64,000 nt of DNA from an uncultured candidate division Zixibacteria bacterium (GCA_963806185.1 CAWDXE010000007.1:640001-704000), one strand, 5' to 3'; shown: positions 1-64,000, numbered from the stretch's first letter. The notes: generated by a model not told the origin, from the sequence alone. Program-made: numbers and translations.

Positions 1-656
1 AATTGATCGCCGAGATACAGGCGCAGATTGATGCCGACGAGAAGATTGGTACGCGCGGCCTGACGGTGGAATGGATCGACTCCGGGGCTACCACAGGGTA
101 CATTCATTTCAGTGATTCCGTGTACGGCAGCCAATCGTCGGTGAAAATTGTGTCAGGTGCCTCGAGTTCAGCATACGCCGCCCTTGGTCTGACCTCGGGT
201 CTGAGCGTTGCCGGAGTTGATGTGGCGGGCACAATCAATGGCGAGACGGCCACCGGCTCGGGGCAGTATCTCACCGGCAAGTCCGGGAACAAGACGACCG
301 ACGGGCTCAAGCTGAAAGTGACTGTCGGCAAGACTCAAGTCAGCCCCGAATCCGAAGGATCCGTGACGGTCACGCAAGGTGTGGCTGCGCGCATCAGCAA
401 AGTAGTCGATTCCCTTTCCAAGACGGGGAATGGCCTTCTTGATCTTCGCATACAGTCATATCAGAAGCAGATTGATCAATTGAAAAATCGGGTAACTGAG
501 TTTGACGCTCTCCTGGCCAAGCGCCGTGAGACGTTGTCGCAAAAGTTCATCGCGATGGAAACGGCTGTCGGCAGCCTCCAGAGCACAGCCAGTTGGCTGA
601 CTTCGCAGATTAGCAGTCTCAATGGAAATTGGAGTTTCAATTCTTCTAAGAATTAG
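1..656 (+). CDS. fliD: Flagellar filament cap protein FliD, C-terminal part (starts before the window)
   Basis: GVDVAGTING...GLKLKVT segment and C-terminal coiled coil (LSQKFIAMETAVGSLQSTASWL) typical of FliD_C; followed by fliS. Confidence 0.9.
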   Translation, partial: LIAEIQAQIDADEKIGTRGLTVEWIDSGATTGYIHFSDSVYGSQSSVKIVSGASSSAYAALGLTSGLSVAGVDVAGTINGETATGSGQYLTGKSGNKTTDGLKLKVTVGKTQVSPESEGSVTVTQGVAARISKVVDSLSKTGNGLLDLRIQSYQKQIDQLKNRVTEFDALLAKRRETLSQKFIAMETAVGSLQSTASWLTSQISSLNGNWSFNSSKN

Positions 657-661
657 GATAC

Positions 662-1087
662 TTGATGAATAAGTCCGCCACCGCATATCGTACCAGCGCC
701 ACACTCGGCAAGTCGCCGATTGATCTCATCCTGACCGTATATGACGGAACCATCAAGGCCTTCGGCGAAGCCGACGCGGCCTATTCTGCGCATGATCTGG
801 CCAGGGGGCGTGAGGCCCTGGAGCAGGCCAAGAAGTGCCTTACCCATTTGTATACCACGCTCGATTTTGATCAGGGTGGCGAGATCGCCGGCAATCTGGC
901 CAAATTGTACGTGTTCCTGCTCAATCAGACCGAACTGGCCTTGGCGACCAAGGACCTGAAGATCATCAGGGACAATGCGCAACTACTCAGGACTGTTCGC
1001 GAAGGATGGTCTGGGGTGAAGCAGCAACAAGCCGGCCAGGCGCCGGCAACAACGACAAAATCACAACCGATCACCGTGTCGGCCTGA
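662..1087 (+). CDS. fliS: Flagellin export chaperone FliS
   Basis: SPIDLILTVYDGTI...LYTTLDFDQGGEIAGNLAKLYVF...VREGW signature; directly after fliD. Alternative ATG at 665. Confidence 0.92.
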   Translation: MMNKSATAYRTSATLGKSPIDLILTVYDGTIKAFGEADAAYSAHDLARGREALEQAKKCLTHLYTTLDFDQGGEIAGNLAKLYVFLLNQTELALATKDLKIIRDNAQLLRTVREGWSGVKQQQAGQAPATTTKSQPITVSA

Positions 1088-1097
1088 AGGTGCAACG

Positions 1098-1550
1098 ATG
1101 ACCAATCCCATTTCCCCAGCTCTGGAACGTGAATTGATTTCTGTCTTGCGCGAGGAATATTCGTTCTACCAATCGCTGTATATCCTGCTCGACAAGCAAC
1201 GAGATCTGCTCAAATACGAGAAAGATGATCATCTTTTGGATGTGTACGCCGAAATCGAACGTTGCCAGTTGCGCATCCAGGAATCAGAGAATCGTGTTGC
1301 GCAGATTCGTCAGAGACATCCGCAGCAATTCGATCTGGCGGCCATGAATCCCGAGATTAAAAAACTCGTGAACAGCATTGTGACTCTGGTCAAAAAGAAT
1401 ATCGACATCATCTCGGAGAATGACGGCGTGGTTCGCGACCGTCACGCAAAGCTGCAACTCGAGCTGAACGAGCTACGCGGTTCGAGCAAAGTGCTGCAGT
1501 ATCTGGCCGTGGAGCATCGAACAGCACAGTTTATTGACGGTAAGCGGTGA
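1098..1550 (+). CDS. FlgN/FliT-like flagellar export chaperone
   Basis: 150 aa helical protein ending in FIDGKR (FlgN-like tail), between fliS and flgM. Confidence 0.6.
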   Translation: MTNPISPALERELISVLREEYSFYQSLYILLDKQRDLLKYEKDDHLLDVYAEIERCQLRIQESENRVAQIRQRHPQQFDLAAMNPEIKKLVNSIVTLVKKNIDIISENDGVVRDRHAKLQLELNELRGSSKVLQYLAVEHRTAQFIDGKR

Positions 1551-1556
1551 CAGGCC

Positions 1557-1584
1557 TAATTAGAAGCGCCGAGTCAGCCGACAA
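1557..1584 (+). promoter_or_regulatory. Putative sigma28 (FliA) promoter
   Basis: TAAT-N16-GCCGACAA versus consensus TAAA-N15-GCCGATAA, just upstream of the flgM-like gene. Confidence 0.6.
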
Positions 1585-1621
1585 GACATATATAGCGAGT
1601 ACACCAACATAGGATAGGTAG

Positions 1622-1942
1622 GTGGAAGAAAGTATGAACATGGGACCCGTTCGTAACCGGTCTCGTTCCTCGGATGAGCCGGACTCAAACCGGCACCGCG
1701 GGCGCCAGGCCGATGTAGTGGGAACTGCGGAAAACGGGGCAAACCAGTCCGGTGATCTTCACGCCCGGCTGGCTGAAATGGCCGATCAAGTCTTGCGCGA
1801 ATCTCCCGACGCCGACACCTCGTCACTGGTGCGAAAGACAAGGTTGAACGAAGTTCGCAGCAAGATCGCCAGCGGCTATTACAGTCGCCCCGAGCTGAAG
1901 CAGGCCATTGCCGAGAAATTGTTTGACTCACTGGACCTTTGA
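1622..1942 (+). CDS. flgM: Anti-sigma28 factor FlgM-like protein
   Basis: C-terminal RKTRLNEVRSKIASGYY...QAIAEKL matches FlgM; disordered N-terminus; flagellar context. Start may be ATG 1634. Confidence 0.75.
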   Translation: MEESMNMGPVRNRSRSSDEPDSNRHRGRQADVVGTAENGANQSGDLHARLAEMADQVLRESPDADTSSLVRKTRLNEVRSKIASGYYSRPELKQAIAEKLFDSLDL

Positions 1943-1966
1943 GGACGAACCCATTCGGACTGTGAT

Positions 1967-2848
1967 ATGACAACAGTAACCGTCGACAACAAGGTGAAGC
2001 AGGTCATTTCCAATATTCGGAACCTGCCGACGCCGCCGATCGTATTTCACCAGATCCAGAAGGTTATCAAAGACCCGAAAGTTAACGCCGGTCACATCGC
2101 GGCCATTCTGGCTGAGGACCCGGCCATGTCGGTCAAGGTGCTCAAGCTGACCAACTCTGCATTTTACGGACTTTCACGCGAGGTTGAATCGGTCAAGCAG
2201 GCAGTCGTCATCGTCGGCCTTGAGGCGATCAAGAATCTCGTCCTTTCAGCGTCGGTGCTGGATATGTTCAAGGGCAAAGTGGATCCTGAATTTCAGGAGA
2301 AATACTGGCGTCATTCCCTGGCGGTGGCCTTCTGTAGTCGCCTGCTGGCCAACAAGTGCAAGGCGAAAGGGATTGTTGACCCGGACTCGGCCTTCTCGGG
2401 TGGACTGCTGCACGACATCGGCAAAGTTGTGATTGGTTGCTTCATGCCGGAGGAGTTTAAGAAATACGCCGCCGCCCGGGTTGAAGACAAGGAATCGATG
2501 AGCCACAAGCTTGAAGAGCGTGTGCTTGGTTATGACCACGCACAGGTCGGAGCCGGGTTGGCTGTTCACTGGAAATTGCCGCACACGGTGGTCGATGCCG
2601 TCACGTACCATCACTACCCCGAAGCTTGTGCGGAGGGTGATCCGATTGTTCACATCGTTCACGTTGCCAATTACATTGCCAAGAAGACCTTCTACGAGCC
2701 GGAAGAAGCTCATTTGATCGGCAAAGTTCACCCGTCGTCACTTGAAGAGCTGGGCCAGTCGATCGAGCACCTTGATCATTTTGGCGATCTCCTGCGAGAA
2801 GAGTACGTCAAGGCCGAGACCTTTATGCAACTGGCCGGTCTGCACTGA
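1967..2848 (+). CDS. HDOD domain signalling protein
   Basis: [45 protein letters not shown] and YHHYP motifs. Confidence 0.92.
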   Translation: MTTVTVDNKVKQVISNIRNLPTPPIVFHQIQKVIKDPKVNAGHIAAILAEDPAMSVKVLKLTNSAFYGLSREVESVKQAVVIVGLEAIKNLVLSASVLDMFKGKVDPEFQEKYWRHSLAVAFCSRLLANKCKAKGIVDPDSAFSGGLLHDIGKVVIGCFMPEEFKKYAAARVEDKESMSHKLEERVLGYDHAQVGAGLAVHWKLPHTVVDAVTYHHYPEACAEGDPIVHIVHVANYIAKKTFYEPEEAHLIGKVHPSSLEELGQSIEHLDHFGDLLREEYVKAETFMQLAGLH

Positions 2849-2921
2849 CGCGAGCTTCCGACGATCCGTTAACTCATTCACCGGCAAGGGGATTAGTCCT
2901 CTGTTCGCCGGAAAATACCTA

Positions 2922-2950
2922 TTGACAAGCACCAGCTCGAAGTATATACT
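2922..2950 (+). promoter_or_regulatory. Sigma70 promoter for tRNA-Val/thrS operon
   Basis: TTGACA-17 bp-TATACT, near consensus. Confidence 0.8.
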
Positions 2951-2996
2951 TTGGGCTACCCTGCGCTTCCAAAAGATGCGTAAGCTGTGTGATTTT

Positions 2997-3070
2997 GGGC
3001 GATTAGCTCAGATGGTTAGAGTACTTGCTTGACATGCAAGGGGTCAGTGGTTCAATTCCAGTATCGCCCA
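2997..3070 (+). tRNA. tRNA-Val(GAC)
   Basis: Acceptor GGGCGAT/ATCGCCC, D arm TAGCTCAGATGGTTAGAG, anticodon arm CTTGC-TTGACAT-GCAAG, T loop TTCAATT; CCA not encoded. Confidence 0.95.
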
Positions 3071-3080
3071 TATTTGATGT

Positions 3081-3130
3081 GCGGGATGCCTTCTGACGCC
3101 AGCGTGGACCGGCACCCCGCGTTTATTATT
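3081..3130 (+). terminator. Hairpin plus T-rich tract between tRNA-Val and thrS
   Basis: GCGGGATGCC/GGCACCCCGC (9 of 10 pairs), 20-nt loop, then GTTTATTATT. Confidence 0.4.
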
Positions 3131-3152
3131 AGTTGGCGAAGTTGTAGTGACG

Positions 3153-5097
3153 ATGGCACAAGTACAGATAAAATTCCCCGATGGCTCGACTCGCGACTAT
3201 GCACCCGGTACCACTGGGCGGCAAATCGCCGAATCGATATCGCCACGTCTGGCCAAGGAGGCTATTGCGGTCAAGGTTGATGGCGTGGTGCGCGATTTGA
3301 ACTATCCCATCCCGGAAGATGCGCCAGTCGAGATTCTGACTTTCGATAAACCGGAAGGCCGTCAGGTTTTCTGGCACTCGAGTTCACATATTATGGCTCA
3401 GGCGGTGCAGGAGCTGTTTCCCGGAGTCAAACTGGCTATCGGACCGCCGATCGATGAGGGGTGGTACTACGATTTCGAGGTCGACAAACCGTTTTCGCCC
3501 GAGGATCTGGCCAAGATAGAGAAGCGCATGGCCGAGATTGTCGCTGAGGATGCGCCATTCCGCTGTGAAGTGAAGAAACGCGCCGAAGCGATCAACTACT
3601 ATCAGGGAGAAGAGCGCGAACTACAAGGTCGAGATTCTGGAGGCTCTGCCTCCGGAGACCGAAACGGTGACGTTTTATTATCAGTCCGGTTTCGAGGATC
3701 TGTGCCGCGGCCCGCATATTCCGCGGACCGGAATTGTCAAGGCGTTCAAGCTGACCGCCACCTCCGGCGCATACTGGCGCGGCGATGAGAAGCGTCAGAT
3801 GCTGCAGCGCATTTACGGGGTTTCGTTTCCGAAGAAGGCAATGCTCGACGAGTATCTCGTCCGTATGGAGGAGGCCAAGAAGCGCGACCATCGGGTGCTG
3901 GGCAAGCAGCTGGAATTATTCCACACCAGCGAAGAGGTCGGGGCGGGGCTGATTCTCTGGCTGCCGAAAGGAGCGCGGGTCCGTCACGAGATGGAGAATT
4001 TCTGGCGGCAGGAGCATCTTGACTACGGTTACGAAATCGTCTATTCGCCTCACATCGCCAATCGCGAATTGTGGAATCGCTCCGGCCACACCGATTTTTA
4101 CGCCGAGAGCATGTTCGGCCCGATGGAGGTTGAAGAACGGCTCTTCCAGCTCAAGCCGATGAACTGCCCGTTCCATATCGCCATGTACAACGCGCGGATG
4201 TGGTCGTATCGTGATTTACCGCTGCGCTGGGCGGAACTGGGAACAGTGTATCGGTTTGAGCGAGCCGGGACATTGCACGGCCTCATGCGCGTGCGCGGCT
4301 TCACTCAGGACGATGCCCATCATTTTGTGGCCCAGGACCAGATGGAAGACGAACTGGTCTGGCTGCTCAACTTCTGCCTGCATATCCTGCGGTCGTTTGG
4401 ATTTTCGAATTTCGACGTGTACTTGTCGACCCGCCCGCAGAAAGCGATCGGGGATCCGGCCGACTGGGTACGGGCGGAGAACGGCCTCCGCAAGGCGCTG
4501 GAGACGACTAAGTTGACGTATCAGGTTGATGAAGGCGGCGGCGCGTTTTACGGCCCCAAGATAGACATCAAGATTACTGACGCCATCGGGCGAGCCTGGC
4601 AGTGTTCGACCATTCAGTTCGATTTCAATTTGCCGGAACGGTTTGATTTGAAGTATGTTGATCGGGATGGCCAGCACAAACGGCCGTATATGATTCACCG
4701 GGCGCTGCTCGGGTCGATCGAGCGGTTCTTCGGCGTGCTGATCGAGCATTATGCCGGCAATTTCCCGCTCTGGCTGGCGCCGGTGCAGATAAAGCTGTTG
4801 CCGATTACGGATGACGCCAACGCGTATGCACGCCAGGTAGTGGACGAACTGAAGAAGCAGGGGATTCGGGCGGTGCTGGATGATCGCTCGGAGAAGATCG
4901 GCGCCAAGATCCGCGACGCAGAGATGTTGAAGGTGCCATATATGGGGATAGTGGGAGCACGAGAGGCGCAAGGTGGCGCGGTCGCGCTTCGCAAACATAG
5001 TGTTGGGGACCTCGGCGCAAGACCGATAGCCGAAGTGGTCGCCCTGTTGAAAGAAGAGATCGCCTCCAAGGGATTGGCGGCGGCGGACAAACGGTAA
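3153..5097 (+). CDS. thrS: Threonine--tRNA ligase (apparent 1-nt insertion near 3605, probably sequencing error)
   Basis: TGS domain and HSSSHIMAQA in ORF 3147..3788; DLCRGPH, KPMNCP, RVRGFTQDDAH, GAFYGPKID, IHRALLGSIERF in 3667..5097. Removing one G from CAGGGAG joins the frames. Confidence 0.95.
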
Positions 5098-5116
5098 TTG
5101 TACCGAGGAGGCTTGC

Positions 5117-5740
5117 ATCAGCACCAAAGATGTGCGGATTAATCACCGCATTCGCGTCTCTCCGATTCGCCTGATTGGACCGGACGGAGAACAGATTGGC
5201 ATTTTGCCGACCGGGGAAGCGCTCGACCGGGCGCGAGAATTGGCGCTCGATCTGGTGGAAATTTCACCCACCGCTCGGCCGCCGGTCTGCCGCATCATGG
5301 ATTTTGGAAAGTACAAGTACGAGCTTTCCAAAAAAGACAAGATCGCCAAGAAGAAACAGCACACCTTCCAGGTGAAGGAGATGCGCTATCGGCCGAAGAT
5401 CGACGATCATGACTTCAACTTCAAGACGAAGCATGTTCGTGAGTTCCTTCAGGAAGGGAGCAAGGTGCGCGTCTATGTGATGTTTCGTGGTCGCGAAATG
5501 GCCCACATCGATTTCGGACGCAAGGTGATCGATCAGGTGCTCAAGGATTTGTCCGACATAGCCATTGTCGAATCGGCGCCGAACATGGAAGGGCACAATA
5601 TGAATGCCATCCTGGCGCCGCGACCGGATATCCTGAAAAAGCTGCACGCGCAGAAGGTGAGCCACGCGGCCAAAGAGGCCCCCAAAGAAAGGCCACACGA
5701 GGCACAGGACGAGCCGGCTGACCAGAATTTGAGTGAGTGA
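5117..5740 (+). CDS. infC: Translation initiation factor IF-3 (probable ATC start)
   Basis: RINHRIR...LDLVEISPTARPPVCRIMDFGKYKY, KEMRYRPKIDDHD, MFRGRE; SD GAGGAGG lies 5 nt before an in-frame ATC at 5117. Confidence 0.95.
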   Translation: MSTKDVRINHRIRVSPIRLIGPDGEQIGILPTGEALDRARELALDLVEISPTARPPVCRIMDFGKYKYELSKKDKIAKKKQHTFQVKEMRYRPKIDDHDFNFKTKHVREFLQEGSKVRVYVMFRGREMAHIDFGRKVIDQVLKDLSDIAIVESAPNMEGHNMNAILAPRPDILKKLHAQKVSHAAKEAPKERPHEAQDEPADQNLSE

Positions 5741-5775
5741 ACAAGTAAGTAACCATACAATCAGCAGGTAAACCG

Positions 5776-5970
5776 ATGCCGAAGATGAAGTCCAAGAAGA
5801 GCGCCACCAAGCGGTTCAAAAAAACCGCCACGGGTAAGATCAAACGGCGCCATGCGTTCAAAACGCACATATTGAGCAAGATGACGCCGAAGCGAATCCG
5901 CCAGTTGCGGAAGGCCACTATGGTCTCCAAGGCCGATGAGAAGAACGTGAAGCGCATGCTGCAAGACTGA
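5776..5970 (+). CDS. rpmI: 50S ribosomal protein L35
   Basis: [24 protein letters not shown]...HIL; position between infC and rplT. Confidence 0.97.
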
Positions 5971-5999
5971 CGAAAACGATTTGATGCAGGAGTAGAGAA

Positions 6000-6350
6000 A
6001 TGCCACGCGCAAAAAATAACGTCGCCGCGCACCGTCGACACAAGAAAGTCCTCGACCGCGCCAAGGGCGGCTTCGGCGGCCGGAGCAAACTGTACCGGAC
6101 TGCCATAGAAACCGTTCATCGCGGTTTGCGATACGGTTTCGCGGATCGGCGTCGCAAAAAACGCGAATTCCGCAGTCTGTGGATTGCCCGTATTTCGGCC
6201 GCGGCCGCCGAATGCGGCACCAATTACTCGACTTTGATCTACGGATTGAAGAAGGCCGGAGTGACGCTTGATCGCAAGATGCTCGCCGATATCGCCGCCC
6301 GCGATATGGCGACCTTCTCGAATCTCGCCGGGCTTGCCGCCGGCAAGTAG
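6000..6350 (+). CDS. rplT: 50S ribosomal protein L20
   Basis: MPRAK...[20 protein letters not shown]...[10 protein letters not shown]. Confidence 0.97.
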
Positions 6351-6361
6351 TTCGGTGATGT

Positions 6362-7374
6362 ATGTCACTGCTCGACGAGGTTACTCGCTTGGAATCTGAA
6401 GCACTCGAGCGAATCCAGAAAGCGGATTCGCTCGGGTCGCTGAAAGACCTTGAAGTCTACTACCTTGGCCGCAAGGGACCGCTTTCGACGGTTCTCAAAT
6501 CGCTCGGCCAGCTTTCCCTTGAAGAGAAGAAATCGGTCGGCGCCAAGGCCAACCAGGTGCGGATGCATCTCGAGGAAACCTTCGTCCAGGCGGGGTCCCG
6601 CTTCGAACAACCGTCCGAGAAGGAGCTGTTCGATCCCACTCTTCCAGGCACCGGCCAAAGAGCCGGGGCGATGCATGTCACGAACCGGGTGATGGAAGAT
6701 ATCTGTCGTACCTTCTACGGCATGGGGTTTGAGATTGCCCGTGGTCCGCATGTCGAGACCGATTACTACAATTTCGAGTCGTTGAATTTCCCCCCGATCA
6801 TCCAGCCCGCGATATGCAGGATACCTTCTTCGTGGAAGGCGGCCGGCTGCTTCGTACCCACACCACGCCGGTTCAGCCGCGCGAGCTGGAGAAGCGAAAG
6901 CCGCCGGTGAAGATCATTACGCCCGGCAAGACGTTTCGAAACGAAGAAATCACGACCCGCTCCCACGTTTCGTTCCATCAGGTCGACGGGTTCCTGGTCG
7001 ATGAGAGAATTACCATGGCCGACATGAAGGGGAGCATCACCGCCTTCTGTCGCTCGTTCTACGGGGAGAACTTGAAATTGCGCTGGCGGCCGTCGTACTT
7101 TCCATTTACGGAACCATCGGCCGAGGTCGACATTTCCTGCTTCCTTTGCCAGGGGAAGGGGTGTCAGCTCTGCAAGCATGCCGGCTGGCTGGAGATTCTC
7201 GGCTGTGGCATGATTCATCCCAACGTACTGGAAAAGGCCGGGTGGGATTCGGAGAAGTACTCCGGCTACGCTTTTGGCATGGGGGTCGAACGAGTGGCAA
7301 TGCTCAAGTATCGCATGAATGACATTCGCCTGCTGTTTAACAACAACGTGCGCTTCCTGCGGCAGTTTGTCTGA
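6362..7374 (+). CDS. pheS: Phenylalanine--tRNA ligase alpha subunit (1-nt deletion near 6793, probably sequencing error)
   Basis: YLGRKG and NFESLNFP, then (D)[10 protein letters not shown] in the next frame; [30 protein letters not shown]. The break lies in a C run. Confidence 0.95.
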
Positions 7375-9755
7375 TGAAAGTATCGTATCTCTGGCTCAGA
7401 GAACTTACCGGCATCGAATGGTCGCCTGACGAGATGGCCAAGCGGATGGTCGCCTGTGGGCTCAACTGCGAGTCTGTTGAATCGACCGCCGTCCACATGA
7501 AGAACGTCGTAGTCGGGCACGTGAAGACCGTTGATCCGGTCGAAGGCGCCTCCAAGATTCGCAAGACGACTGTTGACGTTGGCACCGAAGTCCTTCAGGT
7601 GATTTGCGGAGCGCCGAACGTGGCGGTCGGACAGAAGGTCCCCGTCGCGCTGGTTGGAGCGACCGTCGCCGGCGGACTGGAAATAAAGAAGGCTAAGATT
7701 CGCGGCGTCGAATCCAGCGGCATGATCTGTGCCGAGGATGAACTCGGCATATCCGGCGATCATGGCGGCATCATGGTACTTGATTCATCCGCCGTCATCG
7801 GGCGACCGCTCGTCGATGAACTCGATTTTGACGATTACATTCTGGACGTCGAACTGACGCCCAATCGTGGCGACGCCTGGTCGGCGATCGGCATGGCCCG
7901 CGACCTGGCCGCCGTTGCGGGCGTGAAAGTGCGGCGACCGTCGGTGGAATTGAAGACGTCGAGGGAAAAAGCCTCGTCTCGCATCAGGGTGTCGATAGAC
8001 GACCCTGCTGCCTGTCCTCGCTTCACGGCTCGCGTGATCACAGGAGTAAAAATCGGGCCGTCGCCATGGTGGCTTCGCCGGAGATTGCTCGCTTGCGGTG
8101 TACGGCCCATTTCCAATGTCGTCGATATCACGAATTTTGTCATGCTTGAATGCGGAAATCCGCTTCACGCCTTCGATTTTGACCGTTTCGGCTCCGATCA
8201 TCTGGTAGTTCGTCGCGCCAAGGACAAAGAAAAGCTGACTACGCTTGACGGCAAAGAGCATACGCTGTCACCAGTGGTACTGCTCATCACGAATGCCAAA
8301 GAAGCGTTGGGAGCAGCCGGTGTGATGGGGGGCGCGTCGTCCGAGGTATCCGATTCGACCACAACCGTGTTGCTCGAGGTCGCCTACTTTGACCCGAAAG
8401 TCATCCGTCGAGGTCGCAAGATGATGGACAAGCAGACTGATGCCTCCAACCGGTTTGAACGCGGAGTTGACCCCAACGGACTGGACTACGCATCAAGCCG
8501 CGCGGCGGCGCTTATGTGTGATCTGGCCGGGGGAACGGTTCTTGATGGTCTGGTTGACAACTACCCCACGCGCATCGAGCCGCGCACGGTAATCCTCCGT
8601 CCGGAACGGTGCGATGCGATCCTCGGGGTGAAGAAACCGGTGGCGCGGATGAGAGAGATACTAACCGGGCTTGAATTCACAGTCGAGGGTAATGGCCCGT
8701 TGAAAGTCACCGCCCCGACGTTTCGTCATGACATCGAGAAAGAAATCGATCTCATCGAGGAAATCGCCCGGATCGACGGCTACGACACGATTCCCGGATC
8801 GGTGCACAACACAGGGCCGTTGTTTACTCCGGAGCATCGCGAAGACCTGTTCGAGCATACCGTTCGTCGCCTCATGACCGGCGCCGGTTTCGATGAGATT
8901 CTCGGCCACGGTCTGGCACACAGCAGGCAAGCGACGCTCCTCTATCCGGACCTTCCGCAGCTCAGGGTTCTCAACCCGGTGGCGGAGGATTTGGATATCA
9001 TGCGTAACACGCTGCTGCTGACGTCGCTTGAAGCAGTGGGCCACAATATCTCGCATCGCAATGTGGATTTGCGTCTGTTCGAAATTGGCCGCGCCTATTT
9101 TCCGCCGGTAGACGACGAATTCCGTGAAGATTCGCGCCTTTCGTTGGCGGTGACAGGCAACACGCCGGGCAACTGGCGTGACAAGCCCCGGCCACAGGAT
9201 TTTTATGATCTGACTGGTGCACTGGAGATTCTCGCTAGCCATTATCACTGGCCAAACCTCGAATTCGTGTCATCTGACCATTCCATCTGGGACAAGGGCA
9301 CCGCGTATCGGATCACGGCCGGCGGCAAAGAAATCGGGGTTATCGGCCGACTTCAGTCCGAACTTGGTCGCAAGTTTGACATTAAGCAACCCGTCTATCT
9401 TGCTGAACTACAATTGGATACATTGATGACGATGTGCCGCGAGGGAACTACCTTCCAACCCCTCCCGGTATTTCCGGCGGCCCCGCGCGACCTGGCTCTG
9501 ATAGTTGATCAGTCGGTACGGGTGCAGGAAATCATCTCCACAGTACAGGCGGAGGCGGGCAATCTGGCCGAGGCCGTTCGGGTCTTTGATCTGTACATTG
9601 GCAAACCGATTCCGGCCGGTAAGAAGTCAGTAGGCATTGCCATTACGTACCGGGCGGCGGATAGGTCGCTTTCGGGGGAAGAGGTTGATGCGGTGCAGCA
9701 GAAAGTGGTGGGCAAGCTCAAAGAGAGATATAGTGCGGAACTGAGGGAGGCGTAA
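7374..9755 (+). CDS. pheT: Phenylalanine--tRNA ligase beta subunit
   Basis: ICGAPNV, IRGVESSGMIC, LTPNRGD, SNRFERGVD, DLIEEIARIDGY; C-terminal FDX-ACB domain. Confidence 0.97.
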   Translation: MKVSYLWLRELTGIEWSPDEMAKRMVACGLNCESVESTAVHMKNVVVGHVKTVDPVEGASKIRKTTVDVGTEVLQVICGAPNVAVGQKVPVALVGATVAGGLEIKKAKIRGVESSGMICAEDELGISGDHGGIMVLDSSAVIGRPLVDELDFDDYILDVELTPNRGDAWSAIGMARDLAAVAGVKVRRPSVELKTSREKASSRIRVSIDDPAACPRFTARVITGVKIGPSPWWLRRRLLACGVRPISNVVDITNFVMLECGNPLHAFDFDRFGSDHLVVRRAKDKEKLTTLDGKEHTLSPVVLLITNAKEALGAAGVMGGASSEVSDSTTTVLLEVAYFDPKVIRRGRKMMDKQTDASNRFERGVDPNGLDYASSRAAALMCDLAGGTVLDGLVDNYPTRIEPRTVILRPERCDAILGVKKPVARMREILTGLEFTVEGNGPLKVTAPTFRHDIEKEIDLIEEIARIDGYDTIPGSVHNTGPLFTPEHREDLFEHTVRRLMTGAGFDEILGHGLAHSRQATLLYPDLPQLRVLNPVAEDLDIMRNTLLLTSLEAVGHNISHRNVDLRLFEIGRAYFPPVDDEFREDSRLSLAVTGNTPGNWRDKPRPQDFYDLTGALEILASHYHWPNLEFVSSDHSIWDKGTAYRITAGGKEIGVIGRLQSELGRKFDIKQPVYLAELQLDTLMTMCREGTTFQPLPVFPAAPRDLALIVDQSVRVQEIISTVQAEAGNLAEAVRVFDLYIGKPIPAGKKSVGIAITYRAADRSLSGEEVDAVQQKVVGKLKERYSAELREA

Positions 9756-9997
9756 TGTCCGATCGCTTTGACGAGTTGGAGGCCAAGATCAGCAAGATGA
9801 TCGAAATGATTGGCGAACTGCGCCAGGAGAACCGGCGTACGAAGGACGAAAACAAGACGCTGCGGGCCGAGCTCGACGGCGCCCGGCAGCAGGTCGAACA
9901 ACTGAAGTTGCGGCAGAACGACCAGACCGAGACGGTCAAGACCAAGCTGTCGTCGATTCTGGAGCGGATCGAGGAACTGGAGCGGATGGGTTCCTAA
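9755..9997 (+). CDS. zapB: ZapB-like coiled-coil cell division protein
   Basis: 80 aa pure coiled coil in the conserved pheT-zapB-zapA-rny order. Confidence 0.65.
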   Translation: MSDRFDELEAKISKMIEMIGELRQENRRTKDENKTLRAELDGARQQVEQLKLRQNDQTETVKTKLSSILERIEELERMGS

Positions 9998-10097
9998 CAT
10001 TCCCCTTGACGAAATCTTTAGAATACCCGTTCTTTTTCCGTAATAGTTAGTGGGTTAAGGAAATACAGCCGAATCGGGATATAGATCTATACCTGAC

Positions 10098-10406
10098 ATG
10101 TCTGTGCAGCACGAAGAAAACAAGGTTGTCGTCGAAATACTGGGGGAGACCTATCCGGTAACCTCAGATGTCGACCCGGCACACATCGAACGGGTAGCTA
10201 AAATGGTTGACCAGCGGATGCAGGAGATGGCTTTCTCGAGCCGTTCCAAAGCCCGCGATCGCATCGCCATTCTTACCGCTCTTTCGTTTGCATCCGAGTT
10301 ATTGGATAAATCCGGTAATCTTGACCAGATCGAACAGGTTTCAGCTGATCGTCTGGACTCCATGCTCACGCGTCTTGAGGATGCTCTCGGTGGCAATGCC
10401 CACTGA
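10098..10406 (+). CDS. zapA: Cell division protein ZapA
   Basis: VVVEILGETYPV...VAKMVDQRM...IAILTALSFASEL. Confidence 0.88.
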   Translation: MSVQHEENKVVVEILGETYPVTSDVDPAHIERVAKMVDQRMQEMAFSSRSKARDRIAILTALSFASELLDKSGNLDQIEQVSADRLDSMLTRLEDALGGNAH

Positions 10407-10507
10407 GAGGACCGCACGGCGTCATTCGTCTGTTTTCTTCCCGACCCCAATTTAACCATACACTGCGGAACGCTCGGTGAGCTGTACTTACCGGGTGGGA
10501 GGAACCG

Positions 10508-12073
<1,566 letters not shown>

Positions 12074-12097
12074 ATAGTTCTTTGACGGATCTTCTAC

Positions 12098-12129
12098 AAG
12101 CCCCGCCGTCCGGCGGGGCTTTCTTCTTT
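12098..12129 (+). terminator. Rho-independent terminator after rny
   Basis: AAGCCCCGCC-GTCC-GGCGGGGCTT followed by TCTTCTTT. Confidence 0.85.
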
Positions 12130-12335
12130 GGGGCAATGTCGTTCCGATGTTCGGCCGCCCAACGTCGTCATTACACCTGTATGACTTTACCCGAGCGGTG
12201 AAACGGCGAGATATGTGCGGTGTCCGCAAAAAGGGGAAGAAAATAGTTGACATAAAGAGGCATTATTACATCTTAGTGATATAGGTGTATGATTTGTCTA
12301 ATGGCGTTCAAAGCAATCCGCTATGGGGTACCACC

Positions 12336-15212
12336 ATGCATTGTACTCGCTTCACATTCGTACTCGGCGTGCTGTTGATACTTGCCTCGTCGAGTTGGGG
12401 GCAGGTCGCGAATCCTGAAAATGGACACCAGTATCTTCTGGTGGGCGGAGGTTATACCTGGTATCAGGCCAATGATTCGGCACAGAAGTTGGGAGGCTAC
12501 CTGGTATCGATTACCAGTGCTTCGGAGCAGTCCTTTGTCGAATCACTCATCTATCCTGAAGGAGTATTCTGGATAGGCGCCACCGACAGTCTGAATGAAG
12601 GCGACTGGGTCTGGACCTCCGGAGAATCGTGGGGGTACACCAACTGGCACAGTGGAGAGCCGAGCAACTCGAGCGGTATCGAGAATTTTGCGACGGTTAT
12701 GACCAGGCTCGGGTACACCGGCCAGTGGAACGACTATGGCGCATTGGGAAGTGCTGCGTTCATAGTTGAGTGGGGATCACCTGTCACTCCGAACGCCGTA
12801 AACATCAACTTCGGTCCTGACGCATTGGGGGATAATGTTTTCACGCAGACCCCTACAATCTTCTGGACATACTACGACGATCCCGCATCTACTCAGGTGG
12901 AATTCGAAATTCAGGTCGGTACCGACCAGGACTGGACGTCAGCGGAGATGTGGACTCCCGGACCGGTTACTTCATCCGACACCAGTGTTGTTTACGCCGG
13001 CGCGACGCTCGAGATGCCCGGCACCTACTATCTCCGCCTGCGCGTGAACAACGGTACGGCCTGGGGCGATTGGCGATACGCCACGATGCACGTAGTCGAG
13101 TCCGCCCGCGTACTCATCGTTCCGGATGATTACGCCACGATTTCGGAGGCGTTCGCCGCTGCCAATGCGTTCGACTCAGTAATGCTCCGGCCGGGCGTCT
13201 ATTCCGGGCCGGGATTCATCGGTCTCAGTCTGCCGAACCGACCGATCACGCTGTATTCGGAGAGCGGTCCGGCCGTCACGGTGCTGGACGCCGCAGGGGA
13301 CCGCAACTACTTCCTCAAGGCTGACAACGGGGCGGATTCCTTGACAGTTATCCGCGGAATCTCGTTTATCAATGCTGATTCCACGGCCGTGATACTCTAC
13401 AACTCGGCCCCGATAATTGCAAATTGCGTGTTTAATGGAAACCAGACCGACGGCAAGGGCACAGCTATATCGTTGTATTATTCTAATCTCCCGATTATTC
13501 GTAATTGTACGTTTGAGAGCAATATCTCGTCTTGGTGTGGTGGGGCCCTGTCGTTTGACCGCTCTGAAACGCCGAAGGTTCAGGATTGTCGCTTTGTCGC
13601 CAACCAGGCGCCCTACGGCGGCGCAGCAATCTCGGTATACAGCGATGTGACCTTCACGCGCTGCCTCTTCCAGTACAATTCCGCATCAGGTGATGGTGCT
13701 GCATCATACAACCAGAACTCAGGCATTCATCGGTTTGACAACTGCACGTTTTATGCGAATGGTGGCACGAGTGCCAGCAGTTCGGTCATCAGGGCGCTGG
13801 AGAACGTGTACATAAGCAACTCGATCATTACTGCGACTACGCTGGGTCGTGCGATAAACGCGTCCGGCGGACCGGTGAGTCTGTCGTGCACGGATATCTA
13901 TGGCAACGCCAACGGCGACTGGACGTCGGATATTGAGGCACAACAGCATATTGACGGCAATTTCTCGCTTGATCCGCTTATTTGCGATCAATCGCTGGCC
14001 TCGATTCCGGAGACTTCACCGTGTGCCCCCGCCAACAACTCCTGCGGAGTGTTAATCGGTGCAGGTACGGTGGGCTGCCCGAGTGTCTTGGTAAATGCGG
14101 TTTCCATTGACGGTGTGGCGATGAATTCACATGTCATTACCGAATCTCCGCTATTTGAGTGGTCGTCCTCGGCCGCGGCGCAGACGGAATTCGAAATCGC
14201 CATCGGGACCGACAACAGCTGGGGTATCGCCGAAATGTGGGCGCCGCCGGTGTTCGTGTCGGCCAGCCAATCAGTGACGTATGCCGGACTGTCGCTCAGC
14301 GACGGGACCAAGTACTATGGCCGGCTCAGAGTCTCGGATGGCACGGAGTGGTCTGCGTGGTATAGTTTCAACTTCCGCACCAATGCTGCACCGAGCACGC
14401 CGGTTCGGGTGAGCCCCGGACTCGGTGTGTGGACCACGCTTACGCCTGTCCTGACGGTCAGTGGAGTCGTTGACGACTCCGGAGAAACAATCTCCTATGA
14501 TTTCCAGGTGTTTACTGATTCACTCTCCTCATCTCCGGCAGCTCAGGTTTCCGGACTTCCCGGTGGTACCGGCACTTTCTGGACAGTCTCACCCGGCCTT
14601 TCTGACAACACGGCCTATTACTGGCGGGCCCGCGCGTACGACGGCTTTGAATACTCGCCTTGGGGTGCGTTTGCCTGGTTCGGTACCAATACGGCGCCTG
14701 AAGCTCCACAGATGTTTGGCCTCATTTCGCCGCCGGTGCAAGCCGGAAAGCCCGTCTACACGCTGTTGCCGGAGTTCGACTGGCAAGCGGCGGTCGATCC
14801 CGACCCGTTCGATTCCGTCAGCTACACGCTCGAATTGGCCACGGATCCAGGCTTCTTGTTCAAGATTCAGGTCGAATCCCTGAAGGCTATCACCTGGACG
14901 ACAGCCGATTCGCTCTCCCCGAATCTTCACTACTGGTGGCGAGTGACGGCACGCGACAAGACGAACCGCCTCGTTGTGGCAACCCCCAGGAACTTCTGGA
15001 CCTGGGCGTCGGGCGACTGCGACGGAAACCAAAACGTCGATATCGGAGATATATCGGCTATGGTCGACGCGCTGTTTATGTCGGCGGTAATGCCGGAACT
15101 GCATCTCATGTACGACGTAAATGGTGATTGCATAGTGGACATAGAAGACCTGACCGTGCTGGTCAGACACCTCTTTATCAGTTTTGAGCCGCTAAAGCCT
15201 GGTTGTCAGTAA
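12336..15212 (+). CDS. Secreted multidomain protein: C-type lectin, FN3-like repeats, right-handed beta-helix, C-terminal dockerin-like domain
   Basis: Signal peptide from ATG 12336; GGYLVSITS..WIGATD..W.W.SGE..NWHSGEPSN..WND lectin motifs; GGA/N..F..N beta-helix repeats; paired GDCDGNQNVDIGD / DVNGDCIVDIEDL loops. Confidence 0.8.
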   Translation: MHCTRFTFVLGVLLILASSSWGQVANPENGHQYLLVGGGYTWYQANDSAQKLGGYLVSITSASEQSFVESLIYPEGVFWIGATDSLNEGDWVWTSGESWGYTNWHSGEPSNSSGIENFATVMTRLGYTGQWNDYGALGSAAFIVEWGSPVTPNAVNINFGPDALGDNVFTQTPTIFWTYYDDPASTQVEFEIQVGTDQDWTSAEMWTPGPVTSSDTSVVYAGATLEMPGTYYLRLRVNNGTAWGDWRYATMHVVESARVLIVPDDYATISEAFAAANAFDSVMLRPGVYSGPGFIGLSLPNRPITLYSESGPAVTVLDAAGDRNYFLKADNGADSLTVIRGISFINADSTAVILYNSAPIIANCVFNGNQTDGKGTAISLYYSNLPIIRNCTFESNISSWCGGALSFDRSETPKVQDCRFVANQAPYGGAAISVYSDVTFTRCLFQYNSASGDGAASYNQNSGIHRFDNCTFYANGGTSASSSVIRALENVYISNSIITATTLGRAINASGGPVSLSCTDIYGNANGDWTSDIEAQQHIDGNFSLDPLICDQSLASIPETSPCAPANNSCGVLIGAGTVGCPSVLVNAVSIDGVAMNSHVITESPLFEWSSSAAAQTEFEIAIGTDNSWGIAEMWAPPVFVSASQSVTYAGLSLSDGTKYYGRLRVSDGTEWSAWYSFNFRTNAAPSTPVRVSPGLGVWTTLTPVLTVSGVVDDSGETISYDFQVFTDSLSSSPAAQVSGLPGGTGTFWTVSPGLSDNTAYYWRARAYDGFEYSPWGAFAWFGTNTAPEAPQMFGLISPPVQAGKPVYTLLPEFDWQAAVDPDPFDSVSYTLELATDPGFLFKIQVESLKAITWTTADSLSPNLHYWWRVTARDKTNRLVVATPRNFWTWASGDCDGNQNVDIGDISAMVDALFMSAVMPELHLMYDVNGDCIVDIEDLTVLVRHLFISFEPLKPGCQ

Positions 15213-15244
15213 GGCGATCGACAACCACACCATTGCACAACTAC

Positions 15245-15278
15245 GGGAGCGTCGCGTTGGCGGCGCTCCCTTTCTTTT
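15245..15278 (+). terminator. Rho-independent terminator
   Basis: GGGAGCGTCG..CGGCGCTCCC stem followed by TTTCTTTT. Confidence 0.8.
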
Positions 15279-15421
15279 GTTGTCCCCCGCTACCCGCGCG
15301 CTGTCGGGAGGGGGACTTTTAGCTTGATTTTGGCGCCTCAGACCGCCTTATATAGCCAGTTACAGCACAAAGTTGTCCCTTCTGCGCTTGGCTAAGACGT
15401 GATGTCCGGAACGGTGAACGG

Positions 15422-15916
15422 GTGATTATATTGGGTATTGACCCCGGTTTGAATATAACCGGTTACGGCCTTCTTGATTGGGTCGACGGGCAGGCCCGGC
15501 TGTTGGAGGGCGGAGTCATCCGCACTGACGACCACAATTCGATGGCCGAGCGCTTGTGTGAAATTGGCCGGGAGTTGGAAGGAATCATGACTCAGTTTGC
15601 GCCGGAGGTGGTGGCGCTGGAAGAGCTGTACTCGCATTATGCCCATCCGAAAACCGCTATTATTATGGGGCACGCGCGAGGAATAGTGTTTCTGAAGGCG
15701 GCGGAGGCGGGAATACCGGTCCACTCCTACGCCGCGACAAAAGTGAAGAAATCGCTCACCGGTAACGGACAGGCGACAAAAGCGCAGATGCAACGCATGA
15801 TTACATCGAGCCTGCTGCTCAAAGTTGTTCCGGAACCTCCGGATGCGGCCGATGCCTTGGCTGTGGCGTTGTGTCACTGTCGGGTGTTGGCGCAGGAAAG
15901 GGCGACCAGGCGATGA
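15422..15916 (+). CDS. ruvC: Holliday junction resolvase RuvC
   Basis: ILGIDPG, VALEE, VKKSLTGNGQATKAQM, DAADALAVALCH. Confidence 0.96.
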   Translation: MIILGIDPGLNITGYGLLDWVDGQARLLEGGVIRTDDHNSMAERLCEIGRELEGIMTQFAPEVVALEELYSHYAHPKTAIIMGHARGIVFLKAAEAGIPVHSYAATKVKKSLTGNGQATKAQMQRMITSSLLLKVVPEPPDAADALAVALCHCRVLAQERATRR

Positions 15917-16569
15917 TTAGTCGTATTAGCGGCGTATTGGTATCGGTCGGCGAGCAATCGGCGCTGATCGAGAATCACGGCCTTTCGTATGAAGTCCTGG
16001 TGCCGTCGGGACTGGCTGGACGGCTGAAGGATCGGGGGCAGGTCGGCCAACCGATAAGTTTCGAGACGATCTACTACATCGAAGCGGGCGACATGAAGTC
16101 GAGTCATTACCCGCGTCTGGTGGGATTCACCGAACCGGTCGAACGGGAGTTCTTCTCGCTGTTTACGCAAGTGTCTGGACTGGGGGTAAAGAAGGCCCTC
16201 AAATGCCTGGTGCTTCCGATTCGCGATATCGCGGCGGCGATCGAAACCAAAGATCCGGCCACGCTGAGCCGCCTGCCCGGAATTGGCGCGCGCCTGGCGG
16301 AAAAGATTATCGCCGAATTGAACGGCAAGATGGCGAAATTCGCCCTTTCGAAAATCGAGGAACCGCTGGCCATTCGCGAAAGGGTGACTTCACCGTTCCT
16401 GGACGAGGCGGTGGAAGTGCTGGTCCAACTTCAGTACAAGCGAGCCGAAGCGTTGGAGATGGTCAACCATGCGGTGAAGGCGAATCCCGGGATACAAAAA
16501 GTTGAGGACCTGATCACCGTGGTGTTTCGCAATGAGCAAAAATCACAAAAGGCGAAGGTGAGTTCGTAA
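15913..16569 (+). CDS. ruvA: Holliday junction branch migration protein RuvA
   Basis: MISRISG, VSGLGVKKAL, LPGIGARLAEKII HhH motifs; ATGA overlap with ruvC. Confidence 0.93.
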   Translation: MISRISGVLVSVGEQSALIENHGLSYEVLVPSGLAGRLKDRGQVGQPISFETIYYIEAGDMKSSHYPRLVGFTEPVEREFFSLFTQVSGLGVKKALKCLVLPIRDIAAAIETKDPATLSRLPGIGARLAEKIIAELNGKMAKFALSKIEEPLAIRERVTSPFLDEAVEVLVQLQYKRAEALEMVNHAVKANPGIQKVEDLITVVFRNEQKSQKAKVSS

Positions 16570-16570
16570 G

Positions 16571-17599
16571 GTGGCACGCGAACGAATTGTCTCAGGCGCA
16601 CAGCTCGGGCCGGAAGAAGATCTGGTCCAGTTCTCGCTACGGCCCAAAACGCTCAAGGAGTATATCGGCCAGCGTGAGCTGAAGGAAAAATTATTTGTAT
16701 TGCTCGAAGCGGCTCGAGGGCGCAGCGAGGCCATCGAGCATGTATTACTTTATGGCCCTCCCGGACTCGGCAAGACGACATTGGCGCACATCATCGCTCA
16801 CGAAATGGGCTCGCGTATCGTCTCGACATCCGGCCCGTCGCTCCAGCGCACCGGCGACCTGATGGGGATTCTGACCAATCTGGAAGATCGCGACATTCTG
16901 TTTATCGATGAAATCCACCGGTTGTCGCCGATAGTCGAAGAATTCATCTACCCGGCCATGGAAGACTTCAAGGTGGATTTCGTGGTGGACAAAGGCGCTT
17001 TTGCCAAGGTGATCAATGTGCCTTTGAAGCGATTTACACTGGTCGGCGCCACCACGCGGGCGGGCATGCTCTCGGCGCCCCTACGCGACCGTTTTGGACT
17101 GCACTACCATCTGGATTTCTATCCGGTCGCAGATCTCGAGGAGATCATTCTGCGGTCTGCGGACCTGCTGGAGATCAAGATCGATCGCGAATCGGCGGCA
17201 GCGATAGCCGGCCGGTCTCGAGGAACCCCGCGAATCGCCAACCGATTGTTGCGGCGAGTACGTGATTGGGCGGCGGTGAAGGCGAACGGCAATCTCGACA
17301 CTGGTATTGCCTTCAGGGCTCTTGATGCCGAGGGTATCGACGTCAACGGACTGGACGAACTCGACCGTAAATTCCTTCGCATTATCATCGAATATTACAA
17401 GGGGGGGCCGGTGGGGATTGAGGCGCTCGGAGCCACCCTAAACGAGGAGATCGACACGCTCGTCGACATGGTCGAGCCGTACTTATTGAAGATTGGTTTT
17501 GTTCAACGCACAAAGCGAGGGCGGATGACGTCGCCTGAGGCCGCCCGGCACCTGGGATTGAAGATTGCCGGCGGCAACGCGCAGGAGAGTCTATTCTGA
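16571..17599 (+). CDS. ruvB: Holliday junction helicase RuvB
   Basis: LRPKTL.EYIGQ, GPPGLGKTT, FIDEIHRL, GATTRAG, RGTPRIANRLLRR. Confidence 0.98.
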   Translation: MARERIVSGAQLGPEEDLVQFSLRPKTLKEYIGQRELKEKLFVLLEAARGRSEAIEHVLLYGPPGLGKTTLAHIIAHEMGSRIVSTSGPSLQRTGDLMGILTNLEDRDILFIDEIHRLSPIVEEFIYPAMEDFKVDFVVDKGAFAKVINVPLKRFTLVGATTRAGMLSAPLRDRFGLHYHLDFYPVADLEEIILRSADLLEIKIDRESAAAIAGRSRGTPRIANRLLRRVRDWAAVKANGNLDTGIAFRALDAEGIDVNGLDELDRKFLRIIIEYYKGGPVGIEALGATLNEEIDTLVDMVEPYLLKIGFVQRTKRGRMTSPEAARHLGLKIAGGNAQESLF

Positions 17600-17886
17600 T
17601 GAACGATTACGCCTCATTTGAAGAGCTTCTCCGTTCAACGGGTGCTCCCTTTACCGGCGATGCGAATGCTCTGGGGACCGTAGCCGTGTTATTGACGGAG
17701 ACTCTGCGTCATCGCGATCGGTTGCGTCAGGAAAAGGGGTATGTCCTGACGGTCGAGGATACCCGTGTCGCCCTCGACACCGTGGCGAACCATCTGAGCG
17801 GAAGTTGCAAGGCCGGACAGCCGCTTACGCCGGAACAGGCGATGCTCGTCCATATCTATCTCCAGAGACTCACGTCGATTGTCTGA
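17599..17886 (+). CDS. Hypothetical 95 aa protein
   Basis: Start overlaps the ruvB stop (TGATG) and the ORF fills the gap to queA; no motif recognised. Confidence 0.6.
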   Translation: MNDYASFEELLRSTGAPFTGDANALGTVAVLLTETLRHRDRLRQEKGYVLTVEDTRVALDTVANHLSGSCKAGQPLTPEQAMLVHIYLQRLTSIV

Positions 17887-17900
17887 CACGTTATTTTGCC

Positions 17901-18948
17901 GTGAAACTCGAAGACTTCGATTATCATCTCCCACCGGAGCTCATTGCTCAGTATCCGCCTGAACATCGGGGCGCATCTCGATTGCTGGTTTATGATCGTC
18001 GCAGTGGGCAGACGACTCACACCGCGTTTCCGAAGATTACCGAGTATCTGAAGAAGGGGGACGCCCTGGTGGTCAATAACACCAAGGTATTTAAGGCCCG
18101 GCTCTGGGGGCACCGTGCCACCGGCGGTCGAGTGGAGGTGTTTCTGGTCAGGAAACTGCCCGCTGAGACCGGGCGAGGCGAGCAATGGGAAGCGCTGGTG
18201 TCACCCTCGCGGCGAGTGAAGGAGGGGGAGAGAATTCACTTCGATGATCGCCAATACGTCATTTTGGATCAATTTCTGCATGAGGGTTCGTGGCTTGTCC
18301 GCTTTGAATCTCGTTCGCAACGAGTGAAGGCGGTGCGTGAATTTGGCCATATGCCGTTGCCGCCTTACATCCGTCGCGAAGATGCCCCGACCGATCTGCG
18401 CCGTTATCAGACCGTTTTTGCTGGCCGCACCCATGAGGGGGCGGTGGCAGCACCGACGGCCGGCCTGCATTTCACGCGAGACTCTGCTCGACGAGATTGC
18501 GGCAAAGGGGGTCAGCCTGATTGAACTGACGCTTCATGTCGGGCCGGGCACGTTTAAGCCGATTTCGGTTGAGCATATTGAGGATCACGTTGTGGATCCG
18601 GAGTTTGCCGAGCTTACACCGTTGGCCGCGACGACTCTCAACCGGGTGCGCCGAAGGGGCGGGAGGGTGTTTGCCGTGGGGACAACGTCGGTACGTACGC
18701 TGGAGGGAGCGCCAAATGCAGACGGACAGGTGCAGCCATTTACGGGCATGATTGATCTATATGTTCGGCCCGGCTTCAATTTCCGAGTGGTCGATAATCT
18801 CATTACTAATTTTCATCTGCCCAAGTCGTCACTTCTGGTACTGGTGAGTGCGCTTATCGGTCATGATCGGCTGATGGAGCTTTATCGTGCGGCAATCGAC
18901 GAGCGGTACCGTTTCTACTCATATGGCGACGCGATGCTGATTCTATAA
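17901..18948 (+). CDS. queA: SAM:tRNA ribosyltransferase-isomerase QueA (frameshift near 18478, probably error)
   Basis: FDYHLPPELIAQ, LVVNNTKV, PLPPYI, YQTVFA, AAPTAGLHF, then LHVGPGTF, VGTTSVR, TNFHLPKS, YRFYSYGDAM in the other frame. Confidence 0.93.
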
Positions 18949-18992
18949 AATGCTTTCGCCCCGGTACGGGCAGAGTCTATATTCCCGACATC

Positions 18993-19679
18993 ATGTCCTG
19001 CACAGCGATCATAGTGGCGGCCGGGCGATCGGAGCGCTTTGGCGGCGAGCTGCCCAAAGTCTTCTTGCCGGTGGCCGGTAAGCCGGTGCTGGCGTGGACA
19101 ATCGGGCGCTTCGAGGATTCCGGCTGCATTTCCGACATCGTTCTGGTAGTGGCCGAGGAGTATATGGAACGGGCGGCTGACCTGGTTTCTGATGCGGGAG
19201 CGGCAAAGGTACGAAGGATCGTATCGGGCGGCCAGACCAGGGCCGATTCCGTTCGTTTGGGACTACAGTCATTGAGCCATTCAACGGAATTGGTGGCAAT
19301 TCACGATGGGGCGCGACCGCTGACCTCCGTGGACGATATTGCAGCCGTCGTCGCCGCCGGAAAGCGATCAGGAGCGGCGATACTGGCCTCGCGGTGCACC
19401 GATGCACTCAAAGTGGTAAGGGATGGGGTTATCGAAAAAACGTTGTCCAAGGAATTGCACTATCTTGCCCAGACACCGCAGGTGTTCACCTACGAACTCA
19501 TCCGGTTGGCGCACGAGCGGACGTCAGTGAATGCCCCGGCCGCGGATGATGCTGTCTTGGTGGAGCAGTCCGGCACACAGGTGACCGTGATCGAACCGCG
19601 GTCCCCAAATCCGAAAATCACTTTTGGTTACGACTTGTTGTTGATTGAGACATTACTTACCCGGGGGTCATATGTCTAG
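18993..19679 (+). CDS. ispD: 2-C-methyl-D-erythritol 4-phosphate cytidylyltransferase
   Basis: AAGRSERFG..PK, GGQTRADSV, IHDGARP, QTPQVF, NPKIT. Confidence 0.95.
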   Translation: MSCTAIIVAAGRSERFGGELPKVFLPVAGKPVLAWTIGRFEDSGCISDIVLVVAEEYMERAADLVSDAGAAKVRRIVSGGQTRADSVRLGLQSLSHSTELVAIHDGARPLTSVDDIAAVVAAGKRSGAAILASRCTDALKVVRDGVIEKTLSKELHYLAQTPQVFTYELIRLAHERTSVNAPAADDAVLVEQSGTQVTVIEPRSPNPKITFGYDLLLIETLLTRGSYV

Positions 19680-20157
19680 GTTGCGTGTTGGTCACGGATA
19701 TGATGTTCACCGGCTGGTGGCCGGACGGCGGCTAGTGCTCGGCGGCGTAGACATTGCCCACGAGTCGGGGCTACAGGGACATAGTGACGCCGACGTATTG
19801 GTTCATGCGGTGATGGACGCGCTGCTCGGCGCCGCCGGACTTCCGGATATCGGGCAGCACTTCCCACCGAGTGATGCGAGGTACAAGAATATCGACTCGC
19901 TCAAGCTTCTTGCCGAGGTCGCCTCGATGCTTCGCGAACGGGGATACTATGTGGTGAATATCGACGTCACGCTGATGGCGGAGCGCCCGCATGTCAATCC
20001 GCACATTGCCGCCATGAAGGAGCGGCTTGCGGTCACCCTGAGTCTCTCCGTTGACGCGATCGGCATTAAAGCGACCACCTGTGAAAAACTGGGATTTGTC
20101 GGTCGTGAAGAAGGGATAGCCGCAGCGGCTGTCTGTTTGATTGCCTCGTATGCTTGA
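19672..20157 (+). CDS. ispF: 2-C-methyl-D-erythritol 2,4-cyclodiphosphate synthase
   Basis: RVGHGYDVH, GHSDADV..HA..DALLGA, DIGQHFP, KATTCEKLG. Confidence 0.96.
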   Translation: MSRLRVGHGYDVHRLVAGRRLVLGGVDIAHESGLQGHSDADVLVHAVMDALLGAAGLPDIGQHFPPSDARYKNIDSLKLLAEVASMLRERGYYVVNIDVTLMAERPHVNPHIAAMKERLAVTLSLSVDAIGIKATTCEKLGFVGREEGIAAAAVCLIASYA

Positions 20158-20785
20158 TGGAATTCAATCGGTAAACCAGTTTCTCGATCAGATTTTCGCC
20201 TACGGTTCGTTCTGGGTGTATGGTGTGCTGTTTGCCGCCTGCTTTATTGAGAACATATTCCCGCCGTTCCCGGGGGACACGTTTATTGCCGTGGCGGGCG
20301 GACTCATTGCCGCAGGGCGGATAAATCCGGTCGGCGCATTCGCCGCGATAATTCTGGGCGGGCTCACGTCGGTTCTACTGTTGTTCTTGCTGGGGTCCCG
20401 CTATGGCCGTGCCTATTTCTTGAAGAAGAATTTCAAGTACTTTTCGGCTGACGATATCCATCGGATGGAGGGTCGGCTGCAGCGCTGGGGGGCGCTGATC
20501 ATCATCCTGTCGCGTTTCATGATTGGCGTGCGCTCCGCCTTGGTGATTGCCGCCGGCATTGCCGAGTACAACACGGTGAAGATGTTGATCTTCACCGCCA
20601 TATCCTATATCCTGTTTGCATCGCTATTGATTTATGTTGCGGTCGAGGTGTTCCAAAATTACACTGACATTGAGCGGTTTTTCAGGACCTACAATCTGAT
20701 TATTCTGCCCGTATTGGCAATTGTGATTGTTGGGTATGTGGTACATAGATTTATCCGATTGAAGAAGACTAACGGTAAGCAATGA
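20150..20785 (+). CDS. DedA family membrane protein
   Basis: ENIFPPFPGD, SRFMIGVR and multiple TM helices. Confidence 0.88.
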   Translation: MLDGIQSVNQFLDQIFAYGSFWVYGVLFAACFIENIFPPFPGDTFIAVAGGLIAAGRINPVGAFAAIILGGLTSVLLLFLLGSRYGRAYFLKKNFKYFSADDIHRMEGRLQRWGALIIILSRFMIGVRSALVIAAGIAEYNTVKMLIFTAISYILFASLLIYVAVEVFQNYTDIERFFRTYNLIILPVLAIVIVGYVVHRFIRLKKTNGKQ

Positions 20786-21804
20786 AGATACTCTTGTTGG
20801 CGGGGGGAAAATCGAGCGAGCGCGACGTGTCTATGCGTAGCGGGGCGGCAATCTACGAAGCGCTACAGCGCCTGGGGCACACGGTACTCGCCATGGACCC
20901 GGCTGACGGTCGCATGCTGGCCATGGCCGAGGGAAAGTTCATCGAGAGCGGCCAGCCGGCGCCCGAATCCACTGATCTCACCGCGCCGGAAGTGTCGGCG
21001 GCGCTTCCGGTGACGCTGGCCTCGCGGGACTTTGCCGATGTCGAATTGGTCATGATCGGCCTGCATGGCGGCATGGGGGAAAATGGTTCGCTGCAGAACC
21101 TGCTCGATCTGGCCGGAAAGAAATATACCGGTTCCGACATGACCGCTTCGGCTGTCGCGATGAACAAGGCGATGTCCAAGCAATTGTTCATCTCCGTGGG
21201 TTTGACCACGCCGAAGTGGATGCTCTATCGACTGACCGGCCACACGACGCTCGAATCGGTGCAGCAGGATATCATTGCCAACCTGAAATTTCCCGTGATC
21301 GTGAAGCCAAATGACGGGGGATCGACAGTCGGGCTGACCAAGGTCGAGGCCGAGTCGGGATTGACAGAGGCGTTGCTGGCGGCGGCCCGGGAATCGCTCA
21401 ATATCCTGGTCGAGGAATATGTCCTCGGCCGCGAATTGACCGTGTCAGTCCTTGACGGTAAAGCGCTGCCGGTTGTGGAGATCAAGCCCAAGAACCCGCT
21501 TTACGATTACGAGGCCAAGTACACCAAGGGAAAATCGGAGTATCTTGCACCCGCGCCCATTTCACCCGAGCAAACGCAGGACGTGCAGAAGGCAGCCATG
21601 CAGGCGTATCAAGTGCTGGGGTGTGCAGGCCTGACCCGGATTGATTTCATACTTGGCGATGATCACAAATTCTACTGCCTGGAGGCAAATACCCTACCGG
21701 GGATGACTAATCTCTCACTGGCGCCAATGGCGGCCAAGTGTGTCGGTATGGAATTTGACGATCTGGTTGCGGCGATCATCAATTCAGCGCTGGAAAGGTA
21801 CTAA
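20782..21804 (+). CDS. ddl: D-alanine--D-alanine ligase
   Basis: GGKSSERDVS, LHGGMGENG, VKPNDGGSTVG, YDYEAKY, LEANTLPGMT. Confidence 0.95.
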   Translation: MKILLLAGGKSSERDVSMRSGAAIYEALQRLGHTVLAMDPADGRMLAMAEGKFIESGQPAPESTDLTAPEVSAALPVTLASRDFADVELVMIGLHGGMGENGSLQNLLDLAGKKYTGSDMTASAVAMNKAMSKQLFISVGLTTPKWMLYRLTGHTTLESVQQDIIANLKFPVIVKPNDGGSTVGLTKVEAESGLTEALLAAARESLNILVEEYVLGRELTVSVLDGKALPVVEIKPKNPLYDYEAKYTKGKSEYLAPAPISPEQTQDVQKAAMQAYQVLGCAGLTRIDFILGDDHKFYCLEANTLPGMTNLSLAPMAAKCVGMEFDDLVAAIINSALERY

Positions 21805-21810
21805 CCGAGT

Positions 21811-22548
21811 CTGGAAAAGCTGAAACCGAAAGCGATCATATTCGATTTGGGTTCCACCCTGATCGAGTATGAATCCGTGTCCTGGGAAGAACTGAATAAG
21901 CTATGCGCGGCTTCCGCCCGGAAGTACCTGGCGAAGAAGGGGCATCAGGTCGTCGAGCCGACCGAATTTCATGCCGCCTTCGAACAAGCAAAGGAAGCCT
22001 ACCGCCGGCATGCGGCTGAGTCGCTGGTCGAGTGGGATGTCCCCAAGGTGGCACGGGAATACCTCGCTAAGTGCAATATCCCGTGCGACGAGGAACTGCT
22101 GACAGCCTTCTTCGATGCCTACTACGAACCGGTCGAGAAGCATCTGTATATTTACCAGGACACGATTGAGACTCTGGAACGGCTAAAGGCTCGCTTTCCG
22201 ACTATCGGGTTGATATCCAACACGGTATTCCCGGAACGGGCCCATCTCGGTGAATTGAAGCGCTTCGGGATCAAACCCTTCCTGGATTTTACGATCTTCT
22301 CATCTTCTTTCGGATTGCGGAAACCCCACCCTGATATCTTCTATCGGGCGGCTAATCTGGCCGGCTATGCCCCGGCCGAATGCATCTATATCGGCGACCG
22401 TTATATTGAGGATATCGTCGGTCCGACCTCCATTGGCATGCCGGCGATCCTGAGAGTCAAACCGGACCGCGAGTACCCGGCCGATATGCCGGCGGATGTC
22501 CGCCGTGTAAGTACGCTTTCGGAGTTGGGCAACCATATCGAAATTTAG
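21811..22548 (+). CDS. HAD-superfamily hydrolase (start probably CTG 21811)
   Basis: KAIIFDLGSTL motif I begins upstream of the ORF-track start; ISNT, RKPHPDIF, YIGDR...D. Confidence 0.85.
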   Translation: MEKLKPKAIIFDLGSTLIEYESVSWEELNKLCAASARKYLAKKGHQVVEPTEFHAAFEQAKEAYRRHAAESLVEWDVPKVAREYLAKCNIPCDEELLTAFFDAYYEPVEKHLYIYQDTIETLERLKARFPTIGLISNTVFPERAHLGELKRFGIKPFLDFTIFSSSFGLRKPHPDIFYRAANLAGYAPAECIYIGDRYIEDIVGPTSIGMPAILRVKPDREYPADMPADVRRVSTLSELGNHIEI

Positions 22549-22550
22549 GG

Positions 22551-22579
22551 TTTACGGCCAATCTCCGGTTGTTTATATT
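22551..22579 (+). promoter_or_regulatory. Putative sigma70 promoter
   Basis: TTTACG-17 bp-TATATT upstream of the M42 peptidase gene. Confidence 0.5.
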
Positions 22580-22639
22580 CAGCCCCTTACACGCCCGGAT
22601 CGAGCCGTCGTCGGGCACAGTCCTTAGAGAGGTAAACCT

Positions 22640-23716
22640 GTGGATAAGACTGAACTGCTGCTAAAAGAAATTACCGAAGTTAACGGTATCAGCGGGTACG
22701 AGGGCGAAGTTCGCCGCATCATGGAACGCGAATTGAAACCGCTCTCCAATTCGGTTGAGTATGATCGTCTGGGTTCGATTCTCGGTCGCAAGAAGGGCAC
22801 GGCCGCCAATCCGCGAGTGATGGTCGTCGGCCACATGGACGAGATCGGATTCATGGTCAAAGAGGTTACCAAGGAAGGGTATGTCAAATTCCTTCCGGTC
22901 GGCGGGTGGTGGGGACATGTTGCCTTGGCTCAGCGGATGCGGATCATGACGGCCAAAGGAGCCGTGGTCGGTGTGGTTGGTTCACGGCCGCCGCATATTC
23001 TCGAGCCGAAGGACCGCGAAAAGGTCATGGAAATCAAGGATATGTTTATTGATGTCGGCGCCCAGGAAGGGTTTGACGTAGCCAAGAAGCTGGGGGTCAA
23101 GATCGGTGATCCGATCATTCCGGAGAGTCAGTTCACCATTATGGGTAACCCGGATTTGTACATGGCCAAGGCCTTTGACAACCGGGTCGCTTGCGCTATC
23201 GTCATCGACGTCATGCGAAAACTCAAGACGGCCAGACACCCCAATACCGTGCTCGGCGCCGCCTCCGTTCAGGAAGAAGTAGGCGCTCGAGGCGCGATTT
23301 CGCTCGCGCATATCGGCGAGCCCGATGTGTGCATCGTTGTTGATACCGGCATTGGGATGGATATTCCCCCGGAGGGATTCAGTCGTCCCGAAAAACTGGG
23401 CAGCGGACCGTCCGTGCTGGTTTTCGACGGCAGCATGATTCCGAATCTGAAGTTACGCGACCTGGTGATCAAGACGGCGGAGCAGAAGAAGATTCCGTTC
23501 CATCTTACCTATATGGAGCGGGGCGGCACCGACGGCGGCAAGATTCACGTGAATCGCTCGGGCGTGCCCTCGGTGGTGATTGGTCCGGCGGTAAGGTATA
23601 TCCACTCGCACAACAGCATATTGAGTCGCAAGGATTATGACAATACGGTCAAGCTGATAACCGAGTTGATTCTCAAACTTGACCAAAAGACCGCGGCATC
23701 GTTGTCGCAAGACTGA
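22640..23716 (+). CDS. M42 family (TET) aminopeptidase
   Basis: GISGYE, GHMDEIG, KAFDNR, VQEEVGARGA, GGTDGG, RYIHS. Confidence 0.93.
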   Translation: MDKTELLLKEITEVNGISGYEGEVRRIMERELKPLSNSVEYDRLGSILGRKKGTAANPRVMVVGHMDEIGFMVKEVTKEGYVKFLPVGGWWGHVALAQRMRIMTAKGAVVGVVGSRPPHILEPKDREKVMEIKDMFIDVGAQEGFDVAKKLGVKIGDPIIPESQFTIMGNPDLYMAKAFDNRVACAIVIDVMRKLKTARHPNTVLGAASVQEEVGARGAISLAHIGEPDVCIVVDTGIGMDIPPEGFSRPEKLGSGPSVLVFDGSMIPNLKLRDLVIKTAEQKKIPFHLTYMERGGTDGGKIHVNRSGVPSVVIGPAVRYIHSHNSILSRKDYDNTVKLITELILKLDQKTAASLSQD

Positions 23717-23722
23717 GCGCAT

Positions 23723-25121
23723 ATGGCCCTGGTATTTCGAAACAGCCTGACCCGCGTCAAAGAAGAGTTCAAGCCGATACAGCCGGGCAAGGTCGGTATG
23801 TACACGTGCGGACCGACCGTCTACAATTTCGCGCACATCGGCAATTTGCGCACGTTTATGTTCGAAGACCTGCTTCGGCGGTATTTGAAGTATAAGGGTC
23901 TGCAGGTCACGCAGGTGATGAATCTGACCGACATCGATGACAAGATCATCAAGGGGTCGATTGCCTCGGGAACGTCGCTCAAGGAATTCACGGCGCCGTT
24001 TATCAAGGCATTTTTCGAAGACCTCGAACAACTCCGGATCGAGAAGGCGGAGCACTATCCGGCGGCCACCGATCACATACCGGAGATGGTGGCAATTGTA
24101 AAGGATCTGGTGGCGCGAGGTATGGCGTACGAGGTGAACGGCAACTACTACTTCAAGATTGCCGCGTTCAAGGATTACGGCAAGCTGGCCAATCTCGATA
24201 TGGCCGGGCTCAAAGCCGGGAGCGCGCATCGCCTCCGATGAATACGAGAAGGAGTCGGTGTCCGATTTTGCCCTGTGGAAGGCCTGGGATCCAAACGACG
24301 GCAACGTGTTCTGGGAGACGGAAATCGGCAAGGGGCGGCCGGGCTGGCATCTCGAGTGCTCGGCGATGTCGATGAAGTATCTCGGTCGGCATTTCGATAT
24401 TCACACCGGCGGCGTCGACAACATGTTTCCTCATCACGAGAATGAGATTGCCCAATCCGAGGGCGCCACGGGCGAGAAGTTCGTCAACTATTGGCTGCAT
24501 GCCGAGCACCTGATTGTCGAGGGGCGGAAGATGTCCAAGTCGCTCGGCAATTACTTCACCCTGCGCGACATTCTTGCCAAGGGGTACGCCGGCGTGGTGG
24601 TTCGCTATTTGCTACTTTCCACGCATTACCGTCAGCAGTTAAACTTCACGTTTGACGGGCTCGACGGTGCCAGAAGCGCGCTCGGGCGGTATAACGACTT
24701 CCTCGGCAATCTCGAGAGTCATCCCGGTGGAACATCAAGCGGCGAGGCGAGCGGGATGATCGACACGGCGCGGACCGGATTCGAGTCATCACTTGACGAC
24801 GATTTGAATATCTCCGGAGCCCTGGGTGTAGTTTTTGAGTTGATTCGAGATATCAATCGTCTCAAGGCGGAGAATAATCTCTCGGTTTTCGAGCGCGACG
24901 CGGTGCTGGCGCTTGTTCGACAGTTTGATCGGGTGCTTGATCTTCAGCAAAAGCAGGAGACTTCGATTGACGCCGAGGTGGAGGCGCTGATTCAGCGCCG
25001 GCAGGACGCGCGCAAGGCGAAGGATTTCAAAATGGCCGATACCATTCGCGATCAGTTGGCCGGAATGGGAATAATCCTGGAGGACACGCCGCAGGGCGTG
25101 AAGTGGAAACGCAAAGTATGA
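23723..25121 (+). CDS. cysS: Cysteine--tRNA ligase (1-nt insertion near 24218, probably error)
   Basis: CGPTVY..HIGN, then DFALWK, GRPGWHLECS, HHENEIAQ, KMSKS in the next frame; the break lies in GCCGGGA. Confidence 0.95.
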
Positions 25122-25186
25122 TTGAGCGGCCGCCGTCAAAGGCTTCTTGGTCGCTGTGCCACGCAAATAGCCAGTTGTCTGTTCAA

Positions 25187-25259
25187 GCCGGCGTAACTCA
25201 GTTGGTAGAGTACCTGATTTGTAATCAGGCTGTCGGGGGTTCGAATCCCTTCGCCGGCT
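25187..25259 (+). tRNA. tRNA-Thr(TGT)
   Basis: GCCGGCG/CGCCGGC acceptor stem, CCTGA-TTTGTAA-TCAGG anticodon arm, GGTTCGAATCC; no CCA. Confidence 0.95.
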
Positions 25260-25301
25260 CTTTCATTTGCGGCCGCCCGGCCGCAAGGCGAGGTTTCGCT
25301 A

Positions 25302-26366
25302 ATGACGCTTTCAGATTTCTCCCAGCGCATTCTGGTTACCGGAGGCGCCGGATTCATCGGCTCCAATTTCCTTCTGCGCATGGTACCGAAATGTGCGTCG
25401 TACCTCTGGGTGAATGTCGATTGCCTGACGTATGCCGGCAACCTGTCCAACCTGAGCGCCATTGAACCGCTGCCCAATTACGTATTCGAAAAGGTGAACA
25501 TAACCGACGATGCCGGAGTGAAGCGGTTATTCGAGGATTACAAGCCGACCGGAATCATTCATTTTGCCGCCGAATCCCACGTTGATCGCTCAATCGAGAA
25601 CCCCGCTGCCTTTCTGCAGACCAACGTGATCGGTACGTTCAATCTCCTGGAGCAGGCGCGCTTGCGAATGGTCGACGAGCCGTCATTCCGGTTTCATCAG
25701 GTTTCTACGGACGAAGTCTATGGTTCGCAGGGGGAGGGCGACCCGGCCAACGAAAATTCTCCCCACCGCCCCAGTTCGCCCTACGCCGCTTCCAAGGCGG
25801 CGGCCGATGACCTCGTGCGGGCGTACGGTCGTACGTACGGGATGAACGTGGTCGTTTCGTGCAGTTCCAACAACTACGGACCGTTTCAATTCCCGGAGAA
25901 GCTCATCCCGCTGATCATTCGCAATGCCATGACCGGGGTGGAAATTCCGCTCTACGGTGACGGCCGGCACGTTCGGGATTGGCTGTTTGTGGATGATCAC
26001 TGCGATGCCATTGAGACGGTGTACCAGTCCGGCCATCGCGGGAGCACATACCTGGTTGCCGGCGGGAACAGCATGCCGAATCTGGAAATAGCCCGGCATA
26101 TCTGTCGCTTGTTGGACGCTCGTCTGGGCGGCGACGAGCCGCGGGAGGACCTGATTACTTACGTGTCCGAACGCCCGGGACACGATCGGCGGTATGCCAT
26201 CGATTCTTCCACGACGCGACGGGAATTGAACTGGCGACCCAAATACAACCTGGCTGACGGACTGGAGCGGACGGTCAACTGGTACCTGGATCATCGCGAT
26301 TGGCTCGACGCATGCATAAGCGGCGCATACCTGGACTACTACGAACGAAACTACGCTCATCGATAA
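25302..26366 (+). CDS. rfbB: dTDP-glucose 4,6-dehydratase
   Basis: TGGAGFIGSNF, LTYAGN, AAESHVDRSI, STDEVYG, PYAASK, RPGHDRRYAID. Confidence 0.95.
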   Translation: MTLSDFSQRILVTGGAGFIGSNFLLRMVPKCASYLWVNVDCLTYAGNLSNLSAIEPLPNYVFEKVNITDDAGVKRLFEDYKPTGIIHFAAESHVDRSIENPAAFLQTNVIGTFNLLEQARLRMVDEPSFRFHQVSTDEVYGSQGEGDPANENSPHRPSSPYAASKAAADDLVRAYGRTYGMNVVVSCSSNNYGPFQFPEKLIPLIIRNAMTGVEIPLYGDGRHVRDWLFVDDHCDAIETVYQSGHRGSTYLVAGGNSMPNLEIARHICRLLDARLGGDEPREDLITYVSERPGHDRRYAIDSSTTRRELNWRPKYNLADGLERTVNWYLDHRDWLDACISGAYLDYYERNYAHR

Positions 26367-26370
26367 TGAT

Positions 26371-27243
26371 ATGATTTCGAAGGGCATCATTCTGGCCGGC
26401 GGAGTCGGCAGCCGCCTCTATCCACTCACCCAGGCTACCTGCAAGCAGTTACTCCCGGTCTATGACAAGCCGATGGTGTATTACCCGTTGGCAACACTCA
26501 TGCTGGCCGGACTGCGCGAGTTCCTGATCATCTCAACGCCGACCGATCTCACGCGATTCTCCGAGCTGTTTGGGGACGGCCGGCAACTCGGCATTTCCAT
26601 CGCTTACGCAACTCAGGCTCGCCCCGAAGGGATCGCTCAGGCGCTGATCATTGGTGAAAACTTCACGCAGAATCAGTCGGTCGCGTTAATCCTGGGTGAC
26701 AACATCTTTCTGGGCTCGATTGATTTTCATCAGGCGGCAGAGCGATTCTCCAAGGGCGCAACGATCTTTAGCTGCAAGGTTGAGAATCCCCAGCGGTACG
26801 GCGTACTTGGTTTTGATCCCTCGGGCAAGGTGAACGGCATCGAAGAGAAACCCATCGCGCCAAAATCGAATCAGATCGTAACCGGGCTGTACTTCTATGA
26901 CAATCAAGCCGCGGGCATTGCCAAGGGGCTCCGCCCGTCCGGGCGAAACGAGTTGGAGATTTCTGACGTGAATAGCGCCTACCTGGAAATGGGTCAGCTC
27001 GATGTCGTCGCGCTCGATCATGACTATGCCTGGTTTGATTCTGGGACCTACGATAGTCTGCTGGCGGCCTCGGCCTACGTTGCTCAGCATCAGAAAAAGT
27101 TGGGCCGTAAATTTGCGTGCATCGAGGAAATTGCGCTCGCCCGCGGCTACATAGACATGGGACAGGCCAGGGTACTGGCCGATCAGATGGGCAATAATGA
27201 CTACCGAAAGTATCTGACCGATGTCTTTGGAAACTACAGGTAA
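26371..27243 (+). CDS. rfbA: Glucose-1-phosphate thymidylyltransferase
   Basis: GIILAGG.GSRLYP, KQLLPVYDKPM, LILGDNIF, EEKP, RNELEISD. Confidence 0.95.
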   Translation: MISKGIILAGGVGSRLYPLTQATCKQLLPVYDKPMVYYPLATLMLAGLREFLIISTPTDLTRFSELFGDGRQLGISIAYATQARPEGIAQALIIGENFTQNQSVALILGDNIFLGSIDFHQAAERFSKGATIFSCKVENPQRYGVLGFDPSGKVNGIEEKPIAPKSNQIVTGLYFYDNQAAGIAKGLRPSGRNELEISDVNSAYLEMGQLDVVALDHDYAWFDSGTYDSLLAASAYVAQHQKKLGRKFACIEEIALARGYIDMGQARVLADQMGNNDYRKYLTDVFGNYR

Positions 27244-28141
27244 TCCCGCTCGCCGCGTCATGGTAATTGGCTGCCAGGGACAGCTCGGCCGTGAGTTGAT
27301 GACTCAATATGCTGAGAAATACGTCATGGTCGGCGTGGGACACGACGAACTGGACATCACCGACCGCGATGCTGTTCGCGACGCCATCGAAATGGTCGGG
27401 CCGGAAGTAGTCCTGGTTACTGCCGCGAAGGCGAACGTCGATTGGTGCGAGAGTCATCCCGCCGAGGCGGCAGCAGTGAATACCTACGGGGCGGCGCATA
27501 TTTCCCATGCCTGCCGGCATACGGGAGCCTGGCCAATTTACTTTTCGACTGACTATGTATTCGATGGCAACAAACGAGAACCTTACGTTGAGTCCGACGA
27601 AACCAATCCCATCTCCAAATATGGCAGCACCAAGCTGAGAGGGGAGATGGGGATCCTGGACATGTGCCCCAAATCCACCGTCTTGCGAGTTTCCTGGTTT
27701 TATAGTCGTCATGGGCGGGGATTCATCCGGCAGATGCTGACGAAGGCAGGAGAATACCTTCGCCAGAAGCAGAGCGGGTCGCCCGTGCCGATTGATGTCG
27801 TCTCCGATCAGTTCAGCAATCCGACCTGGACCGTGGACATTGCGAATCAAACACAGGTGATCATTGAATGCGGCTTGACTGGTCTGTTTCATGCCGGTTC
27901 GGTCGGTGGCACGTCGCGCCCCGATCTCGCCCGATTTCTGTTTAGGGAACTCGATCTGGACGTAGAGATTAACGAAGTTCCGCGAACTCACTACCCCGGA
28001 GGCGGAATCCGACCGGCCTATTCGTCTCTGCAAAACGACGCGCTTGAAGCGGTCGGCCGGAACGTCATGCGAGACTATCAGGTGGCATTGCGGGAGTTTG
28101 TTCAGAGCCACCGAAAGGAGTTATTGGAACTAGTCCAATAG
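27221..28141 (+). CDS. rfbD: dTDP-4-dehydrorhamnose reductase
   Basis: GCQGQLG, STDYVFDG, YGSTKL.GE, DQFSNPT, RPAYSSL. Confidence 0.93.
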   Translation: MSLETTGNPARRVMVIGCQGQLGRELMTQYAEKYVMVGVGHDELDITDRDAVRDAIEMVGPEVVLVTAAKANVDWCESHPAEAAAVNTYGAAHISHACRHTGAWPIYFSTDYVFDGNKREPYVESDETNPISKYGSTKLRGEMGILDMCPKSTVLRVSWFYSRHGRGFIRQMLTKAGEYLRQKQSGSPVPIDVVSDQFSNPTWTVDIANQTQVIIECGLTGLFHAGSVGGTSRPDLARFLFRELDLDVEINEVPRTHYPGGGIRPAYSSLQNDALEAVGRNVMRDYQVALREFVQSHRKELLELVQ

Positions 28142-28263
28142 TGCGGACTGATTTCTGTCGACAAAGTCGTTGGAACGCCGAATCGCATGCCGTATACTTC
28201 GACCGGACAAGCGAATGCGATGAAGGTCCCGGCAGTGAAATTCCCGAATTTATTGATGATACT

Positions 28264-28851
28264 ATGATGTCACCCGACGAGAAACATATCATCCGCTCCT
28301 CGTTTGAACGCCACTTTGAAGTGGCACGGAAAGCGATGGAGCAGCTTACCGACCCGATCAGCGAGGCCGGCAAGATTCTGGTGGAATGCCTGACCGCCGG
28401 ACGCAAAGTGTTGATTTGCGGCAACGGCGGCTCGGCTGCTGACGCTCAGCATTTCGCTGCCGAACTCACCGGGCGCTTTGTTCGCGAGCGACGCGGCCTG
28501 CCTGCGATAGCGCTCTCCAGCGATTCGTCGGCACTAACGGCAATAGGTAATGACTACGGCTTCGACCGGGTCTTCTCGCGGCAGGTTGAGGCCTTGGCCC
28601 AGTCGGGCGATGTTCTGGTGGCTATCTCCACCTCCGGCAAATCTCCAAATGTAATTCAGGCTGTTGCTGCTGCCCACAAAGGCGGCTGCCGCACCATCGC
28701 GTTGTCCGGAGGTGGCGGGGGTGAATTGGCGCGCAAGGCCGATCGTGCCATAGTCGTCCCGTCTGATGAAACGGCGGTCATACAGGAATTGCACATTGTG
28801 ATTATCCATCTCCTGTGTGAATTGATTGACAAGCAATTCGCCCGCGACTGA
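28264..28851 (+). CDS. gmhA: D-sedoheptulose 7-phosphate isomerase
   Basis: CGNGGSAADAQH, TAIGNDYG, ISTSGKS, IQELH. Confidence 0.94.
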   Translation: MMSPDEKHIIRSSFERHFEVARKAMEQLTDPISEAGKILVECLTAGRKVLICGNGGSAADAQHFAAELTGRFVRERRGLPAIALSSDSSALTAIGNDYGFDRVFSRQVEALAQSGDVLVAISTSGKSPNVIQAVAAAHKGGCRTIALSGGGGGELARKADRAIVVPSDETAVIQELHIVIIHLLCELIDKQFARD

Positions 28852-28911
28852 TGGATGGCCCCTCGGATATTCATGGTGATCTCGACTCGTTACACCCGGA
28901 AATGAGCCCAA

Positions 28912-29901
28912 ATGGAAACCTATTTTCTCATAGGGCCAAAGCCGCCGCCGCTGGGGGGGATCAGTGTATATGTGGATCGGTTCAGCCGCCGACTGAGGGA
29001 TCAGGGTGTTGGCGTACGTGTTGTCGATCCCGGGAAATTGTCGACAGCCAGACGACTCGCATTCGCGGCCCGCATCGCCACAAACCCGCGACCGGCCACA
29101 TATCACATCAATGGATTTCAACTTTCTATTGTGTTGGCTCTGGTTCTTCGGCCATTTCCGGGACGAATCATCTTCCATGATCATTCCGGACGTTACGTAG
29201 AGGGACTCTCACGGTTCAGAAGGTTGGCTCTTCGCTTGCTGTTCTGCCGAGTTGACGAGTGCATCCTGGTGAATGATCATATTGTTGACATATATAAGAG
29301 AAATGGTCTTGCGCTTCCCAGCCAGGTCAAGGTCGAATCGGCGTTTTTGCCTCCTCCGCCGGAGGACGAGTCGGTTATCTGGCAGTCGTACTCGAGCGAA
29401 GTCAGACAGTTTGTCGAAACGCGTCATCCACTTATCATTGCCAACGCCTTCCGGATCACTTTCTATCAGGGAATCGATTTGTACGGCCTGGACATGTGTG
29501 TCGATCTGGTGACAAGGTTGGTGTCGGATTATGCAAACGTCGGTCTCCTGTTCGCCCTGGCCGATATTGGAGATCGGGAATATTATCAACTGATGAATCA
29601 CCGGATTGAGGCTTTGGGAGTTAGATCGCACATCCTTTTCATGACCGGTCAAAGAGAACTCTGGCCACTGTTCAAGAAGGCCACGGTCATGGTGCGACCT
29701 ACCTGTGTTGATGGTTCCCCCGTCAGTGTGTGTGAAGCGCTCTATCTGGGCTGTCCCGCCGTGGCCAGCGATGTGTGCAAGCGGGCGGACGGCGCTGTGA
29801 TTTTCAGGAGTCGCGATCTTGACGACTTTGTCTCGCAGGTTCGCCGCGCCCTGGGGTCCGTTGAAGAGCGGAACGGCCTGTTGGGTCAATCCATAAAATA
29901 G
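28912..29901 (+). CDS. Glycosyltransferase (GT4/GT-B fold)
   Basis: GPKPPPLGGIS N-terminus; DGSPVSVCEALYLGCPAVASD acceptor motif. Confidence 0.85.
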   Translation: METYFLIGPKPPPLGGISVYVDRFSRRLRDQGVGVRVVDPGKLSTARRLAFAARIATNPRPATYHINGFQLSIVLALVLRPFPGRIIFHDHSGRYVEGLSRFRRLALRLLFCRVDECILVNDHIVDIYKRNGLALPSQVKVESAFLPPPPEDESVIWQSYSSEVRQFVETRHPLIIANAFRITFYQGIDLYGLDMCVDLVTRLVSDYANVGLLFALADIGDREYYQLMNHRIEALGVRSHILFMTGQRELWPLFKKATVMVRPTCVDGSPVSVCEALYLGCPAVASDVCKRADGAVIFRSRDLDDFVSQVRRALGSVEERNGLLGQSIK

Positions 29902-30024
29902 CGTATATTGGGCGATCATTTCGGACCGCGATTCGGTTCGGAACCCGTTATTGACGTAGAAGGTAGGTCAATGTCAGCAGGGGGCGGAGGCCCTCGTTAC
30001 TGAGCACTGGGAGGTGCCTTTTTC

Positions 30025-31575
30025 GTGATGGACAGGGGTCCCGAGAGCTTTCGAGAGACTGACGAGTTGCCGCTGAGCCCGGCGGCGGTACCGGCGGCGC
30101 AGGATCCGTCCCAGCGCATGCGCCGGCTCGTCAAGAATATGAGCATATACGGCCTGGGTGGCGTGCTCGGCAAAGCCATCCAGTTTCTCCTTTTGCCGGT
30201 GTATACCCGAGTACTTGCCCCGGCCGATTACGGTGCTCTGGAATTGGTCTATATCACGGCCAATCTGCTTACCCTTGGGTATGGCTTGATGATCGGCAGT
30301 GGCTATGTCCGCATCTATTTTGACTCTCGGGAACAGGCGCATCGCGACATGGCTCTGGGCTCGGCCTTCTGGTTTACGTTCCTTTGCGTTGTGATCGGCG
30401 GTCCGCTGGCATTCACTTTTGCGCCGCAAATCAGCGGCGCAGTATTTGATTTTTCAGAGGGCGCCCATTTCCTGAGACTCATCATTATCTCCGCCGGCAT
30501 CCAGGTGCACTCTCGCATTCTCTATAGTAACCTGATGGTGCGCGAACGGGCACGGCAATATGTTACGGTTACTCTGTCCAGTCTGGTGATAACCCTCTCG
30601 GTCACGATCTTTCTGGTCGTGAAGATGAATATGGGGGTAGAAGGCGTGCTGATCGCACAGATCATAGCTTACTCGCTTGAGCTTTTGATTCTGTGTTTGA
30701 TGATTGTGCGCCGGTCGATCTTCCATTATGCCGCGTCGGCGGTTAGAGAGATGCTCTATTTCTCCGTTCCGTTGATTCCGTTGCAACTCGCGGCCTTTGT
30801 TCTTTCGATGTCCGATCGGTTCTTTCTGCAGAAGTACCAATCACTTAGCGAAGTCGGATTGTATGCCCTGGGAGCAAAATTTGCCGGCATCATCCCTTTG
30901 CTGACGGTTGAGCCGCTCAAGGCATTCGCCCCGCATCTCTTCAATCTCATCGATACGCCGGAGAAGTGCAAAGCCACCTTGGCCGACTTCACCAGGTATT
31001 TTCTCGCGGGAAGCCTTTTCCTGGCGCTGGCCATTGCCCTCTTTTCGCGCGAGGTCCTGATGGTCATGTCAAACAAAGCCTACCAGGACAGCTACCAGGT
31101 CATTTACATACTCAGCATCTCGTATGTGTTTTTCGGAATGTACACCATTTCCTGTTATCCAATAAATATCGTCAAGAAGAACTGGATTATTGCCGTTTCC
31201 TGGGCCATCGTTGCCTCATGCAATGTGGCGTTGAATATTCTGCTCGTCCCCAGGTACGGAATGATCGGCGCGGCGTGCGCCTCCATGTGCTCGTACCTGC
31301 TCGTCGTAGTCGGTAACATGCTGATTGTGAAGAGAGTGTATCCCGTCAATTACCGATACCGCTCCTATCTTGGCCTCTTTGCGACCGCGACACTCATCTA
31401 CGGAGTTTCAAGCGTGATCGGCTTCGGTGTGGCCGTGTCGGCAGCCGCCAAGCTCGGCCTGCTCGCTCTGTTTCCGCTCCTCATGGTCTATACGGGATAT
31501 ATCACACGCGACGAAATCACCCGCGGCCGCGAGCTGTTTGTCCAAACCATCAAGAGATTTCGGTCGACTGACTGA
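30025..31575 (+). CDS. wzx: Wzx-type polysaccharide flippase
   Basis: IYGLG..L.K..FLLLPVYTRVL...YG, SDRFFL, VGLYALG, LNILLVPRYG.IGAA; about 12-14 TM helices. True start may be near 30118. Confidence 0.88.
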   Translation: MMDRGPESFRETDELPLSPAAVPAAQDPSQRMRRLVKNMSIYGLGGVLGKAIQFLLLPVYTRVLAPADYGALELVYITANLLTLGYGLMIGSGYVRIYFDSREQAHRDMALGSAFWFTFLCVVIGGPLAFTFAPQISGAVFDFSEGAHFLRLIIISAGIQVHSRILYSNLMVRERARQYVTVTLSSLVITLSVTIFLVVKMNMGVEGVLIAQIIAYSLELLILCLMIVRRSIFHYAASAVREMLYFSVPLIPLQLAAFVLSMSDRFFLQKYQSLSEVGLYALGAKFAGIIPLLTVEPLKAFAPHLFNLIDTPEKCKATLADFTRYFLAGSLFLALAIALFSREVLMVMSNKAYQDSYQVIYILSISYVFFGMYTISCYPINIVKKNWIIAVSWAIVASCNVALNILLVPRYGMIGAACASMCSYLLVVVGNMLIVKRVYPVNYRYRSYLGLFATATLIYGVSSVIGFGVAVSAAAKLGLLALFPLLMVYTGYITRDEITRGRELFVQTIKRFRSTD

Positions 31576-31657
31576 GCGGAACTGCCCCTCACTTTTGGTT
31601 GACGCGGCCGTCAACCCTGCCTTGATTGACAGCATCAGCAGGCGCTGAGCTTTAGCT

Positions 31658-33016
31658 ATGGAAAGTACTCGCGGTCATATCCTCATCATCTCCTACTCCT
31701 TTCGACCATTTGTCGATCCGAGAGCCTTTCGGTGGACGAGCATTGCCGAGGAGTTTGTTCGTCGCGGCTATTCGGTGTCGGTGGTGGCTGCCTGGCGACC
31801 GGGAACCGTGCGGGAGGAGTATGCCAATGGTATCCACGTCTACCGAACCGGTGGCCGGTTCGTCGAGCGACTCCGACCGTTGCTCGGCGGATCCAGAGTG
31901 ATGGCGCCAAATTCAATCGATATTTTGCCGAAACCCGAATCGCGCCGCACGCTTATGCGAAAGATTCACGACGCAACCTGGAAGCAGCTGCACTGGCCGG
32001 ATTTTGCCTCACTCTGGCGAGTCTCGGCCCGTCGAAAAGTCGCGGCGATATTGAAGTCCACCCCGGCCGATGCCGTCTTCACCGTAGCGGTTCCCTTCAC
32101 CAGCCACCTCGTGTTTCAGTCGCTGCGAGACAAATTCCCGCATGTACGATGGATCGCCGATAATGGCGATCCGTTCAGTTTTGCCGAAGATCCTGCTCCC
32201 AATAATCTCCGACTGTACCGCCTTCGAAACGCCTCCGCCGAACATGAGGTCGGTCGGAAGGCCGACGCATTCACCGTGACGACCGAATCCACACGGCGCG
32301 AATACGCCCGGCTGTTTCCGGACATAGCCGAAAAGCTGCTGGTCATCGGACCGATGCTCTCCGCCCCGAAAACGACACACACGGCTTCGACCGTGTTTCC
32401 AGCGGACGACGTCATCCGGTTGCTGTACGTAGGCACGTTGTACAGGCATCTTCGTAACCCCCGATTCCTACTTCAGCTCTTTTCCGCCGTAAGAGTTCGT
32501 TTGAAGAATAAGAGAGTGGAACTGCACGTGATGGGAGCCGTCAGGGATTGCGCCGACCTGTTGCAGGATTTCAAGAGTCACCTTGGCTCGGCCCTGGCCC
32601 TGCATGGACTGGTTGATCGTATGGTGGTCTCCCAAGCGATCAACAGCGCGGCCGTTCTGGTAAACATCGGGAATGACAATTCCACTCAGTTGCCGAGCAA
32701 GGTGGTCGACTATGTCAGCACCGGCCGACCGATCATCAATATCGCCACGCGGCCCGACGACAGTTCGCATGAATTCTTCGTCGGCTACCCCGCCTATCTC
32801 AATTTTGTGGACAACGGGGGGGAACCAACGCAATCCGATGTCGGGCTTTTGGCGGACTTTCTCCAGCACTTGCCCCCCCGGGTCGATGATCAAGTCTGCC
32901 GGTCGAAGCTGGCCCCATACGGCGCCGAAGCAATCGTCACGGCCTACGAACGGCTGGCGTTCCCCGGAAGCAAGAGTGCCATGGTGGCGACCGAGAAAGC
33001 TGAGCGTCCGCGATGA
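31658..33016 (+). CDS. Glycosyltransferase (GT4-like)
   Basis: LLYVGTLY, LPSKVVDYVSTGRPII; located in the polysaccharide cluster. Confidence 0.8.
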   Translation: MESTRGHILIISYSFRPFVDPRAFRWTSIAEEFVRRGYSVSVVAAWRPGTVREEYANGIHVYRTGGRFVERLRPLLGGSRVMAPNSIDILPKPESRRTLMRKIHDATWKQLHWPDFASLWRVSARRKVAAILKSTPADAVFTVAVPFTSHLVFQSLRDKFPHVRWIADNGDPFSFAEDPAPNNLRLYRLRNASAEHEVGRKADAFTVTTESTRREYARLFPDIAEKLLVIGPMLSAPKTTHTASTVFPADDVIRLLYVGTLYRHLRNPRFLLQLFSAVRVRLKNKRVELHVMGAVRDCADLLQDFKSHLGSALALHGLVDRMVVSQAINSAAVLVNIGNDNSTQLPSKVVDYVSTGRPIINIATRPDDSSHEFFVGYPAYLNFVDNGGEPTQSDVGLLADFLQHLPPRVDDQVCRSKLAPYGAEAIVTAYERLAFPGSKSAMVATEKAERPR

Positions 33017-34341
33017 AACTTCGGCTGAGCATTGACAAGATTGAAATCGTGCTGTTTTTGTTCCTGACCCTCTTTTCCAATCTATTGGGGCGGGTGTTCA
33101 ACACTCCGGTTTTCAACGGGCTCTATTATTTGTCGCTCGGCCTGATCTTCTTTGACGCAATTCGTCATCGCCCCCCGAACCGGATTCTGTACCTTTCCCT
33201 GGGACTCATGGTGCTGTTCGGGTTGTACATACTCGACCCGCGCACGGCGTTCTCGCGCAATGTCTACACGCTCAAGGACACGATTGCGCCCCTGGCAGGT
33301 TTGTCAATCGGTTTCCTTTTTGCCCGGAACCGGGCGATGCTTCTCAATGCCTTGAATCCGCTCTACTTGCTGTTTGTCGGTTATGCCGTTGTTCAACAGA
33401 TCGCCTTCTATACGCTCAATTTCGCCAACTGGCTCCCGTGGGATGATGCCTACGTAACACGCCTGCTTGATGACGGCGCCGCTTCGAATCTCTACCAAGG
33501 AGGGTTGCTCCGCTTTTTTGGTCCGATGAATTCATTCATGGAAGGACAGGTGTTCGTTGTCGTGCTCGGCTTGGCGCTGGCGCTGTTCCGGGACGACCTT
33601 CGGCGACGACGGCTCTTCGTCGTCAATATGTTCCTGGCCCTCACGTTTCTCGTGCTGGCCCTGGAGCGCTCGGCCATACTCATGGCGGTCATTGTCCTCG
33701 CGGTCTGGTTGCTGCCGATCGTTGCCCGCCGCCTCAAGTATGTTGCTGCAGCCTTGTTCCTGGTGCCCGTGTGCGTGGTTTTGATAGGGATATTTGCCGA
33801 GTCGTATATTCGTGAGGATCCAGCCTTGTCATATGCCTACGATCGGTTGGAGAGTGCGGTCACGCTCGACTTTTCCGGTGACGATGCGTTGCGCGAGCGT
33901 GTCGAGAGCAACTGGCAGCAGGCGGCACACATCGCCAAAACCGAGTACTTCGGCATCGGACCCGGTCGAGTGACGCCCAGTTCAAGAAGCGCGCCCGATT
34001 ATATCGGTCCCCACAATAACTATCTCCTGTACCACCTGGCGTACGGCGTACTCGGCCTCATTGGATTTGTCGTTCTGATCGTCCAGGCGCTGGAGAGTTT
34101 CCGAATCGGTCGAGCGACCGTTCGATACTTCGGTTTTGGCCTCATCGGCGCCTATTGCCTGATGGCCTGGTTCAACCTGCCTTTCGCCTCGCGTAATGGA
34201 ACAATGTTCTTCGTGCTGCTCGGTCTTCTGCTGGCGGTGTCAGCGGATGAAACGGGCAGGGGACATGACCGGCGCTTCACTTCCCGGCTGCCGGCCGAAA
34301 CCGACGAACTCACGGCCCATTCGACATCGGGACGCCCATGA
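33013..34341 (+). CDS. Wzy-like polymerase / O-antigen ligase family protein
   Basis: About 10-12 TM helices, FGIGPG and PHNNYL...GVLGL (Wzy_C) motifs. Confidence 0.8.
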   Translation: MKLRLSIDKIEIVLFLFLTLFSNLLGRVFNTPVFNGLYYLSLGLIFFDAIRHRPPNRILYLSLGLMVLFGLYILDPRTAFSRNVYTLKDTIAPLAGLSIGFLFARNRAMLLNALNPLYLLFVGYAVVQQIAFYTLNFANWLPWDDAYVTRLLDDGAASNLYQGGLLRFFGPMNSFMEGQVFVVVLGLALALFRDDLRRRRLFVVNMFLALTFLVLALERSAILMAVIVLAVWLLPIVARRLKYVAAALFLVPVCVVLIGIFAESYIREDPALSYAYDRLESAVTLDFSGDDALRERVESNWQQAAHIAKTEYFGIGPGRVTPSSRSAPDYIGPHNNYLLYHLAYGVLGLIGFVVLIVQALESFRIGRATVRYFGFGLIGAYCLMAWFNLPFASRNGTMFFVLLGLLLAVSADETGRGHDRRFTSRLPAETDELTAHSTSGRP

Positions 34342-35612
34342 CCGATCACTCTCAGGCCGATTCTTCGAGCCCGTCACGCATGTCCGGTTTGACGGTCGTG
34401 ATTGTCAACGACTTTGCGTATGTCAACGGCGGCGCGGCTCAAGTAGCGCTGGCCTCGGCCGAGGGACTTGTCGCGCGCGGCGTCAATGTCGTGCTCTTCT
34501 CGGCGGTTGGGCCGGTGGCGAAATCGCTGTACCGTTCAGGCATAGAAATCAACTGCCTAGGCCAGCAAGAGATTGCCCGGGACCCGAACCGATGGCGCGC
34601 GATCACGCAGGGACTCTGGAACGATCTGGCCGCAACTCGCCTGACTGAGCTTCTGCGCGGGCTCGACCCCGGGCGCACGATTGTGCATGTCCATGGGTGG
34701 ACGAAGGCGCTGTCGTCAAGCGTGTTCCGTGCGAGCCGGCAAGCCGGATTGCCGCTCGTCGTGACCATGCACGATTACTTCCTGGCCTGTCCCAACGGAG
34801 GATTCTTCAATTACCCGGCCAACAAGATTTGTCATTTGACAGCCATGTCTCCCTACTGTCTGGCGACGAACTGTGACAAACACGGATACTCGCAGAAGCT
34901 CTATCGAGTTGCCCGCCAGGCATCCCAACGCACCCGTGGCGGGGTACCACACGAGGTACGGAATTACATAGCGCTTTCAGAGTTGGGGGAGAATACGCTT
35001 CGGCCGTATCTACCAAAGGACGCCCGTGTCTTTCGACTCAATAATCCAATCTGGATCGAGGCATCATCGCCCGCGGACGTCGCCGGCAACAAGTTGTTTC
35101 TGGCCGTCGGCCGCCTTTCGCATGAGAAAGGACCGTTCCTCTTTGCTGAAGCGGCCCGAAGGTGCGGTGTGAGCGCTGTGTGGGTTGGAGACGGTGAGCT
35201 GCGCGAACAACTGACCGCACGGTATCCGGAAGTCCAGGTAACGGGGTGGCTTTCGCCGCGCGAAGTGATTGGTTATCTTAAGGCGTCGCGGGCCCTCGTA
35301 TTCGCATCGCTCAGCTATGAGGCTCAGCCAATGGTCACATTTGAAGCGGCCGCCTCGGGCGTTCCGGCGATCGTATCTGATACCTGTGCGGCACGCGAAT
35401 TTGTGGAGGAAGGCAAAACCGGCCTCTGGTACAGGGGCGGGGACAGCGCAAGTCTGGCGGAGAATATCAGTAGGCTCAAGGATGAGAAGATCGCCGCGTC
35501 ACTCGGAGCTGAGGCGTACCGCCGCTACTGGCAGGATCCCCCGACCCTGGAGCGTCACGTGTCCGGCCTGGAGCAGATATACGCGGAGATACTCGGGTCA
35601 CACCGACGATGA
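34338..35612 (+). CDS. Glycosyltransferase family 4
   Basis: GGAAQVA, TMHDYFLACP, GRLSHEKG, EAQPMVTFEAAASGVPAI. Confidence 0.9.
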   Translation: MTDHSQADSSSPSRMSGLTVVIVNDFAYVNGGAAQVALASAEGLVARGVNVVLFSAVGPVAKSLYRSGIEINCLGQQEIARDPNRWRAITQGLWNDLAATRLTELLRGLDPGRTIVHVHGWTKALSSSVFRASRQAGLPLVVTMHDYFLACPNGGFFNYPANKICHLTAMSPYCLATNCDKHGYSQKLYRVARQASQRTRGGVPHEVRNYIALSELGENTLRPYLPKDARVFRLNNPIWIEASSPADVAGNKLFLAVGRLSHEKGPFLFAEAARRCGVSAVWVGDGELREQLTARYPEVQVTGWLSPREVIGYLKASRALVFASLSYEAQPMVTFEAAASGVPAIVSDTCAAREFVEEGKTGLWYRGGDSASLAENISRLKDEKIAASLGAEAYRRYWQDPPTLERHVSGLEQIYAEILGSHRR

Positions 35613-35655
35613 CTCAAGCTGGGTCGATCCGTGGTCGATCCTAATGTATTGAGAT

Positions 35656-36822
35656 ATGAAAACAGCGATTGTTCATGACTGGCTGGTGGTTTTCGGTGGT
35701 GCGGAGCGGGTGCTGGAACAGATGCTCAAGCGGTACCCGGACGCCGACCTGTATTCGCTGTTCGATTTTCTTCCTCCGGATGGTCGGCACTTCATCAACA
35801 ACAAGTCGGTGACCACCTCCTGTCTGCAGCGCCTGCCGTTTGCCCGGACGCGATATCGCTCCTATCTCCCGTTCTTTCCGTATGCGATTGAGCAGTTTGA
35901 TTTGTCCGGATATGATCTGGTCATTTCCTCTTCGTACTGCGTGGCCAAGGGGGTGATTACGGGACCTGATCAACTGCATGTCTGCATGTGCTATTCGCCG
36001 ATGCGCTACGCCTGGGACCTGAAACATCAGTATCTCAAGGAAGCCAACCTGGAAAAGGGTATCTCCGGACTGGCGGCCAAATATCTTCTTCACCGATTGA
36101 AGAAGTGGGATGCGCTCACGGCCAACGGGGTGGACGAATTCATCGCCATCTCCGAATTCATTGCTCGTCGCATCTTCAAGGCATACCGTCGCGACTCAAC
36201 TGTTATCTACCCGCCGGTGGATGTATCCACTTATGCGCTTCATCCGAAGAAGGACGATTTCTATTTGACCGCCTCGCGGCTCGTTCCGTACAAGAAGATC
36301 GATTTGATTGTCGAGACCTTCACCCAGATGCCGGACAGACAATTGATCGTGATCGGCGATGGCCCGGAATATCGCAAGATCAAGCACAAGGCTGGATCGA
36401 ATGTACAGCTGCTGGGCTATCAGCCGCCCGATGTCCTGCGCTATCATATGCAACGGGCACGCGCATTCGTCTTCGCCGCCGAAGAGGACTTCGGGATTGT
36501 GCCACTCGAGGCTCAGGCCTGCGGAACACCGGTTATCGCGTACGGAAAGGGGGGAGCCTTGGAGTCAATTTTGCCCGACAAAACCGGCGTATTCTTCGAG
36601 ATTCAGGATGTCGCCAGCCTTAGGGCGGCGGTTCAGCGGTTCGACCGATTGCAACCCTCCTTCGATCCTGCGAGTGTTCGCGCGAATGCGCTTCGGTTTT
36701 CGACGGAGCGGTTTCAACGGGAGTTTGGTCAATTCATGGATGCTGCCATCCGGCGTTTTCAGCAAGATTGGCAGCGCCGACCGGAACCTCTTTCCCAATC
36801 AGTCGGGAAGCGGTTTCCCTGA
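35656..36822 (+). CDS. GT4 glycosyltransferase (WbaZ-like, possibly mannosyltransferase)
   Basis: AIVHDWL...GGAERVL, SRLVPYKKIDL, EEDFGIVPLEAQACGTPVIA. Confidence 0.9.
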   Translation: MKTAIVHDWLVVFGGAERVLEQMLKRYPDADLYSLFDFLPPDGRHFINNKSVTTSCLQRLPFARTRYRSYLPFFPYAIEQFDLSGYDLVISSSYCVAKGVITGPDQLHVCMCYSPMRYAWDLKHQYLKEANLEKGISGLAAKYLLHRLKKWDALTANGVDEFIAISEFIARRIFKAYRRDSTVIYPPVDVSTYALHPKKDDFYLTASRLVPYKKIDLIVETFTQMPDRQLIVIGDGPEYRKIKHKAGSNVQLLGYQPPDVLRYHMQRARAFVFAAEEDFGIVPLEAQACGTPVIAYGKGGALESILPDKTGVFFEIQDVASLRAAVQRFDRLQPSFDPASVRANALRFSTERFQREFGQFMDAAIRRFQQDWQRRPEPLSQSVGKRFP

Positions 36823-36958
36823 CCTGTAGACTTCAACAATCGCCGCCTTCAGCGACCCCCGTAAGCAATTGCGAAACAACGTATTGTGCGGGTTGTGCTT
36901 TGAGTGCGTTTTGGCACGCATTGTGATATAGTCATACGAGACAATCAGGGAGGATTGT

Positions 36959-38056
36959 GTGTCGACACGTGTGACTATGCATCGAAGCGAATCTGAATCC
37001 ATCGAGACCTTGTCCCCGCGGCGCGAATTCACGATCAACGGATACGAGTTGGCGCAAATGGCCATTCGCAACCGATGGTTGATTATGATAGCCGCCGTAT
37101 CAGTCATGATGCTGACGGCTACTGTCGTCTTTCTCATGCCCAATCGTTACGTTTCGACCGCAACCATTCTGCCGTCAGTTGAGGGGAACAGCCTGAGCGA
37201 ACTGCGATCGCTTGCCGGACTCGCCGGAATCATGCCCAAGGATAACAATCCATCGGCATTGTTCCCTACCATTCTTGGCAGCCGCATGATGTACGACAAT
37301 CTGTTGGCCAGAGACCTCACCTATCAGGTCGACGGTCGAAGCGTCAGTACGTCTTTGGCGGAATACTTCGGGGAAACCAATCCTGATCGTCTGCGCGATG
37401 CGCTGGCGGGCGTGACATCCGTTTCGACCGACAAGAAGACCGGCGTAATTAGTCTGGGCGTGGAGACAACGTCGCCCTCCTTGTCGCAAGGCATCCTCAC
37501 CGCTTATCTGACGGAGCTCGAGGACTACAACCTCAACAGACGTCAGTCGCAGGCCAAAGAAAACGCGCTCTATCTGGAACGACAGATGACGGCGCGAACG
37601 ATTTCACTCAAAGCCGCGGAAGATTCGATGGAATATTTCCAGAGCAGAAACCGGGACTGGACAATGTCGAGCGACCCGGAAGTTGGCACGATCATCGGTC
37701 GACTTCAGCGCGAGGTGGAAGTGAATAACACCGCGTACCTGTTCCTGCGACAACAATATGAAATCGCCCAGCTTGAGACGCAAAAGGACATCCCGATAGT
37801 CAGAGTCCTGGATGAACCGTCACTTCCGACTATCAAGTCAGGGCCACGCCGCATAAGTATGATCGCCGCCGCCGGCCTGGTAACCATGATCTTCATGACG
37901 CTCTTGATCTTCATTGTCAACCGCATGCGTCACAGAACGCGCGCCGATCTGGACTACACGGCCCTCCGAGACGAAATCAGCTCCGTGTTTCCGGTGACCA
38001 ATCGTCTGGCCAGTCGCCTTGGCCGAACAGTTCGTCCAGCTAGAACGACCAGTTAA
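36959..38056 (+). CDS. Wzz/GumC-like polysaccharide co-polymerase (chain-length regulator)
   Basis: N- and C-terminal TM helices, Y.STATILP, coiled coil, VLDEPSLP..KSGP. Confidence 0.85.
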   Translation: MSTRVTMHRSESESIETLSPRREFTINGYELAQMAIRNRWLIMIAAVSVMMLTATVVFLMPNRYVSTATILPSVEGNSLSELRSLAGLAGIMPKDNNPSALFPTILGSRMMYDNLLARDLTYQVDGRSVSTSLAEYFGETNPDRLRDALAGVTSVSTDKKTGVISLGVETTSPSLSQGILTAYLTELEDYNLNRRQSQAKENALYLERQMTARTISLKAAEDSMEYFQSRNRDWTMSSDPEVGTIIGRLQREVEVNNTAYLFLRQQYEIAQLETQKDIPIVRVLDEPSLPTIKSGPRRISMIAAAGLVTMIFMTLLIFIVNRMRHRTRADLDYTALRDEISSVFPVTNRLASRLGRTVRPARTTS

Positions 38057-38105
38057 GTCGATGGGTGCCTTGGGCCCGGTTTGACTTTCCAACCGCTCTT
38101 TTCCG

Positions 38106-38134
38106 TTGCTTTTTGCCCATGCCCGCTATATGTT
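38106..38134 (+). promoter_or_regulatory. Putative sigma70 promoter of tRNA-Tyr
   Basis: TTGCTT-17 bp-TATGTT. Confidence 0.45.
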
Positions 38135-38184
38135 GGCGTTCCGTCTTTAGAACCGGGCCGGGGAAACCCGCCTGGGCATGAGTT

Positions 38185-38266
38185 GGTGGGGTTCCCGAGC
38201 GGCCAAAGGGAACAGACTGTAAATCTGTCGGCGATGCCTTCGAAGGTTCAAATCCTTCCCCCACCA
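38185..38266 (+). tRNA. tRNA-Tyr(GTA)
   Basis: GGTGGGG/CCCCACC acceptor stem, ACAGA-CTGTAAA-TCTGT anticodon arm, long variable arm, GAAGGTTCAAATCCTTC. Confidence 0.95.
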
Positions 38267-38357
38267 CTTTGATCACGTATCTGCCGCCACGAAACTTTCC
38301 ACGCCGCCTACTTCTGCTTTCGCACACGTTTGAGTCAACATATACTATTCGCCTCGT

Positions 38358-39731
38358 ATGGTGACGACGCTGACCAAGAAGCCGACTGATTACACCGAGG
38401 GGCCGGTCCTGGGATCGATTCTGAAAATGGGGCTGCCCTCCATGTTCGGCTTTCTTACCCAGCATCTCTACTCGTTCATCAACATGTTCTGGTTGTCGCG
38501 GTTGCCGGAAGGGGAGAGCGCGGTTGCCGCCGTCACCTTCTTTCAGAACATGATGTGGGTATTCTTTTCGATCAATTCCCTGATCGGCCCGGGTTCGGTC
38601 GCCATCATCTCGCGTCGGTATGGCGAAAGAGAATATGATCGGTGCGAAAAAGCGATCAAAGAGACGATCGTGCTCAAGTTGATTTCAGGTCTCCTGTTTA
38701 GTGCCCTCGGCTTCTTCTTCATGGACTTTACGCTGCGATTCTTGGGCGCCACCGGCGACTCCTTCACCCTCGCTCACAGTTACGGCAAGATTGTCATCCT
38801 GCTGCTTCCGGTATCCTTCAGCGCCTATTCGATATTTACCGCCATGCGCGGAGTGGCCAACCCTCATATGGCGATGTCGCTTATGATTGGATCGAACGTT
38901 CTCAATCTGATTCTCGATCCCTTCCTGATCTTTGGCTGGTGGGGCCTTCCCGCACTCGGGATAGTCGGCGCGGCATGGGCAACGGTCATATCGTTCACGG
39001 TCTGTTTTCTGGCCGGTATGGTGCTCTTCTACGGCGGGTACACAAACGTTCGACTTCGTATTACCGGGGGACTTCGCTTGGGCCTGGATTCAATGTGGCA
39101 ACTGATTCGTATTGGCATCCCGGCCTGGTTGGGGGAGACGCTGTGGTCGCTGTCTCGCACAATTGTAGTCCCCATGATTGCCGGCTTTGGCACGAGCGTG
39201 GTCGCGGCCTATGGCATAGGCATGCAAGTACTTGGTATTGGTATCGCGGTACTCGTGGGGATCGGTCTCGGACTCTCGTCGTTAATTGGTCACAATGTCG
39301 GGGCAGGGAAGTACGAGCGGGCGAAAAAGACGGCCGATCTGGCCATTGGCTTTTCCGCGCTCACCATGGCGATTCTCGGGATCATCATGTTCTTATTGGC
39401 ACGGCAGATAATGAACGTGTTTTTCACATCGCCGGAGACCATTGCGGAAGGGGTGGTCATGCTTCGCATCTTCGCAGTCTCCTTCCCGTTCATTGGCGTA
39501 TTTCTGATGTCGGAAAACGTCTACCACGGGGTCGGCATGAACATGCCGGTCATGGTCATTAATATTATTCATGCTTGGGGATTCCAGGTGTTGCCGATCT
39601 GGTTTGTCACTACCCGGCTCGGTTGGTCGCAGGTTGCTGTCTGGTGGGTATTCTGCATCGCTTCTTTCGTCAGTGCCTGCCTGTTCTTCTCCTACTACCG
39701 ACACGGCTCCTGGCTGCAGGCCAAAGTCTGA
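38358..39731 (+). CDS. MATE family efflux transporter
   Basis: About 12 TM helices, NLILDPFLIFG, GIVGAAWATVIS, IGHNVGAGKYERA. Confidence 0.93.
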   Translation: MVTTLTKKPTDYTEGPVLGSILKMGLPSMFGFLTQHLYSFINMFWLSRLPEGESAVAAVTFFQNMMWVFFSINSLIGPGSVAIISRRYGEREYDRCEKAIKETIVLKLISGLLFSALGFFFMDFTLRFLGATGDSFTLAHSYGKIVILLLPVSFSAYSIFTAMRGVANPHMAMSLMIGSNVLNLILDPFLIFGWWGLPALGIVGAAWATVISFTVCFLAGMVLFYGGYTNVRLRITGGLRLGLDSMWQLIRIGIPAWLGETLWSLSRTIVVPMIAGFGTSVVAAYGIGMQVLGIGIAVLVGIGLGLSSLIGHNVGAGKYERAKKTADLAIGFSALTMAILGIIMFLLARQIMNVFFTSPETIAEGVVMLRIFAVSFPFIGVFLMSENVYHGVGMNMPVMVINIIHAWGFQVLPIWFVTTRLGWSQVAVWWVFCIASFVSACLFFSYYRHGSWLQAKV

Positions 39732-39795
39732 TCTCTCCTCCTCACAATTCCTCGTCGACTGTCGATAATGTGCTCATAGGACCTGTTCGACAGCT

Positions 39796-41109
39796 ATGAA
39801 TACTGCGACCATTCTGGAACCTGTCGTTACCCGGGATTTGTCCCGTTCCGACCAGCCGGCCAAGGCTCTCGTCATCGGCCGGATGGGCCTGGTTCGCGGA
39901 CTCGGAAGGCAGGGAATTCATGTTGCCCTGGCCCGGGAAAACCCGGCCGAAGTTGAGCGGTATTCCCGCTATTGCCGGGAGTTCATTCGCCTTCCCAGCA
40001 TGCTTCACGATCGCGAACGGGCGGTTGAGACGCTATGCGCCTTTGGCCGTCGGCAATCCCGCAAGCCGGTCGTGTTTCTGAGCGGAGAATCCGACGTGCT
40101 CCTCTTTTCACACTTTCGGGACACTCTGTCGAACTACTTTGAAATTGTACTCGCGGACCGAGCCTTGCTCGATGCCTTGGTGGACAAGGGGAAATTTGCC
40201 GTACTGGCCGAGCGCTTTGATTTGCCGGTGCCGCGCACCAAGGTCGTCAACAGGGCTGATGAGGCATTCGCTGCCGCCGACCAGTTCGGCTTTCCGTGTA
40301 TTCTCAAACCGATTCGCCAGTCGGACTGGTATCGTCGAGAAATTCGAAATGCTCTTGGCCTCCGCAAGGCGGTACTGATTCAGAGCCAGGTGTCACTCCG
40401 GGCGCTCTATCGCGCTATGCCCGACCCCGGGCAGGTCATGATTCAGCAGTACATTGCCGGTCCGGACACCCAGCACTTCGACTTCCACGGATATTCCGAC
40501 CGAACCGGAACCGTGCGCGGCAGTATCGTGGGCCACAAACTTCGCACCTGGCCCATTCATTTCGGACAGGGTACCTACACGCACTACGTCGACGAACCCG
40601 TTATCACGGAATTGTGTTGCGACGTCTTGTCGCGCATCGGTTACATCGGTGCGTCCAACATCAATCTGAAGCGGGATGCGCTTACCGGTCGGGATTACAT
40701 CCTCGAAATCAACCCGCGGTTCTCATTCTGGGCGATCTTCGATCAAGCGTGCGGCGTCGACCTCATGCGTATGCAGTACAACGAAGCCGTTGGTCTGCCG
40801 GTCGATATCACGATTCCCTTGAAGTCCCCGCGAAGCTGGCTCTGGTTCGAAGGTGACTGGAAAGCTTTTCACGCCTACCGTGAGGCCGGCGAACTGAATT
40901 GGCGCCAGTACCTGCAGAGCTTCCGGCTGGTCAAGGAGACGATCGTTTTCCACACCTGGTCATGGAAAGATCCATTGCCTTCTGCGGTCCTGTTGGCCAG
41001 GCATGTCGGCGTTTTGCCGAAGCGGATAGCCTCAGCCTGCTATCGATGGATAAGGCGACGCCTGCATTTGGATTCGATCCTGGTGGTAAGACCGGGTCGA
41101 CCGACCTAG
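39796..41109 (+). CDS. ATP-grasp carboxylate-amine ligase (D-aspartate-ligase-like)
   Basis: LVDKGKF, FPCILKP, IQQYIAG, LKRDA, LEINPRF. Confidence 0.8.
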   Translation: MNTATILEPVVTRDLSRSDQPAKALVIGRMGLVRGLGRQGIHVALARENPAEVERYSRYCREFIRLPSMLHDRERAVETLCAFGRRQSRKPVVFLSGESDVLLFSHFRDTLSNYFEIVLADRALLDALVDKGKFAVLAERFDLPVPRTKVVNRADEAFAAADQFGFPCILKPIRQSDWYRREIRNALGLRKAVLIQSQVSLRALYRAMPDPGQVMIQQYIAGPDTQHFDFHGYSDRTGTVRGSIVGHKLRTWPIHFGQGTYTHYVDEPVITELCCDVLSRIGYIGASNINLKRDALTGRDYILEINPRFSFWAIFDQACGVDLMRMQYNEAVGLPVDITIPLKSPRSWLWFEGDWKAFHAYREAGELNWRQYLQSFRLVKETIVFHTWSWKDPLPSAVLLARHVGVLPKRIASACYRWIRRRLHLDSILVVRPGRPT

Positions 41110-41876
41110 AGGCAACTCGGCAAGGAATCGATTCCCCCAACAAACAGAAACTGCACCATGGCGGTCAGGTCGGAGATATCGATGACGCCGTCTCCGACTG
41201 CGGGAGACACATCGCTTTCTTCCGGACAGCGGAGCCGCAGGTCGAAATTCAGAAAGAGAAAACCGATCATTACGGTCAAGTCGGAGATATCTATGCCATC
41301 GTCCGGCGACCCGTCAACGTTTCCACGCCCACCCACACAACAGCTATCCTGGAGATCAACGTAGCCGGCTTCAAATTGGGGAACGAATGTCTGGAGTTCG
41401 AAATCCGAGAACCAGGTACTGTGTTCCACGACGTCGACCAGCAGGGTTGTACTGTCGATTCGAATGAGGCCGGTTGTGGCGGTATCCGCCATTGTGACAT
41501 ACATAGTCCCAAACAGACCTCGTCCCGGATAGATGAAAAAGTCCGAGTATGGAAACGCATATGTGGTGATCACACTGTCATAAGTCACCGCTCCCTTGAG
41601 CTGCAGATAATTGACGATACTACCGGTAAACGAGAAGGAGTCCAGGCTCAACGATGGACTTTGCAGTTTGAGAGTGATCTCGATGCCCGAAAGCGGCTGG
41701 TCCGTCACGATACGTATCGGGATTGCCACGTGCGAACCTCTGAGTGCGCGCACTGAATCGACTCGAACAGTATCGGGAAGGTTGGGGTCAGAGATATAGG
41801 TCCGGGCCCGGGTGACTCCGGTGATAACCAGTGTCGCCACTAGGACCTTCAAAAGAATATGTAGACTATGGTTCAC
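41106..41876 (-). CDS. Secreted cohesin-like plus dockerin-like protein
   Basis: Signal peptide; beta-rich DTVRVDSV..GSHVAIPI..LSGIEITL..LDSFSF segment resembling a cohesin; C-terminal CCVGGRGNVDGSPDDGIDISDLT..DGVIDISDLT. Confidence 0.7.
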   Translation of the reverse strand: MNHSLHILLKVLVATLVITGVTRARTYISDPNLPDTVRVDSVRALRGSHVAIPIRIVTDQPLSGIEITLKLQSPSLSLDSFSFTGSIVNYLQLKGAVTYDSVITTYAFPYSDFFIYPGRGLFGTMYVTMADTATTGLIRIDSTTLLVDVVEHSTWFSDFELQTFVPQFEAGYVDLQDSCCVGGRGNVDGSPDDGIDISDLTVMIGFLFLNFDLRLRCPEESDVSPAVGDGVIDISDLTAMVQFLFVGGIDSLPSCL

Positions 41877-42042
41877 CGCTTACAGCACCAAGGTGAGTAC
41901 AATCTCTTGTGAGACAAGCTGTAATATACAACATTCCCCACATTTGGCAAGGCAGAAGTGAATCTCGGTTTCACTTCCAAACAGCAAAGCCGTCGGCTGT
42001 CTGACCGACGGCTGATTCTTGCGCTGATCAGGACTGGTGTGG

Positions 42043-43254
42043 TCAGTAAATACGGTCGATGAGGCCCACGTCTTGCTGCTTCTGATAAGAGAACTCTCGC
42101 CGCACCCGTCCGAAGGTAAAGCCCAATTGTTCGTACAATGCCGCCTGGGTCAGATCGACATGGCGCTGCTGGATAGCCTCTTTGATCGGCATATAATGGA
42201 TGACCCCGTTGCGGTAACCGGTGACCGTTACCCCCTGCATGCCGTCGAGCAACAGGCAAACGGCGCAGGCGCCCGCCTCCATGCCGAAGTTGGCATCGTA
42301 GGCTGTCGAGATGCCGGACCGAACCAGATGGCTGGGAGTGATTGTCCTGATCTCCGGAAGGTCATATAACCCGGCCACGTACATGCCGCTGTTGTGCATG
42401 AATGAAATCATCTCGGAATCGTCATGCATCATCTTCTTCAGTTCCTGCGCCACGTACTTTCCGGCTCCGGCCAGCTTTTTGTGACCAAAAGTATCCAAAC
42501 CGGCTGAATCGTCATAGAGTTCGCCCCCTGAGGCGTCTTTGAGTCCTTCCGCCACGACAATCGTGTATGTGCCGGCCCGGATGTCGCTCTCAATAATCCG
42601 ACGCGTGTATAGCTTCTTCATATGTCGATACAGTTCGTGGAAATCCACCGGAATCTCCGGAATCAGGATCGCGTCCGCCTCACCGGCGACGCCCCCGCGA
42701 AAGGCCGTATGGCCGGCGTACCGTCCAAATACTTCCACTACGATAATCCGGTTGTGCGTCCGGCCTGTGGTCTTGATGTCACGCAGAAATTCGGCGATCC
42801 GGTTGATGGTCGAATCGCCGCCCACGCTGTAGGGAACCAGATCCAAATCCATGGTCTTGGGCGAGTGTACGCATGGAATGCCCTGAGCATCGAGATCCAG
42901 GATGACTGACCCGGTATCGTCACCGCCGGATATCACGAGACCGCCAATGCCAAACTTGGCCAGGCCGTCCTTGATCCGCTGATACTTGTTCTCATCCTTG
43001 ATCTTGGAGATTTTCACTCGCGAATGACCGGCTTCGGAACCGGCTTGTCCTATGGAGAACGTGTCGACTCGGGAAGGGGAGAGTTCAACGAGATTCTGCA
43101 TTTCAACCAGATTATACAGTCCGGCGTAGCCGTTGGGTATTGCATACGTGGTTACACCTCGGCGCGTGGCCATCTGTGCCGCACCCTTCACTACGGCATT
43201 CAGCCCGCCGCAGTCGCCACCACTGGTGATCAAACCGATTTTCTTCAGAGCCAT
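42043..43254 (-). CDS. 6-phosphofructokinase, probably PPi-dependent
   Basis: TSGGDCGGLN, GGDDT, PKTMDLD, EVFGRYAG, LIPE, VAEG. Confidence 0.88.
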   Translation of the reverse strand: MALKKIGLITSGGDCGGLNAVVKGAAQMATRRGVTTYAIPNGYAGLYNLVEMQNLVELSPSRVDTFSIGQAGSEAGHSRVKISKIKDENKYQRIKDGLAKFGIGGLVISGGDDTGSVILDLDAQGIPCVHSPKTMDLDLVPYSVGGDSTINRIAEFLRDIKTTGRTHNRIIVVEVFGRYAGHTAFRGGVAGEADAILIPEIPVDFHELYRHMKKLYTRRIIESDIRAGTYTIVVAEGLKDASGGELYDDSAGLDTFGHKKLAGAGKYVAQELKKMMHDDSEMISFMHNSGMYVAGLYDLPEIRTITPSHLVRSGISTAYDANFGMEAGACAVCLLLDGMQGVTVTGYRNGVIHYMPIKEAIQQRHVDLTQAALYEQLGFTFGRVRREFSYQKQQDVGLIDRIY

Positions 43255-43422
43255 GATTTTCCTCGATGTTGCTGCCCGTCACGGGGCGATACCCTGGCAC
43301 AAATGTATTTTATGCCATCATGCCGTGCCCCGTCACTCGAAACGGATCGGCGGGTAGTATACGCCGCCCGTCGGGGATAGTCAATATGAGTGGAATTGCC
43401 GAAGAAGAGACTGAACCGGTTC

Positions 43423-43659
43423 TTAACGGTCGGTCAACAATGCACTTCGCCCCCGCGTCACTCTGCCTGAATGAGCCGTGGTTGCCTGGATCAAGACACA
43501 CAGACGGTCACGGATCGGCGCGAATTCAAAATCGACTTGTTCGCCCGATTGCAGCAGTCGGGAGTTGCTCGCGCACACATAGCTACTGCGAAAGCGAAGT
43601 TGATCACCTACCTGCAGGTATATCTGATTCTCCGTGAGTTCGAGAACTCGTCCGCGCAT
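43423..43659 (-). CDS. Small hypothetical protein (78 aa, possibly OB-fold-like)
   Basis: Strong SD AGGAGG just before ATG 43659; alternating beta pattern MRGRVLEL...GEQVDFEF. Confidence 0.5.
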   Translation of the reverse strand: MRGRVLELTENQIYLQVGDQLRFRSSYVCASNSRLLQSGEQVDFEFAPIRDRLCVLIQATTAHSGRVTRGRSALLTDR

Positions 43660-43979
43660 ATACCCTCCTGTCTCCTCGATTCCTTTCACGAACACATTGC
43701 ACGCAGCAAGGCAATGGTCGCCACCGCCGCGCCTTGCATTGGATGTGTGCTTTCAGAGTAAGTTCGATGTTCCAAGCGAAGGAGAAGAATCCGTAGTTGT
43801 ACTATATTTACGTCACACGGGTCGGGCCTGTCAATAGGAATCACGGGGTCGGCGGAGTGTCTCATGCTGTCGGCCGCGTGGCGATTTCGCTGTAGGGAGC
43901 CCGATGTCCCCGCTCATATTGGACTAGACGACTCGCTAAAGTCCTCTAAGCGGAAGGCAAGTCGTTGCAATGGGTCAGT

Positions 43980-43997
43980 TTGTGAAAAAAGTAACTA
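43980..43997 (+). promoter_or_regulatory. Possible Rex operator upstream of ccm
   Basis: TTGTGAA-AAAA-GTAACTA versus TTGTGAA-N4-TTCACAA; lies just upstream of a TTGCTT-16 bp-TATAAT promoter (44016..44043). Confidence 0.4.
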
Positions 43998-44082
43998 ATT
44001 TTGTTTCTTTTTGTGTTGCTTTTTGCGTGGCCGCCTGTATAATGGCCTAGGCGAAATGAGCGAAGGAGTAACAACTTAGCAT

Positions 44083-44736
44083 ATGTGGTGGAAGCTGCTG
44101 TTGTTCGTCGCGATGTCGACGATGATTGTCTTCAGTTTTACGACACCTGCCCCGCAGGCACAGATAGGGGAGTCGAGTCGGATATTCTATTATCATATCC
44201 CGCAGGCCTGGATCTGCGTGATTGCCTTTGCCATTTCCATGATTTACTCCATCAAGTTTCTGAGATCCAAGTCGTTGATCGATGATGACAGGGCCGTTTC
44301 CGCCGCAGCGCTCGGGTTTATGTTTTGCGCTCTGGCTACTGTCTCCGGCTCGATTTTCGCCAAAGTGACTTGGGGCTCGTTCTGGAATTGGGATCCCAGA
44401 GAGACGTCGATATTCGTGCTCCTCCTGATTTATGGCGCCTACTTTGCCCTCAGGGGAGCGGTCGAGGTAGAGGAGAAGCGGGCTAGTTTGGCCGCCGTCT
44501 ACGCGATCTTTGCGTTCGTGACGGTGCCGTTCCTTATTTTTGTGGTGCCCCGGCTGGTGCCCTCGCTGCATCCGGCCGATTCCGTTATCAATAAAGATCT
44601 GAAATTCACCATGGGCGGTTCAGTTCGCCTGATCTTTTTCTCGTCCCTGGTGTTATTTACTGTGTTGTTCCTGTGGTTGTTTTCGTTGGCCAGCCGGGTG
44701 CAAATCCTAACTCGGAAGCAGTTGGAAAGTGAGTAA
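44083..44736 (+). CDS. ccmC: Cytochrome c biogenesis protein CcmC
   Basis: IFYYHIP, WWD motif WGSFWNWDPRET, SLHP. Confidence 0.92.
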   Translation: MWWKLLLFVAMSTMIVFSFTTPAPQAQIGESSRIFYYHIPQAWICVIAFAISMIYSIKFLRSKSLIDDDRAVSAAALGFMFCALATVSGSIFAKVTWGSFWNWDPRETSIFVLLLIYGAYFALRGAVEVEEKRASLAAVYAIFAFVTVPFLIFVVPRLVPSLHPADSVINKDLKFTMGGSVRLIFFSSLVLFTVLFLWLFSLASRVQILTRKQLESE

Positions 44737-44853
44737 ATGATGGACGGTAACTACGTTGCCCTGGGCGTCACGCTGATGGTCTGGATCGGGCTGTTCTTCT
44801 TTGTATTGCGGGTGGATAAAAAGGTGAAGCGACTCGAAGGGAAATCAAAATGA
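44737..44853 (+). CDS. ccmD: CcmD small membrane protein (38 aa, below the ORF-track cutoff)
   Basis: MMDGNYVALGVTLMVWIGLFFFVLRVDKKVKRLEGKSK: one TM helix plus basic tail, fills the ccmC-ccmE gap exactly with an ATGA overlap. Confidence 0.85.
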   Translation: MMDGNYVALGVTLMVWIGLFFFVLRVDKKVKRLEGKSK

Positions 44854-45296
44854 AGGCGAAATACATAATCGGCAGTGTCATTATTCTCGTCTTCCTGGTC
44901 TGGGGAGCGTCGGCGTTCATGAAGACGACCATCCAGTACGTATCGCTCGATGAAGCTGTCCATGCCAAGCGGACGGTGCAGGTGATGGGGAAGATCGATT
45001 TCAACCGCGTCCAGTACAATGACAAGAATACCCGACTCGAATTTGCCATTTACGATGCCACGGCGAAGGACTCGTCACTCGCCGAACGCATGCCGGTAGT
45101 CTATTACGGCGTGGTCCCGGGGAACTTCGATCAGGCGACTTCGGTCGTGCTGAAAGGGAAACCCGGCACGGACGGGGTCTTCGTCGCCGAGCAGATGCTC
45201 GTGAAATGCCCCTCCAAGTACCAGGGTGAGGGTGGCAGTGAATACCAGGACATGAAGAAGCATGATGAGGCGGTCGGCGGAAAGCAAGGGGTCTGA
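44850..45296 (+). CDS. ccmE: Heme chaperone CcmE, Cys-type (CxxxY)
   Basis: N-terminal TM helix, VVYYGVVPGNF, LVKCPSKY. Confidence 0.92.
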   Translation: MKAKYIIGSVIILVFLVWGASAFMKTTIQYVSLDEAVHAKRTVQVMGKIDFNRVQYNDKNTRLEFAIYDATAKDSSLAERMPVVYYGVVPGNFDQATSVVLKGKPGTDGVFVAEQMLVKCPSKYQGEGGSEYQDMKKHDEAVGGKQGV

Positions 45297-45298
45297 CG

Positions 45299-47689
45299 AT
45301 GGGGTTGCAGATCCCCGGCCAACTGCTCATCATCTTTGCACTGGTCGCTAATATCGTCGCCGGAGGATGTTTCTACCTCGTCGCCCGCGGCATGCGGCAC
45401 GTCGAGTCACTGGCCATACGCGCCTACCATGCGCTGGTGATTTCGTCGTTGCTGGCCGGGGCGTGGCTCTATTACCTCTTCTTCTCCGACAACTTCGCCT
45501 TCAAGTATGTGTACGAATATTCCGACCGACACCAGTCGTTCTTCTACACGCTGTCGGCCTTTTGGGGGGGACAGGAAGGCACCTATCTCCTCTGGTTGAT
45601 TCTCAACTGTATGTTCGGGTATCTGGTCCTTCGCTGGGCGGACACGCTCCGCAACTGGGCGATGGTGATCTATTCAGCCATCAATTTGTTCTTTCTCCTG
45701 ATACTCTTGCACTTGTCGCCGTTCGCGCTGCTTTCCTTTGCGGCGCCCGACGGTCTTGGGCTTAATCCCCTTTTGCGGGATCCCTGGATGGTCATCCACC
45801 CGCCGATCGTCTTCATCGGGTACGCGATTGCCTCGGTGCCGTTCAGTCTCGTCATCGCAGCCTTCATCACCAGACAGTATGACGATCTGCCCCGCAAAGT
45901 TTTTCCATGGGTCGCCGTGGCTGCCCTGATGTTGGCCGGCGGCAATATTCTCGGCGGCTACTGGGCCTACAAGACGTTGGGCTGGGGCGGTTTCTGGGCC
46001 TGGGATCCGGTGGAAAACTCGTCGTTCGTCCCATGGATCATTGCCCTGGCGCTTCTGCACGGTTTAATCATCGAGCGAAGAAGCGGTGCCCTGCGTCGCA
46101 CGAACTTGCTTATGGCCGCATTTCTGTTCCTGCTGGTCATCTACGGGACTTTTCTGACTCGTAGCGGCGTGCTGGCCGATTTTTCGGTCCACAGTTTCAC
46201 CGATCTCGGCACCAACCAGTACCTGATTGGATTCATGATCTTCTTTACCCTCCTGACGCTGGTGCTGTTTGCCCTGAGAGCGAGGGAGCTTGGCGGCAAG
46301 CCGATGAATTACGATTTCTACGGTCGCGAGTTTTCACTGTTTGCCGGCATGGTCGTGCTCTTCTTGTTTGGTGTTGTGGTGCTGTTTTGGACTTCGCTGC
46401 CCGTCCTCACCACTTGGTTTACGGATACGCCGCGAGCAGCCGACGTTGCGACCTACAACAGTTTTGCCCAGCCGCTGGCGGTTGTTATCGCCTTGCTGCT
46501 GTGTCTTTCACCCTTCACGACTTTCGCCAACCATAGCACATCGGAGTGGAAGAAGACGTTCTTCATTGCCCTTATGATCGCGCTCGTTCTCGGGTTCGGT
46601 CTCTTCATGGGTATTCTCAAAACTGATTTCGTTTTTGCTGCTGTCTTTGCCCTGGTGACATTGGGACTGGCGATGTTTGCCGCCAGGAGGGAGAACCTTC
46701 GGGTGATCGCCCCGAGCATCATATCGCTGATAGCAGTCGCGGCCATCGCCTGGTTGTTCGAGGTGCGCGATTATATGCAGCTTCTATTTTTCGGCGTGGG
46801 AGCGGCCGCCATCGTCTCCAACTTCATTGTAATCGCTGGCTTCTTCCCGGCGCGTTGGAAGGTTGCCGGGGGACACCTGACTCATATCGGTTTTGGCTTC
46901 ACCATTCTCGGCGTTTTGGCATCCTCGGCGTTCACCACGAGCGAGAAGGTGGTTATCGACAAAGGCAAAACCGGACAGGCGTTCGGTCTCACTGTTCAAT
47001 ACAACGGTCTGGCCGGTGATATGCGCCAGCCCAACAATGAGGTACTGTTGGTTCTCAGCCACGGCACCGATTCCTATGAAGCGCGCCCACAGCTCTATTT
47101 CTCCGAACGTATGCAAGGTACGATGCGGAGGCCGTTCATCGACCGGAGCCTGCTCCAGGATCTGTATCTTGCGCCACAAGAGGTCCAGCAGGACGATCAT
47201 CAGACGTCGGGCGGCATAATTCTGCATAAGGGGGAGTCTCAGCAAGTTGGTGACGTCACCCTTACCTTCCAGGCGTTCGATATGGGTGGTCACGGTACCG
47301 ATACCGGTATGGCCCGCTTCGCCGCCAAGATTGACGTCTTTGCACAGGAGAAGATATCCAGCATTGAGCCGGCGCAAGCTCAGGTTCCCGGACCTGACGG
47401 CCAGCCTGCATTGGTGGCCGTGCCGGATAGTCTCGTCATCGGTGGCCGAACCTACCTGGTGTCGCTCGACCGAATATTGGCCGACCAGGGTGCTGTCCAA
47501 ATATCCATACCTGGGCTTGCTGATATGGGTGGGGGAGAGCGCATCGTGCTGGACATTTCCAAGAAACCACTCATCAGCCTCGTCTGGCTGGGGACCTCGC
47601 TTATCTTGCTTGGATCGCTATTAACCTACTTCCGGCGTCGCGACGAACTGGGTAGACCGGTCATATCCGATTACGCTACAAACAAGTAG
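45299..47689 (+). CDS. ccmF: Cytochrome c heme lyase CcmF
   Basis: WGGQEG, GLNPLL, IHPP, WAY..LGWGGFWAWDPVENSS, TRSGVL..SVHSF, HLTHIG. Confidence 0.95.
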   Translation: MGLQIPGQLLIIFALVANIVAGGCFYLVARGMRHVESLAIRAYHALVISSLLAGAWLYYLFFSDNFAFKYVYEYSDRHQSFFYTLSAFWGGQEGTYLLWLILNCMFGYLVLRWADTLRNWAMVIYSAINLFFLLILLHLSPFALLSFAAPDGLGLNPLLRDPWMVIHPPIVFIGYAIASVPFSLVIAAFITRQYDDLPRKVFPWVAVAALMLAGGNILGGYWAYKTLGWGGFWAWDPVENSSFVPWIIALALLHGLIIERRSGALRRTNLLMAAFLFLLVIYGTFLTRSGVLADFSVHSFTDLGTNQYLIGFMIFFTLLTLVLFALRARELGGKPMNYDFYGREFSLFAGMVVLFLFGVVVLFWTSLPVLTTWFTDTPRAADVATYNSFAQPLAVVIALLLCLSPFTTFANHSTSEWKKTFFIALMIALVLGFGLFMGILKTDFVFAAVFALVTLGLAMFAARRENLRVIAPSIISLIAVAAIAWLFEVRDYMQLLFFGVGAAAIVSNFIVIAGFFPARWKVAGGHLTHIGFGFTILGVLASSAFTTSEKVVIDKGKTGQAFGLTVQYNGLAGDMRQPNNEVLLVLSHGTDSYEARPQLYFSERMQGTMRRPFIDRSLLQDLYLAPQEVQQDDHQTSGGIILHKGESQQVGDVTLTFQAFDMGGHGTDTGMARFAAKIDVFAQEKISSIEPAQAQVPGPDGQPALVAVPDSLVIGGRTYLVSLDRILADQGAVQISIPGLADMGGGERIVLDISKKPLISLVWLGTSLILLGSLLTYFRRRDELGRPVISDYATNK

Positions 47690-47744
47690 GGGATGCCGAT
47701 TTTCCTAATTTGACCACAAAGAAGGTCTTGACAATCGATCAAGT

Positions 47745-47762
47745 TTGTGTTTTTTTTCACAA
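47745..47762 (+). promoter_or_regulatory. Probable Rex (NADH/NAD+ sensor) operator
   Basis: TTGTG-N8-CACAA palindrome with perfect right half TTCACAA, covering the expected -10 region downstream of TTGACA at 47728. Confidence 0.55.
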
Positions 47763-47878
47763 TAATGTTGAATGGATTGCCGACAATTAAGGTAGGTAAT
47801 GTTTAGTTTTACGAATGTGATCGTGGTGCTAAATCCAGTCTTTGGGAGAATCTGGCTGGACAAAAGGTTAGGTGGCAT

Positions 47879-49852
47879 ATGAGACGCAGTTTTGCCCTTT
47901 GGCTTTCCTTTACAACTCTTCTGGTGACGGGGGCTCTGGCGCAGTCAGACAACGAAACCTGTTTGAGTTGTCATGGCGACAATTCTCTGGTCGGCACGGA
48001 TAGCCGCGGAGCCGAGGCGTCGATGTTTGTCACGCAGCAACAGCTGGATTCGTCAGTTCATACCGGGATGGCTTGCGTCGATTGCCATACTGATCTCGCT
48101 GCGGTGTCCGACTTTCCTCACGCCGAGAAGCTCCAACGGGTCGCCTGCGGCACCTGTCACAGCGATATTGCTGACATTTACAAGACTTCTGCACACGGGG
48201 CCGCGGAAAATAATCCAAATGCCGCCACCTGTGCTTCCTGTCACGGAAAGCACAAGATACTTTCGGAGAGAAATCCGGAATCGATGATTGCGGCCCGCAA
48301 CCTGCCGAACACCTGTTCATCGTGTCATTCGAAAATGGTCCTCAAAACGGACCCCGATCTCCGTTTGGCCGATTCCTACGATCGGTATATGCGAGGGATT
48401 CATGCCGAGGGTATTGCCAAGGGAGTCGGTTCGGCGGCCACCTGTAATGATTGCCACGGCATGCATGACCTGAAGAAAGCTTCGGATCCCGACTAGTACC
48501 GTGAACAAGATGAATATTCCGAGACTTGCTCGAAGTGCCACAACGATATCTACATCAAGTACGCGCGCGGTATCCACGGAAAGGCGCTCGAAGCCGGCAT
48601 TCTCGACGCTCCGAACTGCACGGACTGCCACGGCGAGCACGAAATTCTTGAGATCTCCGATCCAAATTCACCGGTCAATGCCGACGAATCTCGCCGACTT
48701 TGTTTGCTCGAAATGCCACAACGATCCGCGCGTGGTCGAGAAGTACGGGTCTGCACAAAGAGAAATTCTCGTCCTACCAGGATTCATATCACGGTCTGGC
48801 TGTGCGCGGAGGCTCGGTTAAAGCCGCCAGTTGCGCCTCGTGTCATCAGGCTCACGACATCTTACCGCGCGCCAACGTAGCATCCTCGGTCAACGACGCA
48901 AATATTGTCAAGACCTGCCAGAAGTGTCACCCCAGGCAAATCTGGCGTTTGCTACCAGTTACTCTCATAATACCGCCGAGATGGAATTCAGCACGCTCGA
49001 CAACACGGTCAAGAACATCTACATCATCGCCATCATCCTGATCATTGGCGGTATGCTTGCGCACAATGCGATCATCGTCTCCCGATTCATTATACAGAAA
49101 CATCGCCAGAACAAAGCGCTGCCGACGGTTGAGCGCTTCACGCCCGGGATGGTCTACCAGCACCTGGTGCTTACCTTTGCGTTCATCACTCTGGTGATTA
49201 CCGGGTTTGCCCTTCGCTACCCGAACGAGTGGTGGGTGAAAGGGCTGAACTCCGTCGGTATCCACGAGGATGTCCGGTCGGTCATTCACCGAATCGCTGC
49301 CGTTTTCCTGTGCTACATCTCGCTCCACCACGCGCTATTTCTGATCTTCTCGCGCCGCGGACAGAATCGAATTGAAGGCATTCTGGCCCACCAAGCAGGA
49401 CATTGTTGATGTCATGCCAGAACATGAAATTCTATCTCGGCCTCAGCAAGACAGCATCCGAAGTTCGACCGGTTTGACTATACGGAAAAGGCCGAGTACT
49501 GGGCCCTGGTCTGGGGTACGCTGATCATGGCCTTGACCGGTTTCATCCTTTGGTTCCCGACCTTCTTTACCGGGTTCATGCCGGCCTGGACTGGTGCGGA
49601 TTGCCGAGACCGTCCACTTGTACGAGGCGTGGCTTGCCACCTTGGCGATCGCAGTCTTCCACTTCTTCTTTGTTGTGTTCCATCCGGATCAGTACCCGAT
49701 GTCACTTGACCTGGATTACTGGACAGATGACTATCGACTCCTGCAAGGAGCATCATCCGGCCTGGTACGAACGGATTGCGAAAGAGAAGCAGTCAAAGGT
49801 GGCTCAGCCGAGCGACCTGCCTCCAAGGGTGAAGAGATACACAAGTAGTTGA
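47879..49852 (+). CDS. Multiheme cytochrome c (11 CxxCH) fused to a b-type cytochrome membrane domain (CbcL-like), broken by about 10 single-base indels
   Basis: Signal peptide; CLSCH, CVDCH, CGTCH, CASCH, CSSCH, CNDCH, CSKCH, CTDCH, CSKCH, CASCH, CQKCH across frames; then YQH..F..LVITGF, IHRIAA, FDYTEKAEYWALVWG, VHLYEAWLA..HFF. Confidence 0.85.
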
Positions 49853-50015
49853 TCTTCTCTAAAAAGCCTCCTATCCCCGCCCGAACCGGTATTCACATGA
49901 GCCGCTCAGGCGGCGGTCATTTTACTCCGGAATGCAAAAATCCGAGCCGGCTGCCAGAGGAACTCGTTGTACCGACCAATACTATAATAGGCTATTGGTT
50001 GGCGCATGCGGCGCC

Positions 50016-50044
50016 TTGACAGGCACATCCCTAAAACCTATTTT
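50016..50044 (+). promoter_or_regulatory. Putative sigma70 promoter
   Basis: TTGACA-17 bp-TATTTT upstream of the ABC ATPase gene. Confidence 0.5.
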
Positions 50045-50148
50045 GGCCGTCCTATGCGCTGAACCGATAAACTGTTGACTGTGACCGGAACTTTCCGGCC
50101 GTATCGACAGCATGAGGGAGATCAGTATGGGAGATTTCGCGTAATGCG

Positions 50149-50877
50149 ATGATTGAGGCCCGTGGGCTGAGCAAGTTCTACGGACCATTTGTCGCCATCA
50201 AAGACATTTCGTTCGCCATCCCCAAGGGTCAGATTGTCGCCTTTCTCGGTCCAAACGGGGCGGGCAAGACCACCACGATGAAGATCCTGACCGGGTATTT
50301 GTCCCCAGCGAAGGATCGGCCGCCATCGCCGGCCTGGATATCCGCACCCAACGACTGGAGGCAGCCAGGCGTCTGGGCTATCTTCCGGAAAACGGTCCAC
50401 TCTATGACGAGATGACCCCGCTGGAATTGCTCCGGTTCTTCGGCGAAGTTCGCTGCCTCTCCGGCTCGCACCTCCAGGGGAGAATCGACACTGTCATTCA
50501 CCAGTGTGCCCTTCAGCAGGTAGTCGAAAAACCGATCGGCAAGCTGTCGCGCGGGTACCGGCAACGCGTTGGTCTGGCTCAGGCGCTGCTTCACGATCCG
50601 GAGGTGCTCATCATGGATGAACCAACAGCCGGTCTGGACCCCAATCAAATCCGTGAGTTCCGTGCCAACATCGTCGAATTGGGGAAACTGAAGACAATTC
50701 TGCTTGTCGACTCACATTCTCCAGGAAGTGACGGCGGTGGCTGATCGGGTGATATTGGTCAATGAAGGGCGATTGGTGTTTGACGGCACGCCGACCGACC
50801 TTACCCAAGACGGGTCGATCGAGGCGACCTTCTACCGTCTCACCGGAAGCGCCGGGGCGGTCGGGGAGGCAGTATGA
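50149..50877 (+). CDS. ABC transporter ATPase (GldA-like), two frameshifts near 50305 and 50703
   Basis: [46 protein letters not shown] spread over successive frames. Confidence 0.88.
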
Positions 50878-53552
50878 TCCCCAAGATCAACTGGCGTGTA
50901 GTGAGCGTCATCGGCAGGCGCGATCTGAAGCTCTATTTCTCCAGCCCGACCGGCTACGTCTTTCTCACTCTCTTCATTTTCCTGAGTGCTGCGGCTGCCT
51001 TCTGGCAGCAGCGATTCTTTGCCGATAATCTGGCGAATCTCGATACGCTGAATTCAGTGTTTCCGTTCATCCTTCTCTTCTTCGTTCCGGCGTTGACCAT
51101 GAGCATTTGGGCGGATGAGCGACGACGCGGCACCGAGGAGCTGCTGCTCACACTGCCGGCGACAGATGTCGAAGTAGTCATGGGCAAGTATTTTGCGGCG
51201 GTCGGCATATTTACCGTTTCATTGATAGTCTCGCTCAGCCACGTCGCTGTGTTGCTCTGGCTGGGCCGACCGGATATGGGCCTGATGTTCGGCAACTATG
51301 TCGGCTTCTGGTTGCTTGGCGCGGCGATGGTAGCGATCGGCATGGTGGCTTCCTTGCTCACGGCTCATGCGACCATCGGCTTCATTCTGGGCGCCCTGTT
51401 CTGCTCGTTTTTCGTCTTTGTCACGTCGACCCAGTTCGTGGTGAGCGAATGGCTGCAGAGGATACTGGCGCCGCTCGGCGTCTTCGAACATTTCAGCGAA
51501 TACTCTCGTGGACTCATGACGCTGGGTGGTCTGGTCTATTTCCTTTCGGTGATCGGGTTCATGCTCTATCTCAACGTCTTACTCCTCGGTCGAAGGCATT
51601 GGCCGGCGCAGGTCGAAGGGCAGCGCTTTGGATTGCACCAGGCGGCTCGGGCAGTAGCGGTTGCCGTCGCCCTGGTGAGCCTGAACGTCATCGTTGCCCG
51701 GGCCGGCATAGACCTGGATGTGACGGCGGAGGGGCTGCATTCGATTTCACCGGAAACAAAAGAGCTGATTCGCTCATTACCCAAGGATAAGCAGGTCTTT
51801 ATCCAGGCGTACGTGAGCCCCGAAGTACCGCGCGACTATGTTGAAACGCGCAATAATCTGATCAACAGTCTCAACGAAATCGCATCGCTTGCCCCCGACC
51901 GCGTGCAAGTGCTGATTCACGATACCGAGCCGTTCACCGACGCTGCCAAGGATGCGCGAGATAAATTCGGGATTGTCTCACGTGACATTGTCAGCATGGA
52001 GTCGGCGCGCACCTCAACTGTCCCGGTTTTCATGGGACTTGCGTTTACCTGTGGTGCCTCGGAAGAAGTCATTCCCTTCTTCGATCGAGGTCTGCCGGCC
52101 GAATATGAGTTGGTGCGGAGTATTCGCGTTGTGACAAAGGCCGAACGAAAGAATATCGGCGTCGTCACAACGGCTGCGAAAGTATTCGGCGGGTTTGATT
52201 TTGAATCCATGCAATCGACACCGCCATGGGGCATTGTCCAGGAGCTGCAAAAGCAGTACAATGTGACCCAGATTGACGCCGCTCAGCCGATCTCCGAGAC
52301 ACTCGACGGCCTGCTGGTCATTCTCCCGTCGTCGCTTCCGCAGAATGCACTCGACAATTTGCGAGACTACGTAATGGCGGGACATCCAACATTGATTATT
52401 GATGATCCTCTGCCGCTGATCAATCCGGCGCTGTCACCGGTGCTGCCCTCCGACGCCCAGTCGAACCCGTTCACGCGCAATCAGTCACAGCAACCGGAAC
52501 CGAAGGGCAATGTGCAGGCATTGATATCCCAGTTGGGTATTCACTGGGACCCGCAACAGATTATTTGGGATACCTATAATCCGCATCCTGAGCTGGGTCA
52601 GGTGCCACCGGAGATTCTATTTCTTGGCAAGGGAGACGTGGCCACCCCGGGATTCAATCCGGATCACCCGGCCAGTTCCGGCCTGCAAGAGGTTGTGGCC
52701 CTCTATTCCGGCTGCCTCATCAAGGCGCAGGATTCGCCTTACGAGTTCACGCCGTTGCTGCGGACCGGCCATCTTTCCGGCGCACTGGCCTGGCAGCAGT
52801 TGGTGCAACGCAGTTTCTTCGGCATGGGCCTGAACCGCAATCCCCGTCGCCAACCCACTGGCGAATCGTATATTGTAGCGGCGGAAGTCAAAGGCACCGG
52901 CCCGCTGCCTACCGGCGCCACCGGCGAGGTGAAACAGCCTAAGGTGAATGCGATCGTTATCACCGATCTCGATCTGATCTCCGAGCAGTTCTTCCAGTTC
53001 CGTGAACGAGGTCTGGCCAACTACAATTTCGACAATGTCACTTTCGTTCTGAACTGTATGGACCATCTGGTGGGTGACGAATCGTTTGTGGGTTTGCGCA
53101 AGAAACGGATTCGCCATCGTACGCTCGAGTCCGTTGAGGCACAGACCCAGCAGTTTGTCGAGAAACGACTTGAAGATGAAAAGAAGGCGGAGGAAGAGGC
53201 TCAGACGGCGCTTTCCGACGCTCAAAAACGATTGAATGACAAGGTCAGCGAGATCTCGAATCGCACCGATCTGGACATGCAGACAAAACAGATTATGGCT
53301 CAGAACATGCAGGAGGTCGAGAACCGACGGTTTGAGGTAACAAAAGCCAACATCGAATCGCGCAAACAGGCCACCGTTCAGCGAAGTAAAGAGGAGATGG
53401 AGTCGAACGTCCGCCGGATACAGAGCCGCATACGGGCGTTGGCCGTACTGCTGCCGCCGATTCCGGTGTTGGTGGTCGGTGTCTTTGTCTTTCTGCGGCG
53501 ACGCAAACGCGAACGAGAAGGGGCAGCCGCTGCCCGTCGGATGAGGAGCTAG
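50874..53552 (+). CDS. ABC permease fused to a GldG-like auxiliary domain (GldF-GldG fusion)
   Basis: YFSSPTGYVF, PALTMSIWADERRRGT.ELLLTLP, DLDVTA..LHSIS..T..L, EYELVRSI, N..FVLN..DHL.GDE. Confidence 0.85.
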   Translation: MIPKINWRVVSVIGRRDLKLYFSSPTGYVFLTLFIFLSAAAAFWQQRFFADNLANLDTLNSVFPFILLFFVPALTMSIWADERRRGTEELLLTLPATDVEVVMGKYFAAVGIFTVSLIVSLSHVAVLLWLGRPDMGLMFGNYVGFWLLGAAMVAIGMVASLLTAHATIGFILGALFCSFFVFVTSTQFVVSEWLQRILAPLGVFEHFSEYSRGLMTLGGLVYFLSVIGFMLYLNVLLLGRRHWPAQVEGQRFGLHQAARAVAVAVALVSLNVIVARAGIDLDVTAEGLHSISPETKELIRSLPKDKQVFIQAYVSPEVPRDYVETRNNLINSLNEIASLAPDRVQVLIHDTEPFTDAAKDARDKFGIVSRDIVSMESARTSTVPVFMGLAFTCGASEEVIPFFDRGLPAEYELVRSIRVVTKAERKNIGVVTTAAKVFGGFDFESMQSTPPWGIVQELQKQYNVTQIDAAQPISETLDGLLVILPSSLPQNALDNLRDYVMAGHPTLIIDDPLPLINPALSPVLPSDAQSNPFTRNQSQQPEPKGNVQALISQLGIHWDPQQIIWDTYNPHPELGQVPPEILFLGKGDVATPGFNPDHPASSGLQEVVALYSGCLIKAQDSPYEFTPLLRTGHLSGALAWQQLVQRSFFGMGLNRNPRRQPTGESYIVAAEVKGTGPLPTGATGEVKQPKVNAIVITDLDLISEQFFQFRERGLANYNFDNVTFVLNCMDHLVGDESFVGLRKKRIRHRTLESVEAQTQQFVEKRLEDEKKAEEEAQTALSDAQKRLNDKVSEISNRTDLDMQTKQIMAQNMQEVENRRFEVTKANIESRKQATVQRSKEEMESNVRRIQSRIRALAVLLPPIPVLVVGVFVFLRRRKREREGAAAARRMRS

Positions 53553-53555
53553 GGT

Positions 53556-54908
53556 ATGAACGAATCAAAAAAGACACTATCGTTTGTGGGCGTGGCCTTG
53601 GCTCTGGCGGTTGTCGCATGGCTGGTTTCGCCCAAACCATACACCCCGAAGGCTTTTGCCGATCAGGGTCAGGACTTCTTTCCAAACTTCACGGATCCGA
53701 ACGTCGCCACCACCCTTGAGGTAGTGGACATTGATGAAACCACCGGCCTCGCACGACCGTTCAAGGTCACTTTTCGCAACGGCCGATGGACCATTCCTTC
53801 TCACCACGACTATCCCGCCGATGCCAAGGATCGGCTAGCCAAGACCGCCGCGGGGGTCATTGATATCAAGAAGGATGATTTCCGAACCGACAATTCAGCC
53901 GAATTTGAACGCCTTGGCGTTATCGATCCTACCGACGCCGGTATTTCCGGCTCCACCGGTCGAGGTAAGCGCGTGACATTGAAAGATGCCAACGAGTCTG
54001 TTCTGGCGGATTTCATCGTCGGGAAAGACGTCGAAGGACGGAGCGGCTTCAAATTCGTCCGGGTCCCGGGTGAAAAGCGGGTTTATGCCGTCCGAATGAA
54101 TGTTGATCTGTCGACGAACTTCGAGGATTGGATCGATCGCGACCTCCTGCAGATCAATGCCTCCGACCTGGCTGTTGTCGACGTGCGGGATTACTCTATC
54201 AACGAGCGCACCGGATCGGTCGATCAGCGAGAAAACTGGACGCTGGCGAAAGTCAATGAACAGTGGCAATTCGGACGGGGAAGTAAAGGCGGAAAACCCG
54301 ATTCGACCAAGATGGCGGATCTGGTCAAGGCGCTCGACTCGCTCACTATCGTAGGCGTACGTCCAAAACCGGCCGGTCTCTCGGCCGCGCTTAGGGCCGC
54401 ACCGGGTTCCGGTCTGACCACCGCCGATATGATGGATTTGCAGAACAAGGGATTCTATTTGACTCGCGACGGCCAGCTTCTTTCGAACGAGGGAGAGATG
54501 CAGGTAGCCACCCGCGATGGGGTCGTGTTCACCCTTCGTTTCGGCGAGGTCCTGTACGGCTCCGGACTATCGGTGACCGCCGGTGCGCCCGAAACGACGG
54601 GCGAGAAAGGTCCGGCGGAGAACCGGTACCTGTTTGTGAGTGCGTCCTTTGACCCATCGACAGTGTCCAAGCCAAAGGAGCCGGCCAATACCGATTTCAG
54701 ATCCAAACCAGACTCGACCTGGAACGCCTCCGACCGCGCGAACAAGGCCCTCCAGGATGAACTTGATCGCTGGAAGTCCAAGGTTGATTCCGGTCGCCAA
54801 CGGGCAGAGGAATTGAATGCTCGATTCGCCAACTGGTATTATGTCATTTCTGAGCAGACATTCACTCGTCTGGATGTCAAACGGACTTCGCTGACGTCGC
54901 GAAGCTGA
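53556..54908 (+). CDS. DUF4340-like anchored protein of the Gld-like ABC system
   Basis: N-terminal TM helix, W.I.....YPAD, FVRVPGE..VYAV, DWIDRDLL; usual position after gldG-like genes. Confidence 0.75.
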   Translation: MNESKKTLSFVGVALALAVVAWLVSPKPYTPKAFADQGQDFFPNFTDPNVATTLEVVDIDETTGLARPFKVTFRNGRWTIPSHHDYPADAKDRLAKTAAGVIDIKKDDFRTDNSAEFERLGVIDPTDAGISGSTGRGKRVTLKDANESVLADFIVGKDVEGRSGFKFVRVPGEKRVYAVRMNVDLSTNFEDWIDRDLLQINASDLAVVDVRDYSINERTGSVDQRENWTLAKVNEQWQFGRGSKGGKPDSTKMADLVKALDSLTIVGVRPKPAGLSAALRAAPGSGLTTADMMDLQNKGFYLTRDGQLLSNEGEMQVATRDGVVFTLRFGEVLYGSGLSVTAGAPETTGEKGPAENRYLFVSASFDPSTVSKPKEPANTDFRSKPDSTWNASDRANKALQDELDRWKSKVDSGRQRAEELNARFANWYYVISEQTFTRLDVKRTSLTSRS

Positions 54909-54986
54909 CATCGGCATGCATCTGAACGGCCCAGGTCGGCGATGAGTGATTGTCGACCCGGGCCGGCCGTGTCTTCGTCGAAGTAG

Positions 54987-55015
54987 TTGACATGGACCCA
55001 ATTTTACAGTATATG
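54987..55015 (+). promoter_or_regulatory. Sigma70 promoter, possibly giving a leaderless mRNA
   Basis: TTGACA-17 bp-TATATG, with the ATG 6 nt after the -10 element. Confidence 0.5.
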
Positions 55016-55021
55016 AGGTAG

Positions 55022-55951
55022 ATGCTTGACGAGGTTGGCTATCCGATCCGCGCAGTGTCGCGACTCAGCGGTCTGAGCTCCCATGTCATCCGAATCTGGG
55101 AGAAGCGGTACGCCGCTGTTACCCCATATCGCACGCCCACCAATCGGCGACTATATTCCGAACAAGATATCGAACGACTCGTACTGCTGCGCAAGGCGAC
55201 GCTCGCCGGACATACGATCAGCACGGTGGCCGGTTTGTCCGCGAATCAGCTCACCGAACTGCTGTCCCGATCAAGTCTGACCGGCGAACGTCTGTCGGCG
55301 ATGACGCCGGTCGAGTTGGCCGGAATACTTGAATCGTGCCTGGGTGCCATCGAACGGCTCGACGCTCAATCGTTGCGTTCGACGCTCGTTCGGGCAATCG
55401 AGAGGTTCGGTCCGACGGCGATAACGCATGACGTCTTTATCCCACTGTTACACGAGATAGGCGATCGCTGGTATGATGGCCGGCTGCAGGTCCGGCACGA
55501 GCATATGACGTCGGCCGTCGTTCGAAGCATCCTCGGTCTCATAGCGAGCGGTTTCCACCCCGCACCGGACTCCCCGTTACTGGTGACGGCGACGCTGGAG
55601 GGTCAGCTTCATGAACTGGGGGCGCTGATGGCGTCTATCGTCGCGGCGGCCGAGGAATGGCGATTCGTGTATCTCGGCCCCAATCTTCCACCGGACGAGA
55701 TAGCGCAGTCGGCTACCCTGGCGAGGGCGAACGCCGTGGGGATCAGTCTCGTCCATCCGGATCACGACCATTCGAGTGCCGACAATCTGGTCAGACTCAG
55801 GTCGTTGCTGCCGAACTCCACACACATACTGGTGGGCGGTCGGGCCGCCGTACACTACCGTCGGACATTGGATGAGATTGGTGCGATTCTGGTTGAAGAG
55901 CTTAAGAGTTTGCCGGACGTCCTCGCGACGATTCGCGCGAAGTCTGACTGA
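55022..55951 (+). CDS. MerR-family regulator with B12-binding domain (CarH/LitR-like)
   Basis: IRAVSRLSG..HVIRIWEKRY..R.YS HTH; W-x9-EH (WYDGRLQVRHEH); GQLHELG and YLGPNLP cobalamin-binding motifs. Confidence 0.9.
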   Translation: MLDEVGYPIRAVSRLSGLSSHVIRIWEKRYAAVTPYRTPTNRRLYSEQDIERLVLLRKATLAGHTISTVAGLSANQLTELLSRSSLTGERLSAMTPVELAGILESCLGAIERLDAQSLRSTLVRAIERFGPTAITHDVFIPLLHEIGDRWYDGRLQVRHEHMTSAVVRSILGLIASGFHPAPDSPLLVTATLEGQLHELGALMASIVAAAEEWRFVYLGPNLPPDEIAQSATLARANAVGISLVHPDHDHSSADNLVRLRSLLPNSTHILVGGRAAVHYRRTLDEIGAILVEELKSLPDVLATIRAKSD

Positions 55952-55954
55952 CGG

Positions 55955-56425
55955 CTACGCTACGTCACCCAATTCCAGATGGAACCAGACCCCCGCCCAA
56001 AGCAGGGTGAGTAACGCCTTGATGTCGATAGGCCAGGTCTGCCCGATCATGTACAGGAAACAGACCAGGGTCATGCCGAAAAATCCCTTGTAGAGACCAA
56101 GCTTGATTGATCGTGAAACGGCGTTGATGAATGCGGCCAGCAGGAGAAGGATGATCAACGACGGAGCCGCAATCATGACAGCCCACGACCAGATGCTGAT
56201 GGACGCCAGTTGCCGACCGATGTAACTGTTTTCCGGCTGGTTAAACAGGCAGTACAGATGCCCTACGAAGAAGAAGACGCTGAAGGTAAAATATAAGAGT
56301 CCTTCCGGACGCTCGTCTTTGAATTCCTTCATGGCCGTCACGAAGAAGAAGAGGAATCCGGTGAACAATCCGGTGAGAAGCATCAGCGCGCCGTTGGCGA
56401 AAATTTCTTCGATGTACGTGTCCAT
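55955..56425 (-). CDS. Hypothetical membrane protein (about 5 TM helices)
   Basis: Hydrophobic 156 aa ORF with SD-like AGGA upstream, convergent with the MerR gene. Confidence 0.7.
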   Translation of the reverse strand: MDTYIEEIFANGALMLLTGLFTGFLFFFVTAMKEFKDERPEGLLYFTFSVFFFVGHLYCLFNQPENSYIGRQLASISIWSWAVMIAAPSLIILLLLAAFINAVSRSIKLGLYKGFFGMTLVCFLYMIGQTWPIDIKALLTLLWAGVWFHLELGDVA

Positions 56426-56615
56426 AGTATTTTCCTGCTTTGTACCGAACTGTTCTAAGTAAACAGCGTGCCGAAACAGGACGCTCGGGTGTCAACGTCT
56501 CAGTTGCTTGCGTTACAAGCGGTAAGCGCGGGCCTTATGGGCCCGCCGCCATAATCAGTCCCTGCAGGGACATTTCGGCCTTATGCAAGCTGGTGCCTAA
56601 TCTAAATGGAATCGC

Positions 56616-56643
56616 GAAGGGCAGCCTGCTACGGCTGCCCTTC
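56616..56643 (-). terminator. Hairpin downstream of the dockerin cassette
   Basis: GAAGGGCAGCC-6 nt-GGCTGCCCTTC perfect 11-bp stem just past the stop at 56661; weak U tract. Confidence 0.55.
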
Positions 56644-56660
56644 ATCGGGTGGGCAAGTTG

Positions 56661-59052
56661 TTACGGGCAGGTCGGCGTTGGACCCATGGTAATAAACAAC
56701 TGATCGACTAAAGCTGACAAATCAGCGATATCGACCGTCGTCTCAGCCGACATATCCATGTTGGCGGCATCGGCGCAACACAGAGAATTGCCGTCGATAA
56801 AGAGGTAGAGCACCAGCGCGGTCAGATCGCCGATGTCGCAGTTGTTGGTCGGATCGCAGTCGATATTACCGCGCTTACCGTTGCAGCAGGTAGGATTCGC
56901 GGGTGTAATCGGCCATACCTCGGATAGGGGAGACGAAAGCGGGAGGAATTTCTCTCCTCCCGGTCCCCAGTCAAATGAGTTCACGCCGACCCGATACGCC
57001 TGGTCGGTGAGCAGACCGTCGATCCGAAGTTCGTAATCGTAGTATTTGAATTGTCCCTGATCATTGAGATACAGGTCAACCTCGTCCGGCGGCACGTCAG
57101 TCGGTCGAGTGTAGGGTGGCTTTGGCGCGTCGGGGAATTGCTTCACGATCTTCGTCTCAAGCCCCAACTTGGATGCATTGCAGCCGACCGGCACGAAATA
57201 GAACACCGAATCAATGTCTGACATCCAGAAAAGAGGGCTGGCCTTCGTATAGTCGGTCGGAGACCAGGTTGAGTCGTTTATTCCCCCCGGCGCGTACTTC
57301 TCGCGAAGTTGTTCGATCGTGAACGGAATCGACTCAAACCGCCAATCCATGACCACTTGATCATACCGTACCCGGGTGTAGTCTTCCCGGTCATACGAAC
57401 TGACCAGCGCATATGGCTCGGGCGAATCGTGCTTCTTCAGAAAGACGTTGTACCCCTCAAAGTCAGATCTGCCCAGAAACGGATCGCGCGTTGTCTCAGT
57501 CCGCCACCCGTTCCAGTGCATAACGATGCTCCCCTGGTCACCGTGCGCCGTCAGCGGCGGCGCTACAGGAATGCCGGCCGCCTTCAGATCCGGCACGTCG
57601 TCGCCCGCGTACCAGAAGGTGTCGCCTTCACAAACACTAAACTTGCCGGCGTACCCGTCACCGTCGGTATCGAAGCCGGGGTTGTCGTATATCCACTTTG
57701 CCCATTGGGCGTTGGTCAACAGATCGCTGAAATCGAGATTGGCATAATAGGCCGACGGATTGTAGATGCCGGTTTCCAGATAGGTCACATTGTCCGGATT
57801 GGTGTGGAGATTCATGCCCACCCACATATGCGATCGCAAACGAGACGCTCTGGCCAGAATCCAGATCGAACGGGCCGAAGGAGAGCAGGTAGCGAGTATC
57901 GTACCCGTTGGCGAGGTCAACTGCGACAGTCTGCGGCGGATACATCCAAAGCGTGTCTGCGGCAGAGATGGCGGCAGTGTAGACCTGGTCGTAATCGAAT
58001 TCATGGTTGCGCAGGAACCAGTACTTGTTGCGGTCGCCCACGGGCGTGCCTTGCCCGCCGGTGCCCAAGTCGCGGTATGTTTGGCGTCCCTGCGGTCCGA
58101 AATCTCGCCTATAATCACTGTTGCTGATCCACCAATTGAATGCGGACAGTGTAGCTCCGGTGGAACCCAGGATTTCAGTGGCGGTCACGTTTTGCACATA
58201 GAGTCCCGAAGGGTCGGTCAGGTCGCCGTCGTTATCGGCGATCCAGGCGAGCTGCAGAGTATCGCCGGGTGGGCAAGACCCGCCATTGGTTTGAGGAGCA
58301 GGGGTGGAAAGAAAGCCACAAATGTCGTCCTGGGCACCTTCCGATGTCGCTCTCGGGTATACATCGCCGTCGACATACACCCCAACATAAGCCTCGCGCA
58401 ACGGGTCGCCCGTGATCTTGGTCATACGGTATTCGATAATCACGAAATCATCGGCATAAGGATACGACCAGGCATACGAAGTCTGGTCAACGCGCAGGCC
58501 GAGTGGAATGTGCGGGCGGTGATCTATGGCATCGCTGCTCGAACCGGGGCAATTTCGGCACGTATCATAATACGTACCCAACAGATCTTGATGGGAAACA
58601 GCATCAAGGTATTCGGGGCTGTTGGGATCCAATGTCGATCTTCGCAGAAGCGACTCGTTGACGTCGGGAACGAACTCCTGACCTCCTGTCCAGCCATCAG
58701 CCGCTTGGGACACAAGCGTATCTTGTCCTACGACTGCGCCTACCCATAGCGCACCCAAGAACAGGTAGCGTGATCCCGAGCCAATCGGATATTCGCATGA
58801 TCGTAAGGTCGCACCCGTGAAGCAATCAGTTGAAGATGACGACATGCCGTCCCCAAAAGTGCCATTGTTCGATATCACGAGTGAAATGACACCCACATTA
58901 TGACCCGCCACACCACAGCCGGTCGGGGCGCTCACGTTGCCTGATGAAAGTCGCTGTGGATCAATGCGATTGCGACCTGTGGCAGTTGTTGTTCCCATTA
59001 GGAGAACGAATATGGAAACACTCGACAGTAGTCGTACCAGTTCATTTCTCAT
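56661..59052 (-). CDS. Secreted protein A1 (about 796 aa) with C-terminal dockerin-like domain; 1-nt frameshift near 57817
   Basis: ORFs 57658..59052 and 56661..58118 join at YVGG/MNLH and align end to end with the intact paralog 61052..63451; CCNGKRGNIDCD..DIGDLT..VDIADLS. Confidence 0.85.
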
Positions 59053-60976
59053 CCTGTCCTCCTGCTTCTCTCTTGGCTGTCACTTCAGTCGCATCGTTGA
59101 AAAGCCCCTCCGTCCGGCCGATCGGGATTGTGCTCATCATCGGCTTCTCTCCCGGCGTCGGGTCGTAGAGCCAGTTCAGAACACTGTCGACGACTGTCTG
59201 CAGCACGCCTCCGCTATCGCTCATGAACACTGGTGAGAAGTTGGTGACGACTGTTCGGAAAATCCCTCGGTCCAGCCGGTATCCGACCACACCTCCCTGA
59301 CACGCGGGAGTGTATTGTGTGTACGGATAATTCTCACCATACTTGGATTCATAGGTATACAAGATTTCCGCTTCCGGCACAGGGACTATGACGTTCACCT
59401 CCGGAGGGCAAGCAATGGACGGTATCCAGTCATAGTTCCAGACATATCTCGAGTGCAGATACCCGGTGTCCACCACCAGGTCGGGCCACCCAGTTGCGAA
59501 GGCCGCCTTGGCCCCAATAAAATCCTCCACACGCACCGGCGGATCGACATGAAACCCGTTGGCCAGCCACTCCCAGCCGCTGTAGGAGTATGAGGTCATG
59601 CCGAAATAGTATTGCCAGGGCCAACCCAATGGTCCGGAGAGTTGCGTCGGCTTGTCTTCTCCACCCCACGCTGGATCTCGCCCGCAGAGCCAGACGGCAA
59701 CACCAGCATCCTGTACGGCCATGATCTTCGATCTAACAGACGAGGCTTGAAGGATTCCTGGGATCACATCGTCGCCGTACAAGATGATGATTTTGTGTTC
59801 GAGGAGGAGCTTAAGGGGTAGGACGAGTCCGGTCGGCGTTTCCGGCATGTACCATTGAAACGACTTGTCGGGCGACCAGGCAGAAACCGCTTGTTGCCAA
59901 TACGATTGCGCTTGGTTCCGCTTGACCGGGTTGATTGTGTATGCAGTGTTCGAGTAGACAACCAAGATATCATTTTCGAACTTGGGATTCAACACCTCAA
60001 ACGATCGACTCGGCGGGGCAGAGTCGACGACCGTCGTGTCATCGGCGTCGCGCGCCCGCACCCATAGATAGAATGTCCCCAGCGTAGTCTGGTGAATCAC
60101 TTCATTGGCGAAGAGGTTGAAGGCCGTGTCAGACGTATCGGCTACCCAGGGATTATCGAGCGTACCGCTCTGTCGGGCAATCTTGTTTAACTCCGGATTC
60201 AGTGCAAACACCGGATCATCGACCAGTATGGTGGTGTCGAAATGCCCCAGCGGTCCTTCGGAGGTGATTTGGTCAATCCACGTAGTCTCGCACTCCACCG
60301 TCATGCCATCCGGCATAGGGAAAGTGTCACACGTAATCATCTTCTCACCCAGACCGCGCCGGTATACATGTCCGTCATTGGTGACAAAGACCTCTTTCAC
60401 GAATTCGGTCCGCATGATCCTCGCCCAGGCCGTGTCGTATGGTCCGTAGATGCGCCATTCGTAGGAGAGCTTCACCTTGGTCAGAGGGTGATCGAGATTG
60501 TCGTTGGCTCGCCATTGGAGCGGAATCAGCAGTTTTGAATTGGCAGATGAAGTGACTGTGTTGATGAAGGGCTCGACGGTCGCCGAGAGCGGCTTGACAA
60601 TCTTCGTCTGCGGCGGATGATTGAGCGGTCTGGGGCAGGCCGGCAGAGGAGTGAAGGTGAGGAAGAGGTGATCGATCAGCATGGTGAGATCACCGATATC
60701 TATGTTACCGGCCGGATCCTGCTCCATGTTGGCCTGTTCTTTCGATGGCAACGGCATGAAATCGATAAACAGGTGGTTGACCAGTACTTGCAGGTCGGCG
60801 ATATCGACCTCGTTATCGTAGCTGCAGTCGACATTACCGACATGCCCGCTGCAGCAACAACCATTGGGCGACTGCGCGCAATTCACGTCGGCCCGGACAG
60901 GCGCACCAACAAACAAAAACGCACCGAAGACAGCCGCATAACAGGCCGCTCTGGCGCGATTTAAAGTAAACGACAT
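59042..60976 (-). CDS. Secreted protein B1 with N-terminal dockerin-like domain
   Basis: Signal peptide, then CCCSGHVGNVDCSYDNEVDIADL..ANMEQD..IDIGDLT; PPQTKI beta region; C-terminal alpha/beta domain; stop overlaps the A1 start. Confidence 0.8.
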   Translation of the reverse strand: MSFTLNRARAACYAAVFGAFLFVGAPVRADVNCAQSPNGCCCSGHVGNVDCSYDNEVDIADLQVLVNHLFIDFMPLPSKEQANMEQDPAGNIDIGDLTMLIDHLFLTFTPLPACPRPLNHPPQTKIVKPLSATVEPFINTVTSSANSKLLIPLQWRANDNLDHPLTKVKLSYEWRIYGPYDTAWARIMRTEFVKEVFVTNDGHVYRRGLGEKMITCDTFPMPDGMTVECETTWIDQITSEGPLGHFDTTILVDDPVFALNPELNKIARQSGTLDNPWVADTSDTAFNLFANEVIHQTTLGTFYLWVRARDADDTTVVDSAPPSRSFEVLNPKFENDILVVYSNTAYTINPVKRNQAQSYWQQAVSAWSPDKSFQWYMPETPTGLVLPLKLLLEHKIIILYGDDVIPGILQASSVRSKIMAVQDAGVAVWLCGRDPAWGGEDKPTQLSGPLGWPWQYYFGMTSYSYSGWEWLANGFHVDPPVRVEDFIGAKAAFATGWPDLVVDTGYLHSRYVWNYDWIPSIACPPEVNVIVPVPEAEILYTYESKYGENYPYTQYTPACQGGVVGYRLDRGIFRTVVTNFSPVFMSDSGGVLQTVVDSVLNWLYDPTPGEKPMMSTIPIGRTEGLFNDATEVTAKREAGGQDEK

Positions 60977-61051
60977 ATTCCCTCCCAGAGAGTATGGTAC
61001 CTAAAACAATAGCATTACATCCATGTTATGTCAAGCTCTTTCGCCCTCGAC

Positions 61052-63451
61052 TCACTCAGCTTTGGCTTCCTCGGTCGATCCACAGTTACGCAATTGGGTA
61101 TAGGAGATGAACAGCGATTCCACCAGCGCCGACAGGTCGGCAATGTCCACCGCGCCATCCGTAGAACCGTCAACGTTCGCCGCCTCCGAACAGCAAAGGG
61201 CACCGTTGGAGAGGAAAAGGTGATCTATCAGCGCCGTGAGATCACCGATGTCACACGTTGCGCCGGCGTCACAATCGACATTCCCCACTCGCCCGATACA
61301 GCACTCGCCGAGCTCCGGCACGACAACCTGCACCGATATTCGCGCCGACTCAAGCATTGACAATGCACCCATAGGCGACCCACGATCGAAAGCCGCGACC
61401 GCCAGGTCATAAGCTATTCCTGGAGCAACATCATGAATCACCAGTTCGTAATCGTAGAACTTGAAATCCCCTTCTGGGTCAAGGTAACGGTCGGTGGAGT
61501 CTGCCGGCACGTCGTCGGTTCGACGGTACGGCGGGCGAGGGGCGTCAGGATATCGTTTCGTAATTGGTGTCTCTTTCCCGAACCTGGAAACGTTACACCC
61601 AACCGGCAGGAAATACATAAACGAATCGGCCGTGGCCATCGGACTGATCCGGGTATACGCCAGCGGAAACCAGATTGAATCAGTTTCGCCGTCAGGGGCA
61701 TAGCGCGCCCTAAGTTGCTCCGCGCTATAAACCCGCCGGTCGCACTCCCACGTGCGTTGTCCCTGTTCCCAATAATAGCGGAAGTAGTCTTCGGCGTCCC
61801 ATTGCGCTACCTTCACCAGACTATCCGCCGAGCTATCGAATCGCAGATAGACGTTGTACCCCTCAAAATCGGCTGCTCCGGACACCCGGTCTATCGACAT
61901 CTCACTCTCCGTGCCATTCCATTGCACGATCAAATCCGTTCCGGAAGAAAACGCAGCGACTGACGGCGCGGATGGAGGGACGTCGGCAACCAGATCCGGC
62001 ACGCCGTCACCCTCGTACCAGGCCGTGTCGCCATCGCATACTCGAAACTTGCCCGCGTACCCGTCGCCGTCGGTATCAAAGCCCGGGTTGTCGTACACCC
62101 ATCTGCTCATCCGCGCGTTGCGGGCGAGATCATCGAAATTGAGATTACTTGTGTACGTCCACGGGTCGAGAGGAAGATTCTCAAGGTTTGTCGGATCGAC
62201 ATGGAAATTGCGCCCGCCGACGTAGGCGAACACGAATCGCATCGAATCGCCGGGGAGCAGGTCGAAAGGTCCGCACGAGATCAAGTAGCGCGCATCGTAA
62301 CCGTTGGCATAATCGAGTATTGGCACCCTGTCGCGGGGATAGGCCCAGATCGAATCGAAGGGATCGACCGAAGCCACATACGCCATGTCGTAGTCAAACT
62401 CCCGATGGCGCATCACATAATACTTGTTCACGTCCCGAACCGGTGTTCCTTCGCCGCCCGTACCGAAATCGCGGTACGGATCAACGGGCCGGCCGATCAT
62501 CCTTGGACCAAAGTCGCGGTTTGGATCGCCGTTGCTGATCCACCAGTTGAATGATGAAACCGGCCCCGACTGTGACACGTCAATAGGCACGGCCGCCGTC
62601 ACATTTGGGACGGGCAACGGACTGAGCGGGGGCCGATTGTACAAGTCGCCGTCATTGTCGGCCAACCAGGCAACTGGAATTGTGTCGACGCCGCAACCGT
62701 TCGGGTCGGGATGAAACTGTGAAAACCCGGTCAAGTCATCGGAATACCCTTCCTGGGTACCGATGCCATACACGTCGTTGTCAAAATACAGCCCGAGATA
62801 TCCTTGCGAGATCGGTTGTGTGCCTATGTGGAAGAAATCGAGCACCACGATGACAAAATCACTGGCATGCAAATATGACCAATTGTACGACGATTGCCGA
62901 ACGACCAGCCCAAGCGGGATGTGATACCTATTCTCATCTCGAGGAATGGATCTACAGTCGGTGCACGTATCGGCGTACCAGGCAACATAGTCCTGGTGTG
63001 AAACGGCATTCTGCCGGTTAAGCGGATTCGTGCTTGTTGTCGAATGGTACGCAATCGGTGGAACGTTCCCAACCGGCCGGAATTCATTGCCGCCGGCCCA
63101 TCCCTCTACAGATGTGGATATAAGCGTATCTACACCGACTACCCCTCCGATCCAGATGCCGCCCCAGAAGGTATACTGAGTGCGACTGCCAATGGGATAG
63201 TGGCAACCATCCAGGTACTGCCCGGTGAATATGTCCTGTACAGCCGTATAATTACCGGCGGCGAGAACTCCGTCATTGCTAATGCCGAAGCTGAATGCCC
63301 CGACATTGTGTTCGGCGACTGCCGGCGTAATGGCAGTAGGCGCAATGCCCGATAGATCGAATCCCGCTTCCGACCTGGCCACAGCGATTTCAGATTGCGA
63401 TAAGAATGCCAGCACGACTGCCAGGAAGAAGATCCGCGCTTGACTACTCAT
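61052..63451 (-). CDS. Secreted protein A2 (799 aa) with C-terminal dockerin-like domain
   Basis: Signal peptide; HNVG..ISN.G, YPIGS..Y.F.G..W.G.VVG.DTL, DNDGD, DNPGFDTDGDGYAGKF, DFEGYNV; CCIGRVGNVDCD..DIGDLT..VDIADLS. Confidence 0.88.
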   Translation of the reverse strand: MSSQARIFFLAVVLAFLSQSEIAVARSEAGFDLSGIAPTAITPAVAEHNVGAFSFGISNDGVLAAGNYTAVQDIFTGQYLDGCHYPIGSRTQYTFWGGIWIGGVVGVDTLISTSVEGWAGGNEFRPVGNVPPIAYHSTTSTNPLNRQNAVSHQDYVAWYADTCTDCRSIPRDENRYHIPLGLVVRQSSYNWSYLHASDFVIVVLDFFHIGTQPISQGYLGLYFDNDVYGIGTQEGYSDDLTGFSQFHPDPNGCGVDTIPVAWLADNDGDLYNRPPLSPLPVPNVTAAVPIDVSQSGPVSSFNWWISNGDPNRDFGPRMIGRPVDPYRDFGTGGEGTPVRDVNKYYVMRHREFDYDMAYVASVDPFDSIWAYPRDRVPILDYANGYDARYLISCGPFDLLPGDSMRFVFAYVGGRNFHVDPTNLENLPLDPWTYTSNLNFDDLARNARMSRWVYDNPGFDTDGDGYAGKFRVCDGDTAWYEGDGVPDLVADVPPSAPSVAAFSSGTDLIVQWNGTESEMSIDRVSGAADFEGYNVYLRFDSSADSLVKVAQWDAEDYFRYYWEQGQRTWECDRRVYSAEQLRARYAPDGETDSIWFPLAYTRISPMATADSFMYFLPVGCNVSRFGKETPITKRYPDAPRPPYRRTDDVPADSTDRYLDPEGDFKFYDYELVIHDVAPGIAYDLAVAAFDRGSPMGALSMLESARISVQVVVPELGECCIGRVGNVDCDAGATCDIGDLTALIDHLFLSNGALCCSEAANVDGSTDGAVDIADLSALVESLFISYTQLRNCGSTEEAKAE

Positions 63452-64000
63452 GCCCCCTCCTCTCGGACGCCGAATGCGGCGCCGTCGGTGCGAATGGTAC
63501 CACCAGCCAGTTCAGTACGCTGTCGACCGTTGTCTGCAGTACCGAGTCGTCCTTCATGAATAACGGGGTGAAGTTGAAAACCACCACCCTGAAGTCGTCG
63601 CGGTCAAGTCGATACCCTACCGGTCGCCCATGGAAATCAAAGGGCGCCGAAACGTACGGGTGAGCCCCGTCATATTTTGAATCATACGTGTACAGCACTT
63701 CGGCCTCCGGCACCGGATCGATGGAATTCACCTCCGGAGGGCAGGCCACCGTGGGTACCCAGTCATAGTTCCAGGCATAACGCGAATGGAGCAGTGCGGT
63801 GTCGACAACCAGATCCGGCCAGCCCGGGAGCGTAGTCGATCTCGCCGCTTCGAAATCCTCAATCCGCTGAGGCACGGCCGGGTACACTTGCCACCACTCC
63901 CAGCCGCTGTAATAGTAATTGGTAGCGCCAAAGTAGTACTGGATGCCGGTAGGGGTTGTGGACGCGAAGCTCTTGACGGTCGGCGGTACGGCTTCACCGC
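63444..64000 (-). CDS. Secreted protein B2, paralog of 59042..60976 (C-terminal part; runs off the window)
   Basis: Frame stays open to the window end; QYYFG.T.Y.YSGWEW, GWPDLVVDT..LHSRY.WNYDW.P..ACPPEVN, VGYRLDR and VLQT.VDSVLNWL shared with B1. Confidence 0.85.
   Translation of the reverse strand, partial: GEAVPPTVKSFASTTPTGIQYYFGATNYYYSGWEWWQVYPAVPQRIEDFEAARSTTLPGWPDLVVDTALLHSRYAWNYDWVPTVACPPEVNSIDPVPEAEVLYTYDSKYDGAHPYVSAPFDFHGRPVGYRLDRDDFRVVVFNFTPLFMKDDSVLQTTVDSVLNWLVVPFAPTAPHSASERRGHE

Follow-up and report, generated by a model that had tools for sequence, protein, structure and literature searches.

A genome-wide set of cysteine-rich dockerin carriers and divergent cohesins in an uncultured Zixibacteria bacterium

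Dockerin carriers of the window

The window, the whole stretch of 64,000 nucleotides that was analysed, encodes five proteins with signal peptides (assessed by eye) that carry a duplicated calcium-loop/helix module. An initial annotation of this DNA had placed the module at the C-terminus of four proteins and at the N-terminus of one, and all five modules are found in the stated genes, the N-terminal one in the protein encoded from 60976. Four follow the form CCxGxxGN(V/I)D that it had described, namely CCVGGRGNVD in the gene starting at 41876, CCNGKRGNID in that starting at 59052, CCSGHVGNVD at 60976 and CCIGRVGNVD at 63451; the protein encoded from 12336 has the GDCDG/DVNGD variant. The five carriers stand, but they are not all, since a sixth overlaps the right edge of the window.

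The gene at 12336–15212 on the plus strand encodes a secreted protein of 958 residues with a C-type lectin domain, Rha78A-like Ig domains, a beta-helix and a C-terminal dockerin of low cysteine content. The lectin and the beta-helix, which had been named as cargo beforehand, were both found with Pfam. The dockerin module (14994–15209, plus strand) scores 77 bits with a custom profile and 23.1 bits with Pfam Dockerin_1 (PF00404; cut-off 22.9), which makes this the sole window protein to pass the Pfam model. Its Ig domains or its whole body are common to four paralogue-like dockerin carriers.

The minus-strand gene at 41106–41876 encodes a protein of 256 residues with a cohesin-fold domain (41349–41789) followed by a dockerin module (41109–41342), the latter recognized by VIA comparison with 4fl4_A and by the custom profile. 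This likely adaptor is kept across the family. Pfam gave no match in the four window proteins other than that at 12336, and hence no cohesin here, so that the dockerin and cohesin assignments for the 41106–41876 protein rest on its predicted structure and on custom profiles. NCBIfam returned nothing for the window proteins, and an Atlas search with the bodies of the proteins encoded from 63451 and 60976 led to unnamed clusters only.

The remaining carriers are grouped at 56661–64000, all on the minus strand, and represent two duplicated gene pairs. The gene at 61052–63451 encodes 799 residues, in which a beta-supersandwich and another all-beta domain are predicted in addition to the C-terminal dockerin (61079–61303). 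Its paralogue at 56661–59052, with a C-terminal dockerin at 56664–56888, is split by a frameshift. The ORF read from 59052 stops at 57658 without a dockerin, so the earlier assignment holds for the gene and not for the frame in which it was made; the dockerin lies in a second frame (56661–58184). The frame change falls at a run of G, 57817–57819. An assembly error is likely, because thrS and queA of the window, and apparently cysS, are likewise split across frames; the break lies outside the coverage of the one public DNA run (0.05 word share). The gene at 59042–60976 encodes a protein of 644 residues with an N-terminal dockerin (60632–60856) and a body that belongs to a lipoprotein family of unknown function. 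Its paralogue, the sixth carrier (621 residues), is represented at 63444–64000 by its C-terminal part, the N-terminal dockerin lying beyond the window.

The model of the protein encoded from 63451 (pLDDT 89 from 93 sequences) displays two helices in the dockerin part. The body resembles the N-terminal beta-supersandwich of GH15, GH116 and GH94 enzymes and aldose epimerases (Z up to 19.2, TM about 0.2), a comparison that bears mainly on residues up to about 490. We considered a glycoside hydrolase and do not call the protein one, because the model is nearly all beta and the helical catalytic barrel of GH15, GH116 and GH94 is missing.

The module and its carriers in the genome

The predicted structure of the 41106–41876 protein, an AlphaFold2 model built from 7 sequences with pLDDT 68.6, bears out the dockerin fold that had been proposed. 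The module (residues 183–254) superimposes on 4fl4_A with a VIA Z of 10.0 and an r.m.s.d. of 1.8 over 65 aligned residues, and on 2ccl_B with a Z of 8.9. A profile of 47 modules compared with PDB sequences gave eight best matches that are all dockerin-bearing chains (best E 3e-4). Asp occupies loop positions 9 and 12 in 98–100% of the 82 domains with both repeats parsed, Asp or Asn stands at loop positions 1 and 3 in 91, and the two repeats of a dockerin are 75% identical (82 of 100 domains parsed). At least two cysteines are present in 92 of 95 full domains, with up to ten per dockerin. We take the module to be a divergent, cysteine-rich, type I-like dockerin. The conserved Asp and Cys residues, taken with what is known of the family, suggest that calcium is bound and that disulfides are formed. 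The spacer of loop 1 is canonical in 22 of 91 domains and two residues longer in 63, and the calcium site there may therefore differ.

The genome (3.65 Mb in 8 contigs, 82% complete) holds many more such modules. Run over 29,684 six-frame ORFs, an iterated custom profile detected 100 domains, spread over 92 of them; the reversed ORFs gave no match, which excludes chance as the source of these domains. The dockerin sits at the extreme C-terminus in 86 carriers, at the N-terminus in five (one a fragment) and internally in one. In the genome-wide Pfam scan put forward with the initial annotation, 20 of 28 Dockerin_1 matches exceed the curated cut-off and Cohesin matches exist; the cysteine-rich majority of dockerins scores below the Dockerin_1 cut-off.

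The five window carriers are therefore a sample of about ninety in the genome and are unlikely to be a local complex. They had been taken to assemble into one modular complex, and a defined complex organized by the 41106–41876 cohesin would accord with the presence of both folds in that conserved protein and with the clustering of four carriers at 56661–64000. That cluster, though, reflects gene duplication, the window carrier genes are scattered between housekeeping operons at distances of up to 50 kb, and 87 further carriers are encoded elsewhere. Moreover, one cohesin binds one dockerin, the 41106–41876 protein has no anchor of its own and the likely anchors are encoded outside the window. 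About 1.6 carriers would be expected per 64 kb against the five seen. We regard a five-protein complex as very improbable.

The cargo was surveyed by a Pfam scan (E 1e-5, tallied by hand) of the 87 carriers outside the window. Peptidases, present in 15 of them, are the largest recognizable class and comprise seven S8 and two M6 enzymes together with M12B, M28, M43, C10, M64 and M1 representatives. Propellers of the FG-GAP kind occur in five carriers and of the SBBP kind in three, and two carriers are further lectins. Stalks of Ig and cadherin type (the cadherin-like ones of 3037 residues) are present too, as is one five-haem cytochrome; 43 carriers contain no recognized cargo family. Por_Secre_tail, the Pfam model of the type IX secretion system (T9SS) C-terminal domain (CTD), matches one of the 87, so that dockerin and CTD are nearly exclusive of each other.

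No glycoside hydrolase family was found by Pfam among these 87 carriers and the five of the window, in agreement with the initial annotation, and its suggestion of a use other than cellulose is thereby supported. GH9 was absent from the 82% complete genome in a search whose positive control worked, the single GH5 of the genome lacks a dockerin, and CBM3 was not found although the control was detected. GH48 gave no match in 31 genomes, in a search run without a positive control.

Anchors, cohesins and their distribution

Sequence is shared with CTD-tailed non-carriers by 32 of the 92 carriers, many through single domains and some over the whole body. Within the genome, the protein encoded from 63451 has a paralogue with a CTD tail, to which it is 36% identical along 722 residues. 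Of 839 homologues of its body, the best 120 comprise 34 with a dockerin at the end, 84 with a CTD-type tail and two with neither. Canonical CTDs account for 11 of the 84 and variant CTD-like tails for 73, of which 37 match a custom CTD profile. A FastTree phylogeny of this family, calculated without bootstrap and with the window protein on a long branch, needs at least four changes of tail, two of which are forced by well supported branches. The family of the body encoded from 60976 (25 members) divides into eight with an N-terminal dockerin and 17 with lipoprotein-type starts, 11 of the latter assigned by pattern and six by eye, while two of the eight dockerin members match the pattern too. 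Its tree needs two changes, one of them forced. Most named homologues of both proteins are from Zixibacteria.

The dockerin is C-terminal where the relatives are CTD-tailed and N-terminal where they are lipoproteins, and the plug thus occupies the attachment end of the parent protein. This points to tethering as the task of the dockerin. From these comparisons the dockerin appears to replace an anchor in two of the window's cargo families, and this replacement is the main addition made by our analysis.

The cohesin fold that had been assigned to the 41106–41876 protein is borne out on the predicted model by both Foldseek and VIA. Residues 32–179 match 6kgc_A with a VIA Z of 16.2 (r.m.s.d. 2.7, 136 aligned), cohesin entries take up the first 20 rows of the VIA list and the best other fold reaches a Z of 10.7; the top Foldseek matches are likewise all cohesins (E 4e-9 to 4ums). 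A search of PDB sequences with the alignment of this domain found no cohesin. The domain is divergent from solved structures yet has a kin within the genome. It shares 40% identity with the first of the two cohesins in a T9SS-tailed protein encoded elsewhere in the genome. Three related loci, all from Ca. Zixiibacteriota, share 39–40% identity with the adaptor; like the named homologues of the other two window proteins, they make the bacterium a likely member of the Zixibacteria. A prediction of the complex of the 41106 cohesin with the dockerin encoded from 63451, a single pair, gave a score of 0.09 (mark 0.32), which speaks neither for nor against binding.

A profile seeded on this cohesin detected 22 domains in 19 ORFs, and a more sensitive run 24 in 21 ORFs, two of them weak. 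The seeded profile recovers all six Pfam Cohesin matches, and three domains of the genome pass the Pfam cut-off. A dockerin is also present in eight of the 21 ORFs, a terminal T9SS CTD but no dockerin in seven, and neither of the two in frame in the other six; four of the last group look by eye like fragments of frameshifted genes beside an ORF with a CTD or dockerin. The three cohesin–CTD anchors tested, of the seven ORFs, pass TIGR04183. No large scaffoldin with tandem cohesins was found, the maximum being two to three cohesins per ORF, although very divergent cohesins could escape such a search. The 41106–41876 protein, with both folds, would serve as an adaptor or spacer, while the adjacency of a cohesin and its own dockerin in eight ORFs could also represent internal pairing.

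A T9SS CTD is matched by 58 ORFs of the genome. SprA is present here and in all 31 genomes examined, and three C25 peptidases are encoded, of which the PorU-like one adjoins a PorV-like gene or genes. GldM_4th (GldM) had no match in the 82% complete genome, and GldL none in 31 genomes, the latter search lacking a positive control. Two secretin loci look by eye like a type IV pilus (PilMNOPQ-like) cluster and a type II/MSHA-like cluster; neither could be linked to the carriers.

These anchors bear on where docking would take place. Docking might be real and confined to the periplasm or to the inner face of the outer membrane, organizing periplasmic enzymes rather than a surface coat. The carriers do have a signal peptide only and almost never a CTD, in one family it is a lipoprotein start that has been exchanged for the dockerin and lipoproteins can face inward, and one secreted stand-alone cohesin (G000:C1:385498) lacks a CTD. 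We nevertheless find a periplasmic role unlikely in view of the T9SS tail on seven cohesin ORFs, of cargo that includes lectins, the cadherin-like stalks of 3037 residues and proteases of extracellular type, and of the CTD tails on relatives of the same cargo.

Cohesin and dockerin are widespread among 120 relatives, all of one class. The dockerin profile matches 115 of these genomes, 90 of them with at least 45 matches, and the cohesin profile 117. The three relatives without a cohesin have zero, zero and two marginal Pfam dockerins, whereas in the two that the dockerin profile missed Pfam detects 10 and 11 dockerins, and both have cohesins. The co-absence is a weak correlation, since it concerns three genomes from two families. 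SprA is kept in all ten relatives checked, including the three that lack a cohesin. The cohesin of the adaptor matches 58 of 60 family genomes; at 33 loci that were read, 27 encode short cohesin–dockerin proteins (24 distinct besides that of the window) and two are cut off, and proteins with two cohesins and a CTD occur at four of about 30–33 adaptor-related loci.

The helix faces of the adaptor dockerins were compared in 20 of 22 relatives, two rows being unparseable. Their identity is 0.75 when both belong to one protein and 0.49 when they come from different proteins, a difference reached in none of 10,000 permutations. Dual-mode dockerins have symmetric helix faces. The dockerin face thus seems to drift between lineages yet to stay symmetric, as a lineage-specific partner would give. 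Intragenic conversion could produce equal symmetry.

That partner need not be a cohesin. The dockerin fold might instead bind to itself, to a surface polymer or to some other receptor in the outer membrane, or act as a calcium/disulfide cap, with the cohesin folds being mostly Ig-like spacers. Dockerin plugs outnumber cohesin sockets roughly four to one (about 100 against about 22) and the sockets are divergent, with a mean column identity of 25%. Since a single face is common to the majority of plugs, the dominant dockerin may fail to bind most of the cohesins. The exposed dockerin helix face (IGDLTxLIxxLF) is unusually hydrophobic and would permit self-association, and orphan dockerins are common outside cellulosomes. 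Yet the adaptor domain fits cohesins well above the pilin Ig folds to which the Z of 10.7 belongs, cohesin and dockerin are present and missing together among the relatives, and a spacer role is hard to reconcile with cohesin-plus-CTD proteins of 279 and 327 residues that contain no other visible domain. A non-cohesin partner seems to us doubtful.

Surface docking and related systems

Our preferred reading, which we consider rather more probable than the alternatives taken together, is that some ninety secreted proteins dock in a calcium-dependent manner onto a few cohesins fixed at the surface through T9SS tails. The carriers would be exported by Sec and would then fold and oxidize in the periplasm, to end docked on cohesins held at the surface through T9SS processing, with cohesin–dockerin proteins such as that at 41106–41876 acting as adaptors. 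In Bacteroidota the T9SS anchors CTD proteins covalently to the surface, and by analogy the cohesin–CTD proteins might be anchored covalently too. It is likely that the bacterium clips proteases and adhesins onto surface sockets rather than anchoring each one. Such a kit would bring peptidases, adhesins of propeller and lectin type and some cytochromes to the surface, suited to attachment to and digestion of proteinaceous matter, not cellulose.

A point that tells against the docking model is that no exit route is established for folded carriers lacking a CTD. Tail-less carriers might cross the outer membrane by a SprA piggyback or by a type II-like system, or might not cross it at all. Under the first of these options the approximately ninety CTD-less carriers would bind cohesin–CTD proteins in the periplasm and pass the type IX translocon with them, the dockerin being a second-tier sorting signal. 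We judge this unlikely; if it were true, the whole phylum would rely on one swappable plug to export and anchor much of its surface proteome, multiheme cytochromes among it.

Docking at the surface, as we favour it, resembles the docking layer of a cellulosome. Both folds, the duplicated loop–helix with Asp9 and Asp12 and the symmetric repeats are shared with the clostridial type I pairs (6kgc, 4uyp, 3ul4, 4fl4, 2ccl), a comparison set that includes single-cohesin anchors such as OlpA. The window cohesin is, however, 11–18% identical to clostridial cohesins. The dockerins differ in having up to ten cysteines, a longer first loop and a hydrophobic Ile or Val at position 17, which is basic in clostridial dockerins. 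The cell is a diderm, neither cellulase cargo nor a CBM3 scaffoldin was found in the 82% complete genome, and for these last two reasons we do not class the system as a cellulosome.

Non-cellulosomal cohesin–dockerin complexes have already been proposed in Gram-negative uncultured phyla (PMC8542988; PMC6461901), as the parts of these papers available to us describe. The nearest known system is that of Ca. Stygibacter (Cloacimonadota), a cellulosome-like complex described in silico (Williams et al., 2021; PMC8542988), followed by the planctosome and then by a pair from Chlorobium. In the accessible text Ca. Stygibacter is likewise an uncultured Gram-negative lineage of the FCB group, with signal-peptide enzymes bearing C-terminal dockerins, an S8 peptidase among them, and with a T9SS-type CTD on the cohesin protein as surface anchor (PMC8542988). 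It has one scaffoldin of 3,755 residues with tandem cohesins and CBM2/CBM3, whereas here the anchors are short, with one or two cohesins, and CBM3 was not found. In that account the enzymes of Ca. Stygibacter are few, with GH18 and GH57 among them, and the system belongs to one genus, in contrast to about 90 carriers and no glycoside hydrolase here. The cysteine-rich dockerins, the near phylum-wide presence and the repeated exchange of dockerin, CTD and lipid anchor further distinguish the present system from what is reported there.

The planctosome of Nemodlikiaceae, freshwater Planctomycetota, was put forward as a hypothesis (Andrei et al., 2019; PMC6461901). In the sections accessible to us it is also a non-cellulosomal kit, for polypeptide degradation, with an anchor, a cohesin–dockerin adaptor and M12B peptidase cargo; it differs in its phylum, its few components and its proposed lamin-tail-domain anchor in place of a T9SS tail (PMC6461901). 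Cag_2037/Cag_2038 of Chlorobium chlorochromatii, again as far as the accessible text goes, form a Gram-negative pair whose suggested task is to hold a secreted protein at the cell surface, but this is a single gene pair with a type II cohesin and type I secretion and no genome-wide tag (10.64898/2026.03.19.712371). The available text of a preprint on giant genes (10.1101/2023.11.21.568195) treats Omnitrophota and does not mention Zixibacteria, and that of PMC11557425 holds no passage on Gram-negative phyla. NCBI names some proteins of the 63451 family 'dockerin type I repeat-containing protein'. We found no paper on dockerins in Zixibacteria or Zixiibacteriota in the literature within reach, which left out subscription papers.

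Since most of the modules are invisible to Pfam, annotation of the secretome is incomplete in this phylum. Designer enzyme scaffolds could draw on the cysteine-rich, lineage-specific pairs as orthogonal parts. The exchange of the dockerin with T9SS tails and with lipoprotein starts indicates the purpose of the tag, namely attachment, and raises the testable question of how a folded protein without a tail arrives at an anchored socket beyond the outer membrane. If our reading is true, cohesin–dockerin docking would be a general means of surface display in a widespread uncultured Gram-negative phylum, on a scale near that of elaborate cellulosomes, with some 90 carriers in this genome, yet without cellulases.

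A second dockerin subtype and the proposed anchors

The genome holding the window, G000, encodes a second dockerin subtype, GDINLNG...EIADxxxF, which was not picked up when the main dockerin profile was run on G000. This subtype is internal in seven ORFs, among them those in the locus L033 (16468-18024 region; G000:C6:191450-193006) and in the locus L040 (G000:C7:366320-375763), with five more elsewhere. Six of the seven carry an in-frame CTD, the T9SS C-terminal tail, and in at least two the dockerin lies immediately C-terminal to a cohesin-like domain.

The gene for the putative two-cohesin CTD anchor (L045:1-1426, equivalent to G000:C7:619805-621230) is enclosed by a flagellar gene region. 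It is split in the G000 assembly and unbroken in relatives, where the product is 468-476 amino acids long. With respect to the secretion machinery, SprA was found in all 31 genomes (G000 and 30 relatives), but GldL was detected in none of the 31, by a search that lacked a positive control, and GldM gave no match in G000. The T9SS motor of G000 and its relatives may therefore be divergent or of a different kind.

The carrier cluster and its surroundings

The cluster at window 56661-64000 consists of one gene pair duplicated in tandem; one gene of the pair encodes an N-terminal-dockerin protein and the other a C-terminal-dockerin protein. Homologues of both partners occur on equally long contigs in three other data sets, which suggests that the two genes travel together. 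The G000 lipoprotein parent of the N-terminal-dockerin family directly follows a TonB-receptor-like gene, as read by eye. Just upstream of the cluster, window 50874-54908 encodes an ABC permease in which GldF-like and GldG-like parts are fused, along with a DUF4340 protein.

The protein at window 61052-63451 belongs to an uncharacterised beta-supersandwich family with at least 12 paralogous ORFs in one genome, most of which bear a variant CTD-like tail. Asp, Gly and Pro are invariant at many positions, and the predicted structure of the family has no catalytic barrel.

Frameshifts split thrS, queA, probably cysS and one carrier (window 3147-5097, 17805-18948, 23723-25121 and 56661-59052, the last being the carrier). 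Since such genes are also numerous elsewhere in G000, indel errors in the assembly are likely.

A surface polysaccharide cluster (window 25302-39731), comprising dTDP-rhamnose genes, glycosyltransferases, a flippase and an O-antigen ligase-like gene, directly precedes the putative adaptor gene (window 41106-41876), which is on the opposite strand.

Multiheme cytochromes

Window 44083-49409 holds a multiheme cytochrome together with cytochrome c maturation genes, and a further multiheme cytochrome operon lies directly past the right edge of the window (G000:C7:705495-710301).

Among the carriers, a dockerin-tailed secreted cytochrome is encoded on the reverse strand at L048:17958-19481 (G000:C7:792679-794205). 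It contains five CxxCH motifs and matches Cytochrome_C7; a second carrier (G000:C4:489626-490753) has one CxxCH. The putative display of the multiheme protein would use the same dockerin plug as that of the other carriers.
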